Assembly: GCA_963829055.1 (NCBI GenBank)
Contig: CAWHHI010000005.1
Coordinates: forward strand, 192,001 to 256,000
Length of the DNA: 64,000 nt
Origin: an uncultured Gemmatimonadaceae bacterium
Lineage (GTDB): Bacteria > Gemmatimonadota > Gemmatimonadetes > Gemmatimonadales > Gemmatimonadaceae
Direction: 5' to 3'
Shown here: positions 1-64,000 of the stretch, piece after piece
Layout of the letters: each line of letters begins with the position of its first letter
Numbering within the stretch: the stretch's first letter is position 1
The notes under the pieces: model-generated
The model's database searches: none
Told to the model about the DNA's origin: nothing
The model's input: only the letters and a program-made list of their open reading frames with translations
Translations under genes and position numbers: made by a program

Positions 1-180
1 CTCGGTGAGGGCCAGGGACACCGTGAGCACGACGACCAGCACCGCCGTCATGAGGAGCGGCAGCTTTTGTTCGAGCGACAACTGCCGGACGCGGGGACCA
101 GCAGCGGTCGTAGGCTCCGACGTCGTTGGCGGCAGGGCGATCGCCCGGTGAGAGAGGTATGAGAGTAGCGGTGGGGTCAT
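1..180 (-). CDS. N-terminal part of a membrane protein, probably a sensor (continues off the window edge)
   Basis: Manual translation from ATG at 180: MTPPLL...RQLSLEQKLPLLMTAVLVVVLTVSLALTE, open to position 1. Basic patch followed by a TM helix. Confidence 0.5.
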   Translation of the reverse strand, partial: MTPPLLSYLSHRAIALPPTTSEPTTAAGPRVRQLSLEQKLPLLMTAVLVVVLTVSLALTE

Positions 181-402
181 GCGACCGCCAGACGCGATAC
201 GTTGTGCGTAGACGACTCATGCGCGTCAGTGTTTCCGGCTGATCTGTTACGCGAGCATTCCGGCATCATTTCGATGAGCTACGACCAATTCGACCCGAGT
301 TCTCACGGCCAGGACGCAGCAACGAGAGAACAGGTTGCGACGCCACCCGATGGGTCCGCTTCCGTTCCGCCTAACGCCGATGACAGTGGGACATCGGTGG
401 GG

Positions 403-492
403 GACCCCGCGCGCGCGATGGGCGGCGACCTGACCGTGCGCAGCACGGTCGGCGTCGGCACCACGCTTACACTGAGCCTCGAGCGCGCTTGA
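403..492 (+). pseudogene. Histidine kinase HATPase_c C-terminal remnant
   Basis: DPARAMGGDLTVRSTVGVGTTLTLSL aligns with DLARGMGGDLTAESRLGSGSTFILTLP (1307..) and DLARAMGGDIAVQSTPGVGSRFILTLP (28635..). No N or G1 box upstream. Confidence 0.55.
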
Positions 493-1217
493 TTCACGTC
501 CATCATGGCCTCCCCCTCCCCCTCCCTCCCTCCGATCTCGATCCCGCAGACGTCCCGCCGCCTCGGTTCGTGCCGCTGCGTTTCACGCACCGGACGCTCG
601 ACGAGTCCCGCGCGCGAGCTCACGCGTTCTTCGAGGAGATGAACCGCCGCCGCACGACGCGGCATTTCGCCGCCGACGATGTGCCTCGCGAGCTCATCGA
701 ATGCGCGATCCGCACCGCCGGGACCGCGCCGAGCGGAGCACACCAGCAACCGTGGACGTTCGTCGCCGTGTCGGACCCGGCGCTCAAACGCCAGATCCGC
801 GACGCCGCCGAAGCGGAGGAGCGCGAGTTTTACAACGGGAAAGCGCCGCGCGAGTGGCTCGAGGCGCTCGCGCCTCTTGGAACCGACGAACACAAGCCGC
901 ACCTCACGGACGCTCCGTGGCTGGTGGTCCTGTTCCGCCAGGCCTATGGGCTCGACGCGACTGGCCATAAGCGAACGCTCTACTACACCGAGGAGTCGTG
1001 CGGCATTGCCGCCGGGTTCTTCATTGCCGCGGTTCACCAAATGGGACTGGTGACGCTCACGCACACGCCGAACCCGATGGGGTTCCTGCGCGAGTTGCTC
1101 GGCCGCCCGGTGAACGAGCGGGCGATGCTCATCATGCCGGTGGGCTACCCGGCGGACGGCGCGCAGGTACCGGACCTCTCACGGAAAGCGCTCGATGAGA
1201 TCGCGGTCTGGCGGTGA
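489..1217 (+). CDS. Nitroreductase family, iodotyrosine deiodinase (IYD)-like
   Basis: RRTTRHF, TAPSGAHQQPW, EEREFY, LGTDEHKPHL, LVTLTHTP and VPDLSRK are IYD-subgroup motifs. Start uncertain. Confidence 0.85.
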   Translation: MIHVHHGLPLPLPPSDLDPADVPPPRFVPLRFTHRTLDESRARAHAFFEEMNRRRTTRHFAADDVPRELIECAIRTAGTAPSGAHQQPWTFVAVSDPALKRQIRDAAEAEEREFYNGKAPREWLEALAPLGTDEHKPHLTDAPWLVVLFRQAYGLDATGHKRTLYYTEESCGIAAGFFIAAVHQMGLVTLTHTPNPMGFLRELLGRPVNERAMLIMPVGYPADGAQVPDLSRKALDEIAVWR

Positions 1218-1306
1218 GGCGTTCGGACACGCGGTGACGTCGCCTAACGCGCAGACCCGGGCTGCCCTCGTCCGCCGAGGGCTGGTGGCGCAACGCGGCG
1301 GTGCGG

Positions 1307-4175
1307 TCAGTTAGCGGGTCGGTACGCAGGGAGCGTCAGAATGAACGTGCTTCCGCTCCCCAGCCTGCTCTCGGCCGTGAGGTCCCCGCCCATGCCGCGG
1401 GCGAGGTCTCGGCTGATGGCCAGACCGAGCCCGACGCCTTCGTGAGGTCGCGTTAGGCGCTGATCCACCTGGACGAACGGCTCGAAGATGCTCGGCAGCT
1501 TGTCCGCGGCAACGCCGACGCCCGTGTCCGCCACCGCGATGGCGACACCGCCATCGACGCTCCGGCAGGCCACGCGGATTTCGCCGCCCGGATCGGTGAA
1601 CTTGATCGCGTTCGTCAGCACGTTCAGCAGGATCTGCTGCAGCTTCTCGCGGTCCGCGCGCACGCGCAGCGTCGGGTCGCAGCCACCGAGTACGTAGGTC
1701 AGTCCCTTGCCGCGCACCTGCGGCACGACCAGCGCTTCCGCCGCCGCCAGCGCTTCACCGATCGGGATGTCGGCCAACTCGTAGCGCACCGTTCCCGTCT
1801 CGATGCGCGTGTAGTTGAGCACCTGATTGATCAGCCCCAGCAGATGCTTCTGGCTCTGCTGGATGCGCGCGAGGTCACCCCGTTGCTGCTCGTTGATCGG
1901 GCCGCGGATACCCATCTCCAGGAGCTCCGCGTAGCCGCCGATGGCGTTGAGCGGCGTCCGCAGCTCGTGCGACATCACCGCCAGGAACTCACCCTTCGCG
2001 CGGTTCGCAGTCTCCGCGTCCGCGCGCGCCGCCTCTGCCTCAGCGCGTGCACGTTCGCTCTCGGCGAGCAGACGCTCCACCTCGTGCCGGGCGAGCACCT
2101 CTTCAGTGACGTCGGTGCCGTGGGCGATGACGCCGGCTCGGGCGTTGTCGCCTTCGACGAGCGGTAGATAGACGAAGTTCAGAAATCGCTGTTCAGGCGG
2201 AGCGCCGGGAGTACGCGCAACGAACAACGGAAGCTCACGTCCGACGAACGGTTCACCCGTCTCGAGCACGCTGCCGAGCAGGGCCTCCAGGCCTTGATTC
2301 CTCAACTCCGGCAGCGCGTCGAACGCTGGACGCCCGACGATCTCACGGTGCCCGATGAGCTGATAGTACGCTTCGTTGGCTCGCTCGAAGACGTGCGTGG
2401 GGCCACGCAGCACGGCGAGAAACGCGGGCGCCTGCTGGAACACGGAGACGAGACGGCTCCGTTCCACCTCGAGCTCGCGCAGCAACCGCTCGCGTTCCTC
2501 GTTGGCCGCGCGGGCCGGCGTGACGTCCTTGAACAGAATCGCCACCCGCCGCTCGTCAGGGGTACCGACGCGGAACGCAGACGCGTCGTACCAACGTCCG
2601 AGTGGTTCGGCACCCGCATCGAAGCGAATGGACTCTCCGGTGAGCGCGACACGCCCGTAAATCTCGAACCAGTGTTGCTCGATGCCCGGTGCGAGCTCCC
2701 GCATGGTGCGCCCCACGACGTTCGCGAGTCCCGTCTGCTGCTCGAACGCGGGGTTCGCTTCGACGAAGCGATAATCTCTTGCGACACCGTTCTCATCGAA
2801 CAGCACCTCGATCACGCAGAACCCTTCGTCGAGCGACTCGAACAGCGATTGATACCGCGCCTCGCTCGCTCGCAACGCCGTCTCGGCCCGTTGGCGTTCG
2901 GTCACCTCGCGTCCTTCCGGGACAATGAGCACGACGTTCCCATGCTCATCGCGCACCGGGTGCAGCGAGATGTCGAACACCGTCATCTCGCCGGAGCGGC
3001 GTCGTATCGGCGCTTCGTATCTCACGAACTCGCCTGTCGCCGCGCGGATGACCCCCTGGCGGACGAGCTCCGTCGCTCCGGGTGTGAACGCGAACCATGG
3101 GCCTTCCCAGAATGGGCGACCAACGACGTCCTCGCGGGCGCTCCCATCGAACTCCAGTGACGCGCGGTTCGCCTCGAGCAGCGTTCCGTCGGGCGCCATC
3201 AGGCCAATGTACTCGTACGTGCCGTCGTAGATCGCACGCAGCCGTGCTGCGCTCTCGCGCAGCGCCTGTTCGGCGCGCACGCGCTCCGAGACCTCCCGCC
3301 AGAAGAGCGCGATGCCGCCGTCTTCCGTGGGGTACGCATCGATCTCGGAGATGACGATCGTAGCCTTCTCCCACGTAGTGATGCGTGAGGTGAGCCTCGA
3401 CGCGCTCGGTCATGACGCGCCGGTACTGCCGCTCGGCCTCCGTCCCGATCGACGCCGGGAATGCTTCCCAGTGCGTCAAGCCGAGCAACTCCTCACGCGA
3501 CTTGCCGAGCGCGCGTACGGCGGCGCGATTCACCGTGAGGATGCGAAAGTCCGCATCCATCGTTAGGTGCTCATCGGCCACCTGATCGAGCACCCGAGCC
3601 GCGCGCAGTTCGGCCCGCGCGGTCTCGGCGAGCAGCCGCGTGCGCTCGCGATCGGCCAGTATGCGGTGCGTCGTCTCCTGACACACCACGAGTGTCCCGC
3701 CGATAGAGCCGTCGTCGTCGCGAACCGGACTATAGCTGTAGGTCCACCATACGTCCTCGAGCCGACCGTTGCGCTCGATGGGCAGGTACTGGTCCTCGTG
3801 CCACGTCGGCTCGCCCGTGGTCATCACCTGCTCGATCTGCGGACCGATGGCGTGCCAGATGTCGGTCCAGAATTCACGTCCACGCGCGCCGAGCGCGCGC
3901 GGGTGGCGGTCGCCCTGCCCGAGGCTCGGGCGGTACGCATCGTTGTAGATCTGCACGAGGTCGGGCCCCCACCACAGGAACATGGGGTTCCGCGACGCGA
4001 GCAGAATGTCGACCGTGGTCCGAAGGCTGGATGACCAGCCCTCCACCGGACCCACCGGAGTCGAGCCCCAGTCGACACCGCGACATCGCTCGCGCATCTC
4101 GCCAGGGCCGACGAACAGCGCGTTAGGCTCCGCGCGCTTGCCATGCGTTCTCGTGCCGGGCGTACCCGTTGCCAT
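1307..4175 (-). CDS. Multi-PAS sensor histidine kinase (one frameshift near 3345)
   Basis: ORF 2946..4265 (PAS; WWTYSYSPVRD) joins 1307..3280 (PAS x3, MSHELRTPLNAI, NAIKFT, GLGLAI). Removing one base restores RHLEIDAYP. Confidence 0.85.
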
Positions 4176-4336
4176 TCCTGACCCTCGACTCATCAGACCC
4201 GGCTGACCGACACGGTGGGCAGCCACCGAGAATATGCGGCCCGCCCGGGGGTTCTGCACGTGCACCCGAGGGCGGGCCGCATATTCCGACCATCAATTAC
4301 GGCGCCTCCTACTATGGCGCGTTTTGCGACGCTCGA

Positions 4337-4967
4337 TCAGACGGTCGTGTCGAGATCACTCTCGGTAGTCTGCTGTCGCGAGCGGCCCGACGTCTTGCTG
4401 CCGCGGGACGATACATCCGCACCGCGCTGCGTTCTTGGCGTGACGTCGCGATCCATCCTCGCATCGCCCGTCAACGCTTCGATGTTGATCACGCGCTCGG
4501 CCAGCTCGGTGAGGAGGTGGTCCGTCTCGCCTTCCTCGTCGAGCGTCTGCTGCAGAACTCTCGCGTCATCTTCGAGGCCGAGCAGCCGGGCGTACGTGCG
4601 AGCGCAGCCGTAGCCGGCCATCTCGTAGTGCTCCACGCGCTGGGCGGCCGAGATCAGTGCGGCATCGAGCACGTCCGAATCCGCGCGCTCCTTCATGAGC
4701 TCTTCGCCCTCTTCCAACAGGCCTTTCATACCCTTGCACGTGTGGCCGCCGAGGTCCTGTCCGGACTGCTCACCAATCTGCTCGAGCCGACGCAGCTGTT
4801 CCTCGGTCTGACGCAGAATGCGTCTCGAACGCCCGACGAAGCTCCGGGTGGTTCGTCTTCTTGATCATCTTGGGAAGTGCTTCAATGATCTGCTCCTCGG
4901 CGCTGTGGAGGTCGCGGAGCTGCTCGAGATAGAGGTCCTGCAGCGATTCGAGAGCCATGTATGCCAT
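4337..4967 (-). CDS. Ferritin-like DUF892 (YciE/YciF family) protein, frameshift near 4815
   Basis: LQDLYLEQLRDLHSAEEQIIEALPKM plus MKGLLEEGEE...AAQRVEHYEMAGYG...TLDEEGETD. Confidence 0.85.
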
Positions 4968-5389
4968 CCTCGATAACGGTGAATAATTGGGCTAGCCATG
5001 CGTGTGTTTGCAGGTCTCGGGCCTACGGTACCGAGCTGTGTCGAGCGCTGCGCTTGCGGTCGTCATGCTCGAATGGCAGTGCTCGTTGCGAGCCCGGCTG
5101 TGTGATTCCCGAGCGGTGGCGCGGCTGGCTGTGAAGCGGTGCGCTTCACTGGGAGCGCTCATCCCATCGATCGGTACAAGGCTGATCATCGTTAGGCGGT
5201 GACTCGCGGGCGGACTGCCATCAGCAATACGGGGCACTCGGGGCGTTATGCCTTACGAGAGCCTTGCATCCGACGCCTCCCCGAGCGCACTGACCTGGGG
5301 TAGCGTCACACCCTGGCCTCGTTACGCGACACGCCTCGGCTCGGGAGCCCCTCCGGGCTGTCGCGTGCTCATTTCCTCCCGTCCGGTTC

Positions 5390-7550
5390 ATGCGTTCTTC
5401 CTTGCTTGCCTGCCTGCTGCTGCCCTCGGTCCTGACGTCGAACGCGGTCGCCCAGCGTGCGACCGCGCGCGATTCCGCGCAACGCGACTCTGCTCAATCG
5501 CTGCCGGGGGTAACGATCGCGGCCACGCGGTCGCCCGCCTCCATCCTGACCACGCCGCTCGCGGTCACGAGGCTTTCGGCGCCCGAGTTGCGGTCCCTGG
5601 GCGGGTTCGGACTGGATGAGGCGCTCTCGCGGGTTCCGGGCGTCATCGCCCAGTCGCGGTATGGCACGAGCGACATCCGGCTGATGATCCGCGGCTTCGG
5701 CGCGCGCGGGGCCGGCGACCGGTCGAACTCCGGCACCTCGCGAGGCGTTCGCGTGCTGCTCGACGGGTTTCCCGAAACCGAGCCGGATGGACGGACCGCG
5801 CTCGACCAGCTCGATCTCGCGACGGCGAATGGAATAGAGGTGATCCGCTCCAACGCGTCCGCGCTCTGGGGCAATGCGGCGGGCGGCATCGTCAACGTCG
5901 TCACAATGCCCACGACGACCGTACCACTGTACGAAGTGCAGCCCATCTTCGGAGACTTCGGGCTCGCGCGTTATGCGGTACGCACATCGATGCCCATCGG
6001 CGGGGACGGCGTGCTGTGGGCGAACTTCACGAACACGTCGTTCGACGGCTGGCGCGAGCACTCGGACGCGCGCCGAGCGCTCGTGAACGGTGGCGCGGTT
6101 GGACGAGCTGGGGAGAAGACGCGGCTCGGCCTGTTCTTCACGGCCGCGAATAATCTCATGCACGTGCCCGGCCCGCTCACGCAGGCGCAGGTGGACGCGG
6201 ACCCCAATCAGGCGAATGCGACGTATCTGCAGCGCGATGAGCGGCGCTACAATCGCGTCGGGCGGCTCGGGGTCACTGTCGATCACGACGTGAGCGGGTC
6301 GTTCGCGCTGTCGTCGATGCTCTACGTGAACCCCAAGTATCTGCAGCGCTCCGAGCGCAACACGTTTCGCGACTTCACGCGCTACCACTTCGGCGGCAGT
6401 GTCATGGCGCGGAAGAGCCTGACCACCGCCAGCACGCACTCCCTCATCACGCTCGGCGTGGATGACGCCTACCAGGACGGCGCGATCCTGTTCTACACCC
6501 TGTCACCGACGCAGGACCGCGGCACGACGCTCACGGACAACAAGGGCGAGGGGGCGAACAACTTCGGCGTGTTTCTCCAGGACGAGGTCAGCGTCGGCGA
6601 ACGCCTAACGCTGTCGCTGGGCGCGCGCTACGACGCCGTCGCGTACAACTACCGGAGCTTTCTCCCCAACCCGCCCGTGTCCTCCGACCACCGCAACTTC
6701 TCGCGCGTGTCGCCGAAGCTCGGCGTCAGCTGGTTGATGAATGCGACGCACAGCGTGTACGCGAACGTGGGCGGCGGGATCGAGGTACCCGCGGGCAACG
6801 AGACGGATCCCACGCCCGGCGCACCGCCGGCGCTGCTCAATCCGCTGCTCGACCCGATCCGCTCGACGACGTACGAGGTGGGCTTGAAGTCCGTGCCCGC
6901 GTCCGCGAGCGTCCGCCCGTTCGTCCTGGGGTACGACGTCGCGCTGTACGACATCGAGGTGACGAACGAGATCGTGCCGTACAACGGTGGCCGCTACTAC
7001 CTGACCGCTGGCAAGGCACGACGTCAGGGGGCCGAGGTGGGCCTCAATGCGTCGGTCGTCGTTAGGCCTGTTCGGGACGGCGGCGCTCACGTTCTCGAAC
7101 AACACGTACACGGACTACGTCGTGGATTCCGCGGTGATCTTCCCGACGGATCCGACGAAGGTCGGGAAGAAAGCCGACTACAGCGACAACGACGTGGTGG
7201 GTGTGCCGAGCGCGCTCGTGAACATCGAGATCGGCACCGAGGTGCCGGGGTTTCGCGCGCTCCTGCTCAAGGCTGGGGTCGAGCACTCGGGGAAGTACTT
7301 CGCGGATGACGCGAACAAGGTCGGCGTTCCGTCGTTCACGATCCTGAACCTGACGGCGGAGCTTCGCGACCCGATCCTGACGGTGGGCGACGTGGGCCTG
7401 CGTGGCTTCGTGACGGTGAAAAACGCGACGAACAAACGCTACATCGGCTCGGCGTTCCTGAACCCGGACCTGGTGGGCGGTGCACCGGCGGCGTTCGAGC
7501 CGGGCATGCCACGGGCGGTCATCGTTTCGTTATCGTTAGGCAGACGGTAA
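5390..7550 (+). CDS. TonB-dependent outer membrane receptor, frameshift near 7050
   Basis: Signal peptide, plug motifs (IRGFG, IEVIRS, ALWGNAAGGIVN), barrel strands; the C-terminal part in ORF 7047..7550 ends EPGMPRAVIVSLSLG. Confidence 0.85.
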
Positions 7551-7585
7551 GGACTGGGGACTGGGGACTGGGGACTGGGGACTGG
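7551..7585. repeat. Heptamer tandem repeat (GGACTGG)x5
   Basis: Read directly, immediately after the TonB receptor stop codon. Confidence 0.95.
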
Positions 7586-7718
7586 GTAGTTCAAGGCGCC
7601 CAGCGAGCAGCGCGTAGGTCGCTGGGCGCTAATAGCAGCAGCGGGCAGCGTGCGGCCGCAGCATGCAGCCGTCGGCAGAGGTTCCCAGCGTGCAGCTGCA
7701 CGCAGCTAGGCGATTGCG

Positions 7719-8243
7719 CTACGCGTCCGGTTCCTCGAAGAACAGGATAGGCTCGACGTCCCCCAGCGATGAGGCAGCGAGCCACGCCTCGAGACCGTCC
7801 GCGATGCGCCGCCGCTCCGTCTCACCGAGCGCGGCGAATCCGGCGACCAGCTTCTCCTGCACCGTCTCCGGCGAGCGCCTGAGAACAGCGTCTCCCGCTG
7901 GTGTCAACGACAGCTCGGTGCGACGACGGTCTGTGTCGGACGTGCGCCGCGATACCAGTTCGCGTTTGACGAGTCGGCTCACGACTTCCGACACGGAGCT
8001 CTGCGTCGTCCGCGTCCGCCGGGCGAGATCGATCAGCGACTGGCCGGGCTCCAGCGCCAACTGGCGCAGCACGAAATGCTGCGCGGCGCTCAGGCCGAAC
8101 GAACGCTCCAATGCACGGGTGGCGACACGCAGGGAGTGCACGATGCGGCGAAGGCTATCCATCGCCCTCGCCGCATAAGGATCGCCGTCGACCGCAGCGC
8201 GCGCCGCTGGCTTGGCCGTGCGCCGCGCTGACTTGGCTTGCAT
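7719..8243 (-). CDS. MarR family transcriptional regulator
   Basis: GLSAAQHFVL, SSVSEVVSRLVKRELVSR, DRRRTELSLTPAG winged helix. Confidence 0.85.
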   Translation of the reverse strand: MQAKSARRTAKPAARAAVDGDPYAARAMDSLRRIVHSLRVATRALERSFGLSAAQHFVLRQLALEPGQSLIDLARRTRTTQSSVSEVVSRLVKRELVSRRTSDTDRRRTELSLTPAGDAVLRRSPETVQEKLVAGFAALGETERRRIADGLEAWLAASSLGDVEPILFFEEPDA

Positions 8244-8244
8244 G

Positions 8245-8700
8245 CTAGAATCGCTCCCCTTGCGCCTCGCGCGCTTGACTGCCCAACGGCCGGATGCGGG
8301 ACCACATTGTATAGAAGAACACCGCCAGTCCTGCAACCTGCAGCAATCCGGTCGATGCCGTGACAGCGCGCAGCCACAGCGCGGCTGTTCCGGACCGCGC
8401 GATCTCGCTCACCACTCGCAGCCCGGTGCCACCGGCGACAAGCCAGTAGGCCACCTCCGCGGCGCGCGGAGAATAGCGCGCGTCGTCCTTCGCTGGCCTC
8501 GGGAACAACCAGAGGGCGACGCCGAGGATCATCATCATGACGAACCCCACGAGGATCGCGTGCGTGTGGGCGCTCGTCATGTACGGCGACGGGAACCGCT
8601 GATACAACTCGCGCTCCACCATCATCCACAGCCCGAGCGCGAGGCCTAACGCGAGAAAGGCGATGCCGGTCTTGAGGTAGCGGCGTACGAGCGAATGCAT
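8245..8700 (-). CDS. 4-TM membrane protein, heme-copper oxidase subunit I/NnrS-like fragment family
   Basis: Four hydrophobic helices; SAHTHAILVGFVMMMILGVALWLFPR. Confidence 0.65.
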   Translation of the reverse strand: MHSLVRRYLKTGIAFLALGLALGLWMMVERELYQRFPSPYMTSAHTHAILVGFVMMMILGVALWLFPRPAKDDARYSPRAAEVAYWLVAGGTGLRVVSEIARSGTAALWLRAVTASTGLLQVAGLAVFFYTMWSRIRPLGSQAREAQGERF

Positions 8701-8703
8701 GGC

Positions 8704-9183
8704 TCAGCCGGCCGGCATGCGGCGCAGCGGGACCGGGGCCGATCGCGTGGCGACCACGGGTGCCGCGCCGCGCTGCGGTGGCCGGCCGTCGATCGTCCGC
8801 CAGAGATTGTAGATGAACACGTACGCGGCCGCGGCAGCCAGGAGTCCGCCGACGGCGACGACGATGCGCGCTGGCATCCCGAACGACGTGTTCGGCAGCA
8901 ACGCGAGCCCGCCGACCATCAACGTCAACCCGCCGTTCGCGAGCCACCACTGCGCCACGGCGAACCGGCGACTGTGCAACGGGTGCCCGGTGAACCGCGG
9001 AATGACGTGCAGCGCGACGCCGAAGATCATCATCGTCACGAAGCCGAGGAGGTTCATGTGCAGGTGCGCAGCGCGGTACACCGTCAACGGCGGGTACACG
9101 GCCATCGCGACGCCGAGCGTGACGCCCGCACCGAGCCACGCGAGGCTCGACTTGAGAAAGGCCTTCACTGCCCAGTCCATCAC
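8704..9183 (-). CDS. 4-TM membrane protein, paralog of 8245..8700
   Basis: AAHLHMNLLGFVTMMIFGVALHVIPRF. Confidence 0.65.
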   Translation of the reverse strand: MMDWAVKAFLKSSLAWLGAGVTLGVAMAVYPPLTVYRAAHLHMNLLGFVTMMIFGVALHVIPRFTGHPLHSRRFAVAQWWLANGGLTLMVGGLALLPNTSFGMPARIVVAVGGLLAAAAAYVFIYNLWRTIDGRPPQRGAAPVVATRSAPVPLRRMPAG

Positions 9184-9554
9184 TCCCCCACTCGCGCCGA
9201 GGTGAGCGAAACCGGCGCCGCGCTTCGGGTACCCGGGCGAGGCGTGATCGTCGCCAGCAGCACGAACTCCGCATCGACGGCGCTCATGCCGTGCAGCTCG
9301 TTAGGCTCGTAGGCGATGACCTCGCCGGCCCTCACCTGCCGTTGTTCCTGCTCGCCACTTACGATGCCGCGGCCGTCCAGCACCGTCAGGATCACGGTCG
9401 AGCCGTTTCGATGCGGCGCCACCGTTTGACCCGGTCCGATCCGGAAAACGACGAGGCGTGCATCAGGGGTATCGTGAACGATGGCGGTGGCCGGACGCGT
9501 ACTGTTCGCGGCGGTCGCGGTGGCGGCAGCGCGCCGTGCGTCGAGCGTCTTCAT
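9180..9554 (-). CDS. Cupin domain protein
   Basis: GQTVAPHRN...VLDGRG...GEVIAYEPNELHGM. Start MKTLD overlaps the upstream stop. Confidence 0.8.
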   Translation of the reverse strand: MKTLDARRAAATATAANSTRPATAIVHDTPDARLVVFRIGPGQTVAPHRNGSTVILTVLDGRGIVSGEQEQRQVRAGEVIAYEPNELHGMSAVDAEFVLLATITPRPGTRSAAPVSLTSARVGE

Positions 9555-9787
9555 TGGGTGTCTCCGATTCGGATAACTGTGACGCGGGTGATCATCGCGT
9601 CGAGCGCTACGAGCAATGCATCGACGTCGGCACCGTCGCGCCGCGCCGCGTCTTCGACCGAAGCGTGACCGCCGCAGCAGGCATCGATGCCGAAGGCATT
9701 GAACGTGGCCACGCACGCCGGATGGTGAACGAGGATCTCGTTCACCGTCTCGGTCCGGTCGACCTGGAAATGTCGGGAGTGTGTCAT
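9551..9787 (-). CDS. DUF542 / ScdA(RIC) N-terminal domain protein
   Basis: TVNEILVHHP...FNAFGIDACCGG, matching the DfCCgG signature. Confidence 0.85.
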   Translation of the reverse strand: MTHSRHFQVDRTETVNEILVHHPACVATFNAFGIDACCGGHASVEDAARRDGADVDALLVALDAMITRVTVIRIGDTQ

Positions 9788-9790
9788 CGG

Positions 9791-10807
9791 TCAGTGCGAC
9801 ATCGTGGTGAACTGCTTCGGCGTCCCGACCTGAATGATCCCGACCGCACCCTTCTCGGCGTCGGCGAAGCTGTGGGTCACGAATGGGTAGAGCCCTTCGC
9901 CGCTCGCGTCCTTGTCGAACACCGTCTCGAACACCGCGCCGCCGCCGGCCGGAACCATGTACGTCTGCACACCCTCGAGCACGTGCGCTGGGTTGGCGTC
10001 GGGGTAGACGCGATCGAACACGGCGCCGACGATGTGGAAGTCACTGTTGAACGACGGTCCGGCGTTCACGACGAACATTCGCACGCGGTCGCCGACCTCG
10101 ACCTTCAGCGGCGTTTCCTTGTACTGGCCCGCGCGGCCGTTGAACACGACGTAGCTCGCCGTCTTCGCCATCGCCGCCTGCCAGTCGGGCGTCACCGCGC
10201 CAGTCGTCGAGTCGCGCTTCGTGTAGTACTCGCTCTGGACGAGCACGAACTCCTTGTCGGCCTTCGTACCCCAGCCGTCGCTCGGATCGACGATGATGGC
10301 GAAGTACATCCCCTGCATGATGTGCATCGTCACCGGCGGCGTGCCGCAGTGCACCATGTAGGCGCCCGGATCCCTGGCTACGAACTCGAACGAGATCGTG
10401 TCACCTGGGTTGAGCATCCGGTACGCGACGTTCGCCGGAATACGCGCCGCGTGAAAGTCGATCGAGTGCGGCATCGGCGCCTTGTTCACCACCTTGATGC
10501 GAACGCGATCACCCTCGCGCACACGGATCACCGGACCCGGCACGGTGCCGCCGAACGTCCATCCTTCGTACTTCACGCCCTTCGCGATCTCGACCGTGTC
10601 GTGCGTGATGGGGATGATGAACTCTTTTATGGCTGGGTCCGACGCCGGTGCGATCCGCGCGTCATAGACCGGGCGCGTGGCGGTGATCGTCTTGCCGAAG
10701 TCGACACGCTCGACGGTGGGACCGGAGCGCATCGCGGTGGCCTCGAAGCTGACCGCGCCGACAACTGAGAGAGCTATGATCGAAGGAACGAGCTTGGCCG
10801 AACGCAT
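9791..10807 (-). CDS. nirK: Copper-containing nitrite reductase (two-domain multicopper)
   Basis: Signal peptide; HSIDFH (type 1/type 2 His, catalytic Asp), HC..PPVTMHIMQGM, SDFHIVG (catalytic His), FVTHSF. Confidence 0.8.
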   Translation of the reverse strand: MRSAKLVPSIIALSVVGAVSFEATAMRSGPTVERVDFGKTITATRPVYDARIAPASDPAIKEFIIPITHDTVEIAKGVKYEGWTFGGTVPGPVIRVREGDRVRIKVVNKAPMPHSIDFHAARIPANVAYRMLNPGDTISFEFVARDPGAYMVHCGTPPVTMHIMQGMYFAIIVDPSDGWGTKADKEFVLVQSEYYTKRDSTTGAVTPDWQAAMAKTASYVVFNGRAGQYKETPLKVEVGDRVRMFVVNAGPSFNSDFHIVGAVFDRVYPDANPAHVLEGVQTYMVPAGGGAVFETVFDKDASGEGLYPFVTHSFADAEKGAVGIIQVGTPKQFTTMSH

Positions 10808-10954
10808 GGACTACCTCCGAAGAGTGGTGGTGCTGAACTCAGGGAGGAAATTGCTTCGGACCCGATGTACTTACGGTCGGAGAAAGGCTGAATCGCTGTG
10901 AGGGGAAGCCCGGTCGGCACCCGCGCGTGTCGGGGAATCGCCTGACAGAGACAT

Positions 10955-11103
10955 TGTCATTCCGAGCGGAGCCGCGAAGCGGCGCGGGTGCCCTCTGGGC
11001 GCACGAGGAATCGCGACCATACGGGTAGAGGGCTCTCTACCGGGACGCCAAGGATTCCTCGACTCGCTTCGCTCGCTCGGAATGACAACCCGCTCGGAAT
11101 GAC
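10955..11103. repeat. Palindromic REP/MITE-like element, copy A
   Basis: TGTCATTCCGAGCG...GAGGAATC...GTAGAGGGCTCTCTAC...GATTCCTC...CGCTCGGAATGACA, plus an extra right end. Confidence 0.9.
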
Positions 11104-11104
11104 G

Positions 11105-13010
11105 CTATGCTATCCCCGCGCGCGCTTTCGCCGCCGCGATGATCGCCGCCATCACGTCGCGATGCTGCGCGAACGTGTCGTCGACCACCTGCAGCGTCGG
11201 GATCGCGTTCGGCGACAGCCCGAGCGTCTCGGCGTTGAACCGCCCGAACCCCGACTCGTGCACGCCGCTCGAGCCTCGGCCCGGCGCCGGTGCGCTCAGA
11301 TGCTGGAAGAAGCGCGAGTACTTCCGCCACCGCGCGCCGCCGCCGGCGTGGTACATCGGGATGAACCCGTGCAGCGCGTCGTACGGCATCTCGCCCACGC
11401 ACGCGACCTTCGGGTACTTCGCGCGCAGGTCCATCACCAGGCGCCGCGTGCCCTCGTGCATGTCGCCCGTCGTGCTGTTCACGTGCCCGCCGACGATGTC
11501 GAGGAAGTACGCGTCCACGCCGTAGCGCTCGATCGCGTCGGCAATGCGCCCCGTCGAGATGATTCCGCCACGCGTCGGCGCCGAGGTTCATGTACGTGAG
11601 CCAGCCGTCCTGGTGGCGGTCGTTGTTCCAGTCCACCCAGTTCAGGTCGTAGCGGTCGCCGTCGATCTTCTGCGTCACGCCGCGACGCGATCCTGGGCCA
11701 CACGGGCTGCTTCCGGTTCGCGGAGTTCGCGCCGAACATCGGCATCATCCTGAAGCCGAGCTTCCTGCCCTCGCTGATCAGGCGCTTGAACCCGGCCTCG
11801 CCACCCATGCGGGCGGGCGCGACGTAGTTCGGGTAATCCCAGTAGTACCGGCCATCCCAGGCCGAGATGAACGCGAGCACGCGCTCGGGCGGGATCTGCG
11901 TCGCCATCCAGCGCAGGATCTCCAGCATGCGCGCGTAGTCGTTGAACATGAAGCCCGTGTAGTGCATGCCGTGGAGCGTCGTTACCAGCGCGATCTGTCG
12001 CTGCCATGGCTGGCACATCCGTCCGCGTCTCCCACGGCTGCAACCCGAACGCGCGTTCCACATGCGCCATGTGCGGCGCCACTGCGTCGTCGAGCGACGG
12101 CGCTCGCCCGACACGCCATCGCGGCACCGTTAGGCGCGTGTCGTTGCGCCACGCGTCGTGCTCGTACACCGCCTCCACGCGGTACGCGCGCTCGCCCGGC
12201 TGGAAGTAGAAGCGCTTCGGCCGGACGCGGTCGTCGAGCGACGACAGGTAGAAGAAGTCCTGCTCGCCCGCCTGCACCGCCGCGAGCGCGGTCGTGATGC
12301 CGACGGACGCGCCGGGCCCGTGCAGGTCGCCGGCGCCGAACGTGTAGCCGCCGAGCGTTTCGTTGTCGTGCGCGTCGAACGGGGCGCCGCCGCCGAGTGA
12401 GATCTTGCCGCGCGGGACGTCGCGGATGATGGTGGTGACCGTCTTCACCGGACGCTCCATCTCCACCACGGTGTCCCACTCGATGGTCGAGCCGTTGCGC
12501 CGGAACGTCGCGACGAGCGAGCCGGGCGCCTTCTCCTGCCCGCCGGCCCAGACGAAGCCAGTACACGTCAGGCGCAGCGTGTCGCCGTGCATCGTCGGCG
12601 GTGATGCGCGCGGCGTCGAGCCCGTAGGTGTTCTCGTCGGTGAAGACGAGAAAGCCGAACCGTAGTCCACCGAACGCGACGGACGGCTCGGGGAAATCGA
12701 AGCTGAACTTCATGAACGCGTCGCCGCGCGGCGGCACGAACACGTCGCTCGTGGACGTCAGCTGCAGCACCTCGGCCGGCTTTGCCGGTGGCGTCATGAC
12801 GTTAGGCGGTATCAGCGGAGCCAGCGCCTGCGCGGTGTCTACCGCGCCTGACGCGACGCTGGCCGCCCCCGTGATCCCGATGACCTTGAGCCAGTCACGT
12901 CGCGAGAGCCCGCCGTCGCTCTCCTGGACGGGAGATCCAGCGGAACCGCCTCTGGTCTCGTTACCGGTTTCCGCTGCCCCGTCCCCCGTTCCTGGCTTTC
13001 TATCGTCCAT
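11105..13010 (-). CDS. Tat-exported protein, possibly a glycoside-hydrolase-like barrel; about 4 frameshifts
   Basis: SRRDWLKVIG twin-arginine signal. Consecutive ORFs 11982-13109, 11675-12670, 11479-12114, 11037-11678 and 11105-11518 read as one protein (WDGRYYWDYP, DAYFLDIVG). Confidence 0.6.
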
Positions 13011-13421
13011 TCCCTGTTCCGGTTCGCGCTCGACGTTCTCCGCGGCCAGCATAATATCCATCGTAGAACGTGCAGAACATGCAGCACTACGGCGCGAGAG
13101 TGTAGGCACTGCGGCGGACGAGCGAGTACACCGCGGCCGATACGTCTCATGGAGGAGTCATGGAACGGAGCAGAAGAATGGGCCAGGCACTACCGGCCGG
13201 CGTCGAGCAGCCGGACGATGCGTTCATGCGACGCATCCGCTATGTAGTGGATTTCGCGGACACGTAGGCAGAGCGGGCTCGTCAATCGTCGCGCCGTCAC
13301 CCAGTCGTTGCTTGGGCGACGACGACCACGGCGGTACCTTGGTCAGCCCGCCAGCACATCGTCGACCGCCGACGTCCCGACGATCGGACACGATCTGCCA
13401 CCCTTCGCGCCAAGACTCAGA

Positions 13422-16400
13422 ATGCGCTACCGGATTGCTCCCGCGGCAACGCTGCTCGCCGCCCTCGCACTCGCCGCCTGTTCCGGGCGCGACACCGTCC
13501 TCGCACCAGTCGCGCCGCCCGCGCCACGTGGGGATGTGGCGACTGCAGTGGCGCCGCCGACCGTCTACTTCAGCGAGATCCACTACGACAACGTCGGCGC
13601 TGACGCCGACGAGCGCATCGAGATCACCGGCCCCGCCGGCACGGACCTCACTGGCTGGCAGGTCGTGCTCTACAACGGCAACGGCGGCGTCACCTACAAC
13701 ACGCAGACGCTGAGCGGCACCATCCCGGCGACGTGCGGCGCGAACGGCGTGGTCGTCCTGACGTATCCCGCGGACGGCATCCAGAACGGCAGTCCCGACG
13801 GCATGGCGCTCGTGAACGGCGGCGGCCAGGTCGTCGAGTTCCTGTCCTACGAGGGGACGTTCGCCGCGACGAACGGGCCGGCGTTAGGCATGACGTCGGT
13901 GGACATCGGCGTGCTCGAGAACGGCGCGCCCGTTGGACAATCGCTCCAGCGGAGCAGCGCCGGCACGTGGAGCGGCCCGGTCGCGAGCACGTTCGGCGCC
14001 TGCAACGACGACGGTGGCCAACCTCCCGCCGCGGTCGCGAAGGTCACCGTCGCGCCGGCCGCGGCGTCGATCGCGCAGGGCGCCACCCAGACGTTCACCG
14101 CGACGGCCTTCGACGCGTCGAACCAGCCGGTCGCGGGCGTCACGTTCACGTGGACGAGCAGCGCCACGGCCGTCGCGACGGTGAGCGCGACCGGCGTCGC
14201 GACCGCGCTGCAACCGGGCGACGTCACGATCACGGCGACGGCGCCTAACGCCATTACCGGGACGGCGTCGCTCCACGTCGATCGCGCCGTCGACGCCGGG
14301 CCTGCCCGAAACGCGGTTCAGCGAGCTGCACTACGACAACTTCGGCACGGACGTCGACGAAGCGATCGAGATCGAAGGACCCGCGGGCACCGATCGCTCA
14401 CGGGCTGGAGCATCGTGCTCTACAACGGCAACGGCGGCGTGCAGTACAACACGCAGCCACTGACGCGGAACGATCCCCGCGACGTGCGACGCCCGCGGTG
14501 TCGTCGTCGTGAACTACCCGCAGGACGGGATCCAGAACGGCAGCCCCGACGGAATGGCACTGGTGAACGCGGCCGGTGAAGTCGTGGAGTTCCTCTCGTA
14601 CGAAGGGACGTTCACCGCGACCGATGGCCCCGCGTCAGGCAAGACCGTCGACGACATCGGTGTGTCGGAGTCATCGTCACCGCTCGGACAATCGCTGCAG
14701 CGCTACCTCGGCGGGCGTCTGGCAGCAGCCGGCGACATCGAGCTTCGGCGCCTGCAACGGTAGCGGCGGCGGCCGAACCCCGGCGGCAACACGATCAGCT
14801 TCACCGGCCGTACGCCCAGTGACCCGGCGCTTCCCGTCGGCTTCCAGGATCAGCTCTTCGCGACCGTGCGCGACGCCGAACAACGTCGACCGTCACCACG
14901 ACCATCACGTGGACGACTCGGAGACGCCGGCCATCGCGCGCATCGACCAGAACGGCGTCATCACCGCGCTCGCGGCCGGCAGCGCCACGTTCCGCGCGAC
15001 GGCCGCCGACGGCCTAACGACGGCCACGTTCGCACTCCCCGTCGCGCGTCGCGGTCGCCAGCACCACGGCGCAATACGCTGGCAACGCGGAGTTCGGCGA
15101 GCCGGCCGACAGCCGACCCGAGCGACGACTTCATCGTCCGCCACCCGGAGTACACGGCGTCGTTCAACAAGAACCGCGGCACGCCGAACTGGGTCAGCTA
15201 CGATCTCGAGGCCACGCACTTCGGCCCCGAGGACCGCTGCGACTGCTTCACGTTCGACCCGTCGCTGCCGGCTGCGTTCACGCGCTACACCACCGCCGAC
15301 TACACCGGCGCCGGCGCTGCCGCCGGTTTCGGTATCGACCGCGGCCATCTCGCCCGCTCGTTCGACCGCACGTCGGCGAGTCTCGACAACGCGTTCACGT
15401 TCCTGTTCACGAACATCGTGCCGCAGGCCGCCGACCTGAACCAGGGTCCATGGGCGACCATGGAAAACTTCCTCGGCGACCTCGCTCGGCTCCAGAACAA
15501 GGAGGTCTACATCGTCGCCGGCGTCGCGGGCAACATTGGCACGGTCAAGAACGAGGGGAAGATCGTGATCCCCGCGTCCACCTGGAAAGTCGCGGTGATC
15601 ATGCCGCGCGATCAGGGGCTCGCGACATCACGACACTCGGCGACCTCGAGGTCATCGCCGTGATCATGCCTAACCGAGCCCGGCGTGCGGAACGTCGACT
15701 GGCAGACGTACAAGACGACCGTCGACGCCGTCGAAGCGCTGAGCGGCTACGACCTGCTCGCGCTCCTGCGCGACGACATCGAGAACGCGGTCGAGAGCGG
15801 CAAGACGACAGCGGCGCCCATAGCAGCCATCGAATGGACCGTACACGTCGCTCGAAGGATCGGCGGTCGTCGATGAGCGCTGCCGGCTCCAGTGACGCGG
15901 ACGGCGGTACGCTCACGTACCTGTGGAGCTTCGGCGACGGCGGGACCGCGAGCGGCCTCGACTGTGTCGCACACGTACTCCGCGGATGGCGGCTACAACG
16001 TTAGGCTCATCGTGAACAGCTCGAGCGGGCTCGCCGATACGATCTTCACCACCGCGACGGTCGCGAACGTCGCCCCAGCCATCGCCTCGTTCGCCGGAGC
16101 TACGCTGCTTCCGGGCGAGACGTACGCTGCCACGGGATCGTTCACGGATCCGGGCACGGACGCGTGGACGGCGACGGTCGACTACGGCGATGGCTCGGGA
16201 CTCGTACCGCTGGCCCTCTCCGGCAAGACGTTCTCGCTCTCGCACACGTACGCCGGCGCTGGCTCCTTCACCGTCACGGTCCGCGTGAGGGACGACGACG
16301 TCACCTCGACGCGGACTGCGACGGTGACGGTGCTGACGCCGGAGGAGGGCATCGACAAGGCGATCGCGATCGTGAATGAGCTCCTGGCAGACGGAAAGAT

Positions 16401-16678
16401 CGACGCCGGCATCGCGAGCTCGCTCACGTCGAAGCTCGGCGGCGCGAAGACGTCGCTTCTGCACGAGACCACACACGCCGCGCTCGGAAAGCTCGAAGCC
16501 GTGCTCGATGAGCTCGAATGCCCTGATACACGGAGGTCACGTGTCCGCCTCGGACGTCGACGCGTTGCACGAGCTCGTCGAGCGCGTCATCAAGTCGATT
16601 ACGTACGTGCACCTTGTCATTCCGAGCGAGACGGCAGACGGGAGACGAGGAATCGAGGAATCCATGAGCTGCCGGTAG
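13422..16678 (+). CDS. Lipoprotein DNA/RNA non-specific endonuclease with LTD-like, Ig-like (Big_2) and PKD domains; several frameshifts
   Basis: Lipobox LAAC; two SEIHYDN...GIQNGSPDG repeats; DRGHL and NIVPQ..LNQGPW (NucA/EndoG); PKD YLWSFGDG. Confidence 0.8.
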
Positions 16679-16745
16679 AGAGGCTCCCTCTACCCGGCAT
16701 CCCAAGATTCCTCGACTCCGCCGCTTCGCGGCTTCGCTCGGAATG
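16615..16745. repeat. Palindromic REP/MITE-like element, copy B
   Basis: Same ends and GAGGAATC / GTAGAG-CTCTAC / GATTCCTC core as copy A. Confidence 0.9.
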
Positions 16746-16778
16746 CACGGCTGTAACGGCAGGTTTACTCTTAGCCGC

Positions 16779-17120
16779 ATGATGCTCCGCGCGCGCAACC
16801 TGTTCCTGGCCTGGCTCACCTACGGCGCCCTGCAGCTCGCGCTGCTGGGCGTCCCGGGCGCAGCCGCGCAGCCAGGCGTCGGGAATCGCGACGCACGGTC
16901 GCAGTCCGAGTCCCAGTCGGTCTCGTTCGGCAAGCGCCTCGTCGCGCCCGACAGCATCGACCGTCGGACCCCGACGACGCCGTTCGCGCCGTCGCGCCAC
17001 ATTGGCCTCGATCTGCCCGTCGTCGCAGGCAGCACGGCCGTCGTTGTCCCGCAGCACCACGACGGCTCCGACGCATCGCTCGCCCTCCCACCCGCACGCG
17101 CTCCACCCGCTCTCGCCTGA
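16779..17120 (+). CDS. Secreted leader protein with C-terminal RAPP motif (candidate arrest peptide upstream of secDF)
   Basis: Hydrophobic N-terminus ending AAA-Q; C-terminus ...LPPARAPPALA*; 123 nt before the secDF ATG. Confidence 0.7.
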   Translation: MMLRARNLFLAWLTYGALQLALLGVPGAAAQPGVGNRDARSQSESQSVSFGKRLVAPDSIDRRTPTTPFAPSRHIGLDLPVVAGSTAVVVPQHHDGSDASLALPPARAPPALA

Positions 17121-17243
17121 GCCGTCGCGCCTCTTCGGCGCGCCCATCACAACTCCGCCGGTCTTCACCTAACGCCGCCCGCGTCCGCGAGCAGGCGTGG
17201 CCGGCGCACGGCTTTCCGCGACCCGCGGAAGGAGAGCAGCCAC

Positions 17244-19896
17244 ATGAAATCGATCAGGTGGCGAGTGATCATCATCCTCGCCCTCGTTGTCGCGAGCGTC
17301 TTCGCGCTCGTACCCCGCAGCGTCAAGCAGCGCCTCTACGACTCGCGCACCGGTCAGATGCGCGACACCACCGTCCGCCGCGTTCCCATCAACATGGGCC
17401 TCGACCTTCGCGGCGGTGTTCACCTCGCGCTCGAGGTCGACGAGTCGCGCGGCAAAGTCGCCGATTGCGCCGACGCGATCCGTCGCGCCGAACGCGTCGT
17501 GCGCGCACGCATCGACGAGTTCGGAACGACGGAGCCCGTCGTCCAGATCGCGAGCGACTGTCGCCTGGTTGTCGAGCTTCCCGGCGAGACCGATCCCGCA
17601 CGCGCCCGGTCGATCGTCGAACGCACGGCGTTCCTCGAGTTCCGCATCACGGACGCGAAGGAGCAATTCCGGCGCGCGCTCCCCTCGATCGATGTCGCGT
17701 TGCGACGAGCGGGAGTTGCAAACGCCGCGGCGCCGCGGACGACCGCCAGCGCAGATGTCGTCACCGGTCTCCTCTCGCCCGACAGTGCGCGTGCTACGAC
17801 TGACACCACGATCAACGCGGCCAACGCCACGACCGAGGGCGGCGTGCTGTCGTCGCTCCTCACGCCTGGTCGTGTCCCTGGAGAATTCATCGTCGCCGAA
17901 GAAAGCGTCGCTCAGGTCGAGCAGCTGATCGCGAAGCCGGAGGTGCAGCAACTCGTTCCGCGCGGACTCGAGCTGCGATGGGGCACACCGATCGCGACGC
18001 GAGAGACGCGAGCGTTCCGGCCACTTTACGCGCTGCAGTCGCGAGCCATCATCACCGGCGAGGAAATCCAGAAAGCCGTCGCTGGCCGAGACCCCACGAC
18101 CAACGCGGCCGAAGTGCAGTTCGAGCTCACGCGGCCCGGCGGACGCCAGTTCGGCGACGCGACCGGTCGCAACATCGGCAATCACCTCGCGATCCTGCTC
18201 GACGGGCGCGTACAGGGCGAGCCGCCCGTCATCCGCGACCGCATCACGTCGAACGGACGCATCGAGCTCGGTGGCAAGTCGCTCGAGGAAGCAAACGACC
18301 TCGCGCTCATGCTGCGCGCCGGCGCGCTTCCGGTACCGCTCCATGTCGTCGCCCAGGGAACCATCGGCCCGTCGCTCGGCATGGACTCCATCCGCGATGG
18401 CGTGCGCGCGTCGGCGCTTGCGGTTGGGTTCGTGCTGGTCGTCATGGGCGCGTACTACGGATTCGCCGGACTCCTCGCTGTCGCCGCGCTCGCCCTGTAC
18501 GTGCTCTACTGCCTTGGCGGTCTCGCCGTGTTCGGGTTCAACCTGACGCTCCCGGGACTCGCGGGCTTCGCGCTGTCCATCGGAATGGCGGTCGACGCGA
18601 ACGTGCTGATCTTCGAGCGCATGCGCGAAGAGCTCGACGCGGGGAAACCCGTTAGGCGCGCGATCGATGAAGGGTTTCGGCACGCGATGAGCGCCATCGT
18701 CGACTCGAACGTCACGACCGCGCTCACCGCGCTGATCCTGTACGTGGTGGGCACGGGACCCGTGCAGGGATTCGCGATCACGCTGCTCGTCGGACTCGTG
18801 GCGTCGATGGTCACCGCCGTCTTCGTCACGCGCACGTTCTTCCTCGTGTGGGTGAAAGCGCGTCCGAACATGACGACGCTTGAAGCATTTCACGTTCAGG
18901 CTGTTCGCGAACGCGCGCTACGACTTCATCGGCGTGCGACGCTGGGCGTACGGCGTGACGGCCGCGCTGATCGTGCCGGGCATGATCATGCTCGCCGCGA
19001 CTGGGCATCACGTACAGCATCGAGTTCACGGGCGGTGCGCTGATGCACGTGCGCACGGACGACGCCCGTGGAGACGACACGCCTCCGCACCGCGCTCGAG
19101 CGCGGCGGTGTGAACAACCCGGAGATTCAGAGCTTCGGCTCGGCGCAGGAGTACGTGATCCGCGCTCGTCTCGACGGAGCCGCGGACGGCAACACGCGGA
19201 GCGCCGAGATCGCGGCGTCGGTGAGCAAGGCGCTCGATGCCGACCTGGGCACGGGCACGTATCAGATCGTGCGCAGCGAGGGCGTCAGCTCCGAAGGTCG
19301 GCGGTGAGCTTCAGGAGAAAGCGCTCATCGCGATTCTCTTCAGCTTCGTCGCGACGCTCATCTACCTCGCGTTCCGCTTCGAGTGGCGCTTCGGCCTCGC
19401 GGCCGTGATCGCGACGGCGCACGACGTGCTCGCGACGGTCGCGTTCATTCGCTACCTGGATCTCGAGGTGAGTCTCGTCGTGGTGGCGGCGGTGCTCACG
19501 GTACTCGGCTACTCGCTCAACGACACGATCGTGATCTTCGATCGCGTGCGCGAGAACGTGAAGCTCCACGCGCGCAAGCCGCTGGCGGAGTTGTTGAATC
19601 TTTCGATCAACGAGACGTTGCCGCGGACGATACTCACCGGCGGCACGACGCTGGCGACGGCGCTCGTGCTCTCGTTCTTCGCCGGCGAGGTGATCAAGCC
19701 GTTCGCGCTGGTGATGACGTTCGGCATCATCGTCGGCACGTTCTCTTCGATCTTCGTCGCGTCGCCGGTGCTGCTCGGCATAACGCGGCGTTGGGGCACT
19801 CCGAAGCCGAGTACAAGCAGCAGTGTCATCCGCGCAGCCGAGCCAGCGCGTGTCATCCCGAGCGGCAGCGAGGGACCTTCCGTGACGTCATCGTAG
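17244..19896 (+). CDS. secDF: Protein translocase SecDF, probably fused; frameshifts at about 18880-19290
   Basis: MGLDLRGG, LRAGALP, IGPSLG, GMAVDANVLIFER, IVDSNVTT (SecD); IEFTGG, GYSLNDTIVIFDRVREN, GTFSSIFVASP (SecF). Confidence 0.9.
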
Positions 19897-19905
19897 CCAG
19901 GGCCT

Positions 19906-20174
19906 GAACGACAACACCAACAGCAAACGGCAACTGCATGACAGGATTGGCAGGATGGACAGGATTGAACAGAGGCTCCGTGTCGCACGCAGGGCCCCTC
20001 CCGCAACGAGCCCGGAACGAGGGGAACGGCCGCTCGGGACGCCACTCTCCGAGAGATGTGTTCCTTCATTCGTTAGGCCCCGCGACACGCTCCCGACGCC
20101 GAGGCGGTCATCTTCTCAATCCTGCCAATCCTGGCCATCCTGTCTGCTGTTGCGGTTGCCGTTTGCGGTTGTCG
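19906..20174. repeat. Long nested inverted repeat with 9-mer CAGGATT-type subrepeats
   Basis: GCAAACGGCAAC..CAGGATTGGCAGGATGGACAGGATTGA versus TCAATCCTGCCAATCCTGGCCATCCTG..GTTGCCGTTTGC; inner pair CGTGTCGC/GCGACACG. Confidence 0.8.
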
Positions 20175-20343
20175 AGCCCGCCCAGCGGACGTCGAGTGTC
20201 GTTAAGCACGCGATCCTGTCCGGCCTGCCGATGTCGAACGTCCGTCGGGACCGCCATCGTACCTGTCGTCGCGAGTAATAGTCGCAATTCGGTACGTAAT
20301 CGCCGTACACCGTGCCTCGGCAGATTCCGCGCTGGATGTGAAC

Positions 20344-20373
20344 AGCCCCGCTGTCAGCGAAGACAGCGGGGCT
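20344..20373. terminator. Hairpin between convergent secDF and msrB, probable terminator
   Basis: AGCCCCGCTGTC-agcgaa-GACAGCGGGGCT, a 12-bp perfect stem. Confidence 0.7.
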
Positions 20374-20414
20374 TTCAGGTCACCTTGCGCAAGCCCACGA
20401 GCTAATGCGTCGTC

Positions 20415-21026
20415 TTATCGCTTCGCCTTCTCGAACAACGCCACATACTGCCCATAGCCTTCCTCGGCCAGCTTCGCCACCGGGATGAAGCGCATCGACG
20501 CCGAGTTCATGCAGTAGCGCAGTCCGGTCGGCTGCGGACCGTCGTCGAAGAGATGCCCGAGATGCGAGTCCGCGTGCGCCGACCGCACTTCCGTGCGCTC
20601 CATGAACAGCGAGCGATCGGTCTTCGTCTTCACGTTCGCCGTCTCGAGCGGCTTCGTGAAGCTCGGCCATCCCGTGCCCGAGTCGTACTTGTCGAGAGAG
20701 CTGAACAGCGGCTCGCCCGAGACGACGTCGACGTAGATGCCCGCCTCGTGATTGTCCCAGTACTCGTTCTGGAACGGACGCTCCGTCCCCTCGTGCTGGG
20801 TCACCTGATACTGCAGCGGCGATAGCTGCTTCTTGAGCTCCGCGTCGCTGGGCTTCTTGAAGTCGGTCATCCGTTTGGCTCCTGTCTTCCCGTTGGTGGC
20901 GGCGACGGTTTGCGCGCCTGCGTGCGTGTTGGCCTGCGCCCCCGCCGCGGTTGTCGCCACGCCTACCATCATCGCAGCCGCGGCAACCGCGAGCCCGCGC
21001 TGGGTGCGACTCAGTCGCGCAACCAT
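20415..21026 (-). CDS. msrB: Peptide-methionine (R)-S-oxide reductase with signal peptide
   Basis: [33 protein letters not shown]. Confidence 0.92.
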
Positions 21027-21362
21027 ATAGACCGTTTCCCCGCCTATCGTATGCCAGCCGCGACCGCTCGTTCGAGCGGCCCCGGATTGTCTGAATGGGG
21101 TCCTCACCGGACATATCCGTGTTCGGTACCGATTGTTCCAGGGATAAAGTCCGGACAATGAAGTACGCCTGCCGACCGATGTCGGATCGTTGCGTGCTCG
21201 CCGGATCGGTTGGTCACGCTCGAGGACGGTTCAACCCTGTTCCCGGCGCGCTTGTGGCCCCCGCAGTGACCCACAGCCCGTCGCCATCGGATCGTGTCAG
21301 CTGTCCCGTCCCGGTAATTCACGCCGCGACCAACCTGCTTCAGCGCTCCCTGGCGTCGACCT

Positions 21363-22292
21363 ATGATCTCTCCCCTCCTGCGTGGCCTTCGCGGCACTCG
21401 CCCTCATCTGGCGCCTCTGCTGTGGTCGCGACTCGAGCCACGGCTCAGAGCGTCCCTGATACCGCCTCTGCTCGCGCCGAGTCGCTCTTCGCCGCGAAGG
21501 ACTACGTGGGCGCGGCGTCCGCCTTTCAGGCGCTCACCCGCACCCATCCACAGCAGGCGCGGTACTGGACCCGTCTCGGAACGTCGCTGCAGTTCGCCGG
21601 GCGCCACGACGACGCCGTCGCCGCCTACCGACACGCGATCGGCATCGCGACGGCACCGATCGCCATGTACAACCTCGCGACGGTGTTCGCCACGAAGAAC
21701 CAGAAGGACTCCGCGTTCTACTGGCTGGACCAGCTGGTCACCACCGCGAGCTACACGAACGACAAGGCCGTGAGCAGCGACAACGACTTCGCGTCGCTCC
21801 GCGCGCGACCCGCGCTTCGACGCGCTGCTCGAGCGCATGCGGAACGCGCTGCGTCCGTGCCTAACGCGCAAGGAGTCTCGGATGTTCGACTTCTGGGTCG
21901 GCGACTGGGACGTGAAGAACGCGCAGGGGCAGCAAGCCGGCTCGAGCTCGGTACAGCTGCTGCTCGAAGGGTGTGCCCTGTACGAGAACTGGGTCGACGG
22001 GCAGGGTGGCGGCGGCAAGAGTCTCAACAGCTACAACGAAGAAACGAAGCAGTGGCAGCAGTTCTGGACCGACCAGTACGGCCACGTCACCGAGTACCGC
22101 GAAAGCGAATGGATCAACGGGAGCCTGCGCTACTCCGCCAGGCAGCAGACTCCGCGGGGTCCGTCGCTGATCCACATGACGTTCACGCCGATGAACCCGG
22201 ACCTCGTTAGGCAGTTCGGCGAGACGTCGCTCGACGGCGGCAAGACGTGGACGCCATCGTTCGACCTCTACTATCACCGCCGGAAGAAATGA
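21363..22292 (+). CDS. Secreted TPR-repeat protein with C-terminal beta domain; frameshifts
   Basis: TPR helices (YWTRLG, AMYNLA) followed by FDFWVGDWDV...WQQFWTD...SLDGGKTW. Confidence 0.65.
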
Positions 22293-22359
22293 TGTGCGCG
22301 GGCGGCGCTGTCCGTGTGTTCCGCCTGTCTCCGCCATCCGCCGTCCGCCCTCCTCCTTC

Positions 22360-22836
22360 CTAAGGCCTCGCAGGCGTTCGCAGCACCGCAACCGCCTCGA
22401 TCTCGAGCAGGATGTCTGGCCTCGCCAGCGTCGCGACCGGTATGAGGCTGTTGGCCGGCGGGCGCGCCGGATCGAGATACTTGCCGCGAATCTCCCGCAA
22501 CGTCGCCACGTTGGCGAGGTCGGTGATGTAGGTCGTCGTCTTCACGACGTCGGAGAACGTCGCACCCACGCTCGCGAGCGCGATCCGCAGGTTCGCGTAC
22601 ACGCGCTCCGCCTGCGCGCGGAAGTCGCCCACACCGACCATCGCGCCGGTGCTGTCGAACGCGACCTGACCGGCGATGTACACCGTGCGACCGTCGGCGG
22701 CGAGCACGACGTGCGTGTAGCCACTCGGCTTCGTGAGACCGGTCGGATTGATGTAGCGCGCCTCGCCCGCCTGAGCGCGGGCACCGGAGCCCGCGAGAAA
22801 CACAATCAGCGTGAATCGCGCGGATCGCGAAAGCAT
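22360..22836 (-). CDS. RidA/YjgF family protein with signal peptide
   Basis: GYTHVV, VYIAGQV, DVVKTTTYITD, LLEIEAVA. Confidence 0.85.
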   Translation of the reverse strand: MLSRSARFTLIVFLAGSGARAQAGEARYINPTGLTKPSGYTHVVLAADGRTVYIAGQVAFDSTGAMVGVGDFRAQAERVYANLRIALASVGATFSDVVKTTTYITDLANVATLREIRGKYLDPARPPANSLIPVATLARPDILLEIEAVAVLRTPARP

Positions 22837-22926
22837 TGAATCGAGTCATGCGGAAGTATTCGCGAGCACGAGCCAGGGTGCCAATCGATTCTTCGCATGA
22901 TGACACTTCGCGCACGTGACCGTGTC

Positions 22927-23085
22927 TCATTCCGAGCCGGTTGTCATTCCGAGCGGAGCGCCGAGGCGCGCAGTCGAGGAATCGCGATCGTCCCGATAGA
23001 GGGGCCACTCTACCCGGACGATCAGCGATTCCTCGACTGCGGCCTGCGGCCTCCGCTCGGAATGACAACCCCGCTCGGAATGACA
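22927..23085. repeat. Palindromic REP/MITE-like element, copy C (doubled ends)
   Basis: TCATTCCGAGC twice on the left, CGCTCGGAATGACA twice on the right, same core. Confidence 0.9.
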
Positions 23086-23086
23086 G

Positions 23087-24490
23087 CTAGCAGCAGTCCG
23101 TCACGACGTCGAGCAATCGTGCGATGTCGGCCTCGTTACTGGCGATACCTAACGACGCACGGATCGCCCCCACCGGCACGTCCGGACCAAGGCACTCCGC
23201 GAACTTCTCCACCGAGAACCCCTCACGTCGCGCGCGCTCCAGACACGCCGCCGACTCGGCCGCAGGGAATCCGAACGCACGCTCCGCCGCGCCCGGGTTG
23301 CAGAAGCAACCACCACGCACCGACACGCCATTCGCGAGCGCCTTCTGCTCGACCTGCTGGTACGGAAGCACACGTCCATGCCGATCCACGACGTTGAACG
23401 TCACCGTGCCGCCTCGTGCGTGCCCGCCGCTCGGGCCGTAGACAATCGTCATTGCCCGGCCGTTCGAGTGTCGCAACTCGGACAGCCCAGCGAGCAACGT
23501 CGTCGTCAGCTGACCGACACGCGCCTTCACGTTCGACATGCCGATGGTGCCTAACAACTCGAAGCCCGCCGGCAACGCGGCGATCGACGCGAAGTTCGGC
23601 GTGCCGTCCTCGAAGCCCTCCGCGCCTGCCTTGAGCATGTGCGTGCGGTGCTGCACCGAGACGAATTCCACCGTCCCGCCCGCGAACCAGGGCCGCGTCA
23701 GCGACGCGAGCGCGTCGCGCCGTGCGATCAACGCGCCCACTCCCGTCGGGTAGCCGAACATCTTGTAGAACGACAGCGCGACGAAGTCCGGCTGCACCTC
23801 GTCGAGTCGCAGTGCGTTGGTCGGCACGAACGCGGCCGCGTCGAGCAGCACTGCATACCCAGCCCGTTGCGCCGCGTGCACTAGCTCGAGCGGATGCTGC
23901 ACGCCCGAGAAGTTCGACTGCGCTGGAAACGCGAACAGGCTCGGCCCCGCCGCGCGCGTGAGCTCTCGCGCTTCACCGATGAGTCGAAGCTCGTCGTCCA
24001 GCTCCACGTACCTGACCTCGGCTCCTCGTGCCCGCGCGATCTCGCGAATGCCATTCACCGAGTTGTGATTGTCCGCGGAGAGCACCAGGCGAGAGCCGTG
24101 GCAAAACGCGAACGCCTCACCGACGAGACGGAGCGCACCGCTCGCATTCGCGGTGAAGATGACCTCGTACTCCTCCGGATCCGCGGCGAAGAACGCGAGC
24201 GTCAACCGACGCGCGTCCTCGATGATCTCCGTGCTGCGGAGTGACGCCACGCTCTCCGAGTGCGGGTTCCCGAGCACTGACTCGCTGAGAACATCGAGAT
24301 GACCCCGCACCTGTGACTCGGCGAACAGCGCGCTGCCCGTGTAGTCGAGATACACCTCGCCCGAGCGATCCAGACGCCCGAATTCGCGCGTCCGCAGCGC
24401 CGCGAACCACGCGGCATCCCGTACGGTCGCACGCGCTGGCGAGCCAACGCCCGCCGACGCTGTCCCGTGCGCGAACGTTGCGTTCAACAC
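23087..24490 (-). CDS. PLP-dependent class V enzyme, Moco-sulfurase (ABA3/MOCOS) NifS-like domain
   Basis: YLDYTGS, DNHNSV, LDAAA, SFYKMFGYPTGVG, RGGCFCNPG. Confidence 0.8.
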   Translation of the reverse strand: MLNATFAHGTASAGVGSPARATVRDAAWFAALRTREFGRLDRSGEVYLDYTGSALFAESQVRGHLDVLSESVLGNPHSESVASLRSTEIIEDARRLTLAFFAADPEEYEVIFTANASGALRLVGEAFAFCHGSRLVLSADNHNSVNGIREIARARGAEVRYVELDDELRLIGEARELTRAAGPSLFAFPAQSNFSGVQHPLELVHAAQRAGYAVLLDAAAFVPTNALRLDEVQPDFVALSFYKMFGYPTGVGALIARRDALASLTRPWFAGGTVEFVSVQHRTHMLKAGAEGFEDGTPNFASIAALPAGFELLGTIGMSNVKARVGQLTTTLLAGLSELRHSNGRAMTIVYGPSGGHARGGTVTFNVVDRHGRVLPYQQVEQKALANGVSVRGGCFCNPGAAERAFGFPAAESAACLERARREGFSVEKFAECLGPDVPVGAIRASLGIASNEADIARLLDVVTDCC

Positions 24491-25116
24491 GCTCGCCTCC
24501 GAACCTTCCTGATCGCCTCACGCGTGCCCACCGAATGCGGCGACGCCAGCTTGCCGTCGAGCACACTCGGCGTGTCGACGATCTCCATCTTCCCGCCGAA
24601 CCAGAGCGTCAGCGCGCGGATCGAGTCGCGCTGGGCCTGCGGCGCGTTCGCTGCCACACGCGGGTTCATGACCTGCTCCAGCCACTCGTAGAGGCCGCCG
24701 CGCAGGAAGTACACACGCTCGACGCCGCGAGCGCGGAGGAGAAACCACGCCTGCGCGGCGTGCGTGCCGCCCTCCGAGTACAACACGTACGTCGCCGCCG
24801 AGTCGAGCGGCATGCGCGCGATCTCGGCGAGTGGGACTCGCGTGGCGCCGGGCACGTGGAACTCCGCGAACTCGCTGTCCGAACGGATGTCGAGCACGCG
24901 AAGCCCGGCCTTGTCATCGCGAATCCACGTCGCGAGCTCCACCGCCGTGACGTGGTCTTCCTCCTGCTCGACGACGCGCGCGAGCTCCGTCACGTTCACG
25001 GTGCCGCGTGCCGGTCTGGTCGGTGTGCCGGCAACCGCCGCGAGCGCACCGGCGATCACCGCCGCGATTGCGAGGCCTCGCTCGACGCGCGGCGATCGAA
25101 TCTCGCGTGCTGTCAT
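24484..25116 (-). CDS. Membrane-anchored rhodanese-like protein
   Basis: N-terminal TM, VLDIRS..EF..FHVPGA, FLRGGLYEW. The active-site position reads YSEGG (no Cys); the protein ends RRRAC. Confidence 0.75.
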   Translation of the reverse strand: MTAREIRSPRVERGLAIAAVIAGALAAVAGTPTRPARGTVNVTELARVVEQEEDHVTAVELATWIRDDKAGLRVLDIRSDSEFAEFHVPGATRVPLAEIARMPLDSAATYVLYSEGGTHAAQAWFLLRARGVERVYFLRGGLYEWLEQVMNPRVAANAPQAQRDSIRALTLWFGGKMEIVDTPSVLDGKLASPHSVGTREAIRKVRRRAC

Positions 25117-25721
25117 ACGGTCACGTCGGTCGGCTGGGCAGGGCGCTCGGCGTGTCGCTCCAACCATTCTGCCCCCGCGAACACGCCTAACGCCGCTGCC
25201 ACGATGATGCCGACCACCACTCCGTACGAGAGTCCGAGCGCCTGCGGCAGCGTCCACGCGCCGCGCGCCGTGCTGTCCGCGAATCCACCAATTGCGGGAA
25301 ACGCCTCGCCGAACACGAACACGCCGACAAGCATACCCGCGATGAGCGCCCATCCATCCTTTCGTCCAGTCGCCGCGGCCACGCACGACGTGCCCGGGCA
25401 GAGCCCGCCCGTCGCGAACCCTACGCCGAACACCAACCCGCCCACGATCTGTGGCGCGATGAACGTTTCCGGCACGTAGATGCGGGAGAGATCGAGCAGC
25501 CCCGCCCACGACAGCCAGAACAGCCCGAGCATCGCCGTCAGGATGGCGCTGAACATGAGCTTCAGCACCGAGAGGTCCGTGAAGTAGAACTGACCCGCGA
25601 GCTTGCGCGCGTTGCCCATGCCGCCACGCTCGAGGAACCAGCCGAACGCGATCCCGAGCAGCACCGCGACGACGAGGCTCATCCCGTCGCCGAAGCGACC
25701 GAGCTCGTAGAACGGCGCCAT
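25113..25721 (-). CDS. YeeE/YedE family sulfur-compound transporter subunit
   Basis: FGWFLERGG, GGLVFGVG...GLCPGT. Confidence 0.85.
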   Translation of the reverse strand: MAPFYELGRFGDGMSLVVAVLLGIAFGWFLERGGMGNARKLAGQFYFTDLSVLKLMFSAILTAMLGLFWLSWAGLLDLSRIYVPETFIAPQIVGGLVFGVGFATGGLCPGTSCVAAATGRKDGWALIAGMLVGVFVFGEAFPAIGGFADSTARGAWTLPQALGLSYGVVVGIIVAAALGVFAGAEWLERHAERPAQPTDVTV

Positions 25722-26311
25722 CACTGCCACGCCTTCCGAAGCAGCGGGGCCGCCGCGTACGCGCCGGCGAACGCGGCGACCACGAAGAGCCAACTGCCGA
25801 CACTGAGGGTTGCGCCTCCCGTTAGGCCAAGTCCGCTCGTGCAGCCGCGGGCGAGCTTCGCGCCGACGCCCATTGCCGCTCCGCCCGCGAATGCATTCAC
25901 CAGACGACGACGGTCGGTGATCGCTGGTCCCCGCTCTGTCGTCCATCGCAGTCGTCCGGCGAGGAGTCCGGACGCCAGTCCGCCGATGAGCACGCCGAGC
26001 ACCTCGAACACCAACCAGTCGCCGAGCGGGCTCGCGGCGCCGTCAGCGAGGTAACGGGCGTAGAAGGCGTTCCCCGCCGCGTGACCGGGCGCCGCGGCTT
26101 GCACCGTGGCGGTCACGACGCTCGAGAACGCGCCCGACGCCCCGAGCCCTCGGCCCATCAGGACGAACGAGAGCAGTAGCACGATCCCGATGCCCACGCC
26201 CGCGAGGTACGGGCTCGTATACGGCGCGGCCTCACGCCGCGCGCGCACCCGTACCTCTGCGGTGGTCGCACCTAACGCGTTTCCGGCTGCGATCGTTGAC
26301 ATGTCGCTCAC
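25721..26311 (-). CDS. YeeE/YedE family sulfur-compound transporter subunit
   Basis: SPYLAGVGIG, GLGASGAF, GAKLARGCTSG. Confidence 0.85.
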   Translation of the reverse strand: MSDMSTIAAGNALGATTAEVRVRARREAAPYTSPYLAGVGIGIVLLLSFVLMGRGLGASGAFSSVVTATVQAAAPGHAAGNAFYARYLADGAASPLGDWLVFEVLGVLIGGLASGLLAGRLRWTTERGPAITDRRRLVNAFAGGAAMGVGAKLARGCTSGLGLTGGATLSVGSWLFVVAAFAGAYAAAPLLRKAWQ

Positions 26312-26324
26312 GCGTCCCCTTCGC

Positions 26325-27305
26325 TCAGCTGCCCTTGCGGGAGCTCTCGGTGGGAAGCTGGCGCATCGACCAGTCCTGGAACGATCCGTCGTACAGCTTC
26401 ACGTTGTAGCCCAGGGCCTCGGCCGCAAACAGCATGGCGGTCGCCTGCTGGCCAATGTGGCAGTACCCGATGATCGTGTCGTTAGGCTTGACGCCCGCGG
26501 CCGCGAACAGCTCGCGGAGCTTGGCATCCGGCAGCAGATGGTTCGTCTCGTCGAACACGCTCTCGAACACGACGTTCACGCTGCCCGGCACGTGGCCCGG
26601 CACGACGCGCCGCCGCTGGTGCCCTGCAGCGTCAGTGCCCGAGGGCTCCTGAATCGGGCCGTCGTAGAACATCGTGTTGCGCGCGTCGACGATCACGTAC
26701 CCGGGCGTCCGGATGTGCGCCTTCACGAAATCGGCGTCGACGACGAGCGGTACCGTCGGGCGTGCGGCGAGTGTGCCCGGCTTCGGCGCCGCAGGAACGT
26801 CCCTGGTGATCGGACGATTTCCTTTCTTCCACTCGGGCATGCCGCCGTCGAGAATGGACGCCCGCGCGCCGAGTCCCGCGTATTGCAGCGTGAGCAGCGC
26901 TCGAGTGGAGGGGGACACCCAATCATTGCCGTAGTAGATCACGACACGTGAGTCGTCCGAGATGCCGAGCTGCTGGAGACGCTGTCGCAGCTCGTCCGGC
27001 GCCAGCATCTCGAGCGCGAGCTTCGTCGTGTCCATCGTCATCGGCGACGAGACGTCATGGAGCTCGAGGAAGCGCGCGCCGGGGATGTGGCCGGCGTCAT
27101 ACTCCGGCTTCTCTCCGACGTGGAGCAGCACGAGCTTCGGGTTCTTGAGCTGCGTGGCAAGCCAGTCGCTCGTGACGAGAAGGTCGTTGCGCGTGAGCTT
27201 GCCGGTCGGTGTTGTGTTCTGCGCCGCGGCGGCCGCGACGGTTGTCGCGAGCAACGCGATCAACACGGGCGCGCCTCGCGTGAGCGGGCGGAGTCGGTCC
27301 AACAT
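26325..27305 (-). CDS. Periplasmic two-domain sulfurtransferase (rhodanese)
   Basis: Signal peptide, GHIPGA, LDGG..EW, GHVPGS, YCHIGQQA, LYDGSFQDW. Confidence 0.88.
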   Translation of the reverse strand: MLDRLRPLTRGAPVLIALLATTVAAAAAQNTTPTGKLTRNDLLVTSDWLATQLKNPKLVLLHVGEKPEYDAGHIPGARFLELHDVSSPMTMDTTKLALEMLAPDELRQRLQQLGISDDSRVVIYYGNDWVSPSTRALLTLQYAGLGARASILDGGMPEWKKGNRPITRDVPAAPKPGTLAARPTVPLVVDADFVKAHIRTPGYVIVDARNTMFYDGPIQEPSGTDAAGHQRRRVVPGHVPGSVNVVFESVFDETNHLLPDAKLRELFAAAGVKPNDTIIGYCHIGQQATAMLFAAEALGYNVKLYDGSFQDWSMRQLPTESSRKGS

Positions 27306-27638
27306 GTCGGATGTCCTCGTGGCTGGTTGTTCGGGGGCGGCGGCCAATCGCTGACCGCACGTGGCGAGGACGATACGCGAGGGGATCGCGCTGGTGGCGG
27401 TGAAACTGTCCTTCGTTGGTCGCCGATGCGTGCGAGGGATGTGCGCGATCTGTGATGGCGACGCTGTCACGCGCCTCGTGGGCGCTGCCTGACGACTCGT
27501 CCCAGTTGTCCTCCGCGGCGGACGCTAGTTCGTCGCACGGCATGGACGATGTCGCACGTCCCATCGTCGGTAGAGCCCGAGTGACTACACGGAGATGGCG
27601 GTGCTAGCGCGCATCGGTTCCTGGCGAGCGACGCGCAT

Positions 27639-27845
27639 GTGCTCAGCGCGCTGCGCAGTCACGCGGCCCGCCTCGGCGCGAATGGATTGCTGCTCCTCAA
27701 CACGCGCGGCTCTGGCGGCGTGCGCGGTTCCGGAACCGGCGTGGTGATTGGTGGTCCCCGGTCCGGTGAGGTCGTGGTCGGCAACGTACAGACCGACGTC
27801 GACGAATTCGAGCGCGCGGTGGCGATCCGCTACCGACCGCGTTAG
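27639..27845 (+). CDS. Short hypothetical protein or gene fragment
   Basis: LRSHAARLGANGLLL resembles the AAxLGAnavi motif of YbjQ-like proteins. Likely truncated. Confidence 0.35.
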   Translation: MLSALRSHAARLGANGLLLLNTRGSGGVRGSGTGVVIGGPRSGEVVVGNVQTDVDEFERAVAIRYRPR

Positions 27846-27862
27846 GCGACCGGCCCGAGGCG

Positions 27863-28534
27863 TCACGCCGATCGGCGTGACGCCTCGGGCTCCTGATCGG
27901 ACTGGTCAGGGTTGAACGCCCGCGCGGCGAGCCGCCGCGCGTGGTCGCGCACGTCGTCCGGCCACTCGGACGTCATCTCGGTGAACCGCGCCTCGTCGTT
28001 GGCGAACAGCGCACGCGTCGCTTCCTCGAACCCGCGCTCGTTCCCCGCCATCGCGGACATGAAGCGGTACGCCGACTCCTGAGCCTTCCGCCGGCGATCC
28101 GTCGCGGCGAGTGACTGCCGAGCTGCGTCCACGAGTCTTCGTACCGCGGCGGACGCGCCGCCGGGCTGCGTGGCCAGCCACTCCCAGTGACGCGGCAGCA
28201 GTGTCACTTCACGCGCCACGACTCCCAGTTTGGGACGCCCCCGTCCGCGCGCTGCTTCGCCCTCGCGGTAGGGCGACCCGTCGGCCTCGGCACTCGAAGA
28301 CTCATCAGCTGACGGTGCGGAGTCGCCGGTAATCCTGGCGATCACGTCGGCGTCGGTCCCGCGGAAGTCGACGTCGATGACCTGACTCGTCGCGTCGTCG
28401 AAAATCAGAACGGAATCCTGTGCGCCCGCGGCGACGGCCTGCTTTGCGGCGATAGCGACGTCGGTAAGGAGTCCGGAGCTGATGCGACGCGAACCGACGA
28501 ACGCGATGCATTGGGGAATGGTCGATTCATTCAC
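27863..28534 (-). CDS. DUF2239 family protein
   Basis: LIFDDATSQVIDVDFRG, GRPKLGVVAREVTLLPRHWEWL, FMSAMAGN. Confidence 0.9.
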   Translation of the reverse strand: MNESTIPQCIAFVGSRRISSGLLTDVAIAAKQAVAAGAQDSVLIFDDATSQVIDVDFRGTDADVIARITGDSAPSADESSSAEADGSPYREGEAARGRGRPKLGVVAREVTLLPRHWEWLATQPGGASAAVRRLVDAARQSLAATDRRRKAQESAYRFMSAMAGNERGFEEATRALFANDEARFTEMTSEWPDDVRDHARRLAARAFNPDQSDQEPEASRRSA

Positions 28535-28567
28535 TGGCGTATACCCGTTTGAGCGGTGAGGAGCCGC

Positions 28568-28609
28568 ATTATATCCGGGTATTAATACCCGGTCAATACC
28601 ATCCGGGTA
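28568..28609 (-). promoter_or_regulatory. Sigma70 promoter TTGACC-17-TATAAT with overlapping palindromic operator
   Basis: -35 at 28596-28591, -10 at 28573-28568; palindrome CCGGGTATTAATACCCGG 28575-28592; extra ATCCGGGTA 28601-28609. Confidence 0.8.
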
Positions 28610-28634
28610 AAAATGTCCCACGCACAGCCCTGCG

Positions 28635-30814
28635 TCAGCCGCGCGGCAGGGTCAGGATGAACCGCGAGCCAACCCCGGGCGTACTCTGCACCGCGATGTC
28701 GCCACCCATCGCCCGCGCGAGATCGCGACTGATCGAGAGACCGAGCCCCGTGCCGGGGTTCGTCCCCGAACGCCCCCGCTCGAGTTGCACAAATGGTTCG
28801 AAGATCGCCTCGAGCTTGTCCGGCGGCACGCCGGTCCCCGTGTCCTGCACGTGGACGGACAGCGAATTCGCCGTCGCATCACACTCGACGGTGATGCTGC
28901 CGCCTAACGGCGTGAACTTCGCCGCGTTCGAGAGCAGGTTCAGGAGAATCTGCTGCATCCGATCGCGATCGACCCGGGCCACGTAGCCGCTGTCGCACGA
29001 GCGGTACTCGTAGTGCAGCTGCTTCTCGAGCAACTGCGGCGCGATGAGCGCCTCCAGCTCGCGGAGCGCGTCGTGCATCGCGACGGCCTGGACGTCGAAC
29101 TGGACGCGGCCGGCTTCGATCTTCGCGAAGTTCAGGATGTCGTTGATGAGCGAGAGCAGGTGATGCTGATTCTGGCGGATCCGCTCCAGGTCGGCGCGCT
29201 GGGCATTGGTGATGGGGCCGCGGATCCCGTCCGTCAGGAGCGCCGCATAGCCGCCGATCGCGTTCAGCGGCGTCCGCAGCTCGTGCGACATGCTCGCGAG
29301 GAAGTCCGACTTGGCCTTGTTGGCGAGCTCCGCCTCCGCTCGCGCACTGCGCTCCGCCGCGTAGAGCCGGGCGTTGTCCATGGCGATCGCCGCCGACGAT
29401 GCGATGCCTAACGCCAGACGCTCGGCCCTCGACGTAAAGACGCCGACGTTCGCGTGGCCGAAGAACAACCCGCCAATGACCTCGCCGTTGCGCGAGATCA
29501 CCGGTACCGCGAGGTAGCTCCGCACCGGCAAGTGCCCCTTGGGCATCCCGTGATGCGGCGCCATCGTCCCGTACCGCGGGTCGGCGGTGATGTCGTCGCT
29601 CCGGACGATCGCCGTCCCGTAGAACGTCGGCGCGAACACCGGCGTCGCTCGCGGGTGCCCGAAATTCTCGAACGCCTCACGCGGCGCGCCCGACAACGTG
29701 TACAACGTGTACTTCCCGCCGTGGCGGTCGGTCACGTTGTAGAAGAACGCGCCGAACTGCGCCCCGGTCAGTCCGGTGGCCGCGTCGGTGACGGTCTGGA
29801 CAATCCGCTCCACATCCAGCTCCGACGTCAACACGCCCGAGATGTCGTTCAGCGTCTCGACGAGACTCGTCTCCTCGCGGCGCGCTTCCTCGGCCTGCTT
29901 CTCGTCCTCGATATCATCGAGCGTGCCCACCCACTCACGAACGTTGCCATGGTCATCGAGCACCGGCACGCCGCGGGCACGCTGCCAGCGATAGCTGCCG
30001 TTCGCCAGGCGCAGGCGATACTCGTTCTGATAGATGCCCCGCGACTCGAACGCGCTCCACCACGCCGTCGCGCTCCGCGCCCTGTCGTCCGGATGCAGCG
30101 CATCCAGCCAACCCGACCCGCGAACCTCGTCCTTCGTCTGGCCGGTCAGCGTCCGCCAGTGCGGCATGTCCTCGACCATGCCATGCGCGTCGGTGTTCCA
30201 CACGAGCTGCGTACTCGCCTCCACCAGCGCGCGGTAGCGATCCTCGCTCCGCTTCGCCTCGATGCTTGCCTGGTGCAGATGCTCGTTCGCCTGTTCGAGT
30301 TCCTCCGCCAGCGCCTGCGCCTCGTCCACCTGCTGTTCCAGCTCCGCCGTGCGCTCCAGAAGGTCTCGTTCGGCGCGCGCGATCCGCACAGCACCGCGAA
30401 TCGCCTGCGCGAGACGGTCGGGGACGATGGGATCGTTAGGAATGACGTTATGCGCCCCTGCACGCTCGAGCTCGGCCGCGTTCCGTAGCGACGCACGCGG
30501 CACCAGTGCGACCACCCCACCTGTCCACATGCGTGGATGAGCGCGCGAAGCGTGGCCACCACACGTTCGACATCGTCGGTCTCGTCCACCAACACACAGT
30601 CGAACGGACGCCGCGATGCTTCACCGCTCAGTGAACCGAGCGCCGTACTCGCATCCGGCACCCGATGGAGCTCAGCGCGATCAAATGCCGAGGCCGCCAG
30701 TGCCTGCTGCACTGCGGCGGCGGTATCGGCGTGCGTCGTCACCAGCAGGAGCGCTAGCCCGGCCCCGTTAGGGTCGAGCACCACACCCGTTCTACTAATC
30801 GATGATCCGGTCAC
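28635..30814 (-). CDS. Receiver-like/PAS/GAF histidine kinase, frameshift near 30530
   Basis: FDCVLVDE (receiver-like), PAS (WLDALHPDDR), GAF (VRSYLAVPV), MSHELRTPLNAI, NAAKFT. Confidence 0.8.
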
Positions 30815-31045
30815 GGTTCCATGATGTCTGCGTCGCGCGCGTACGCTCGGATGCTTCAGCACGTAAGCAATTTCCGAGCGCTGCCGCAGGAGGAACCGAC
30901 GACTGCGCTGAACGGTGACGGCTACCGAACTTCCGGGGCGACATTCGAGAGACTCTCGCCACGGCGGCTGACGAAAGGATTCGACGTCAGGCGCAGTGAT
31001 CCGGGGCGGCCGGCTCACCATGCTCGACGCCCGCGCAACGCTCGT

Positions 31046-31195
31046 GTGAACGCGATCGCGCGGCACATCCAGCTTCTCGAGATGGAGATTCACGGCCGGC
31101 TGTCCGACGCACAGCGCGACGCGCTCGTCCGCGTGGAGCGAAACCAGCGCCATCTGCTGTCACTGATCAACGACCTCCTCGACCCAACCGCGTAG
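31046..31195 (+). other. Stand-alone HisKA (DHp)-like fragment
   Basis: VNAIARHIQLLEMEIHGRLSDAQRDALVRVERNQRHLLSLINDLLD* aligns with the DHp helices of both kinases in this window. Confidence 0.6.
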
Positions 31196-31200
31196 TCGCG

Positions 31201-31857
31201 TTAGGCGGCGGTGCTGGTCAGCCGGGCGCTCGACAGACGGTCGAGCATTTGCGCGGCGGCATCGAAATGCTGGCGGACGTCGAACCCCTTCGGGTCGATC
31301 ACGGACTGCAGGGCGCAGCCGTGAATGAGACTCACCGCGACGCTGGCCACGCCTTCCGCCGTCGCCACCGCCGTCGGCGTAGCCGCTGCCGTGGTGCCCG
31401 CAGACATGGATGGGTCAGCGGTCACGACGGCTGCCGCAACTTCTCTGAACGCGGCACGGTACTCCTCGAGCACTACGCGAATCCGCTGCCGGATCGCGGT
31501 GTTGCGCACGCCAGTGGTCCAGTAGTCGAGAAACAACCGGAAATGCCTCGGATCGGTGGACAGTCGATCCATCTCGGCCCGGAGCAACGCGTGCATCCGG
31601 TCCGAGGGCCGAGTGATCTGGGCGACGCCGTCGGGAATGCGGAGCACCGCGGTCGCGTACAACACGCGATCGAGCAGACTCGCCACGAGCTCGTGCTTCC
31701 GCTTGAAGTGGAACAGCACGGTCCCGTGACTCACGTCGGCTCGCGCCGCGACCGCGCGGAGCGTCAGGGCCTCGAGGCCCTGACGCGCGGCCACGTCGTA
31801 CGCGGCGCGCAGGATGTCTTCGCGCCGCGTTTCTTCAGAAACCTTTCGTCCAACCAT
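31201..31857 (-). CDS. TetR family regulator (BetI-like C-terminus)
   Basis: RREDILRAA...GLEALTLRAVAARADVSHGTVLFHFKRK. Confidence 0.9.
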   Translation of the reverse strand: MVGRKVSEETRREDILRAAYDVAARQGLEALTLRAVAARADVSHGTVLFHFKRKHELVASLLDRVLYATAVLRIPDGVAQITRPSDRMHALLRAEMDRLSTDPRHFRLFLDYWTTGVRNTAIRQRIRVVLEEYRAAFREVAAAVVTADPSMSAGTTAAATPTAVATAEGVASVAVSLIHGCALQSVIDPKGFDVRQHFDAAAQMLDRLSSARLTSTAA

Positions 31858-31971
31858 TGCAGCTCCTCATGACGACGCGCGGTGTAGTGGATCGCGAGTG
31901 AGATGTTGAGAGCAGACGAGGCAGGCCGTAATGCCAGAATCGCCTGCTCTCAACATCTCACGCCCGCACTA

Positions 31972-33684
<1,713 letters not shown>

Positions 33685-33704
33685 TCAGCGCCCGGTTCCC
33701 GTGC

Positions 33705-34013
33705 TCAGGACAGCACGGCCAGAACGTCGCTCTCGCGGAGGATGAGAAGCGCCTCGCCGTCGATCGTGACTTCAGTGCCGCTGTATTTCCCGTACAGAAC
33801 CTTGTCGCCGACCTTCACTTCCATCGGCACGCGCTTGCCGTCGTCGAATCGGCCTGGGCCGGCAGCGACGATCTCGCCCTGCTGCGGCTTTTCCTTCGCG
33901 GTGTCGGGGATGAACAGTCCGCCGCGCGTCTGCTCGTTGCCTTCGAGTGACCGGACGACGACACGGTCCGCGAGCGGACCAACGTTGATGGATGTCGCGC
34001 TCTTGGTGGCCAT
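33705..34013 (-). CDS. groES: Co-chaperonin GroES
   Basis: [31 protein letters not shown]. Confidence 0.98.
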
Positions 34014-34074
34014 GGGTCGTGCGCCTCGCTGCTAGGTGGGACCGGGCGCAGGCAGATTGAACAGCGCCCAGCAG

Positions 34075-34128
34075 TCATTGACCAGTTGGATAATGAAGCA
34101 TACCTGTTTTCATCCAGTTGGTCAATGA
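34075..34128 (-). promoter_or_regulatory. groES sigma70 promoter TTGACC-17-TATGCT with two TetR-type operators
   Basis: -35 at 34125-34120, -10 at 34102-34097; boxes TTGACCAGTTGGATAA (34078-34093) and TCATCCAGTTGGTCAA (34110-34125). Confidence 0.75.
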
Positions 34129-34421
34129 GCCGTTGACCGTGCCCACAGGGTGTGCTACGTTTCGCGCTCGATCCGTCCGGCAACCACTCGAGATTCGGTG
34201 TCGTATGCGTTCTCGTCGCATGACTGCTGCCAACAGGCGGAACTCGATCGCGGGCCGCTGGCGTCCGTGGCTCTGGGACAGTGTGCCCGACGACATGGCC
34301 GCGAATGATGCGCCGTCCGAGGCCCCGATCGACGGGCCTTCGCGCGAGCAGATTTCGCTCTGGGCCGACGACGCCGCGTTAGGTCCGAGCGGCCCGCAGC
34401 TGCGACTGGAGTAGCGCACGG

Positions 34422-34451
34422 CGTGGGACCGCGGCGCGCCGCGGTCCCACG
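34422..34451. terminator. Perfect 30-bp palindrome downstream of the TolC-family gene
   Basis: CGTGGGACCGCGGCG|CGCCGCGGTCCCACG. Confidence 0.55.
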
Positions 34452-34469
34452 TGTTGGTGATCCGTTCTC

Positions 34470-35870
34470 CTACTGCAGCGACGTCGTCGTTCCCTGCGCA
34501 CTCGCCAGCGCGACGCGGGCGAGGTGATACGACGTCCGCGCATCGATCACGAGATCGCGTGCCGAGTTGAGGGACATCGACGCGGTGATGACGTCGGCGT
34601 TGCCGCTCACGCCCTGACGGAACCGCTCGCGCGCCTGCGCGACTTCCTGCTCCGCCAGCACGAGCCGCGCCTGTGCCGCCGCGACTTCCTCGCGCGCCGA
34701 CGCGACGCTGATCATCGCCGATCTCACATCCGTCTCTACCTGACGCCGGGTGTCGAGCGCCTGGACCTCGGCCTCTCGCTGGCGCGCACGCTCCTCCGCC
34801 AGCCGCGACTCGGTGCGCAGTCCGTCGAAGATCGGGAGCGACACCTGCACGCCGTACGAATACGTGCCTAACAGGCGATCGGTCTCTTTTCCGTTCGAGC
34901 CGTGGTCCGCGTAGAGCGACACAGCAGGCAGACGCTCGGCGGCCGCCGCGCGAGCATGCATCCGCGCGCCCTCACTCTGAGTGCGCGCCGCCTTGAAGTC
35001 TGCGCGCGATGCGAGCGCCGTCCGAAGGATCTCATCCTCGCGCCCCATCGCGTCGTTCGGCGACGGTGCGCGGAGTGAATCGGCAATCACGAGTGGTGCG
35101 CCGTCGGCGAGCGCCAGCTCGTGACGCAGTTGCAGCACACCGCGGTCGCGGTCTCCTCGTGTCGCGATGAGGCGCGCGCGTGCGTCGGCGAGCTGCGACT
35201 GGGCGCGCGTCACGTCGAGCGAAATCCCGACGCCGGCCTTGAGCTGCTGCTGCGCGATATCGAGCAGCTCCGCGGCGAGCGACGAATCTGCCTCGCGCGC
35301 CGCGATGCGCGCCTCGGCGCGAAGTACACGCAGATACGCGTTCGCCCCACGCTCGGCCGCGGTCTCCGCCGCGGCATCGGCGCGGTAGTGCACGGCGTCA
35401 GCGTCGGTCGCCGTCGCGCGCCAGTTGAACACGGATGGGACGTTGATCAGCTGTTGTGTGATACGCGCGCGCACGTCGATGCTGCGCACGGGACCGCGCA
35501 CCTCACCGTCGGGATCGAGCGGCGAGCCCCCGGGCGCGCTCGGAAAGTCCATCCCGAGCGATGCGGTGTTGAAGCTGCGCGTGCCGACCTGCGCGCTCGT
35601 CGAGAGGTTGGGCAGGAGCTCGGAGCGGCGCTGCGCCACGCGAGCGTCTGCCTGCGATGACCGCTCGCGCGCGGCCGCGGTGGATGCGCTACGCTCGGAC
35701 GCGATCCGTGCGGCGCCCCCGAGGGTTAGCGCGGTGGGCGTGCCCTGCGCTTCGACTGTGGTCCACGTTGCGAGCAGGCAACCCGTCGCGACGAGTGCGA
35801 CGAAGCAGACACGCGCGCCAGTGCGTCGCGGCGACGATGTGTCGGAGACGGCAGATGCTATGGAGATCAT
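34470..35870 (-). CDS. TolC family outer membrane protein
   Basis: SELLPNLS, ERLPAVSL, GVQVSLPIFDG, two OEP repeats. Confidence 0.85.
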   Translation of the reverse strand: MISIASAVSDTSSPRRTGARVCFVALVATGCLLATWTTVEAQGTPTALTLGGAARIASERSASTAAARERSSQADARVAQRRSELLPNLSTSAQVGTRSFNTASLGMDFPSAPGGSPLDPDGEVRGPVRSIDVRARITQQLINVPSVFNWRATATDADAVHYRADAAAETAAERGANAYLRVLRAEARIAAREADSSLAAELLDIAQQQLKAGVGISLDVTRAQSQLADARARLIATRGDRDRGVLQLRHELALADGAPLVIADSLRAPSPNDAMGREDEILRTALASRADFKAARTQSEGARMHARAAAAERLPAVSLYADHGSNGKETDRLLGTYSYGVQVSLPIFDGLRTESRLAEERARQREAEVQALDTRRQVETDVRSAMISVASAREEVAAAQARLVLAEQEVAQARERFRQGVSGNADVITASMSLNSARDLVIDARTSYHLARVALASAQGTTTSLQ

Positions 35871-35919
35871 TGTAGTGGTCGTGTGAAGGTCGAGTGAGCG
35901 GATCACGGCGGGGAGAAAA

Positions 35920-35934
35920 GCAACGCCGAGGCCA
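35920..35934 (-). promoter_or_regulatory. Sigma54 -24/-12 promoter TGGCCTCGGCGTTGC
   Basis: GG-N10-GC, 50 nt upstream of the TolC-family gene; near-identical to two other sites. Confidence 0.7.
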
Positions 35935-36104
35935 CGCGCGTCGCCCTGGTGCCTGACGTGTAACGCGCTGTGGATCCATGCGTTACAGGCTGGACGCGAC
36001 ACGCCGCGATGAACGTCGGGATACGAGTCGCATTGCGCTATGTCGCGAGATCGCGAGATGCCGCAACGCGGTTGGCGCGAGCGAGCGTTAGGCGCGCCAA
36101 TGAA

Positions 36105-36141
36105 AACGGGGGTCAGAGTCGAATCGACTCTGACCCCCGTT
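36105..36141. repeat. Perfect 18-1-18 palindrome (GGGGTCAGAGTC type)
   Basis: AACGGGGGTCAGAGTCGA-A-TCGACTCTGACCCCCGTT. Confidence 0.85.
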
Positions 36142-36226
36142 CGCGCCTTTCGCAGTTCACTCAGCGTCACCCAGCCACCAGCACGACCACCCAGCAACCA
36201 GCTTGCGGTTTCGCCGTTATGGAGTG

Positions 36227-37381
36227 TCAGGCAATGACTCGTTTGAATCTCCTCGTGGCCATGAACAATGTCCCCACCGACATCACCGTCAGTGTCAGGT
36301 ACTGCGGCCAGAGCTCTGCGACGCCGATGCCCTTCAGGAACACGCCGCGTACGATCTCCAGGAAGTAGCGGATCGGGTTGATCACCGTCAGCCACTGGAA
36401 GACCTTCGGCATGCTCTCGATCGGCGACATGAACCCCGAGAGCATCACCGCCGGCAACGCTACCAGAATCAGCAGCATGAACGCTTCCTGCTGCGTCCTG
36501 GACACCGTCGAGATGAGCAGGCCTAACGCCAACGCGGCGAGAATGTACAGGAGCGCCGCCAGCAACAGTGCCAGGAACGAGCCCTTCATTGGCACGCCGA
36601 ACTGGAACACCGTGAGCCCCGTGTACAGCAGCAGATGGAACAGCCCGATCAGCAGGACCGGAATCGTCTTGCCTAACATGAGCTCCGTCGGCGTGATCGG
36701 GCTGACGAGCAACTGATCGAGCGTCCCGATCTCTCGCTCGCGCACGACCGCCATAGCCGTCAGCATGAGGCAGATCATCAGGATCTGAATGCCCATGATG
36801 GCCGGGACGTTGAAGAACTTGCTCTCGAGGCTCGGATTGAACCACGCCCGCGAGCGCAGCTCCACGCCGCCCACCATCCGAATGCCGACCATCTTCGCGC
36901 CGAATCGCCCCGCGATCTGACTCGAGTACGACTGCGCGACCGTCGCCTGACTCGCGTCGGATCCGTCGAACAGCGCCTGCACCTTCGCGCCGCGACCGCT
37001 CCGCATGTCCGCCGCGAAACCCGGCGGAATCGTCAACCCCATCTGCACGTCACCCTTCGCCAGCGCCGCGACGACATCCTCGGCCCGATCCGCCCGCTTC
37101 GTGACGACGAAGTACCCGGTGGAACCATACGCGTCGATCAGCGCACGCGACTCCGCCGTCTGGTCGTGATCGACGACCATCATCGAGACGTCCTTCACGT
37201 CCGTCGTTGCCGCGTAGCCGAGCATGATCATCTGCAGGACGGGAGAGACGAAGATGATCGGGCGCGACTTCGGATCGCGGACCACCTGTTTCAGCTCCTT
37301 CCGCACCATCTGCCGCAGCCGGCCCCACGAGAACCACCGGCGAGCCGGAGCGGGAGCCGGCTTTTCGTTGGCCCGCGTCAT
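36227..37381 (-). CDS. ABC-2 permease (YbhR-like)
   Basis: KELKQVVRD, VVREREIGTLDQLLVSP, LSGFMSPIESMP. Confidence 0.9.
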   Translation of the reverse strand: MTRANEKPAPAPARRWFSWGRLRQMVRKELKQVVRDPKSRPIIFVSPVLQMIMLGYAATTDVKDVSMMVVDHDQTAESRALIDAYGSTGYFVVTKRADRAEDVVAALAKGDVQMGLTIPPGFAADMRSGRGAKVQALFDGSDASQATVAQSYSSQIAGRFGAKMVGIRMVGGVELRSRAWFNPSLESKFFNVPAIMGIQILMICLMLTAMAVVREREIGTLDQLLVSPITPTELMLGKTIPVLLIGLFHLLLYTGLTVFQFGVPMKGSFLALLLAALLYILAALALGLLISTVSRTQQEAFMLLILVALPAVMLSGFMSPIESMPKVFQWLTVINPIRYFLEIVRGVFLKGIGVAELWPQYLTLTVMSVGTLFMATRRFKRVIA

Positions 37382-38592
37382 GTGAGCTCCTTTTTGAAAT
37401 TCCTGATGCTGAGAGCGACGGTACCCGCCGCGTAGATCGAGAGGCCGAGGATCGCGGGCCACAGCACGTCGAGACCGTTGCCCTTGAGGAACACGCCGCG
37501 CGTGAACGAGACGTAGTAGCGCGCCGGCACCACGCGCGAGATCCACTGCAGCGCGGTCGGCATGTTGGTCAGCGTGTACATGAAGCCGGAGAACAACAGC
37601 GCCGGCATGTACGTCGCGAAGATCGCCGCCTGGCTCGCCAGCAGCTGCGACTTGAGCGACGTCGACAACAGCGTCCCGAGGCCGAGCACGCCGATGAGGA
37701 ACACCGTCGTACCTAACGCGAACGTCAGCAGATTGCCGCGGAACGGCACCTCGAACACGAACACGCCGACGATCAGCGCCATCGCGACGTCGATCAGTCC
37801 GATCACGAGGTATGGAAGCAGCTTTCCGAGAATGACCTCGGTCCGGCTCACGGGCGTCGCGGCGAGCTGCTCCATCGTTCCGCGCTCCCACTCACGCGCC
37901 ACGGTCAGCGACGTCAGCATGGCCGAGATGATCGACATGATCACGGCGATGAGTCCGGGGACGATCATCGCGCGACTGTCGAGCGTCTCGTTGTACCACA
38001 CGCGGCCTTCCGCCTGCACGGGCGCCGGGGGCGCCTTGGCGACGACCAACGCGTTCTGCGAGTACGTCCGCGCGATCGCGTCGGCGTAGCCGCGCGCCAC
38101 GTTAGCTGTCTTCGCATCGCTGCCGTCGAGCAACAACTCCACCGGCGCCGCGCGACCGCCCTTGAGATCCACCGAGAATCGCTCGGGAATCACGATCACG
38201 ACCCGCACCTTGGCCAGGTCGATCAGCTGCTCCACATCTTCGGCCGTCGCCGGCGTGTACTTCACCGTGAAGTAGCTCGACCCCGCGAACGCCGCCGTGA
38301 GCGCTCGGCTTTCCGGCGTGTGATCGCGGTCCACGATCGCGGTGGTGATGTGCTGGACGTCGGTGGTGATGGCGTATCCGAACAGGATCAGCATGATGAG
38401 CGGCAGCACGAACGCGAGGCCGAGACTGCGCGCGTCGCGACGGAGCTGGATCGCTTCCTTGCGCGCGATCGCCCAGAGACGGGTGATGCTGAACGACTTC
38501 GGCGCGTGCGCTTGCATCGTTTCCCACTCCGCGGTTCTGCTCGCGGGGCGCGCGGGCACCGGGAAGTCGTCGGTGATCGATATCAATGTCAT
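37378..38592 (-). CDS. ABC-2 permease (YbhS-like)
   Basis: KEAIQLRRD, VAREWERGTMEQL. Confidence 0.9.
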   Translation of the reverse strand: MTLISITDDFPVPARPASRTAEWETMQAHAPKSFSITRLWAIARKEAIQLRRDARSLGLAFVLPLIMLILFGYAITTDVQHITTAIVDRDHTPESRALTAAFAGSSYFTVKYTPATAEDVEQLIDLAKVRVVIVIPERFSVDLKGGRAAPVELLLDGSDAKTANVARGYADAIARTYSQNALVVAKAPPAPVQAEGRVWYNETLDSRAMIVPGLIAVIMSIISAMLTSLTVAREWERGTMEQLAATPVSRTEVILGKLLPYLVIGLIDVAMALIVGVFVFEVPFRGNLLTFALGTTVFLIGVLGLGTLLSTSLKSQLLASQAAIFATYMPALLFSGFMYTLTNMPTALQWISRVVPARYYVSFTRGVFLKGNGLDVLWPAILGLSIYAAGTVALSIRNFKKELT

Positions 38593-39552
38593 GAGATCAT
38601 CGCTCCGCCCGCATGCCTGACGCGGGACACGAACACGTCCTCCAGTGAGGCAGGCACGATCTCGATCGATCGGCATCGGAGGCCCGCCGCTTCTATGCGT
38701 TCACGAATGACAGTTGTCGCCTGTGCTGCTTCCTTCACCACCACGCGTAGGGCTCGGCCGAACAGGCTCGCGTCGACGATGCCGTCGGCACCCGTCAGCG
38801 TCGCTAACGGCACGCGGGGCGTTCTCGGTCTCCACGCGCAGCACGACTTCCGTCATGCTGGCGCGCATCTCGCCCGGCGTACCTAACGCGATCAGCTTGC
38901 CGCGGTTCATGAGCGCGAGCCGGTCACAGTACTCGGCTTCTTCCATGTAGTGCGTGCTGACGAACACCGTCGTGCCACCGGTCGACAGCTCGCGGATGAC
39001 CTCCCAGAACGCGCGGCGGGCGAGCGGGTCCACGCCCGACGTCGGCTCGTCCAGGAACAGCACCGGCGGTTCGTGCAGAACGGCGCAGCCGAGTGCGAGT
39101 CGCTGCTTCCAGCCTAACGGGAGATCGCCAGTCGAGCGGTTGACGTGATCGGCGAGTCCCGACATCGCGAGGACCCACGCACGACGTCGCTGGAAGCGCT
39201 CGCCGGTGACCTCACGAAGGCCCGCGGCGAACTCGATGTTTTCATCGACCGTCAGGTCGTGGTACAGCGAGAACAACTGCGACATGTAGCCGATCGCGTG
39301 CTTGATGCGGTCGCCGTCCGTCGAGACGTCGAGCCCGACGACGTGGCCCGTGCCGGCGGTCGGACGCACCAGCCCGGTCAGCATCTTGATCGTCGTCGTC
39401 TTGCCGGCGCCGTTAGGCCCGAGGAAGCCGAAGACCTCGCCGCGCCCAACGGTGAACGTCACGGCATCCACGGCGGTGAAGGCGCCGTAGCGGCGCGTCA
39501 GGCCGTCCACAGCGACGGCCATGTTGTTCGAGTGAGTTGGCTCAGTTGGCAT
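38589..39552 (-). CDS. ABC ATP-binding protein, frameshift near 38810
   Basis: GPNGAGKTT, LPLGWKQR, LFLDEPTSGVDP, STHYMEE. Confidence 0.9.
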
Positions 39553-40502
39553 TGTCGTCACCGCTGGACAGATCTATGAAGACATCCTCGAGCGACGGCT
39601 CGAGCGCCTGCATGCTGTGCACGGCGATGCCACCCCGCTCGAGTACGCCGCGAAGCTCGGTTTCCTGCCCCTGGGAGCCGAGGGTGAGGTGCAACGATTG
39701 GCCGAACATGGCCGCGCTGCGGACGCCCGACTGGGCGCGCATCAGGTCCATCGCCAGCCGTGGCGAGTCGGAATGGATCGCGATCGTGCGGCCGCGTAAG
39801 CGATCCTGCAGCGCAATCGGCGTGTCGAGCGCCGCGAGCTTCCCCTTGTTGAGCAGCGCCACGCGGTCGCAGCGCTCGGCCTCATCGAGATACGCCGTCG
39901 ACACGATCGCCGTCATGCCGTTGGCGACCATCTCGTGCACGATCAGCCACAGCTCGCGGCGCGAGATCGGGTCGACGCCGAACGTCGGCTCGTCCAGCAG
40001 CAGGACCTCCGGCTCGTGGATCAGCGCGCAGCATAACGAGAGCTTCTGCTTCATTCCCCCGGAGAGCGCGGACGCGAGTCGACCCTCGAACTGGCCGAGC
40101 TGCGAGAACGCGAACAGACGCTCGAGCCGCTTCGCGCGGGCCTTGCGCGGTACGCCGTACAGGTCCGCGTAGAACTCGAATGTTCTCGCGAACCGTGAGA
40201 TCGCCGTACAGGCCGAAGCGCTGCGACATGTAGGCGATGCGGTGCTTCACGCCTTCCGGATCCTTCACGACGCTGGTGCCCACGACCGTCGCATCGCCGC
40301 CCGTCGGACGGAGCACGCCGGCGAGGATGCGGAGCGTGGTCGTCTTGCCGGAACCGTCAGGCCCGACGATCCCGAACAGCTCCCCCGCCGCGACGTCGAA
40401 CGACAGCGCGTCGAGCGCCGTCAGATCGCCGAACGTTCGTGTGAGTCCCGTGACGGACACGGCAGGCGCTCCCGCACGTGTCGTCCGATCGTTGCGCTGC
40501 AT
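39542..40502 (-). CDS. ABC ATP-binding protein, frameshift near 40175
   Basis: GPDGSGKTT; LSGGMKQK, LLDEPTFGVDP. Confidence 0.9.
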
Positions 40503-40512
40503 GGTCGGATCC

Positions 40513-41527
40513 TCAGTGGCTCGACGCGACGACCGGCATCTCGAACCGCACGTCGGCCGGGAGCCCGGGCTTGAGATCGACGTTGGTGTCGCCAGCGACT
40601 CGGACGCGCACTTCGTACACGAGCTTCACGCGATCCTTCGTGGACTGCACGTTGCGCGGCGTGAACTCCGCGACACTCGCGATGTACGAGATCGAGCCCG
40701 TGTAATGCTTGTCGGGGTTGGCGTCGCCGGTGATGGAGGCGGGTTGGCCGAGCTTGAGACTGCCGACCTCGTCCCCGGGGATGTAGACGCGGACCCAGCG
40801 GTCGTCGAAGTTGCGGATCGTCAGCACGGGCGCGCCTGGAGACACGGCTTCGCCCGGTTCACGAATGCCTAACGGTGATCGTGCCCGAGAACGGCGCGGT
40901 GAGCTCGGTCTGCCTGAGCATTGCGTCAATGCGCTGGACGGTGGCCGTCGCCTGCGCGAGTGCGGCGCGCTGGGCGGCGATGCGCTCGCTGCGGGGGCCG
41001 ATCTCGAGGAGCTGCAGGTCTTCCTTCGCCTTGGCAACTTCGCCCTGCGATACGCTGAGCTCCGTGCGCTGGTGATCGAACGCCTGACGACTCACGAGCG
41101 ACTGCTCGGCCAGCGGCTCCAGGCGGGTGACGTCGCGCTGCGCCGCGTCGCGCTTCTCGGTCGCGACGGCGAGTACGGCGCGGGCGTGAGCGATCTCTTC
41201 ACGCCGAGCGCCCGCGAGCAACTCGGACAAACCTGCCTGCGCGGCGGCGACCTGTGCGCGCGTGATGTCCCGCTGTGCGATGAGCTCCGACTGTTCGAGG
41301 CTCGCGAGGCGGGTACCGGCGGCGACCTGGTCGCCTTCGCGCACCGTCAGGTGCTCGAGGCGGCCGGAAAGCTGAAAGCCGAGTTCAGCCTGTGTAGCCT
41401 CGACGGTGCCCGAGGCGAGGATGACGGCGCCGTCACGGTCGGCGGCCGAAGTGGTGCGGTATATGGCGAATGCGCCGATCGCGGAAAGAACGACGCCGCC
41501 AATGATGATGCGCGGTGTTTTCTGCAT
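40513..41527 (-). CDS. HlyD family periplasmic adaptor (YbhG-like), frameshift near 40865
   Basis: ASGTVEA, VREGDQV, LTAPFSG, AEFTPRNVQ, LKPGLPA. Confidence 0.88.
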
Positions 41528-41590
41528 GGGTGTGGTTCCGAAGAGAGTGCGTGCCTGACTGGGCGCTGGTGTCGTGCGCCGAGAAGGAAG

Positions 41591-41605
41591 GCAACGCCGG
41601 GACCA
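41591..41605 (-). promoter_or_regulatory. Sigma54 -24/-12 promoter TGGTCCCGGCGTTGC
   Basis: GG-N10-GC upstream of the HlyD gene; identical to 45305-45319. Confidence 0.72.
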
Positions 41606-41747
41606 CACCACGATCGAGCGTCGTCGCGATCGCGTAAGCGATTGTGCCGCTGCGGAATGGCTCGCGGATCCGGACCACGGAAATTCAGTGTGACTAGCCT
41701 GCTCCGCATCGCGGAATCTCGCAAGGTCGCGGAATCTCGCGACCGGT

Positions 41748-41875
41748 TGTCATTCCGAGCGGTTGTCATTCCGAGCGAGCGTCAGGCGAGTCGAGGAATC
41801 GCGATCTCCCGATAGAGGGCCCTCTACCGGGACGTCCGATCCCGACTCCGCCTCGCGACTTCGCTCGGAATGACA
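41748..41875. repeat. Palindromic REP/MITE-like element, copy D
   Basis: TGTCATTCCGAGCG twice, then the core, then CGCTCGGAATGACA. Confidence 0.9.
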
Positions 41876-41880
41876 GCCGG

Positions 41881-43546
<1,666 letters not shown>

Positions 43547-43547
43547 G

Positions 43548-45134
43548 TCACGAGCTCAGCTTGGCGATCCCGTGCTTCTCCATGCGCGAGCGGAGCGTGC
43601 TCGCGTTGATACCGAGCAGCGCCGCGGCGCCTCCCGGCCCGTGAATCCGGCCAGCAGCAACGTCCAGGGCGCGGCGGATTTGCGTCTGCTCGTGCTCGTC
43701 GAGCGTCACGATGCGCTCGTCGGTCACCGGCACGGCTTCCGGTACCGGCCGGTCGCCGCCGAGCGCGGTCGCGACGTCGACGACAGGCCCGCGAGCCAGA
43801 ACGCACGCCCGCTCGAGAACATTCTGAAGCTCGCGGATGTTGCCCGGCCACGCGTACTCCACGAGCGCGTGCATGCCGCTCGGCGTCACGCCGTGGAGGG
43901 GCTTCGCGAGCTTGCGCTGGAAGTGCGCCAGGAAGTGCCTAACGAGGAGCGGAATGTCTTCCGGTCGCTCGCGCAGCGGCGGAACGCGAATCGGGAACAC
44001 GTTGAGGCGGTAGTACAGATCCGAGCGGAACCGCGCGTCGGCCATCTCGACGTCCAGGTCTCGATTGGTGGCCGCGACGAGACGTGCGTCCACGCTGATC
44101 GCTCGCCCGCCACCGACACGCTCGAACTCCTGCTCCTGGAGGACACGAAGCAGCTTCACCTGCGTGTCGAGTGGCAGCTCGCCGACTTCGTCCATGAACA
44201 GCGTGCCCTTGTCGGCAAGCTCGAACCGTCCGATCCGCCGCTGCAGCGCCCCGGTGAACGCGCCGCGTTCGTGCCCGAACAGCTCACTCTCGACCATGCC
44301 CTGCGGGATCGCACCGCAATTCACCTTGATCATCGGCCGACCGGCGCGCGGGCTGAGCTCGTGGATCGCTCGCGCGATCAGCTCCTTCCCTGTCCCGGTC
44401 TCGCCCGTCAGCAGCACGGTCGTGTCTACGGCGGCGACCTGCTTCACCTTTCGCAACACGGCGCGAAGCGCGGGACTCTGTCCGACGATCTCCTCGAATC
44501 CGCGCTCGCTTCGGATCTCTTCCTGGAGATACGCGTTCTCGACCTGCAGGCGCTCCTTGTAGCGCTCCAGCTGTGCGAACAGGTGCGCGCTCTTGATGGC
44601 CATCCCCGCCTGATCGGCGAAGATGCCTAACAGCTCGAACTCCTGCGGGTCGAAGGGCCTGCGGCCGATCATCCCCATCACCCCCATCAGCTCACCGCGA
44701 AACTCGAGTGGCTGAGCACCGGCCGCGACGACTCCGGCATCGCGATAGAACTGCACGAGATCCGGCGCCGCATACCCGACGACGTCTCTCGGCAAGTCGT
44801 TCGTCAGGAACGGCTTTCGTTCACGAGCGACCTTCGTCGGAGGTGAGGGGGTGTCGAGCGACAGCGCGTGGTGATCGCGGAAGCTGCCGCGCATGTCCCC
44901 GGCGTCCGCGTGAAGGTGCAGCCGCTTCACGCCGGGTGCGGCCGTCGTCTGCGAGGTGCCCGTCGCACGGCACACGTCGCATTCGTCGTCGGTCTGATAC
45001 AGAAACACGCGCACGAACGACGCGCCCGTATGCTGCGCGAGCGACGAGGCGATCGAGTTGAGGAGTACCGGAAGCTCCGACGTCACGGCCATGTCGCGCG
45101 TGACGCGGCGCAGCATCTCGAGGGGCGCGTTCAC
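43548..45134 (-). CDS. Sigma54 enhancer-binding protein (GAF-AAA+-HTH), paralog
   Basis: [31 protein letters not shown]. Confidence 0.92.
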
Positions 45135-45304
45135 CTGCGTTCACATACCACGGCTGTCATGAGTTACAGACTGCGAGATCTCCCAATCTCGCGACATACC
45201 ACGATCCCACAAGAGTCGAGTCGCGACCGCAGCCACTGACGGTGATCAGGCTAAGTCACGCCGGGACTTGAGGATCTGCAGTGCAGACCGCGCGCACTCC
45301 CAGT

Positions 45305-45319
45305 TGGTCCCGGCGTTGC
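45305..45319 (+). promoter_or_regulatory. Sigma54 -24/-12 promoter TGGTCCCGGCGTTGC
   Basis: Upstream of the TetR gene; identical to the HlyD site. Confidence 0.72.
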
Positions 45320-45419
45320 TTTTGACCTCGGCGCGCCTCGGTGGACCGGTGCGCCCACCGAGCCACGGGTGACGACGTGTGCCGCCCGCGCTGCGGGATT
45401 ACGCCTCAACATCGATCTT

Positions 45420-46100
45420 GTGAACGATTCGCTTGCTGTACCCGCCCTGAGGGCATCGCTGCCGGAGGACGAGCGGGCTGACCTCATCATCGCCGCCGCA
45501 CTCGTCGCGTTCGGCGAGAACGGCTACGCCGAGACAAAGCTGGCCGACATCGCGCGGTGTGCCGGCGTGTCGACATCGACCGTGCGTCGGTACTTCCACT
45601 CGAAGGACGAAATCTTCCGCGAGGTTGTGCGGACGACCCTCCTCGGCAGCCTGAGAATGCGCGACGATGCCGCCGTTCCCGCTGATGAGGCTTCGGCGGC
45701 CGATGCCGTCCGGTCCCTCGCGCGACGCTACTGGGCCACGATGGAGCGGCCCGAATTGGCCACCATTTTACGCCTTACTATCGGAGAGCTGCCGCGGTTC
45801 CCGGAGCTCGCCGTGTTTCATGCGACGGAGGCGCTCGAGCGGTTCGTGCGCACGCTCGAGCGCATCATCGAGGGTGGAATAGCGCGCGGTGAGTTGCGTG
45901 CGGTCGACGCACGCGCCACCGCGCGAACGATCCTCGCCACGCTCGCCGCGCACGCGCTCTGGTTTGCCTATCCCGGGATCTACGCCGGCATCACCGGCAC
46001 CGATCGCGAACACGCGGTCGCGACGACGATCGAGACGCTGATTCAGACGCTCGGTCCAGTCGGCTCGGGAAAGCAGCCGGCCGCGTCACATGACGGTTGA
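45420..46100 (+). CDS. TetR/AcrR family regulator
   Basis: FGENGYAETKLADIARCAGVSTSTVRRYFHSKDEIF; ELPRFPELA. Start may be 45369. Confidence 0.88.
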   Translation: MNDSLAVPALRASLPEDERADLIIAAALVAFGENGYAETKLADIARCAGVSTSTVRRYFHSKDEIFREVVRTTLLGSLRMRDDAAVPADEASAADAVRSLARRYWATMERPELATILRLTIGELPRFPELAVFHATEALERFVRTLERIIEGGIARGELRAVDARATARTILATLAAHALWFAYPGIYAGITGTDREHAVATTIETLIQTLGPVGSGKQPAASHDG

Positions 46101-46338
46101 CTTCCTCTGCCTGACAATGAGCCATGACTGCCCGATATCTGCTCCTTCGCCGCTTCTTCCGCGGTCGCTTCAGTTGTCTTCACTCTCGGTGGGTGCCACG
46201 GTATCGACCGTCGCGGCGCCATGGACCGCGCGGGGACGGTGCCGTCCGCATCGTCGCGCGCCGTTAGGCGACGATGGCGCGCGCTCCATGAGCCTGCCAT
46301 GATACTCGCTCGGGCCGTCCCCTCTTTGCCCAGCGTTC

Positions 46339-48171
46339 ATGTCCTGGTCGTCATCGATATTCGTTGGCATTCTCACCGCCGTCGTCGGATTGTTCGTCAG
46401 CGCATACGTCGCCTACCTCGCCGTCGGCTGGTATCGCATTCCGAGCTTTGAAGCGGGATCGGCGGCGTTCACCGTCCTGTTGGCGATCGCGGGGCTCGTA
46501 GGCGGCTTTCTCATCGGACTCATAACGAGTCGAGTCATTGCCAGCGGCGCGGAACCGGGATTCTTCAAGGCGCTCGGCATCTCACAGGGTATCCTGCTCG
46601 GCGTCGTCGTCGTGGTTGGTGGCACTGCCCGCTTGCTGGCGGACGTACCGCCCGAGTTGAATGGCGAGGTGCTGATGCTCTCCGTAGAGGTGCGTTGGCC
46701 GGCCGGCCACACCGAGTCGCCGGCGACACTCCCGGGCGAGCCGTTCATACGCCTCGGATCAGTGACCCGCGCCTCGAACACGCAGCGCGCGTCGTCGCGT
46801 GGCCCGCTGTACACCCAGGACGCTCACCTCGTCGATGGACGATGGGTCGTGCCGGGGGCGGTCGACATCTTCACTACGCGTGGACGGTTCGTGCTCGATG
46901 TCGTGCTCGACTCGTCGACGAACCATGGGTTTCTCCTCCCCCTCTCCGGCGCGCCCGGCAAGAAGGACCTGGCGTGGACGGAGTGGTACCCGCACGCGCG
47001 GCCCGGCAGCCCGCCGCTGCCTAACGGGTTCACGTACCGCTACCGCGTGCAGCCGCGCAGCCAGCCGGTCCGCGTCGACACGGTCGGCCCCTTCGAGATC
47101 GCGACGATCGCCGGCTACTTCTTCGACCAGGAGATCGAGGGGAAGACGAGACTCGCCACGATGGCCGAGTTCACGATCAAGCACCGAGGGAAGCCGCTCT
47201 CGATCGAGGGCGAGGCGTCGACGTCGGAGAGCGGGACTGCCACACTGAGTCGCGCCGACGACATCGCGGCCGTTGCCGGACCGCAGCCGGCGCTGCTCAT
47301 GCACTTCGTCAACACGTCCAGCTCGGACGTGTGTTTTCTGATCACCGATCAGGCAGGCAGTATCCACTCCGAGGCGGTGCCCGATTGCGTCGGCGCGTTC
47401 AACGCATCGGTGCTCACATCGGACCTCGCGTCCTTCCGCCGCGGCGATGCTCGACGTGTTCCACGCGGGCAGGTCGACCGCGCGACGTTCGCGAACCCGG
47501 GGCTCTTCCTCGTGGGGCGCTCGATCGTCGACACGCGGCACCTCGCGATTCGCCGGTTCGATCTGCCGGAGGATTTTTCGCTCGTGCCCAGCGTGCCGCC
47601 GCTCGGTGTCTCACCCGATGACCGTAGCTTCGCGCGATTCGGCTATGCGCAGCACTCCGACACGAACCCGGTGATCCTCGTGACGGATGTCGTCGCGAAC
47701 GGCACGTACATGCTGCCGATCGACCGTCCGCGCATGCACTTCGCGAATCTCGACGCGCTCGATCCGGCGTGGCTGCTTCACCACTTCGTGTGGCAACATG
47801 TCGCGAATGGCGCGGACTCGCTCGTCGAGCGACCTGGCTTCGTTCCGATTCCCTATCACGGCCGCGTGTACGAGAGCGCCGGGTATCGCTCGTACAAGCT
47901 GGAGCCCGCCAGCGAAGGCCTGCGCACGGCACTCATTGATTTTCTCGTCGCCGAGATGAAAGCCGAGCGCATGCCGGTTGACTCGGGCGCGTACGAATAC
48001 CCGATTACGATCGACGGTCAGACGGTAGACATCGGGTACAGCTCGAGCCCAGGCTACGTGTCAGCGACGCTCAAGAGCGATTCGACCGACATCGAGCTGC
48101 TGAGGACGATCGCCCGCCGGTTCGACGCCGCGCTGGCGACGGGCAAGTACGACGCCCTGTTCGGCAAGTGA
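46339..48171 (+). CDS. Hypothetical protein, three N-terminal TM helices plus a large soluble domain
   Basis: 610-aa ORF with a hydrophobic N-terminus; no family recognised. Confidence 0.75.
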   Translation: MSWSSSIFVGILTAVVGLFVSAYVAYLAVGWYRIPSFEAGSAAFTVLLAIAGLVGGFLIGLITSRVIASGAEPGFFKALGISQGILLGVVVVVGGTARLLADVPPELNGEVLMLSVEVRWPAGHTESPATLPGEPFIRLGSVTRASNTQRASSRGPLYTQDAHLVDGRWVVPGAVDIFTTRGRFVLDVVLDSSTNHGFLLPLSGAPGKKDLAWTEWYPHARPGSPPLPNGFTYRYRVQPRSQPVRVDTVGPFEIATIAGYFFDQEIEGKTRLATMAEFTIKHRGKPLSIEGEASTSESGTATLSRADDIAAVAGPQPALLMHFVNTSSSDVCFLITDQAGSIHSEAVPDCVGAFNASVLTSDLASFRRGDARRVPRGQVDRATFANPGLFLVGRSIVDTRHLAIRRFDLPEDFSLVPSVPPLGVSPDDRSFARFGYAQHSDTNPVILVTDVVANGTYMLPIDRPRMHFANLDALDPAWLLHHFVWQHVANGADSLVERPGFVPIPYHGRVYESAGYRSYKLEPASEGLRTALIDFLVAEMKAERMPVDSGAYEYPITIDGQTVDIGYSSSPGYVSATLKSDSTDIELLRTIARRFDAALATGKYDALFGK

Positions 48172-48207
48172 CGCCTAACGTGGCCGCACGCGAGTCCCGA
48201 GAGGCCA

Positions 48208-49530
48208 GTGATGTGGAATCCCGCTGTAGAGACAATGCCGCGATCCGGGCTCCGAGAGCTCCAACTCGATCGCCTGCGCTGGAGCGTGCGGTGGGCGTAT
48301 GACCGCGTTCCATTTCACAAGCGGCGCCTCGACGCGGCGCGCGTTGCACCGGACGAGATCCGCTCGCTCGACGATCTGCGCCGCCTCCCGTTCATGGTCA
48401 AGGCGGACCTTCGCGACAACTATCCCACAGGGTTATTCGCGGTTCCTCACGAAGAGATCGTCCGCATCCACGCATCGAGCGGCACGAAGGGAAAGCCCAC
48501 GATCGTCGGGTACACGCGCGAGGACATCGAGACGTGGGCGGAAGTGTGTGCGCGCTCGCTCGCCTGCGGCGGCGCGGACGATCGCAGCGTCATTCACATC
48601 GCCTACGGCTACGGCCTGTTCACCGGCGGACTCGGCATCCATTTCGGCTCGGAGCGACTCGGCGCGCTCACGGTGCCGGCGTCCGGCGGCAACACGCTCC
48701 GTCAGCTCACGCTCATGCAGGACCTCGCCGCCACGGTCCTCTGCTGCACGCCGAGCTACGCGCTCAACATCGCCGAGACAATGCGTGAGCGCGGCATCGA
48801 GCGCTCGTCGCTCGCGCTCACGGTCGGCGTGTTCGGGGCCGAGCCGTGGACCGTCGGCATGCGGGAGGAGATCGAGCGCGCGTTAGGCCTCAGGGCGCTC
48901 GACATCTACGGTCTGAGCGAGGTGATGGGACCGGGTGTTTCGATGGAGTCGGCCGACGATCGCGACGGGTTGTTCATCTGGGAGGACCACTTCTACCCTG
49001 AAGTGATCGACCCGGCCTCGGGCGAAGTGCTGCCCTATGGCGACGAGGGAGAGCTGGTGTTCACGACGCTCACCAAGCGCGCATTCCCCGTGCTGCGTTA
49101 TCGAACGGGCGACATCTGCGCGCTCTTCGCCGAGCCGAGTCGCAGTGGGCGGACCATGGTGCGCATGACGAAGGTGAAGGGGCGGACGGACGACATGCTC
49201 ATCGTGCGCGGCGTGAACGTGTTTCCGAGCGAGATCGAGCGCGTGGTGCTGGAGCAGCGCGAGCTCGCGCCGCACTACCAGATTCTCCTGTCGCGTGACG
49301 GCGCGCTCGACCAGCTCGCCGTACACGCCGAGCTCGACGCGGTGGTGTGGGAATCGTTAGGTGCGACCGTCGACTGCGATGGCGCGCGCCACCTGGCCGG
49401 CCGCCTCCGTGACGAGCTGGCGAACGTGCTGGCGATCACCGCTGACGTGGTGCTGCGTCCGCCAGGTGGTATTCCCCGGAGCGAGGGCAAGGCCGTGCGG
49501 GTGGTTGATCGCCGCACCAGCCCGGCATAG
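48208..49530 (+). CDS. paaK: Phenylacetate-CoA ligase
   Basis: RIHASSGTKGKPT, YGYGLFTGGLG, DIYGLSEVMGPGV, RYRTGD, GRTDDMLIVRGVNVFP. Confidence 0.9.
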   Translation: MMWNPAVETMPRSGLRELQLDRLRWSVRWAYDRVPFHKRRLDAARVAPDEIRSLDDLRRLPFMVKADLRDNYPTGLFAVPHEEIVRIHASSGTKGKPTIVGYTREDIETWAEVCARSLACGGADDRSVIHIAYGYGLFTGGLGIHFGSERLGALTVPASGGNTLRQLTLMQDLAATVLCCTPSYALNIAETMRERGIERSSLALTVGVFGAEPWTVGMREEIERALGLRALDIYGLSEVMGPGVSMESADDRDGLFIWEDHFYPEVIDPASGEVLPYGDEGELVFTTLTKRAFPVLRYRTGDICALFAEPSRSGRTMVRMTKVKGRTDDMLIVRGVNVFPSEIERVVLEQRELAPHYQILLSRDGALDQLAVHAELDAVVWESLGATVDCDGARHLAGRLRDELANVLAITADVVLRPPGGIPRSEGKAVRVVDRRTSPA

Positions 49531-49720
49531 ATCACTCCGGCAAGCAGCGAGAGCGACATGCCACCGATGGCGGTCGCGATGAGGCGCGCGCGGGGTATGA
49601 CGGGCGGAAGAGCGAGTCGTCTGGGTCTCGTCAGGGGCGGACCTAACGATTGACGCGAGGCTCGCCGCCGGCAGAATGTTATCGTAGACTGGAACCGGCT
49701 CTCAGACCCGGAGGCTCATC

Positions 49721-50758
49721 ATGCGCTCCTCTGCAATCGCTCTCACCGCCGCGCTATTCGCGCCTGGCGTTCTCGCTGCTCAATCGAAGGCGGCGTCTTC
49801 GACGACCCTCGCCCAGTTCGACCCCAAGGAGTGGGCGGTACCGTTCGGCGCCGAGACGCGACCCAGGGACCCGTATGCGGACGGGCAGGGTCGGGTGTGG
49901 TTCGTGGGCCAGAACGGCAATTACGTCGCGTACCTCGACAACAAGACGGGCGACTTCAAGCGCTACGAGATCGCGCCGGGTACCAACCCGCACAATCTCG
50001 TGGTCGAGAAGGGGATGGTCTGGTTCACGGGCAACCGGAACAACCGGATCGTCAAGCTGGACCCCGCGACGGGAAAGCTGACGACGTACATGATCCCGGA
50101 CACCACGGTCCGCGATCCGCACACCATGACGTTCGATCCGAAGACCGGGGTCGCCTGGTTCACGGCCCAGGGCGCGGGTACCGTGGGTCGGTTCGAGCCC
50201 ACGACTGGCAAGTTCCGACTCTGGAAGACCGGCCCTGGCAGTCGCCCGTACGGAATCGTCCTGGATTCAAAGGGGCAGCCGTGGTTCGATCTCTTTGGCA
50301 CGAACAAGATCGGGACGGTCGACCCGCAGACGCTCGAGCTCAAGTCGTACCCACTGCCGAACGATTCCACTCGTCCACGTCGCATCGCGATCACGTCGGA
50401 CGACCGGATTTTCTACGGCGACTATACGCGTGGGTATCTCGGCCACCTCGACCCGAAGACCGGTAAGACGGAGGAGTGGCGCCTTCCGCTCGGCCCGCGC
50501 GCGCTTCCGTACGCGATGACCACGGATGATCGCGACAACATCTGGATCGCGCAGAACGGGTATCCGGGAATCCCGTCGACGTTGGTGGCGTTCGATCCGA
50601 AGACGAACAAGTTCGTCGCCGAGGTGCCGGTGGGGAAACCAGAGAACAACACGATCCGGCACATGACGTTCGACAAGACGACGCGGCAGATCTGGTTCGG
50701 TACGGATCAGGGCGCGATCGGTAAGATTGCGGTCCCGCGTGTCGCCTTCGTACCCTGA
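49721..50758 (+). CDS. Secreted Vgb (streptogramin lyase)-like beta-propeller
   Basis: Signal peptide; repeated P-x-I...G..WF...N.IG.LDP.TG blades. Confidence 0.8.
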   Translation: MRSSAIALTAALFAPGVLAAQSKAASSTTLAQFDPKEWAVPFGAETRPRDPYADGQGRVWFVGQNGNYVAYLDNKTGDFKRYEIAPGTNPHNLVVEKGMVWFTGNRNNRIVKLDPATGKLTTYMIPDTTVRDPHTMTFDPKTGVAWFTAQGAGTVGRFEPTTGKFRLWKTGPGSRPYGIVLDSKGQPWFDLFGTNKIGTVDPQTLELKSYPLPNDSTRPRRIAITSDDRIFYGDYTRGYLGHLDPKTGKTEEWRLPLGPRALPYAMTTDDRDNIWIAQNGYPGIPSTLVAFDPKTNKFVAEVPVGKPENNTIRHMTFDKTTRQIWFGTDQGAIGKIAVPRVAFVP

Positions 50759-51027
50759 CGAGGCCTTAGGAAGGGGGCCTAGGAAGGAGGACGGCGGCGG
50801 GCGGACGGCGGAGGGCGGGAGAGCGTGGACCCGAGAAGCGTGTCATCCCGAGCGGAGGATTGCTGAGCGGCAGCTAGACTGCCAGAGTCCTCGCGGAGGC
50901 TGCCACTCGATAACGCCGCTCGGATGGCAAATTGTGGATAACTGCCGAGTTGGCCACCAAACGCATGATTGCTGTGTCTGCCATAAAACTTGGCAGATCA
51001 GCAGTTATAGACTAGCCAGCCCCAGCG

Positions 51028-51654
51028 CTACCTACCCCGCTTCGCGCGGTCGAGCTTTGGTGGGCGTTTGCCTCGCCGGAGGGCACCGGCTACCGGGATG
51101 TAGTCGAGCTCGCGGCCCTCGCGTGCACTCCGGAGCAGCAGTCCCCCGCGACTCATGTCGCCGCGGCCGACGAAGTCGGTTGGAAAGAGGAGTCGTGGGC
51201 CCAGTGCGTCGAGCAGGGCGTCCACGTATTTGCCCGTCGCGATGCTCCCGAGCAGAACCACGGTGTCTTCGTCCGACAGGGCGGACGCGAGAGTCGCGAC
51301 GTCGCGCGTGAGTGGGCCGATGTAGCGCTCGTCGCCCGCGGCGATGTCGACCTCACTGAAGCGCTGGAGATCTTCGGCACGAATGCGAGTCTCCGGTGGG
51401 GCGAGCCCGCGGTCCGCGGTGATCACGAGGATCCTCGGTACCGAGTCAGCGGCCGAGGCGAAGGCGCGGGCGTAGGTGAGCTTGCCCCGGAAATAGAGCC
51501 CGCTCAGGAAGCTGAAGACCTCGCCCAGCTCTGCCCCGTCGGGCTCGCGTAGCCTAACGGCCAGTGAGAACTGGGCACGGGGGTTCAGCAGGAGCTGCGC
51601 GCGCCGGCCGTCCGAGCGTGCCGGAGAGAGAAGGAACACCGGCGATCGAGCCAC
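51028..51654 (-). CDS. Conserved-looking hypothetical protein
   Basis: VFLLSPA, FSFLSGLYFRGKLTYA, LLGSIATGKY, FVGRGDMSRGGLLLR. Start uncertain. Confidence 0.7.
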   Translation of the reverse strand: MARSPVFLLSPARSDGRRAQLLLNPRAQFSLAVRLREPDGAELGEVFSFLSGLYFRGKLTYARAFASAADSVPRILVITADRGLAPPETRIRAEDLQRFSEVDIAAGDERYIGPLTRDVATLASALSDEDTVVLLGSIATGKYVDALLDALGPRLLFPTDFVGRGDMSRGGLLLRSAREGRELDYIPVAGALRRGKRPPKLDRAKRGR

Positions 51655-51783
51655 GAACGCGGAGTCGTGCAAGTCGCATGCGACGTGTGGTGATCGGAGG
51701 TGTTCGCGCGTGTCTGGATGCACAAACGGCCGCGCCCCAGGGGCGCGGCCGCATGCATCGAGCAGTGGAGACGTCCGGAGTCG

Positions 51784-52269
51784 TTAGGCGACGCGGCGCT
51801 GTCTCGAGCGCTCCGCCTCCGCTTCAGGCAGCGTTCCGGCAGTCGCCGGACTGCGGCCCGCGAGCACGCTGTCGATCGAGAACCGGCCGGCGCCAGCCGC
51901 GACGAGCGCGGCGCTCGTGGCGAGGAGCAGGAGGGCGAACTCGTATCCCTGCGGCATGAAGAAGCCGTTCTTCAGATGCACCAGGAGAATGGCGCCGAGC
52001 ATGTCGAAGGCCAGCCCGAGCGAGACGAGGCGCGTGAGCAGTCCGATGACGAGCGCGATACCGCCGAAGAATTCGAGCAGGGCGATGAACGGGCCCATCA
52101 CACCAGGCATGGGCACTCCCATCTGACCGAAGGCTCCAGAGACGCCGGCGAATCCGTAGACGAACAACTTCTGTGCGCCGTGGGCGATGAAGATGGCGCC
52201 GGTGACAATGCGCAGCAGTGTGAGTGCGATACTCGCCTGGCGCTCGGTCGTGGTGCGGAAGATCGACAT
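51784..52269 (-). CDS. DoxX family membrane protein
   Basis: [34 protein letters not shown]. Confidence 0.92.
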
Positions 52270-52333
52270 GGTTAACTCCGTCGGGGTGGGGGAAGCGATC
52301 TATGGTTCGGGTCGATATAAGCGTCATACGGTC

Positions 52334-52349
52334 GAGTGTGATAACACTC
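52334..52349. promoter_or_regulatory. Palindromic operator GAGTGT-GATA-ACACTC upstream of the DoxX gene
   Basis: Core is 11/12 identical to the operator upstream of the MarR gene. Confidence 0.7.
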
Positions 52350-52368
52350 ATTTATGCAAAAAAAGAGC

Positions 52369-52836
52369 TCATTCGTTCTGTCGCACGATGGTCAGGAGCT
52401 CGATCAACGTTCGAAGCTGCGATTCGTCCAGCGATTTGAACCGGCGTTTGTGCTCGTCCTTCATGGCGACATCGACGTCTGACAGAATCTTCAATCCCGC
52501 TGCCGTGATCCGGGTTCGTACCATTCGACGATCCTCGCTCTCACGGGCCCGAGCGACCAGACCGACCTCTTCCATGCGGTCGAGCAACCGTGTCATGTCC
52601 GGCATCCGCGTCAGCATTCGATCCCGAAGCTCATTCCGGCACAGTCCCACCGGCTCGGCCCCGCGGAGTATGCGTAACACGTTGTACTGGGTTGCTGTTA
52701 CGCCGTAGGGCTTGAGAAACTGCTCGATCTCGTCGGTCAACAGCGAGCTCGTCCTCAGGATATTGAGCTGCGCTTCCTGCTCGAGACTCTCGAATGGCTT
52801 GTTCTGCTTGATTTCGTCGCGGAGTGTCGTGAGCAT
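52369..52836 (-). CDS. MarR family regulator
   Basis: GVTATQYNVLRIL, DMTRLLDRME..GLV.R...EDRR. Confidence 0.92.
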   Translation of the reverse strand: MLTTLRDEIKQNKPFESLEQEAQLNILRTSSLLTDEIEQFLKPYGVTATQYNVLRILRGAEPVGLCRNELRDRMLTRMPDMTRLLDRMEEVGLVARARESEDRRMVRTRITAAGLKILSDVDVAMKDEHKRRFKSLDESQLRTLIELLTIVRQNE

Positions 52837-52842
52837 GGAGTC

Positions 52843-52870
52843 AATATAGGTGTTATGACACCTATGTCAA
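52843..52870 (-). promoter_or_regulatory. Promoter TTGACA-16-TATATT with palindrome ATAGGTGT-TATG-ACACCTAT
   Basis: -35 at 52870-52865, -10 at 52848-52843; palindrome 52846-52865; ATG 6 nt downstream, so probably leaderless. Confidence 0.75.
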
Positions 52871-52925
52871 TAGCTCAATTCCTCCGCCGCGCGGAAATGC
52901 CCGGCCCATGCGCCGGGCGGGACTG

Positions 52926-53990
52926 TTAGTTGGTGGCAGCCGCCGTTTTGCGGGCCAGATCCGAGAACCCGATCAGACGCTCCTCGTCCTCGTCCCACAA
53001 CGACAGGCGGAGCGTGCGCGCACTCTCCGCGATCGTCAGCACGGTGACATCGTGGAAGAGGGCGTTCTCGTCATGGCAGCGCTTGAGCCGATAGTTCGGC
53101 ACGCGCGGTCCGAGATGATGCACGTGATGCAGTCCGATGCTCCCGGTCATCCACCGCAACACCGCCGGAAGCTTGAAATACGAGCTGCCGCGAATGGCCG
53201 CCGTGGCGTAGTCCCAGTCCTCGTGGTCCTTCCAGTACGCATCCTCGAACTGGTGCTGGACGTAGAACAGCCACACACCCGCAACCGCAGCCAGGTACAT
53301 CGCCGGCAGGTAGACCAGCAATACCGCGCTGACTCCGAGCCACATCGCGAAGCCCACGAACCCGGCGGCGATGGCCGCGTTCGTCACCCACACGTTCGAC
53401 GTCGTCCGGTCGCGCACCCCGTTTTCGGTACCCGGGAAGCGCTGGAGAACGATCATGTGTAGCGGGCCGAGTCCGATGAGCACCGCTGGGTGCCGATACA
53501 ACCGGTAGCGGAACTGGCCCCATGGGGTCCGCGCGAGGTATTCGCGCACGGTGAGCGTCGGGATGTCGCCGTGCCCGCGACGATCGAGGTCGCCGGATGA
53601 CGCGTGATGCTTGGCGTGATCGCGCCGCCAACGGCTGAACGGCGTCATCGTGATGACACCGGTGACCAGTCCGACCGCATCGTTCACGCGCGGCCACTTG
53701 AGAAACGACCGGTGCGCGCAGTCGTGCATGATGATGAACGTGCGCACGAGAAAGCCGGCGGTCGGGATGGCGAGCAAGAGCGTCACCCAGTACGGCAGCG
53801 CCAGCGAGCGGTACATGAGGTAGAACGCCAGGCAGAGCGGCCCGATGGTCGTCACGACCTGTGCGATCGCTCGAAATGTGTTCGCCTGCTCGTAGCGCGC
53901 GACAATGGCCTGCCACTCGGCGCGCGGAGCGATCGATGCGACGGCCGGCCGCTGAGGCCCAGCGACGGTGTTCGTTTGAATCTGAGTCAT
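52926..53990 (-). CDS. Membrane fatty acid desaturase (Des-like)
   Basis: His boxes HDCAH, HAKHH, HHVHH; WLFYVQHQF. Confidence 0.92.
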   Translation of the reverse strand: MTQIQTNTVAGPQRPAVASIAPRAEWQAIVARYEQANTFRAIAQVVTTIGPLCLAFYLMYRSLALPYWVTLLLAIPTAGFLVRTFIIMHDCAHRSFLKWPRVNDAVGLVTGVITMTPFSRWRRDHAKHHASSGDLDRRGHGDIPTLTVREYLARTPWGQFRYRLYRHPAVLIGLGPLHMIVLQRFPGTENGVRDRTTSNVWVTNAAIAAGFVGFAMWLGVSAVLLVYLPAMYLAAVAGVWLFYVQHQFEDAYWKDHEDWDYATAAIRGSSYFKLPAVLRWMTGSIGLHHVHHLGPRVPNYRLKRCHDENALFHDVTVLTIAESARTLRLSLWDEDEERLIGFSDLARKTAAATN

Positions 53991-54160
53991 GGCGTCGACA
54001 TCGTCGCGAGAGTGGAACGGAATGCCCTGTGCCAACCAGCGAGGGCGCTGCATACGCGAAATCGGGCGACTGAAGCCGCACCGAACGCCTAACGGGCCGT
54101 CCGCCGCGACATTGGAGGACCCTCACCAGATGCCAGGCGCGGACAGGCAGGGAGAAAAAA

Positions 54161-54211
54161 ATACTAACATCTCGTATTACTATTGTCAAAAGTAATCATA
54201 CGTCGGATAAT
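54161..54211. promoter_or_regulatory. Overlapping divergent sigma70 promoters with a central palindrome
   Basis: Minus strand TTGACA(54189-54184)-17-TAGTAT(54166-54161); plus strand TTGTCA(54183-54188)-17-GATAAT(54206-54211); ATTACTATTG-T-CAAAAGTAAT at 54176-54196. Confidence 0.75.
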
Positions 54212-54251
54212 TAGACTCCACGTAACCAGGTGGCCCTCCCTGACCGCAGCC

Positions 54252-54479
54252 GTGATTCGCTTTCAACTTTCCTCTGTCCTCAAACAGAGAGGCTGGACCC
54301 CATACCGCCTGTCGCAGGAAACGGGGCTCACCGTTCCCACCGCGTACCGGTTAGCCGACCCCGATATGGAGTTCGGGCGGTTCACCGCGGACACGCTCGA
54401 CCGCCTGTGCGCCGCGCTGGAAGTGCAGCCAGGGCAGTTGCTGGAGTGGGTTCCGGACAAGAAGCGGCGGCGGCCGTAA
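54252..54479 (+). CDS. Cro/C1-type (XRE) HTH regulator
   Basis: LKQRGWTPYRLSQETGLT...TLDRLCAALEVQPGQLLEW. Confidence 0.85.
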   Translation: MIRFQLSSVLKQRGWTPYRLSQETGLTVPTAYRLADPDMEFGRFTADTLDRLCAALEVQPGQLLEWVPDKKRRRP

Positions 54480-54619
54480 CGGCCGTAACCGCAAGCATTG
54501 CATGACGTTCATCGGATGCATTGACCGCCTGGATGATATCTTGCCACTGTCGGCAACACCGGGGCAAGAACCGGCAGCACCACGGTGATTTTCAGGCATC
54601 CCGTTCACGGAGACCCGAC

Positions 54620-54898
54620 ATGGATCATGCGCCAGCACTCGACACGCTCGAACGCCTGTACGTCAGACGCGAGTCGCTCGTGAACGGCGACTCTCATGGC
54701 GCCGGATGGAGTGCCCACGCAGCGATCCTCGACCGCCTCGCCGCCAACCAGCGCGTCGCGCGCTCCATCGGCTGGACTTCGTGCGCCATCGAGCGGATGG
54801 GCGGCGCCGGGCGCTTCCGCGCCTGGGGCGTTCCCCCGGGCGCGAGCAAGCGGCGTCAGATCCCCGACTGGTCCGTGGAATCCGAGCGGTCCGTCTGA
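54620..54898 (+). CDS. Small hypothetical protein
   Basis: GGAG RBS before the ATG; 92 aa. Confidence 0.55.
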   Translation: MDHAPALDTLERLYVRRESLVNGDSHGAGWSAHAAILDRLAANQRVARSIGWTSCAIERMGGAGRFRAWGVPPGASKRRQIPDWSVESERSV

Positions 54899-54950
54899 CG
54901 CCGGGCCGACTCAGCCTAACGCTGCCTAACGGCCACGGGCACCCACGCCC

Positions 54951-56534
54951 TCACATCGTGCACAGGGCCGCCGGGCGCGCCACGTCCCCGGCGGGAACGG
55001 CCTTCACCTCGAAGAACTGCACCGTCGGCGGCATCGTCGGCGCGAGCGTGATCGACACCCGCAGCGCGCCGCGATCGCAGGGCATCGTCCACTGGCCACG
55101 CAGCGCGTTCTCGACGATGTCGAACCCCGTACCTGCCCTGCACGGCCCCACATCCGCTGTGAACTTCGCGATCTCCGCCTTCCGACGATCGCGCGAGCGG
55201 TCCAGGAACAGGTTGACCGCGGCGAGGCTATCGGCAAGGCGGTCGTCCCAATGCATAACGAGTCGCGACACGGCCTCTCGGCGTGCCGTCAATACCGCCG
55301 ATGGCTGGACCTTTCGGGGCGTAAGCCCGCCGGTCTTCAGCAGGATGCCGAACGCGTCGTTCGCCGGCCCGCCCCACCCGGTGTACGTGCGGTTACCGAA
55401 TGCGATGATGCCCACCCCGTACTCGGGCAGCCAGCGCATGAGCGACCCGAATCCCGGCAGTCCGCCGCTGTGCGCCACGATGTGCGCGAAGTTGCAGTCA
55501 CCGGAGATGCCGAGGCCGTAGCCGTAGCCGCCGCTGTAGAGCTGCATCGTTCCGTTGGCCGCCCGCGTGACCGTCGCGGGCCGCGGCCGATGGATCTGCT
55601 GCATCTCGCGCACGGACGCGCGCCTAACGGGGCCGGTCTCGGGCCCGTCGTGCGGCGGCCACGCACCGAGGAACATGCCCACGTACGCGCCGAGGTCACG
55701 GGTGGATGTCAGCATGCCGCCCATGGAGCCGAACGCGCCGTCGGGCAACTGCGGCTCGAGCTTCCACTGCTCGTCCTCCCACCGGTACCCCTGCGCGAGG
55801 CGCGACGCCGGCACCGACGCCGGCTCGAGCGTCGTCGACGTCATGCCTAACGGGCGCAGGATGTTCTCGGCGATGTAGCGGCGGTACGGCATGCCCGACG
55901 CGCGGGTGACGATCCGCCCGAGAATCGCGAACCCGTAGTTCGAGTACTCGTAGGCGACACCCGGCGCGTTCGAGAACGGAATGCCGGCCCGCATCATCCG
56001 CGACATCTCCTCGTCCGTCACGGCCAGCTGCTGGTCGCCCCACGGGTTGTCCTCGGGAAAGCCCGTCGCGTGCGACATGAGGTGGCGGATCGTGAGGCGC
56101 GGCGAGTCGCTGGTCGGATAGGCGAGCCCCTTGAGCTCGGGCACCCACCGCTCGGCCAGGTCGTCGAGCGACAGCTTCCCGTCGTCGCGCAGCTTGAGGA
56201 TCGCGAGCGCGGTGAAGCTCTTCGTCATCGACGCGATGCGGAACACAGTGCCGCTGTCCACGGGCGACTTCGCCGCCACGTCGCGGTACCCCGTCACGCC
56301 GACGTGAGCGAGGCGGCCGTCGATGACAATGCCCCAGACAGCGCCCGGGATGTGCTCGCGCTCCGCGTACTCCCGGAAGACCTGGTCGATATCCCCGAAC
56401 GCCGAAGACAGCTTCGTCACGCGGTCAGGGTCGGCAAACTGGGGTCCGGGCGCCCGGGGCGGGGTGCTCGCGACCTGGGCCTGAACGGTTGGCACGGCCG
56501 CAACGAGCATGGCGGCCAGAAATCGTCTCATCAT
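54951..56534 (-). CDS. Serine hydrolase, beta-lactamase/PBP-like family
   Basis: Signal peptide; FRIASMTK (SxxK), YSN, HSGG. Confidence 0.9.
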   Translation of the reverse strand: MMRRFLAAMLVAAVPTVQAQVASTPPRAPGPQFADPDRVTKLSSAFGDIDQVFREYAEREHIPGAVWGIVIDGRLAHVGVTGYRDVAAKSPVDSGTVFRIASMTKSFTALAILKLRDDGKLSLDDLAERWVPELKGLAYPTSDSPRLTIRHLMSHATGFPEDNPWGDQQLAVTDEEMSRMMRAGIPFSNAPGVAYEYSNYGFAILGRIVTRASGMPYRRYIAENILRPLGMTSTTLEPASVPASRLAQGYRWEDEQWKLEPQLPDGAFGSMGGMLTSTRDLGAYVGMFLGAWPPHDGPETGPVRRASVREMQQIHRPRPATVTRAANGTMQLYSGGYGYGLGISGDCNFAHIVAHSGGLPGFGSLMRWLPEYGVGIIAFGNRTYTGWGGPANDAFGILLKTGGLTPRKVQPSAVLTARREAVSRLVMHWDDRLADSLAAVNLFLDRSRDRRKAEIAKFTADVGPCRAGTGFDIVENALRGQWTMPCDRGALRVSITLAPTMPPTVQFFEVKAVPAGDVARPAALCTM

Positions 56535-56754
56535 CGTTTATTTATCGAACCTCGCTGGTATCCCGGCGCCGGCGATCCCGGCAACGTTCCCATCATTCCC
56601 TGTTACCGCTTACCCCGCGCGAGCCGTCCTCCATCACACCGCTATCGTCGGCGACGACTGCTCTGCGCATCATGGTGGTGCGTGGCGCATCCCGTCCAGT
56701 CCGGACCGTGTTGGCGGCCGCCAACGATTCGCAAAGCTCTGCGTGAGATACTCG

Positions 56755-57921
56755 ATGGCCGACACACCCGAACAGGAATTCACGACCTGGCGACGTCTGG
56801 CGCTGATCTTCGGCGTCTGGACGGTGGTCGCGCTCATGGCCACGCAGACGTCGGCCTTCGCGGTCACGCGCACGGGTCGCTCGTTCGACTGGACCCCGGT
56901 CTTCACGTCGCAACTCACGAGCTGCCTTCTGTGGGCGGCGTTCACGCCGTTTCTGCTCGCGCTTGGCCGACGGTTCCGGATCGAGCGCGGCGTCTGGCCG
57001 GTGAGCGTCTCGCTGCATCTGGCGGTGGGCGTCGTGTTGACTGTCCTCGACGTCTATTCGTGGAAGCTCGAGGCGCCGTACATCCGGCCCGGCGGCATGA
57101 TTTCCACGACGCCAGTGATCGTGGAAGTGGCCCGGCAACTGGTGCTCGACCTGGGCTGGTACTTCATCATCGTCGCGCTCGCGCACGCCGAGCACTACGC
57201 CGCCGTCTCGCGCGTCGAGACCGTGCGCCGGGCACAACTCCAGTCGCAGCTCGACGCCGCTCGCCTCGACGCGCTGCAATCGCAGCTCCGCCCGCACTTC
57301 CTGTTCAACACGCTGACCACGATCGCCGAGCAGGTGTACGGGGACCCGGCCGGTGCCGACACGATGATCACGCGACTGAGTCGGCTGCTGCGATCGTCGT
57401 TCGTCGACCCCGAGGTGCAGGAGGTCACGCTCCGGCAGGAGCTCGAGCTGCTCCAGTGCTACCTCGACATCGCCCGCGTCAGGTTCCGCGAGCGCCTGAC
57501 GATCGACTTCGACATTCACCCGAACGCACTCGACGCGTTCGTGCCGCGATTCCTCCTGCAGCCGCTCGCGGAGAATGCGTTGCAGCACGGCATCGAGCCG
57601 GCAGAGGCGGGTGGGCGGTTGGAGCTTCTGGTGCGCGCGCATCAGGAGATCATGACGCTCGAGCTTCACGACGACGGCGTCGGCCTCGCTGCCGGAGCGG
57701 TTCGTCATGGCACCGGGCTTCGCAACACCCGGGAGCGGCTCGCCCATCTCTACGGCGACGCCGCGCACCTCGAGATCATGAGTCGGCCTGCCGGTGGAAC
57801 CACGGTTCGCGTCACGCTCCCGTTCCGTCGTGAGCCCGACCCACTGGTCGCCGCGGATGTGGACGTGCGCGTTACGCTGGAAGATGGACAATTCGCACAC
57901 GCGACCGGAGGCCGGCCATGA
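56755..57921 (+). CDS. LytS/YehU-type sensor histidine kinase
   Basis: TM helices, QLRPHFLFNTL, LQPLAENALQHG, GTGLRN. Confidence 0.9.
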   Translation: MADTPEQEFTTWRRLALIFGVWTVVALMATQTSAFAVTRTGRSFDWTPVFTSQLTSCLLWAAFTPFLLALGRRFRIERGVWPVSVSLHLAVGVVLTVLDVYSWKLEAPYIRPGGMISTTPVIVEVARQLVLDLGWYFIIVALAHAEHYAAVSRVETVRRAQLQSQLDAARLDALQSQLRPHFLFNTLTTIAEQVYGDPAGADTMITRLSRLLRSSFVDPEVQEVTLRQELELLQCYLDIARVRFRERLTIDFDIHPNALDAFVPRFLLQPLAENALQHGIEPAEAGGRLELLVRAHQEIMTLELHDDGVGLAAGAVRHGTGLRNTRERLAHLYGDAAHLEIMSRPAGGTTVRVTLPFRREPDPLVAADVDVRVTLEDGQFAHATGGRP

Positions 57922-58763
57922 GCGCGCCACACACCGCGGGACGTCCACTCCGCGTCCTCATCGTCGATGACGAGCGCCTGCCGCGACAGCGATTGCTGCG
58001 ACTGCTCGAGGAGGTGCCCAACACGGAATGTGTCGGGGAGTGCGCGAACGGGCGCTCCACGGTCGAGGCGATCGAGAGCCTGCTGCCGGACCTCGTGCTG
58101 CTCGACGTGCGCATGCCCGGGATGGGCGGGCTCGAGGTCGCGCGCGCGCTCACTGGCCACGTGCCGTTCGTGATCTTCGTGACGGCGTTCGACGAGTACG
58201 CGCTGAGCGCGTTCGAGGTGCACGCGATCGACTATCTGCTCAAGCCGGTCGAGCGCGAGCGGTTCGTGGCGGCGGTCGAGCGTGCCCGCGTGCTCGTGTC
58301 CAGCACGTCGGCGGCGCAACGCCACGAGCGCTTGCTCGCGCTGCTCAAGGAGGACGCGCAGGCGGATGACGGCGCGGATGCGCGTTCGTCGTTAGGCGAC
58401 CCGACCGCTCCGCCAGTGGCCGGAGACTCGGCGGTGTTCCCGCGTCGGTTTCTGGTGAAGGGCGATGGGCAGATGTACTTCGTGGCCGTGGATGACATCG
58501 ACTGGATCGAGGCGTACGGGAACTACGTGCGCCTGCACGTCGGCAAGGGCGTGCACCTCATCCGCGAGACGCTCGGCAACATTGAGCGAAAGCTCGACCC
58601 GACGCGGTTCGCGCGCGTACACCGCTCGTCGGTCGTGAATCTCGACCGCGTGGCGCGCATGGATCTCTGGGGCGCCGGCGACTACGTGGTGCTGCTGAAG
58701 GACGGGACCAAGCTCAAGCTGAGTCGCTGGTACCGATCGCGGATCGAGGCGCAGACGCGCTGA
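57918..58763 (+). CDS. LytTR family response regulator
   Basis: IVDDE, LLDVRMP, DYLLKP, IDWIEAYGNYV, FARVHRS. Confidence 0.93.
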   Translation: MSAPHTAGRPLRVLIVDDERLPRQRLLRLLEEVPNTECVGECANGRSTVEAIESLLPDLVLLDVRMPGMGGLEVARALTGHVPFVIFVTAFDEYALSAFEVHAIDYLLKPVERERFVAAVERARVLVSSTSAAQRHERLLALLKEDAQADDGADARSSLGDPTAPPVAGDSAVFPRRFLVKGDGQMYFVAVDDIDWIEAYGNYVRLHVGKGVHLIRETLGNIERKLDPTRFARVHRSSVVNLDRVARMDLWGAGDYVVLLKDGTKLKLSRWYRSRIEAQTR

Positions 58764-58865
58764 ACTCGTCCGTCCGAGAAGTCCCTACGAAAAATCGTCC
58801 GACTCCCTACGCTCCATAGCGAGATGCCGCAATACGATGCGGTGTCCCTAACGATCGAGCGTCCG

Positions 58866-60188
58866 ATGTCCGCTACTCTGCAGCCCGTGCCTTCCAAGGG
58901 TCCCGCGGCGACGACTCATCCGGCGACGGCCGTCGACCCAACGCGCCGCGGTCCGATCCTCCTGGCGTGTGACGGGCCCGGACAGAGCAGCGCGCCGTTG
59001 GTCGCCGCGCGACTCCTCGCCGAACGGCTCGGCCTCGCGCTCGAAGTAGTCACGGTGCTCGAGCCGGAGGCGGCATACGCCGTTGCTCTGGGCGGGCTGC
59101 CGGTTTTCCTTCCCGAAGTCGAGGACGCGCGTCGTGCGCGTCGCATGGACGACGTGCGGAACTACATCGCGCGCTTCTCCGGCGGCGCCGCGCCGTTGCC
59201 GCTGCACGTCCGGTGCGGCGCCATTGCCGATGAGATCGCGACGGTCGCGCGCGAGCGTGCGGCGACGCTCGTCATTGTCGGTGCGTCGCCGCATCAGCGG
59301 CTGAATCGAATCATCGGTGGCGAGCGGGCAGTGCAGCTGCTCCGGCTGTCGGGTTGCCCGGTGCTCTCGGTACCACCCGGCTTCGTGGCGCTACCGAGGA
59401 AGATCGTGGTGGGCGTGGACTTCGGGCCGGCCAGCGTGCGCGCCGCACAGCTCGCGCTCTCGATGCTCGCGGACGGCGGTACGCTGAGCCTCGTGCACGT
59501 GATCTTGCCCGTGCTCGCCGACAGGCTCCTGCGCGACCAGACCGAACACAACGTGATCGATGAAGTGCGCTCGCTCTTCAATCGCCTGCGCGACGAGCTG
59601 CGCGCGTACGTGCCCGAGCGCGCGACGATCGAGACATGCGTGAAGACGGGCGAAGCCGTGGAGGGTATCGTGCTCTCCGCCGCGAGCATGGATGCCGAAG
59701 TCATCGCGGTCGGCACACACGGACCGCGGTTCCTCGAGCGCCTCTTCGTCGGCAGCGTCGCCTCGAGCGTCGTGCACGCCGCGGCGCAGGCCGTCCTGGC
59801 AGTGCCGCCACCTTCGCCGGGCCAGGCGCTGGAGTTCTGGCTGCGCATGACGGGGACGGCATCGACGCAGCGGCGGCGCGAGTGGGGAGACGCGCTGGAC
59901 ACCTTCACGCGGCGGAATTCCGGCCGGCACGTGTCGATCGAGGTGGACGAACCCGCGCTCGGTGCGCAGGTCCTTGGACGTGGCTACGCGCTGAACGGCG
60001 TGACGTACGATCCGCACGATCAGCGGGTCGAGGTCATGGTGGGAGACGCGGCCGAGCCGCTGCGGCATCTCATGCATTCGATCCCGAACGTCGATTCGAT
60101 CGAGATGACCGCAGACGACGACGGGCGCGAGGTGCTCGAGCTGCGGCATGGACGCGGGCACACCCTTGTCCTCGTCGATCCCACGTAG
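58866..60188 (+). CDS. Tandem universal stress protein with C-terminal DUF5335-like domain
   Basis: Two USP domains (ILLACDG; IVVGVDF...VGTHG...GSVA), then EW...FTRRNSGR..SIEV...LNGVTYDPHD. Confidence 0.85.
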   Translation: MSATLQPVPSKGPAATTHPATAVDPTRRGPILLACDGPGQSSAPLVAARLLAERLGLALEVVTVLEPEAAYAVALGGLPVFLPEVEDARRARRMDDVRNYIARFSGGAAPLPLHVRCGAIADEIATVARERAATLVIVGASPHQRLNRIIGGERAVQLLRLSGCPVLSVPPGFVALPRKIVVGVDFGPASVRAAQLALSMLADGGTLSLVHVILPVLADRLLRDQTEHNVIDEVRSLFNRLRDELRAYVPERATIETCVKTGEAVEGIVLSAASMDAEVIAVGTHGPRFLERLFVGSVASSVVHAAAQAVLAVPPPSPGQALEFWLRMTGTASTQRRREWGDALDTFTRRNSGRHVSIEVDEPALGAQVLGRGYALNGVTYDPHDQRVEVMVGDAAEPLRHLMHSIPNVDSIEMTADDDGREVLELRHGRGHTLVLVDPT

Positions 60189-60291
60189 CGGCCCCGCCGC
60201 CCTGCATGCGACCGACGCCGGACCGGGCGTCGCAGGCCTACCGCGTATTCCTGGTCGCCAGAGCTGGCGCCGCGCTGCATCGCATCCGATC

Positions 60292-62109
60292 GTGCGAGCA
60301 GCGTGGCGTCCACTGCTCGCGTTAGGGTTCATCCTCGGCGGCCTCGCTGCGGGGTTGCTCGAATCCGGGGCCGCGTACGATCGGGTAATCTGGTACGCAG
60401 GGCTCGCGATCACCGGCAGCGCAGTCGTCTGGCGCACGCTGCGAGGCGCCGTGCGCGGTCAGTTCGCCTCCGACGTCGTGGCGACGCTGGCCATTGTTGC
60501 CGCCGCGCTTCTCGGCCACCCCGTCGTGGGGCTCGTCATCGTCCTCATGCAAACGGGCGGCGAGGCGCTGGAGCGGTATGCCGAGGGCCGGGCGTCGGAC
60601 GCGGTGCGTGCGCTCGAAGCGGCGGCGCCGAGGGTCGCGCACCGGCTGCGCGGCACCGCGACCCATGACGTGCGCGCCGATGACGTCGCCATCGGCGACC
60701 TGTTGCTCGTTAGGCCCGGCGAGCTCATTCCGTGCGACGCCGTGGTCGTCGACGGCACGTCGCACGTCGACGCGTCCATGTTGACGGGTGAGTCGCTCCC
60801 CATCTCGGCGGCGCGCGACACGCGGCTCATGAGTGGCAGCGCGAATCTCGACGGGCCGCTGACCGTCCGCGCGCTGGCCACCGCGCAGGAGAGTCAGTAC
60901 GCGCGCATCGTCGCGCTCGTCAGGTCGGCGCAGGCGAGCAAAGCTCCACTGCAGCGCGTGGCCGACCGCTATGCCGTGTGGTTCACACCGGTCACGCTGA
61001 TCGTGTGTGCCCTTGCCTACGCCGCGAGCGGAGACTGGCTGCGCGTGCTGGCGGTGTTGGCCGTCGCCACACCCTGCCCGCTCATTCTGGCCACGCCGGT
61101 TGCCGTGATCGGCGGCATCAATCGCGCGGCGCGGCGGCAGATCATCATGCGTCACGGCACGGCGCTCGAGCGGGTGGGTACCGCGACTGTCGCGGTCTTC
61201 GACAAGACCGGGACCATCACCATCGGCCAACCCCGCGTGCGCGAAGTCGTGACGGCGGCCGGCTCCGCGGCCGCTGACGTGCTGCGGCTTGCCGGCGCTG
61301 TCGAGCGTTCGTCCGGGCATCTGCTCGCGCGCACGCTCGTGCATGCCGCAGAGGCGAGTGGCGTGGCGCTCCCGCAGGCAGAGCAGGTCGTCGAAGTGCC
61401 CGGTCGCGGCGTATCGGGAATGGTCGAAGGACACTGCGTCATCGTGGGCGCGAGGTCGTTCGTGCTCGAGCGATCGTCGGGTGGCGAGGCCGCCCTTGCC
61501 GGTTTCGAGCCGGCCGAATCCCAGTTGCGCGCGTACGTCGCGGTGGACGGCGCCGTCGTCGCGACGGTGGAGTACGCCGACGCACTACGCCCGGGCCTGT
61601 CTGACGTCTTCCGCGACCTCACCACGCTCGGCGTTAGGCGCGTGATGCTGTTGTCCGGCGACCACTCGAAGACCACGCGCACCGTCGCCGCGGCCGCGGG
61701 GATCGCCGAGGTGCAGGGAGACCTCCTGCCGGAGGACAAGGTGACGGTGGTGCGCGCGCTCGTGGCGAGCGGCGAGTCCGTGTTGATGGTGGGCGACGGG
61801 ACCAACGACGCTCCGGCGCTGAGTGCCGCGACGGTGGGAATCGCGCTTGCCGGTCACGGCGGCGGCATCACGGCCGAAGCCGCGGACGTCGTCATCCTGG
61901 TCGACGACCTGTCGCGGGTCCCGGAGGCGATGCGCATCAGCCGCCGCACGATGCACATCGCCCGTCAGTGCATCGGCGTCGGGCTCGGGCTGAGCGCCGC
62001 GGGCATGCTCGCCGCGGCGTTCGGCGGACTTCAGCCAACCGCGGGGGCACTGGTGCAGGAGGCGATCGACCTCGCCGTCATCGTCAACGCGCTCCGGGCG
62101 AGTCGTTAG
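60292..62109 (+). CDS. Heavy-metal P1B-type ATPase (PCP / QExxD, P1B-5-like)
   Basis: LTGES, ATPCPL, DKTGT, GDGTND, QEAID. Start uncertain. Confidence 0.9.
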   Translation: MRAAWRPLLALGFILGGLAAGLLESGAAYDRVIWYAGLAITGSAVVWRTLRGAVRGQFASDVVATLAIVAAALLGHPVVGLVIVLMQTGGEALERYAEGRASDAVRALEAAAPRVAHRLRGTATHDVRADDVAIGDLLLVRPGELIPCDAVVVDGTSHVDASMLTGESLPISAARDTRLMSGSANLDGPLTVRALATAQESQYARIVALVRSAQASKAPLQRVADRYAVWFTPVTLIVCALAYAASGDWLRVLAVLAVATPCPLILATPVAVIGGINRAARRQIIMRHGTALERVGTATVAVFDKTGTITIGQPRVREVVTAAGSAAADVLRLAGAVERSSGHLLARTLVHAAEASGVALPQAEQVVEVPGRGVSGMVEGHCVIVGARSFVLERSSGGEAALAGFEPAESQLRAYVAVDGAVVATVEYADALRPGLSDVFRDLTTLGVRRVMLLSGDHSKTTRTVAAAAGIAEVQGDLLPEDKVTVVRALVASGESVLMVGDGTNDAPALSAATVGIALAGHGGGITAEAADVVILVDDLSRVPEAMRISRRTMHIARQCIGVGLGLSAAGMLAAAFGGLQPTAGALVQEAIDLAVIVNALRASR

Positions 62110-63175
62110 GCTCCGGCGCCTGTTCACGCGGTGCGATCGCGAACGCCGGGGGGAGCACGACGGGCGGTGCGAGCGCTGGATCGGTCGCGTCGCCGTATTC
62201 GCGGCGGTAGAGCCGAACGAGCTCGAAGAAGTAGGTGATGGCGAGGGGCCCGAGCAGGATGCCCGGCAGGCCGAGCACGCCCACGCCAGCGAACGCGCCG
62301 ACGAGCGTGGTCATGGGATGCAGGTTCGACACGCGGCGGTTCACGAGCGGGCGCATGACGTTGTCGACGTTGCTCGCGACGACGGCGCCGAGCGCGGCCA
62401 GGCCAACGCTCGCGCCGTAGCGGCCCTGCACCGCGAGCGCCACCGCGCCCGGCAGCCAGACGACCGCGCTCCCCAGCACCGGGAACACGGACACGACGGC
62501 GGTCACCACGCCCCAGAACAACGCGTCGGGCAACCCGGTGGCGACGAAGCCTAACGCGACGACGGCGCCCTGAAGGACGCCGGTCAGCGCCGTCCCGAGC
62601 AGCGTCGCCTCGGTCACGTGGCGGAAACGATCGCGGAGGACGTCGGCGCCCGCGGCGGAGAACGGGAGCGTGGACGCGACCGCCTGCCACGCCTCGGTGC
62701 CCGACAGCAGCAGGAAGTACAGGCCGAACAGCGCGACCACCATGTTGAGCGTCCCGCGGACGGCCCCGCCTAACGCCCTGAACGCCTGTGCCGACGCCCA
62801 GGAGACGAGCTCCCCACCCGCCGCGACGACTCGCGTGCCCACGTCGACGCTGCCGATCCGAACCGCCGCGAGTCGCGCCAGGCCGTCGCTCGCCTGCAGC
62901 TGGCGAAGCGCCGCCGGGGCCTGGCCGATGGCGATGACCAGCAGCCACGCGAGAGGTACCAGGATGAGCACGGTCGTCGCGACGACGACGACGGCCGCGG
63001 ACGCACGACGCGGCAGGAATGCGAGCAGCCGGCGGTAGACGGGCGCGACGGCGACGTACAGCACGAGCGCACCGAGAAGTCCCGCCGCGAACGGCAGGAG
63101 GGCAATGGCGATGGCGACCCCCAGCACGACCACGAGCAGCTGTGCGCGATCGCGTGGCGAGTTGAACGCGTTCAT
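62084..63175 (-). CDS. AI-2E family transporter
   Basis: FPVLGSAVVWLP, VDNVMRP, GLPGILLGP. Confidence 0.9.
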   Translation of the reverse strand: MNAFNSPRDRAQLLVVVLGVAIAIALLPFAAGLLGALVLYVAVAPVYRRLLAFLPRRASAAVVVVATTVLILVPLAWLLVIAIGQAPAALRQLQASDGLARLAAVRIGSVDVGTRVVAAGGELVSWASAQAFRALGGAVRGTLNMVVALFGLYFLLLSGTEAWQAVASTLPFSAAGADVLRDRFRHVTEATLLGTALTGVLQGAVVALGFVATGLPDALFWGVVTAVVSVFPVLGSAVVWLPGAVALAVQGRYGASVGLAALGAVVASNVDNVMRPLVNRRVSNLHPMTTLVGAFAGVGVLGLPGILLGPLAITYFFELVRLYRREYGDATDPALAPPVVLPPAFAIAPREQAPEPNDSPGAR

Positions 63176-63364
63176 TGGTCGACTCGAGCGAGAGGCCGCG
63201 TTCCGAAGGTGCCGAGAGGTGGTCGTTGCGCCAAGGCGGGGTTCTCCCGACACGCGGTGCGGGATTACCGGATTGTTCGCGCCTCCAATCTCGCCGAGGT
63301 TGAGCGTGGCAACCAGTCGGTCAGCCATCTACCCGAGAGGCGATCAGAGAGACCGGGAGGAGCG

Positions 63365-63733
63365 ATGCGTATCGTGCTGGCCATTCTCATGACGCTCCAC
63401 GCTGTCGCGCATCTCGTCAGCTTCATCGAAGCGTGGCGGCTCATTCCGCAGGGGTTTCCCTACAAGACGACGGTTCTCTCGGGCCACGTCGACCTGGGAG
63501 ACGTCGGAATTCGCGCTGTCGGAGTCGTCTGGCTCGTGGTGGCCGGCGGGTTCCTGCTCGCAGCCATCGGGGCGTTCGCCGCCAGCACGTGGTGGGTGCC
63601 GACTGCGTTGGGCGTTGCGGTGTCGTCGCTCTTACTGACCTCCACCGAGCTGCCGGACGCGCGTGGCGGCGTAGCGATCAACCTCGCGATCGTCGTGGCC
63701 GTGGTGGCGGCGCGTCAGGTGGGATGGGTGTGA
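63365..63733 (+). CDS. Hypothetical 4-TM membrane protein
   Basis: GGAGGAG RBS; LHAVAHLVSF; hydrophobic helices. Confidence 0.7.
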   Translation: MRIVLAILMTLHAVAHLVSFIEAWRLIPQGFPYKTTVLSGHVDLGDVGIRAVGVVWLVVAGGFLLAAIGAFAASTWWVPTALGVAVSSLLLTSTELPDARGGVAINLAIVVAVVAARQVGWV

Positions 63734-63859
63734 GGCGCGCCGCCGCCTAACGCCACGGACGATGCGACGGACTGCTTCGGCAACGCCCTCAGACGAAGGG
63801 GTGAGCGGATTCGGCGGATCTGGCGGATTGACTCCTCAGGCGCGAACGTTCGGTGTGCA

Positions 63860-63974
63860 TGTCACCGTCACCCGTACGACAGCGAGGGACCTTCGTGAAG
63901 TACTCGTGGCCAGAACCCGCTACAATGACATCACAGAAGGTCCCTCGTGCTCGCTGGCGCTCCTCGGGATGACA
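63860..63974. repeat. Palindromic element, second subfamily
   Basis: GAGGGACCTTC...GAAGGTCCCTC...CTCGGGATGACA; partial left ends at 19851 and 50841. Confidence 0.75.
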
Positions 63975-64000
63975 CCGCTAGTCGGCACGGCGCGGGTGGT

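Follow-up and report, generated by a model that had tools for sequence, protein, structure and literature searches.

To our knowledge, sequence-specific DNA uptake is known only in two proteobacterial families, and the origin of uptake words is still debated. Among other short recurrent elements, HIP1 (GCGATCGC), the hyper-abundant cyanobacterial octamer of unknown function that is written through coding sequence, is palindromic and overlaps methyltransferase sites; Chi sites are co-oriented with replication and can be carried by phages; and the attC site, which forms the end of an integron cassette, is an imperfect palindrome of ~60-140 nt composed of paired R''/L''...L'/R' elements.

For the uptake sequences themselves, the DUS of Neisseriaceae and the USS of Pasteurellaceae, PMC7371117 gives a density of one DUS per 400-1100 bp, PMC1939737 describes DUES without orientation bias and cites the even spacing of USS, and PMC12616744 presents ComN as the predicted specific receptor for uptake sequences. 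The word that we describe here, GCCTAACG (in reverse complement, CGTTAGGC), shares with DUS and USS, as portrayed in PMC7371117, PMC1939737, PMC6776037 and PMC3630211, a whole set of traits: it is short and non-palindromic, occurs about once per kb on both strands and without replichore bias, lies mostly inside genes against their codon habits, is spaced more evenly than expected by chance, varies in dialect among related genera, is infrequent in islands, and builds up in phages. It differs from them in belonging to another phylum, Gemmatimonadota, in being another word, known here from sequence alone, in having neither extended AT-rich flanks nor terminator-like inverted pairs, and in coinciding with the R-box of integron attC sites. 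The comparison with uptake sequences had already been drawn in an inspection of the bare letters of one stretch of DNA (hereafter, the sequence-only reading), and is borne out by the shared density, strand symmetry, spacing, dialects and scarcity in islands; that reading knew of no description of the motif, and our literature search likewise found no paper naming the word.

The word in the window and in the source genome

The window, that is, the whole stretch of 64,000 nucleotides that was analyzed, has a GC content of 66.75%, GC-rich as the sequence-only reading had said, if somewhat below the ~68% that it gave. Between positions 370 and 63752, the window contains 65 copies of the 7-mer CCTAACG/CGTTAGG, 32 on the plus strand and 33 on the minus strand, or ~1 per kb. 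The expectation from 100 dinucleotide-preserving shuffles is 3.13 copies (sd 1.69, maximum 8), and 65 was reached in 0 of the 100. The hexamer CCTAAC occurs 72 times (39 plus, 33 minus) against 6.48 expected; the full 8-mer GCCTAACG/CGTTAGGC accounts for 52 of the 65 copies of the 7-mer (25 plus, 27 minus); and the word encompasses 72 of the 88 CTAA/TTAG tetramers, with 16 located elsewhere. The counts claimed beforehand, about 72 hexamers oriented roughly 39 to 33, about 65 7-mers and about 15 tetramers outside the word, were thus accurate to within a single tetramer, and every copy then singled out as an example appears in the full list.

As had also been claimed, and as we verified in all three cases, the word is a source of stop codons. 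It provides the TAA stops of a TetR-family gene (31201-31857, minus strand; word at 31199..31205, minus strand) and of a DoxX gene (51784-52269, minus strand; word at 51782..51788, minus strand), and a minus-strand copy at 62104..62110, which reads CGTTAGG on the plus strand, yields the TAG stop of a P-type ATPase gene (60148-62109, plus strand). Two direct copies located 10 bases apart (54915..54931, plus strand) make up a rare close pair. At the other extreme, the longest stretch of the window that is free of the 7-mer, 3.2 kb in length (31206..34376), contains groEL (31972-33606) and groES (33705-34013); neither of these genes, nor that of a NirK-like multicopper oxidase (9791-10807), holds a single copy, which agrees with the absences reported from inspection. 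Separately, groEL similarity places the source of the DNA in Gemmatimonadota.

The source genome of the window (G000; 7.78 Mb in 20 contigs, 85.86% complete) carries 6391 copies of CCTAACG, 7103 of CCTAAC and 5004 of GCCTAACG, the latter divided into 2457 forward and 2547 reverse. The 7-mer is present on 20 of the 20 contigs at densities of 0.64-1.09 per kb, and the density of GCCTAACG, 0.64 per kb in this genome, reaches up to 1.25 per kb in a relative, G014. Order-3 and order-4 Markov models of the masked genome predict 19-25 copies of GCCTAACG, compared with the 5004 observed. Ranking of words under a maximal-order Markov model failed to bring out the word, since the enrichment is already contained in its own sub-words; lower-order and masked-genome models were used instead, and with the order-1 and order-2 models, the word ranks first among 6- to 9-mers. 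Its shape is that of a core, CCTAAC, with G preferred on either side, and GCATAACG is a minor variant.

Genes were called in two ways, with GC3 thresholds, which covered 54% of the genome, and with a codon-likelihood caller, which covered 70% and was used for the results reported here. In 10 within-gene synonymous-codon shuffles of the 5763 called genes (5.41 Mb), the 7-mer is expected 292-355 times and the 8-mer 124-153 times, against 3828 and 3014 observed, a 12-fold and ~21-fold excess, respectively. Observed/expected thus stays far from 1 under a codon-aware null, and the proposal of a genome-wide signal at the DNA level that overrides codon use, with 5004 copies of GCCTAACG in the genome, is upheld. 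In six other assemblies from the genus, all of them much more fragmented, 2501-5112 copies are present, frequently at orthologous positions; therefore, the word is no assembly artefact, a possibility that the sequence-only reading had raised.

Placement and spacing

The shares of copies within and between genes of G000 are approximate because many frames look broken: 3005 of the 5004 copies of GCCTAACG lie within called genes, 309 at gene edges and 1690 between genes, a genic share close to that expected from uniform placement once the two stop-containing frames are left out. The four open frames are all occupied, by 1187, 838, 565 and 415 copies. The word contains 65% of all TTA codons, and it spells 22% of the [APST]-L-G and 61% of the P-N-[VADEG] tripeptides. 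The word acts on DNA, not on protein. The information content of its flanks is ~0 beyond 9-10 positions, and the flanks are not conserved. A dispersed repeat of the REP/MITE type was considered and rejected, given the lack of flank conservation and the ortholog alignments, which show substitutions rather than insertions.

The orientation of the word does not follow the GC skew: regions of positive skew hold 1069 forward and 1158 reverse copies, those of negative skew 1698 and 1684, and the correlation over 137 windows of 50 kb is r = -0.17. With each contig, as well as both skew classes, near 50:50, the absence of a strand bias like that of Chi or KOPS, first noticed in the 64-kb stretch, holds across the genome. 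Close pairs of copies are scarce, with observed/expected (exponential) values of 0.28 below 25 bp, 0.40 at 50-100 bp and 0.63 at 150-200 bp, and spacings of 300-1500 bp are over-represented genome-wide (observed/expected 1.2-1.33). The same spacing analysis of G000 revealed no excess of close inverted pairs, such as DUS form in terminators.

Conservation and distribution among relatives

Alignment of the window to relatives from the same genus shows that word sites persist in orthologous places at about twice the rate of ordinary 7-mers, with turnover. Sites kept amount to 16 of 24 in G002 (22.8% for control 7-mers), 14 of 26 in G005 (26.9%), 9 of 19 in G001 (23.7%) and 8 of 13 in G006 (25%), and 25 of the 36 aligned window sites are kept in at least one relative. 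On the plus strand, the site at 55846..55852 is kept in 5/5 aligned relatives (G001, G002, G003, G005 and G006), that at 51553..51559 reads CCTAACG in 4/4 (G001, G002, G005 and G006), and that at 25186..25192 is kept in 3/3 (G001, G002 and G004), as are, also in 3/3, the minus-strand sites at 48881..48887 and 49355..49361. A plus-strand site in a TonB-dependent receptor gene (6604..6610) is kept in 3/4 aligned relatives and reads CCTGACG in G005.

Other sites are found in G000 only. Within secD/F (18650..18656, minus strand; codons GTT-AGG), the relatives have CGTGAGG, GGTGAGA and similar sequences, and one synonymous change separates G000 from two of them; at 55623..55629 (plus strand), they have CCTCACG, CTTCACG or CTTGACC. 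At 47020..47026 (plus strand), GCCTAACG encodes Pro-Asn where the relatives have GGCCGACG or CGCCGACG, encoding Ala-Asp, and therefore, at this position, the word changed the protein. Alignment of the window DNA across genera (G014, G300, G236, G293 and G289) yielded mostly paralogous matches, too weak for the assessment of site conservation.

The comparison panel consisted of 36 chosen genomes, 19 word-rich and 17 word-poor. Hyper-abundance is limited to some genera of Gemmatimonadales and is patchy, with two dialects: GCATAACG is enriched in genus g1, G014, G189, G010 and G319, and is not enriched in the rich genus g40 or in G300. The flank preferences of the word vary between genera as well. 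Even within a single genus the contrast can be stark, with 66 copies in G289 vs 3479-4141 in its congeners. In 100-kb samples of the word-poor G124, G089, G008 and G068, no substitute word stood out; applied to 100 kb of G000 as a control, the script did recover the word.

We also surveyed these genomes for enzymes of DNA modification and repair. The three main DNA methyltransferase families (PF01555, PF02384 and PF00145) have no match in G000, which is 85.86% complete, and none of the 7 genomes of its genus yielded Vsr. After the family searches, two methyltransferase-like genes remain in G000. One, of the Eco57I type and fused to a helicase, has an ortholog in 36 of the 36 genomes and so does not track richness; the family of the other, of the D12 type, is missing from the rich G014, G300, G319, G115 and G010 and present in the poor G289, G007, G009, G017 and G018. 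The methyltransferase/repair-driven origin that the sequence-only reading had suggested for the word finds no support in these searches.

Candidate readers of the word

By analogy with the described systems, the word may have been selected as a self tag similar to DUS and USS; this is our best reading, and we assign it a probability of about 0.45. Under this scenario, a lineage-specific 'self' word, GCCTAACG, would be held at ~1 copy per kb by selection or molecular drive on the DNA itself; the competence machinery would include a DNA receptor, at the surface or in the periplasm, that favors word-bearing fragments; and the word would spread and persist as chromosomal segments are replaced, time after time, by tagged DNA of kin. 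We infer that a putative protein reads the word, that the reading occurs in DNA uptake, and that biased uptake combined with recombination provides the drive. ComEC is encoded in 36 of the 36 genomes, rich and poor alike, and hence does not discriminate between them. G000 further encodes seven prepilin N-termini, PilM and a weak ComEA-like HHH_3 match, and the same uptake machinery genes also occur in word-poor genomes. No receptor candidate, such as a minor pilin of the ComP type, emerged from tests of two orphan pilins against word richness: neither tracks it, one being confined to a part of the genus and the other having homologs in both rich and poor genomes. A literature search on competence in this group returned no paper. 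Moreover, all the sequence signatures listed here would equally fit an intracellular reader.

Such a reader would be the leading alternative, an unlikely one in our estimation: a nuclease/helicase, defence system or recombination enzyme would treat DNA containing the word, in either orientation, as its own, and phages would copy the tag. The word resembles Chi (RecBCD/AddAB) in that it is a short non-palindromic self marker, and the scarcity of close pairs together with the small number of long gaps fits a reader that travels hundreds of bases. Foreign-looking islands lacking the word fit such a reader, and they are also among the parallels to DUS and USS: G000 contains word-free stretches of 48 kb and 37 kb. 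Within the same parallel, a prophage-like region of this genome has ~0.35 copies per kb, and word density climbs with GC3, from 0.60 to ~1.0 per kb. Viral contigs, a biased sample picked by searching for the word, carry it at host-like or higher density, with 37 observed copies vs 1.3 expected in L235, 16 vs 0.5 in L260 and 13 vs 0.9 in L247, and the copies sit inside genes for terminase, portal, protease and capsid proteins. L235, with 2.49 CCTAAC per kb, is at the top of the host range seen (2.09 per kb in a sample of G014), a point that weighs against the uptake reading. Compared with 24 genomes, its DNA gave matches of only ~200 bases, in G124 and G014, and a search by its terminase brought up only two distant loci, both without the word. 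Many other matches of the viral scan proved unrelated and were discarded; among them were chance pairs, attC arrays, and a promoter-like 18-mer from contigs with a GC content of ~43%.

Several observations count against this alternative. Chi sites are far less over-represented than the present word, which, in a further difference from Chi, shows no orientation bias, either by GC skew or on any contig. RecC (PF04257) is present in 4 of the 36 genomes and was found in none of the rich genera g1, g9, g40 and g43; the searches failed to find it, in particular, in the 7 genomes of the genus of G000, in G014, in g40 or in G300. No candidate gene is known. Finally, phages with the word are expected equally under the uptake reading, temperate Pasteurellaceae phages being described in PMC6776037 as accumulating USS likewise.

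In a further reading, which we consider quite unlikely, a lineage-specific nucleoid or chromosome-organizing protein would bind the word and require roughly one site per kb. The strand symmetry, the rarity of close pairs, the presence in coding and non-coding DNA and the positional conservation would all be compatible with such a role. However, the analysis turned up no protein of this kind, nor is one known, and nucleoid proteins are not known to use exact 8-mers by the thousand; the patchiness within a genus (66 copies in G289 vs 3479-4141) would be odd for housekeeping architecture, and the relatives that lack the word have no substitute for it.

The resemblance to the integron attC core and inverse core (GTTRRRY/RYYYAAC) suggests another reader, an IntI-type recombinase for which the word would be, for example, a preferred genomic site of cassette insertion or a decoy; we consider this very unlikely. 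The word equals the R-box spelling (RYYYAACG/CGTTRRRY) that is commonest in the attC cassette arrays of the clade, extra G included, a coincidence inflated by the use of the word itself to locate the arrays. Most of the copies in word-poor relatives lie in cassette arrays, where the attC ends read GCCTAACG...GTTAGGC, and the R-boxes of arrays adjoining IntI in G300, G319, G124 and G089 share this form. Integron integrases occur widely in the family, scoring over the cut-off in 26 of the 36 genomes, but do not track richness (13/19 rich vs 13/17 poor), IntI being missing or broken in the rich G002, G004, G006, G014, G397 and G010. Nor do the word copies in G000 fit the attC architecture: more than 98% of them are in ordinary genes or spacers without an attC hairpin partner, attC-like elements number a handful, mainly in C20:173-205 kb, and no cassette array is adjacent to the IntI-like gene on its upstream side. 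An attC structure for the bulk of the copies was accordingly rejected, there being neither flank conservation nor an excess of convergent pairs at 50-150 bp (70/1710). The variant GCATAACG, furthermore, is not RYYYAAC. As described in bioRxiv 10.1101/2022.09.11.507474, genomic attG sites can receive cassettes, but the attG consensus given there is only GWT, so that the 8-mer is not needed.

The least likely explanation is a mutation or repair bias of the HIP1 or very-short-patch kind, in which a modification enzyme and a mismatch-correcting nuclease would convert near-matches to the word: such a bias would affect all DNA that replicates in the cell, that of phages included, the transition-type neighbors of the word are mildly raised, and the word is, like HIP1, a hyper-abundant octamer running through coding sequence, but one-mismatch neighbors are not depleted (observed/expected 0.65-3.2), mutation alone would not be expected to make close pairs scarce, the methyltransferase and Vsr searches gave no tracking gene, and GCCTAACG, in contrast to HIP1, is not its own reverse complement.

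Implications

If the uptake-tag reading is true, the word would be a third independent case of an uptake word, valuable for being in a distant soil phylum. Its graded intensity, from zero to more than 1 copy per kb even within one genus, its dialects and its phage carriers amount to a natural experiment on the birth, spread and decay of such a word, and the contrasts between G289, on the one hand, and G236, G293 and G397, on the other hand, are sharp enough to find the reader by comparative genomics. If that reader is not an uptake receptor, the word would mark a further system that recognizes self DNA. At a practical level, it can serve as a marker for binning, for phage-host assignment and for the spotting of recently acquired DNA in these genomes.

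The identity of the word with the integron core site also raises the possibility of a link between transformation and cassette traffic. In an extension of the uptake-tag reading that we regard as rather unlikely, the word would be a transformation tag of Gemmatimonadales, the first outside Proteobacteria, and, with an R-box at both ends of attC, each cassette would bear two tags, so that arrays would be pre-addressed for uptake. In Vibrio cholerae, according to PMC12614218, transformation feeds cassettes into the chromosomal integron. Should the extension hold for Gemmatimonadales, transformation would be tied directly to integron cassette exchange.

A genome-wide word

The sequence-only reading of the window had counted about 65 copies of the 7-mer CCTAACG / CGTTAGG and about 72 of its hexamer CCTAAC, and both tallies hold: 65 7-mers (32 on the plus and 33 on the minus strand) against 3.13 in dinucleotide-preserving shuffles (maximum 8), and 72 hexamers against 6.48 expected, in sequence of 66.75% GC. 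As that reading also stated, the motif accounts for most CTAA/TTAG tetramers of the window (72 of 88), ends the TetR, DoxX and P-type ATPase genes by providing their stop codons, and is absent (0 copies) from groES, groEL and the NirK-like multicopper oxidase gene. Its proposal of a genome-wide signal is borne out: the assembly (G000; 7,784,024 bases, 20 contigs), in which the window is C5:192001-256000, contains 7103 CCTAAC, 6391 CCTAACG and 5004 copies of the 8-mer GCCTAACG, hereafter the word, with a 7-mer density of 0.64-1.09 per kb on all 20 contigs. In whole-genome Markov models of order 1 and order 2, each of the three strings ranks first for its length, the 8-mer at 38-49 times expectation; once the word is masked from the background, its expectation is 19-25. 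In a codon-aware null model, synonymous codons were shuffled 10 times inside each of 5763 genes of our own calling, which span just 70% of the genome; these genes hold 3828 7-mers and 3014 8-mers, compared with 292-355 and 124-153 in the null.

An assembly artefact is ruled out because the six congeners, assembled separately in 260-1170 contigs each, also hold 2501-5112 copies. Several genes are broken into different frames in G000 and intact in relatives; the assembly, therefore, probably has indel errors.

Anatomy, frames and spacing

The logo of the word reads G(79%)-C-C-T-A-A-C-G(90%), with one or two weak flanking positions at most. Because the flanks are otherwise unconserved, a REP, MITE or attC element is ruled out as the identity of the bulk of the copies. 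One-mismatch neighbours of the word are not depleted in G000; instead, GCATAACG stands out by its enrichment (583 copies against 52-142 expected) and, as it also shares the weak flanks of the main word, looks like a tolerated variant.

The 8-mers fall within called genes (3005), at gene edges (309) and between genes (1690), roughly as under uniform placement after exclusion of the two stop-containing frames (GCC-TAA and CGT-TAG). The word was said to sit in different frames of genes, and all four open frames are indeed occupied, xCG-TTA-GGC by 1187 copies, xxG-CCT-AAC-G by 838, xGC-CTA-ACG by 565 and xxC-GTT-AGG-C by 415, with near parity relative to gene direction (1403 sense, 1602 antisense). 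The effect on coding is large: the word contains 65% of all TTA codons, spells 22% of [APST]-L-G and 61% of P-N-[VADEG] tripeptides, and provides 264 of 731 TAA and 193 of 1513 TAG stops. The lack of strand bias noted in the window extends to the genome, where orientation shows no bias linked to replication. Sites per gene approximate a Poisson distribution when gene length is taken into account. Spacing along the genome is non-random, with ratios of observed gaps to exponential expectation of 0.28 under 25 bp, 0.30 at 25-50 bp, 0.40 at 50-100 bp, 0.63 at 150-200 bp and 1.2-1.33 at 300-1500 bp; seven gaps exceed 10 kb. Two direct copies lie 10 bases apart at 54915-54931 of the window, though such close pairs are strongly under-represented.

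Conservation, distribution and dialects

To gauge conservation, 7-mers of G000 were scored as identical in orthologous regions of the six congeners (77-80% identical to G000; overlapping HSPs and those below 72% identity excluded). In G001 to G006, respectively, 9 of 19, 16 of 24, 1 of 3, 3 of 9, 14 of 26 and 8 of 13 sites are kept, against 23.7%, 22.8%, 21.8%, 22.4%, 26.9% and 25.0% of control 7-mers, figures that are descriptive, with no formal test, because the relatives are not independent. At 25 of the 36 aligned sites, one relative or more retains the 7-mer; at the other 11, no relative does. Some G000-only sites are one synonymous change away (at 18650 of the window, relatives read CGTGAGG); others altered the protein (at 47020, Pro-Asn in G000 versus Ala-Asp in relatives).

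The groEL of G000 is 80-82% identical to that of Gemmatimonadales MAGs. Across 401 genomes sampled from the phylum, only 17 besides G000 have at least 300 8-mers: 12 in its own family (genera g30, g33, g37, g39, g40, g42, g43 and g45) and five in a single genus, g73, of a second family. The remainder have 0-191 copies, mostly below the reversed-word control. A sample of closer genomes contributes the six congeners as well as G014 (6360 copies in 5.1 Mb), G010 (605) and G030 (345). Genus g40 is split, with 3479-4141 copies in three genomes versus 66 in G289. No substitute hyper-abundant word appeared in 100 kb samples of four word-poor genomes; the same script finds the word in 100 kb of G000.

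The word has dialects. The variant GCATAACG is enriched in the genus of G000 (318-583 copies), G014 (708), G189, G010 and G319; G300 (15 copies) and the word-rich members of g40 (13-30) have fewer than control. In g40, position 1 is strict and position 8 loose, the opposite of G000, in small samples.

Word-poor regions and viral carriers

Although its core is AT-rich, the word becomes denser as GC3 increases: the lowest decile holds 0.60 copies per kb, the upper deciles about 1.0. CCTAAC is absent from 48 kb at C6:6854-55038 and 37 kb at C11:7377-44055, both close to contig starts (first 20 kb extracted as L114 and L115, respectively). The former has a D5_N primase / RFX-like gene at its start and otherwise ordinary metabolic genes; recent acquisition as an island, or a chimera of assembly or binning, could explain the two stretches. 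The prophage-like region C16:425-470 kb holds about 0.35 copies per kb.

Scanned twice for paired copies of the word, IMG/VR yielded mainly unrelated matches and some true phage contigs with dispersed copies, a biased sample because the contigs were found by searching for the word. IMGVR_UViG_3300049057_000028 (16,975 bp, GC 61%; portal, large and small terminase) has 37 CCTAACG against 1.3 expected, by far its first-ranked 7-mer, and 2.49 CCTAAC per kb, resembling the 2.09 in a sample of G014. IMGVR_UViG_3300003324_000477 (GC 67.6%) has 16 against 0.5 expected in 12.2 kb, with copies in each of its small and large terminase, portal, protease and capsid genes, and IMGVR_UViG_3300049734_000243 (GC 65.6%; endolysin, HNH nuclease, virion structural protein) has 13 against 0.9. 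Phage carriage was dropped as evidence against an uptake signal: according to PMC6776037, Pasteurellaceae temperate phages, too, build up USS to host-like levels, and large lytic phages do not.

Two further viral contigs (L132 and L118, GC about 45%) have roughly 0.8 copies of (G)CCTAACG per kb, predominantly on a single strand and with unconserved flanks. The 18-mer TTCCCATCGCCTAACGGC, conserved in IMGVR_UViG_3300023212_000464 and _000371 (118 and 199 kb, GC about 43%), recurs on one strand immediately 5' of genes, with an A-rich stretch between it and the ATG; it resembles a promoter or regulatory element from a large phage and has no relation to the dispersed word.

Self tag, integrons and other readings

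The word matches all the sequence-level hallmarks described for the uptake sequences of Neisseriaceae (DUS) and Pasteurellaceae (USS), namely, density, strand symmetry, mostly coding copies, regular spacing, dialects, few copies in islands, carriage by phages, and positional conservation with turnover (PMC7371117, PMC1939737 and PMC6776037; further literature in PMC3630211, PMC2817400 and PMC12616744). These hallmarks do not by themselves prove uptake. ComEC is encoded in all 36 genomes tested, and G000 encodes seven prepilin N-termini, PilM and a weak ComEA-like match; the two orphan pilins examined do not track word richness, and no reader of the word was found among the candidates examined. 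A type IV pilus cluster at C12:397797-402983 includes two PilA-like genes, an unannotated 388 aa ORF, PilM, and two weak minor-pilin-like ORFs (119 and 340 aa).

A Chi-like or defence-type tag, read inside the cell, would leave the same sequence marks as uptake, and we consider it rather unlikely; RecC is absent from the genus of G000 and from G014, g40 and G300. A nucleoid protein site is improbable.

A word tied to the integron integrase (IntI) seems more doubtful still. The few copies that word-poor relatives possess are grouped on single strands, at intervals of about 550 bp, in integron cassette arrays, whose elements (about 90-135 nt, with short ORFs in between) follow the pattern GCCTAACGG...GTTAGGC, and the IntI-adjacent arrays of G300, G319, G124 and G089 show the R-box form RYYYAACG / CGTTRRRY; judging from these elements and R-boxes, the word is thus the commonest spelling of the attC R-box in this clade. 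This coincidence is less surprising than it appears because the arrays were found by searching for the word. IntI fails to track richness (13 of the 19 rich genomes and 13 of the 17 poor ones exceed the cut-off, 26 of 36 in all), genomic cassette insertion requires only GWT according to bioRxiv 10.1101/2022.09.11.507474, and attC was rejected as the identity of most G000 copies, which show neither flank conservation nor an over-abundance of convergent pairs spaced as in attC. The coincidence is a lead, not an explanation.

In G000 itself, an IntI-like gene exactly at the family cut-off (265.7 bits) lies at C20:208041-208958 on the minus strand (locus L113, C20:200001-216000), with no cassette array on the upstream side; a few attC-like hairpins with the R-box of the clade occur at C20:173-205 kb, 3-35 kb past its 3' end and spaced much wider than normal cassettes. 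Large sedentary arrays exist in Gemmatimonadales (L081, L082, L084 and L388), with recurrent attC lengths of 90, 93, 102 and about 132 nt; the one in G021 (C95:1-20000) has 26 attC per 20 kb and no ORF of at least 400 aa.

Least probable among the named alternatives is the methylation or repair drive that the sequence-only reading had offered, which profiling did not support: Eco57I-type and D12-type methyltransferases are present regardless of richness, the latter also absent regardless of it, Vsr was not found in the genus, G014, g40 or G300, and PF01555, PF02384 and PF00145 have no matches in G000. The Eco57I/MmeI-type methyltransferase fused to an SNF2 helicase (C8:73551-78414; L111:551-5414), conserved across the family, has an ortholog in 36 of 36 tested genomes, an open frame in the 35 others (about 1000-1400 aa in most), and is broken over four frames in G000; the D12-type gene (C8:134570-135701; L112:2570-3701) spans two frames there, and these broken genes suggest indel errors in the 20-contig assembly. 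The rest of the probability goes to something else.

A literature search covering few subscription journals gave one unrelated paper for the 7-mer and 8-mer, in keeping with the earlier remark that no description was known, and nothing relevant on Gemmatimonas in connection with natural transformation, uptake sequences or integrons. By analogy with DUS and USS, the word may be an uptake-type self tag of these bacteria, a reading to which we give a probability of about 45%.

Follow-up and report, generated by a model that had tools for sequence, protein, structure and literature searches.

A candidate RAPP arrest peptide ahead of a second, fused secDF gene in Gemmatimonadaceae, and its possible descent from metal-type leaders

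In this work we show that a second, fused secDF gene (secDF2) of an uncultured Gemmatimonadaceae bacterium is preceded by a conserved small open reading frame that ends in a predicted RAPP arrest motif, and that the encoded leader peptide resembles a family of metal-type His/CxxC leaders of the Gemmatimonadales. The leader ORF is located at 16779..17120 on the plus strand of the window, i.e. the whole stretch of 64,000 nucleotides that was analysed; it starts with the ATG at 16779, stops with the TGA ending at 17120, and its 113 residues end in LPPARAPPALA-stop. Our explanation, to which we assign as a whole a probability of about two in three, is the following. A leaderless mRNA would start at the ATG of the leader and continue into secDF2. 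Translation would halt once the third RAPP residue, Pro109, occupies the P site; at that point the N-terminal signal, which lies some 79 residues upstream, would be engaging the Sec translocon. Efficient export would exert a pull that frees the stall, and the ribosome would depart, after which the 3' end of the leader would pair with the secDF ribosome binding site (RBS) region about 120 nt downstream and keep secDF2 expression low. When export is weak, the ribosome would stay over the anti-RBS, and SecDF2 would be produced to serve as a back-up motor. The unit as a whole, from the promoter spacing through signal and arrest tail to the spacer, would have been inherited from a CruR/DUF2946-like metal-sensing leader of the Gemmatimonadales, which became positioned ahead of a secDF gene and whose His and Cys ligands were lost, such that export force would remain the sole input.

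The secDF2 gene (17244..19896, plus strand) has its ATG at 17244, 123 nt past the leader stop. Its product contains Pfam SecD and SecDF domains and exceeds the cut-off of TIGR01129, and its named relatives are almost all from Gemmatimonadota, the closest ones being labelled Gemmatimonadaceae or Gemmatimonadota. The gene is intact in 6/6 congeners (867-882 aa) and encodes 806-862 aa in five other genomes; relative to the intact congeners, the copy in the window has four one-base indels between 18880 and 19290 (near 18880, 19001, 19064 and 19287). Because frameshifts are also present in the nuclease gene upstream and in two more operons of the assembly, these indels are likely assembly errors. 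The nuclease gene (13308-16782) is large, extends over several frames, and encodes a secreted protein with lamin-tail, Ig-like, non-specific endonuclease and PKD domains.

The genome holds two secDF systems. The other copy, on contig C16, is split, follows truB-ribF and has no leader. The 118 secD loci that we compared comprise 97 ribF-linked loci, 14 leader-led loci without ribF (in 9 genomes), 6 that are cut at the 5' end, and one further locus with only 83 nt upstream. No such leader was found at the 97 ribF-linked loci, 7 of which show RAPP-like words in Arg-rich shadow frames. Another secD is present in all 12 genomes with a leader-led copy. In the SecD tree the leader-led copies are placed apart from their hosts' own secD, on one side of a branch with support 100 and adjoining ribF-linked secD of another family, and a grouping with the hosts' own secD was rejected (p-AU 0.007; 32 of about 106 rows, LG+G4, no outgroup). 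This test was chosen after the first SecD tree had been seen; the trees are a FastTree tree and the 32-row tree, and the one row from an unpublished genome (G013) is ribF-linked and no result depends on it. Based on the branch placement and the rejected grouping, secDF2 is probably a xenologue, i.e. horizontally acquired, and not a local duplicate. Other branches of the Gemmatimonadales (L051, L053, L055, L060, L064, L101 and L106) have a fused secDF at the ribF-linked position as well, and hence the fusion arose more than once. The secD of L050, on a contig labelled Bacillota, nests within the Gemmatimonadales; this contig is possibly mis-binned.

The N-terminal part of the leader (16779..16868, plus strand) is a candidate export signal or signal anchor, with a basic n-region, a hydrophobic core and a weakly conserved A-x-A end. 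R6 is invariant, as is L18-Q19 in the hydrophobic core, and the hydropathy is 1.6 over 15 residues (range 1.6-2.4). A first-pass annotation of this DNA had described the N-terminus as signal-peptide-like, with which our assignment, made by pattern, agrees. The same annotation described the linker as being of low complexity; the linker is not featureless, since K52-R53, R62-R63 and T67-P-F-x-P71 are each conserved in at least 90%. Two elements can be distinguished in it on the plus strand: a putative vestigial metal-ligand block, QSESQS...GKRLVAPDSIDR (16902..16964), whose alignment to the metal-type sequence HxESH...CARxHxxDCAxC is gap-free and whose match to the metal-type leaders is marginal when taken alone, and a conserved element R-R-x-x-x-T-P-F-x-P (16962..16991), about 40-47 residues ahead of the arrest site and 96-99% conserved per conserved position among the 120 homologues listed. 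The predicted arrest motif (17097..17108, plus strand; codons CGC GCT CCA CCC) is followed by Ala-Leu-Ala-TGA. With the stall register of ApdA/ApdP as template (PMC10951233), the P-site codon is predicted at 17103-17105 (Pro109) and the A-site codon at 17106-17108. The distance from signal to arrest site is about 79 residues (residue 30 to 109), above the criterion of >30 for Sec monitoring substrates. The leader has no match in Pfam or NCBIfam. An alternative, longer ORF from the ATG at 16743 was ruled out; it is unconserved, and the spacing of the -10 hexamer suits 16779.

In a GC-rich genome the RAPP motif by itself is weak evidence, and it is conservation that decides. R[AG]PP occurs 2863 times in the six frames of the genome, 400 times at most 6 aa from a stop, and 6 of these 400 pass a crude signal-peptide filter. 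In gene-like ORFs, RAPP is depleted (6 observed versus 34.1 expected, compared with 48 versus 48.5 for AAPP), a depletion also reported for bacteria at large (PMC12992588). The leader ORF is present ahead of secDF in 6/6 congeners and in five genomes beyond the genus (G007, L044, G649, G589 and G681); its identity drops to 24-30%, yet frame, length (111-115) and tail persist. The pN/pS ratio calculated from seven congeneric sequences is 0.67 for the whole ORF and 0.72 for its middle, but falls to 0.33 for the last 14 codons; differences in these codons number 43/22/100 at codon positions 1/2/3. R-x-P-P is present in 120/120 homologues listed of the 162 found (113 RAPP, 6 RGPP and 1 RPPP), a count that is partly selected because the homologue profile includes the tail. 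The only frequent replacement of RAPP is RGPP, likewise a strong arrest motif (PMC12992588), and exactly three residues follow the motif in 104/113 RAPP members. None of the 120 listed homologues contains CxxC, and the Cys pair is absent from all of them. Conservation of a C-terminal RAPP upstream of secDF in relatives had been put forward as the check on the first-pass annotation, and it was passed: the motif is conserved in 12 genomes, against a threshold of at least three genomes of one order. Furthermore, a metagenome set of 48 loci included 42 with a full ORF and 6 with none under the pattern used; 3 had <200 nt downstream, and in all 39 contigs that were long enough, secD begins 107-128 nt past the leader stop. 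RNA-library contigs of relatives contain parts of leader and spacer at depth 2-9 in three runs (two apparently being the same data); DNA carry-over is possible in these contigs, which therefore provide no evidence of leader expression. Taking this conservation together, we are highly confident that the sequence encodes a real arrest peptide, which would be translated and would stall. That it is a non-functional relic or a chance ORF is highly improbable: R[AG]PP near stops is indeed common in shadow frames and secDF2 is frameshifted in the assembly, but down to 24% identity the sequences retain frame, length, motif and synonymous variation, and other operons of the assembly are also frameshifted, as sequencing errors would give.

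A -10-like hexamer, TACTCT (16766..16771, plus strand), lies 13 nt before the ATG of the leader and is the probable promoter of a leaderless mRNA. TAnnnT sequences starting at -16 to -11 are present in 32/35 distinct upstream regions versus 26/1390 background windows (1.9%), and a Shine-Dalgarno (SD)-like sequence is found upstream of the leader in only 4 of the 35 regions and is absent from the other 31. TAnnnT located 11-16 nt before an ATG, without an SD sequence, is the pattern of leaderless transcription, and to judge from these upstream regions the leader mRNA is probably leaderless. A sigma-70 promoter scan, which needs a -35 box, gave no promoter, and a terminator scan gave one minus-strand terminator-like match, at chance level. 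A REP-like inverted repeat, of whose left 14-mer the genome contains 173 copies, is located between the upstream gene and the leader promoter (16616-16747). Similar repeats adjoin the leader start in L148 and L149, both of which are without the -10 hexamer.

Re-reading of the sequence confirmed every coordinate of the first-pass annotation, i.e. those of the 113-aa ORF, RAPP (17097-17108), the 123-nt gap, the SD sequence AAGGAG (17229-17234), the hairpin near it, and the complementary GCTCTC (17109-17114) and GAGAGC (17232-17237). The pairing itself differs from what had been proposed. The SD region of secDF2, AAGGAGAGC (17229..17237, plus strand; weaker GAGAG/GGAG variants in orthologues), is complementary, as part of 17218-17237, to an anti-RBS at 17098..17116 (plus strand) that consists of the arrest codons and the last codons of the leader. 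In the window fold, CUCC of the RAPP codons (17101-17104) pairs with GGAG (17231-17234) with probability 0.97, whereas the GCUCUC:GAGAGC helix, for which the complementarity is present and which is the register of most orthologues, has a probability of 0.01. The hairpin CTTTCCGCG-acc-CGCGGAAGG (17212..17232, plus strand), in whose 3' arm the first-pass annotation placed the SD sequence, is not the repressing structure in our model, in which the SD is bound by the RAPP codons; this hairpin, which is missing in one sub-clade, forms only in the stalled state, once the ribosome footprint is removed. Another short GC hairpin (CGCGCC/GGCGCG; 17126..17142, plus strand) is found just past the stop, and similar hairpins follow the stop of metal-type leaders.

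The potential for this pairing extends to the relatives. For 30 non-redundant spacers, in which kin are not independent, the duplex of the 15 nt after RAPP with the RBS has an energy of -14.5 kcal/mol for cognate, -13.2 for non-cognate and -9.8 for shuffled pairs. The mean cost of opening the RBS decreases from 10.6 to 7.5 kcal/mol with the footprint removed, the drop exceeding 1 in 23/30 loci, and in 27/30 the natural 5' part makes RBS opening costlier than its own shuffles do. A superseded run, without rescaling and with the upstream RNA free, gave a drop >1 kcal/mol in 20/28 versus 7/28 for a control footprint. For the window itself the cost changes only from 12.8 to 11.6 kcal/mol, a gain of 1.2. 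Matched changes on both sides are seen in L147, with CUCGC/GCGAG where most have CUCUC/GAGAG, and also in L223 and L224; G589 and G649 have tail-RBS helices of 13 and 10 bp, respectively, in other letters. RNAalifold, applied to 28 spacers, gave neither a long-range helix nor an RBS hairpin, only local hairpins, with a two-sided change in 4/16 pairs. The metal-type leaders show tail-RBS pairing as well (-13.7 cognate versus -10.9 non-cognate; n=29 of 35 loci; the other six had no SD-marked start and were left out, and the rule misplaced several starts). We consider it very likely that the leader controls secDF2. The spacers of L029, L044, L247 and L248 contain ORFs of 12-27 codons that open from the occluded SD and overlap the secDF2 start by ATGA. 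Such ORFs are present in 4/5 early-branching loci, whereas L246 and the genus of the window have none; judging from this layout, tail-SD control would reach secDF by translational coupling in these loci.

The likeness to metal-type leaders emerged when a profile of eight secDF-leader sequences was searched against 400 genomes of the order. Its 12 non-self matches comprised 2 apparently spurious ones and 10 leaders with a signal, His/Cys and RAPP, which are located about 110 nt ahead of large exported proteins of the outer-membrane receptor type. Both of two scanned downstream genes encode a TonB plug; in a second set all 15 encode a carboxypeptidase-regulatory-like domain, 6 with a plug at E 1e-8. 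Metal-type leaders are present in 84/201 genomes including G000, i.e. in 83/200 other Gemmatimonadales genomes. CxxC lies 44 residues before RAPP in 22/26 of them, and their match to DUF2946 is weak (14/27 at E <=0.1, best 7.9e-5). The reciprocal match of the metal-type profile to the window ORF has E 7.7e-7. The metal-type set was seeded from matches of the secDF-leader profile and so leans towards similarity. Aligned with hhalign, the two families match over 117 columns with 97.6% probability and E 2.9e-12 (98.6% with a diverse alignment). Without the last 14 residues, i.e. the RAPP tail, the match is 91% with E 1.1e-6, above 40/40 column shuffles; the signal alone gives 85%, and the middle alone 0.9% with E 0.06 in the same register, a score that 1/40 column shuffles reaches. 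In this register HxESH lies opposite QSESQ and D-C-A-x-C opposite D-S-I-D-R, the ligand positions being replaced. The spacing from LQ to RAPP is 88-91 versus 87-94 in the two families, and residues 35-75 contain about 0.8 His+Cys in secDF leaders versus 6.5 in metal-type leaders.

An exhaustive search with the secDF-leader profile in 1.84 billion proteins gave 31 matches, 4 of which, as called, miss the terminal R-x-P-P. Two, P0140 and P0141, are full CxxC-type leaders of the form seen in Gemmatimonadales, with library-wide E-values of 4.3e-6 and 1.3e-5, respectively. Ligand-poor intermediates, known from the protein sequence alone, are P0139 (DSALRHF), P0144 (ARVHPADGTFGRF), P0102 (HSESHS) and also P0142. 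The secDF-linked leader of L044 retains His and scores 17 bits against a tail-less metal-type model, compared with a maximum of 11.2 for 787 controls, which are signal-like proteins of the window's genome; for the window protein the score is no higher than 6.5 bits, a value that 4/787 controls also reach. As a single query against 401 genomes of the phylum, the L044 leader gave no further secDF leader and five weak matches, one being a known metal-type locus. The closest clusters in the ESM Atlas include DUF2946 clusters (0.95), and 0/123 members of the secDF-leader family match Pfam PF11162 (DUF2946) at E <=0.1. In a tree of 64 leaders, the 12 secDF-led ones fall on one side (SH-aLRT 94); the tree is unrooted, so it does not give a direction.

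Based on these sequence comparisons, we are confident that the secDF leaders are homologous to the metal-type leaders. We infer the direction of descent from the distribution: metal-type leaders are widespread, and secDF-led ones were identified in 11/401 family genomes (of 18 new matches inspected, 3 lead secDF), and a derivation of the secDF leaders from the metal-type ones is therefore fairly likely. It is somewhat favoured that a cassette of promoter, peptide and spacer moved before secDF, that its ligands decayed through the intermediates still visible, that ORF remnants were left behind, that it spread horizontally, and that it was redeployed before an antiporter gene; the short ATGA-coupled ORFs may be remnants of the start of the earlier target. 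G004 contains a second leader copy (L245:2477-2815; G004:C43:14876-15214) that has kept RAPP and has a homologous spacer. The gene immediately downstream of this leader copy is not secDF but encodes a Na/H exchanger-TrkA_C protein (cation/proton antiporter). It is a second copy of the gene located after secDF2, and a similar gene is found at that position in G003 and G004.

The leader is thus a representative of a known class, the RAPP leaders of secDF, in a new lineage, and what is new is the ancestry link. The RQH family comprises 19 groups in nine phyla, the secDF branch being the uDF_RQH groups (Fujiwara et al. 2024, PMC10987492). Members of this branch likewise are small ORFs without known function before secDF, with an N-terminal export signal, a long spacer and a C-terminal RAPP/RGPP, and regulation of secDF2 through SD occlusion has been demonstrated for the Alteromonas member (PMC10987492). 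In contrast to the branch as described, the leader in the window is probably leaderless and has its own last codons as anti-RBS; moreover, RQH members have been described as sharing no overall similarity with other RAPP peptides (PMC10987492), whereas the window peptide does share it. Gemmatimonadota is mentioned nowhere in the main text of that paper and, the supplementary figures and the secDF list aside, the latter of which may include the family, its supplements name it in the genome list only. ApdA and ApdP (PMC7897499, PMC10951233) are also RAPP leaders of a secondary secDF with the same predicted P- and A-site register. They are set apart by description, ApdA being from Actinomycetota and ApdP from Alphaproteobacteria, while the named relatives here are from Gemmatimonadota. 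VemP-secDF2 and SecM-secA follow the same monitoring-substrate logic, and VemP likewise controls a second secDF, but its arrest sequence is unrelated, and SecM (RAGP) controls secA (PMC7897499). The position of the leader on an extra secDF copy fits the secDF2 pattern of VemP, ApdA and ApdP (PMC7897499).

Among metal-related leaders, CruR (Bp2923; DUF2946/PF11162) of Bordetella pertussis shares the signal, the long spacer and a RAPP three residues before the end (PMC9426467), and its distance from CxxC to RAPP is 45, compared with 44 in the Gemmatimonadales metal-type leaders, which lead TonB-type receptor genes. The window peptide differs from CruR by having no Cys and no Pfam match and by heading secDF, not a metal-homeostasis operon; CruR acts through Rho (PMC9426467). 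CruR arrests in vitro, and RAPP leaders are found before sec, TonB and copper genes (PMC12992588); the available part of that paper contains no link by descent between these groups, and its supplements, one file excepted, gave 0 matches. CutF of Rhodobacter capsulatus is a SecYEG-exported DUF2946 leader whose stall opens a downstream RBS (10.1101/2022.11.11.516240, 10.1101/2025.02.05.636593). It differs by its Cu-binding CxxxC, by poly-proline instead of RAPP and by its multicopper oxidase target, and no secD neighbour of CutF-type leaders is listed in the available parts of these two papers. The same papers propose Sec pulling force as part of CutF release, from which it would be a short step to a pure secretion monitor. 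The literature searched, which mostly did not cover subscription journals, contained no paper joining Gemmatimonadota with such leaders.

To judge from sequence, then, the window leader is one that would work like ApdP and VemP, shows the sequence features by which RQH members are recognised, and is not a member of DUF2946, since motif, Pfam match and gene context have all been lost. The lineage-specific Sec monitoring substrate proposed in the first-pass annotation is supported, the anatomy agreeing with published search criteria (PMC10987492). Added to that proposal are the extra, probably horizontally acquired secDF copy, the probably leaderless mRNA and the probable homology to the CruR/DUF2946-like leaders of the lineage. 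As a RAPP leader of secDF it merely adds one more lineage to a described class, and its value lies in the ancestry. If the link holds, we would have here one of the rare instances in which an arrest sensor can be seen to have evolved from another, and RAPP leaders, contrary to the prevailing view that they originated independently, would be modules that can be moved and given a new input and a new target; the pair of secDF and metal-type leaders offers a direct test of how the input of an arrest peptide is specified.

That prevailing view has to be weighed. Common versus independent origin of RAPP peptides was left open in PMC7897499, and independent origins, with peptides lacking overall similarity, are favoured in the discussion of PMC10987492. 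Along these lines, the leader could be an ordinary RQH secretion monitor of independent origin that resembles the metal-type leaders through its signal, RAPP tail, length and composition, which would agree with the marginal alignment of the middle alone and with the lack of DUF2946 matches among the members. We consider this quite unlikely, because the similarity persists without the tail, is near gap-free in a single register and is bridged by graded intermediates; two CxxC-type leaders of the Gemmatimonadales form appear among only 31 matches in the whole library, and the spacer architecture is common to both families.

The other alternatives concern input and output. The peptide might stall and control secDF2 in response to something other than force, such as ion motive force, pH, redox, or a ligand at R-R-x-x-x-T-P-F-x-P. 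The conservation of this element is 96-99%, and its tunnel-exit distance is that of the ancestral CxxC; in G003 and G004 secDF2 is followed by an antiporter gene, whose copy is headed by the leader paralogue; and the signal peptide of CruR is reported to be uninvolved in release (PMC9426467). Such an input is nevertheless improbable: the Cys pair is absent from 120/120 homologues listed and His+Cys amounts to about 0.8 versus 6.5, secDF is the target in 51/52 resolved contexts (12 genomes, 39 contigs and one antiporter paralogue, genomes and contigs partly overlapping), and a loss of proton motive force would act through export force anyway. We consider it likely that the leader senses export. 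As to the output, the stalled ribosome could block Rho-dependent termination, as it does in CruR (PMC9426467), with RBS pairing being secondary. The region 17030-17180 is C-rich (76 C, 34 G), and the RBS is still costly to open in the stalled-state model of the window; on the other side, the C excess is partly imposed by Pro and Arg codons, and the tail-RBS complementarity is cognate and shows matched changes. We regard a primarily Rho-dependent output as doubtful, the two outputs not being mutually exclusive, and retain control at the RBS as part of our export-monitor explanation.

The metal-type leaders themselves vary in motif and context. Six (L127, L129, L130, L186, L189 and L191) have CxxH instead of CxxC, and L235 and L242 are RAPP leaders ahead of small lipoprotein-like genes, not receptors. 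In G000, one His/Cys RAPP leader (G000:C12:136319-136666, plus strand) precedes a porin-like gene and metal ABC transporter genes, and another (G000:C20:300597-300980, minus strand) precedes TolC/membrane-fusion/RND-like genes in a czcI-like layout, these labels having been assigned by eye.
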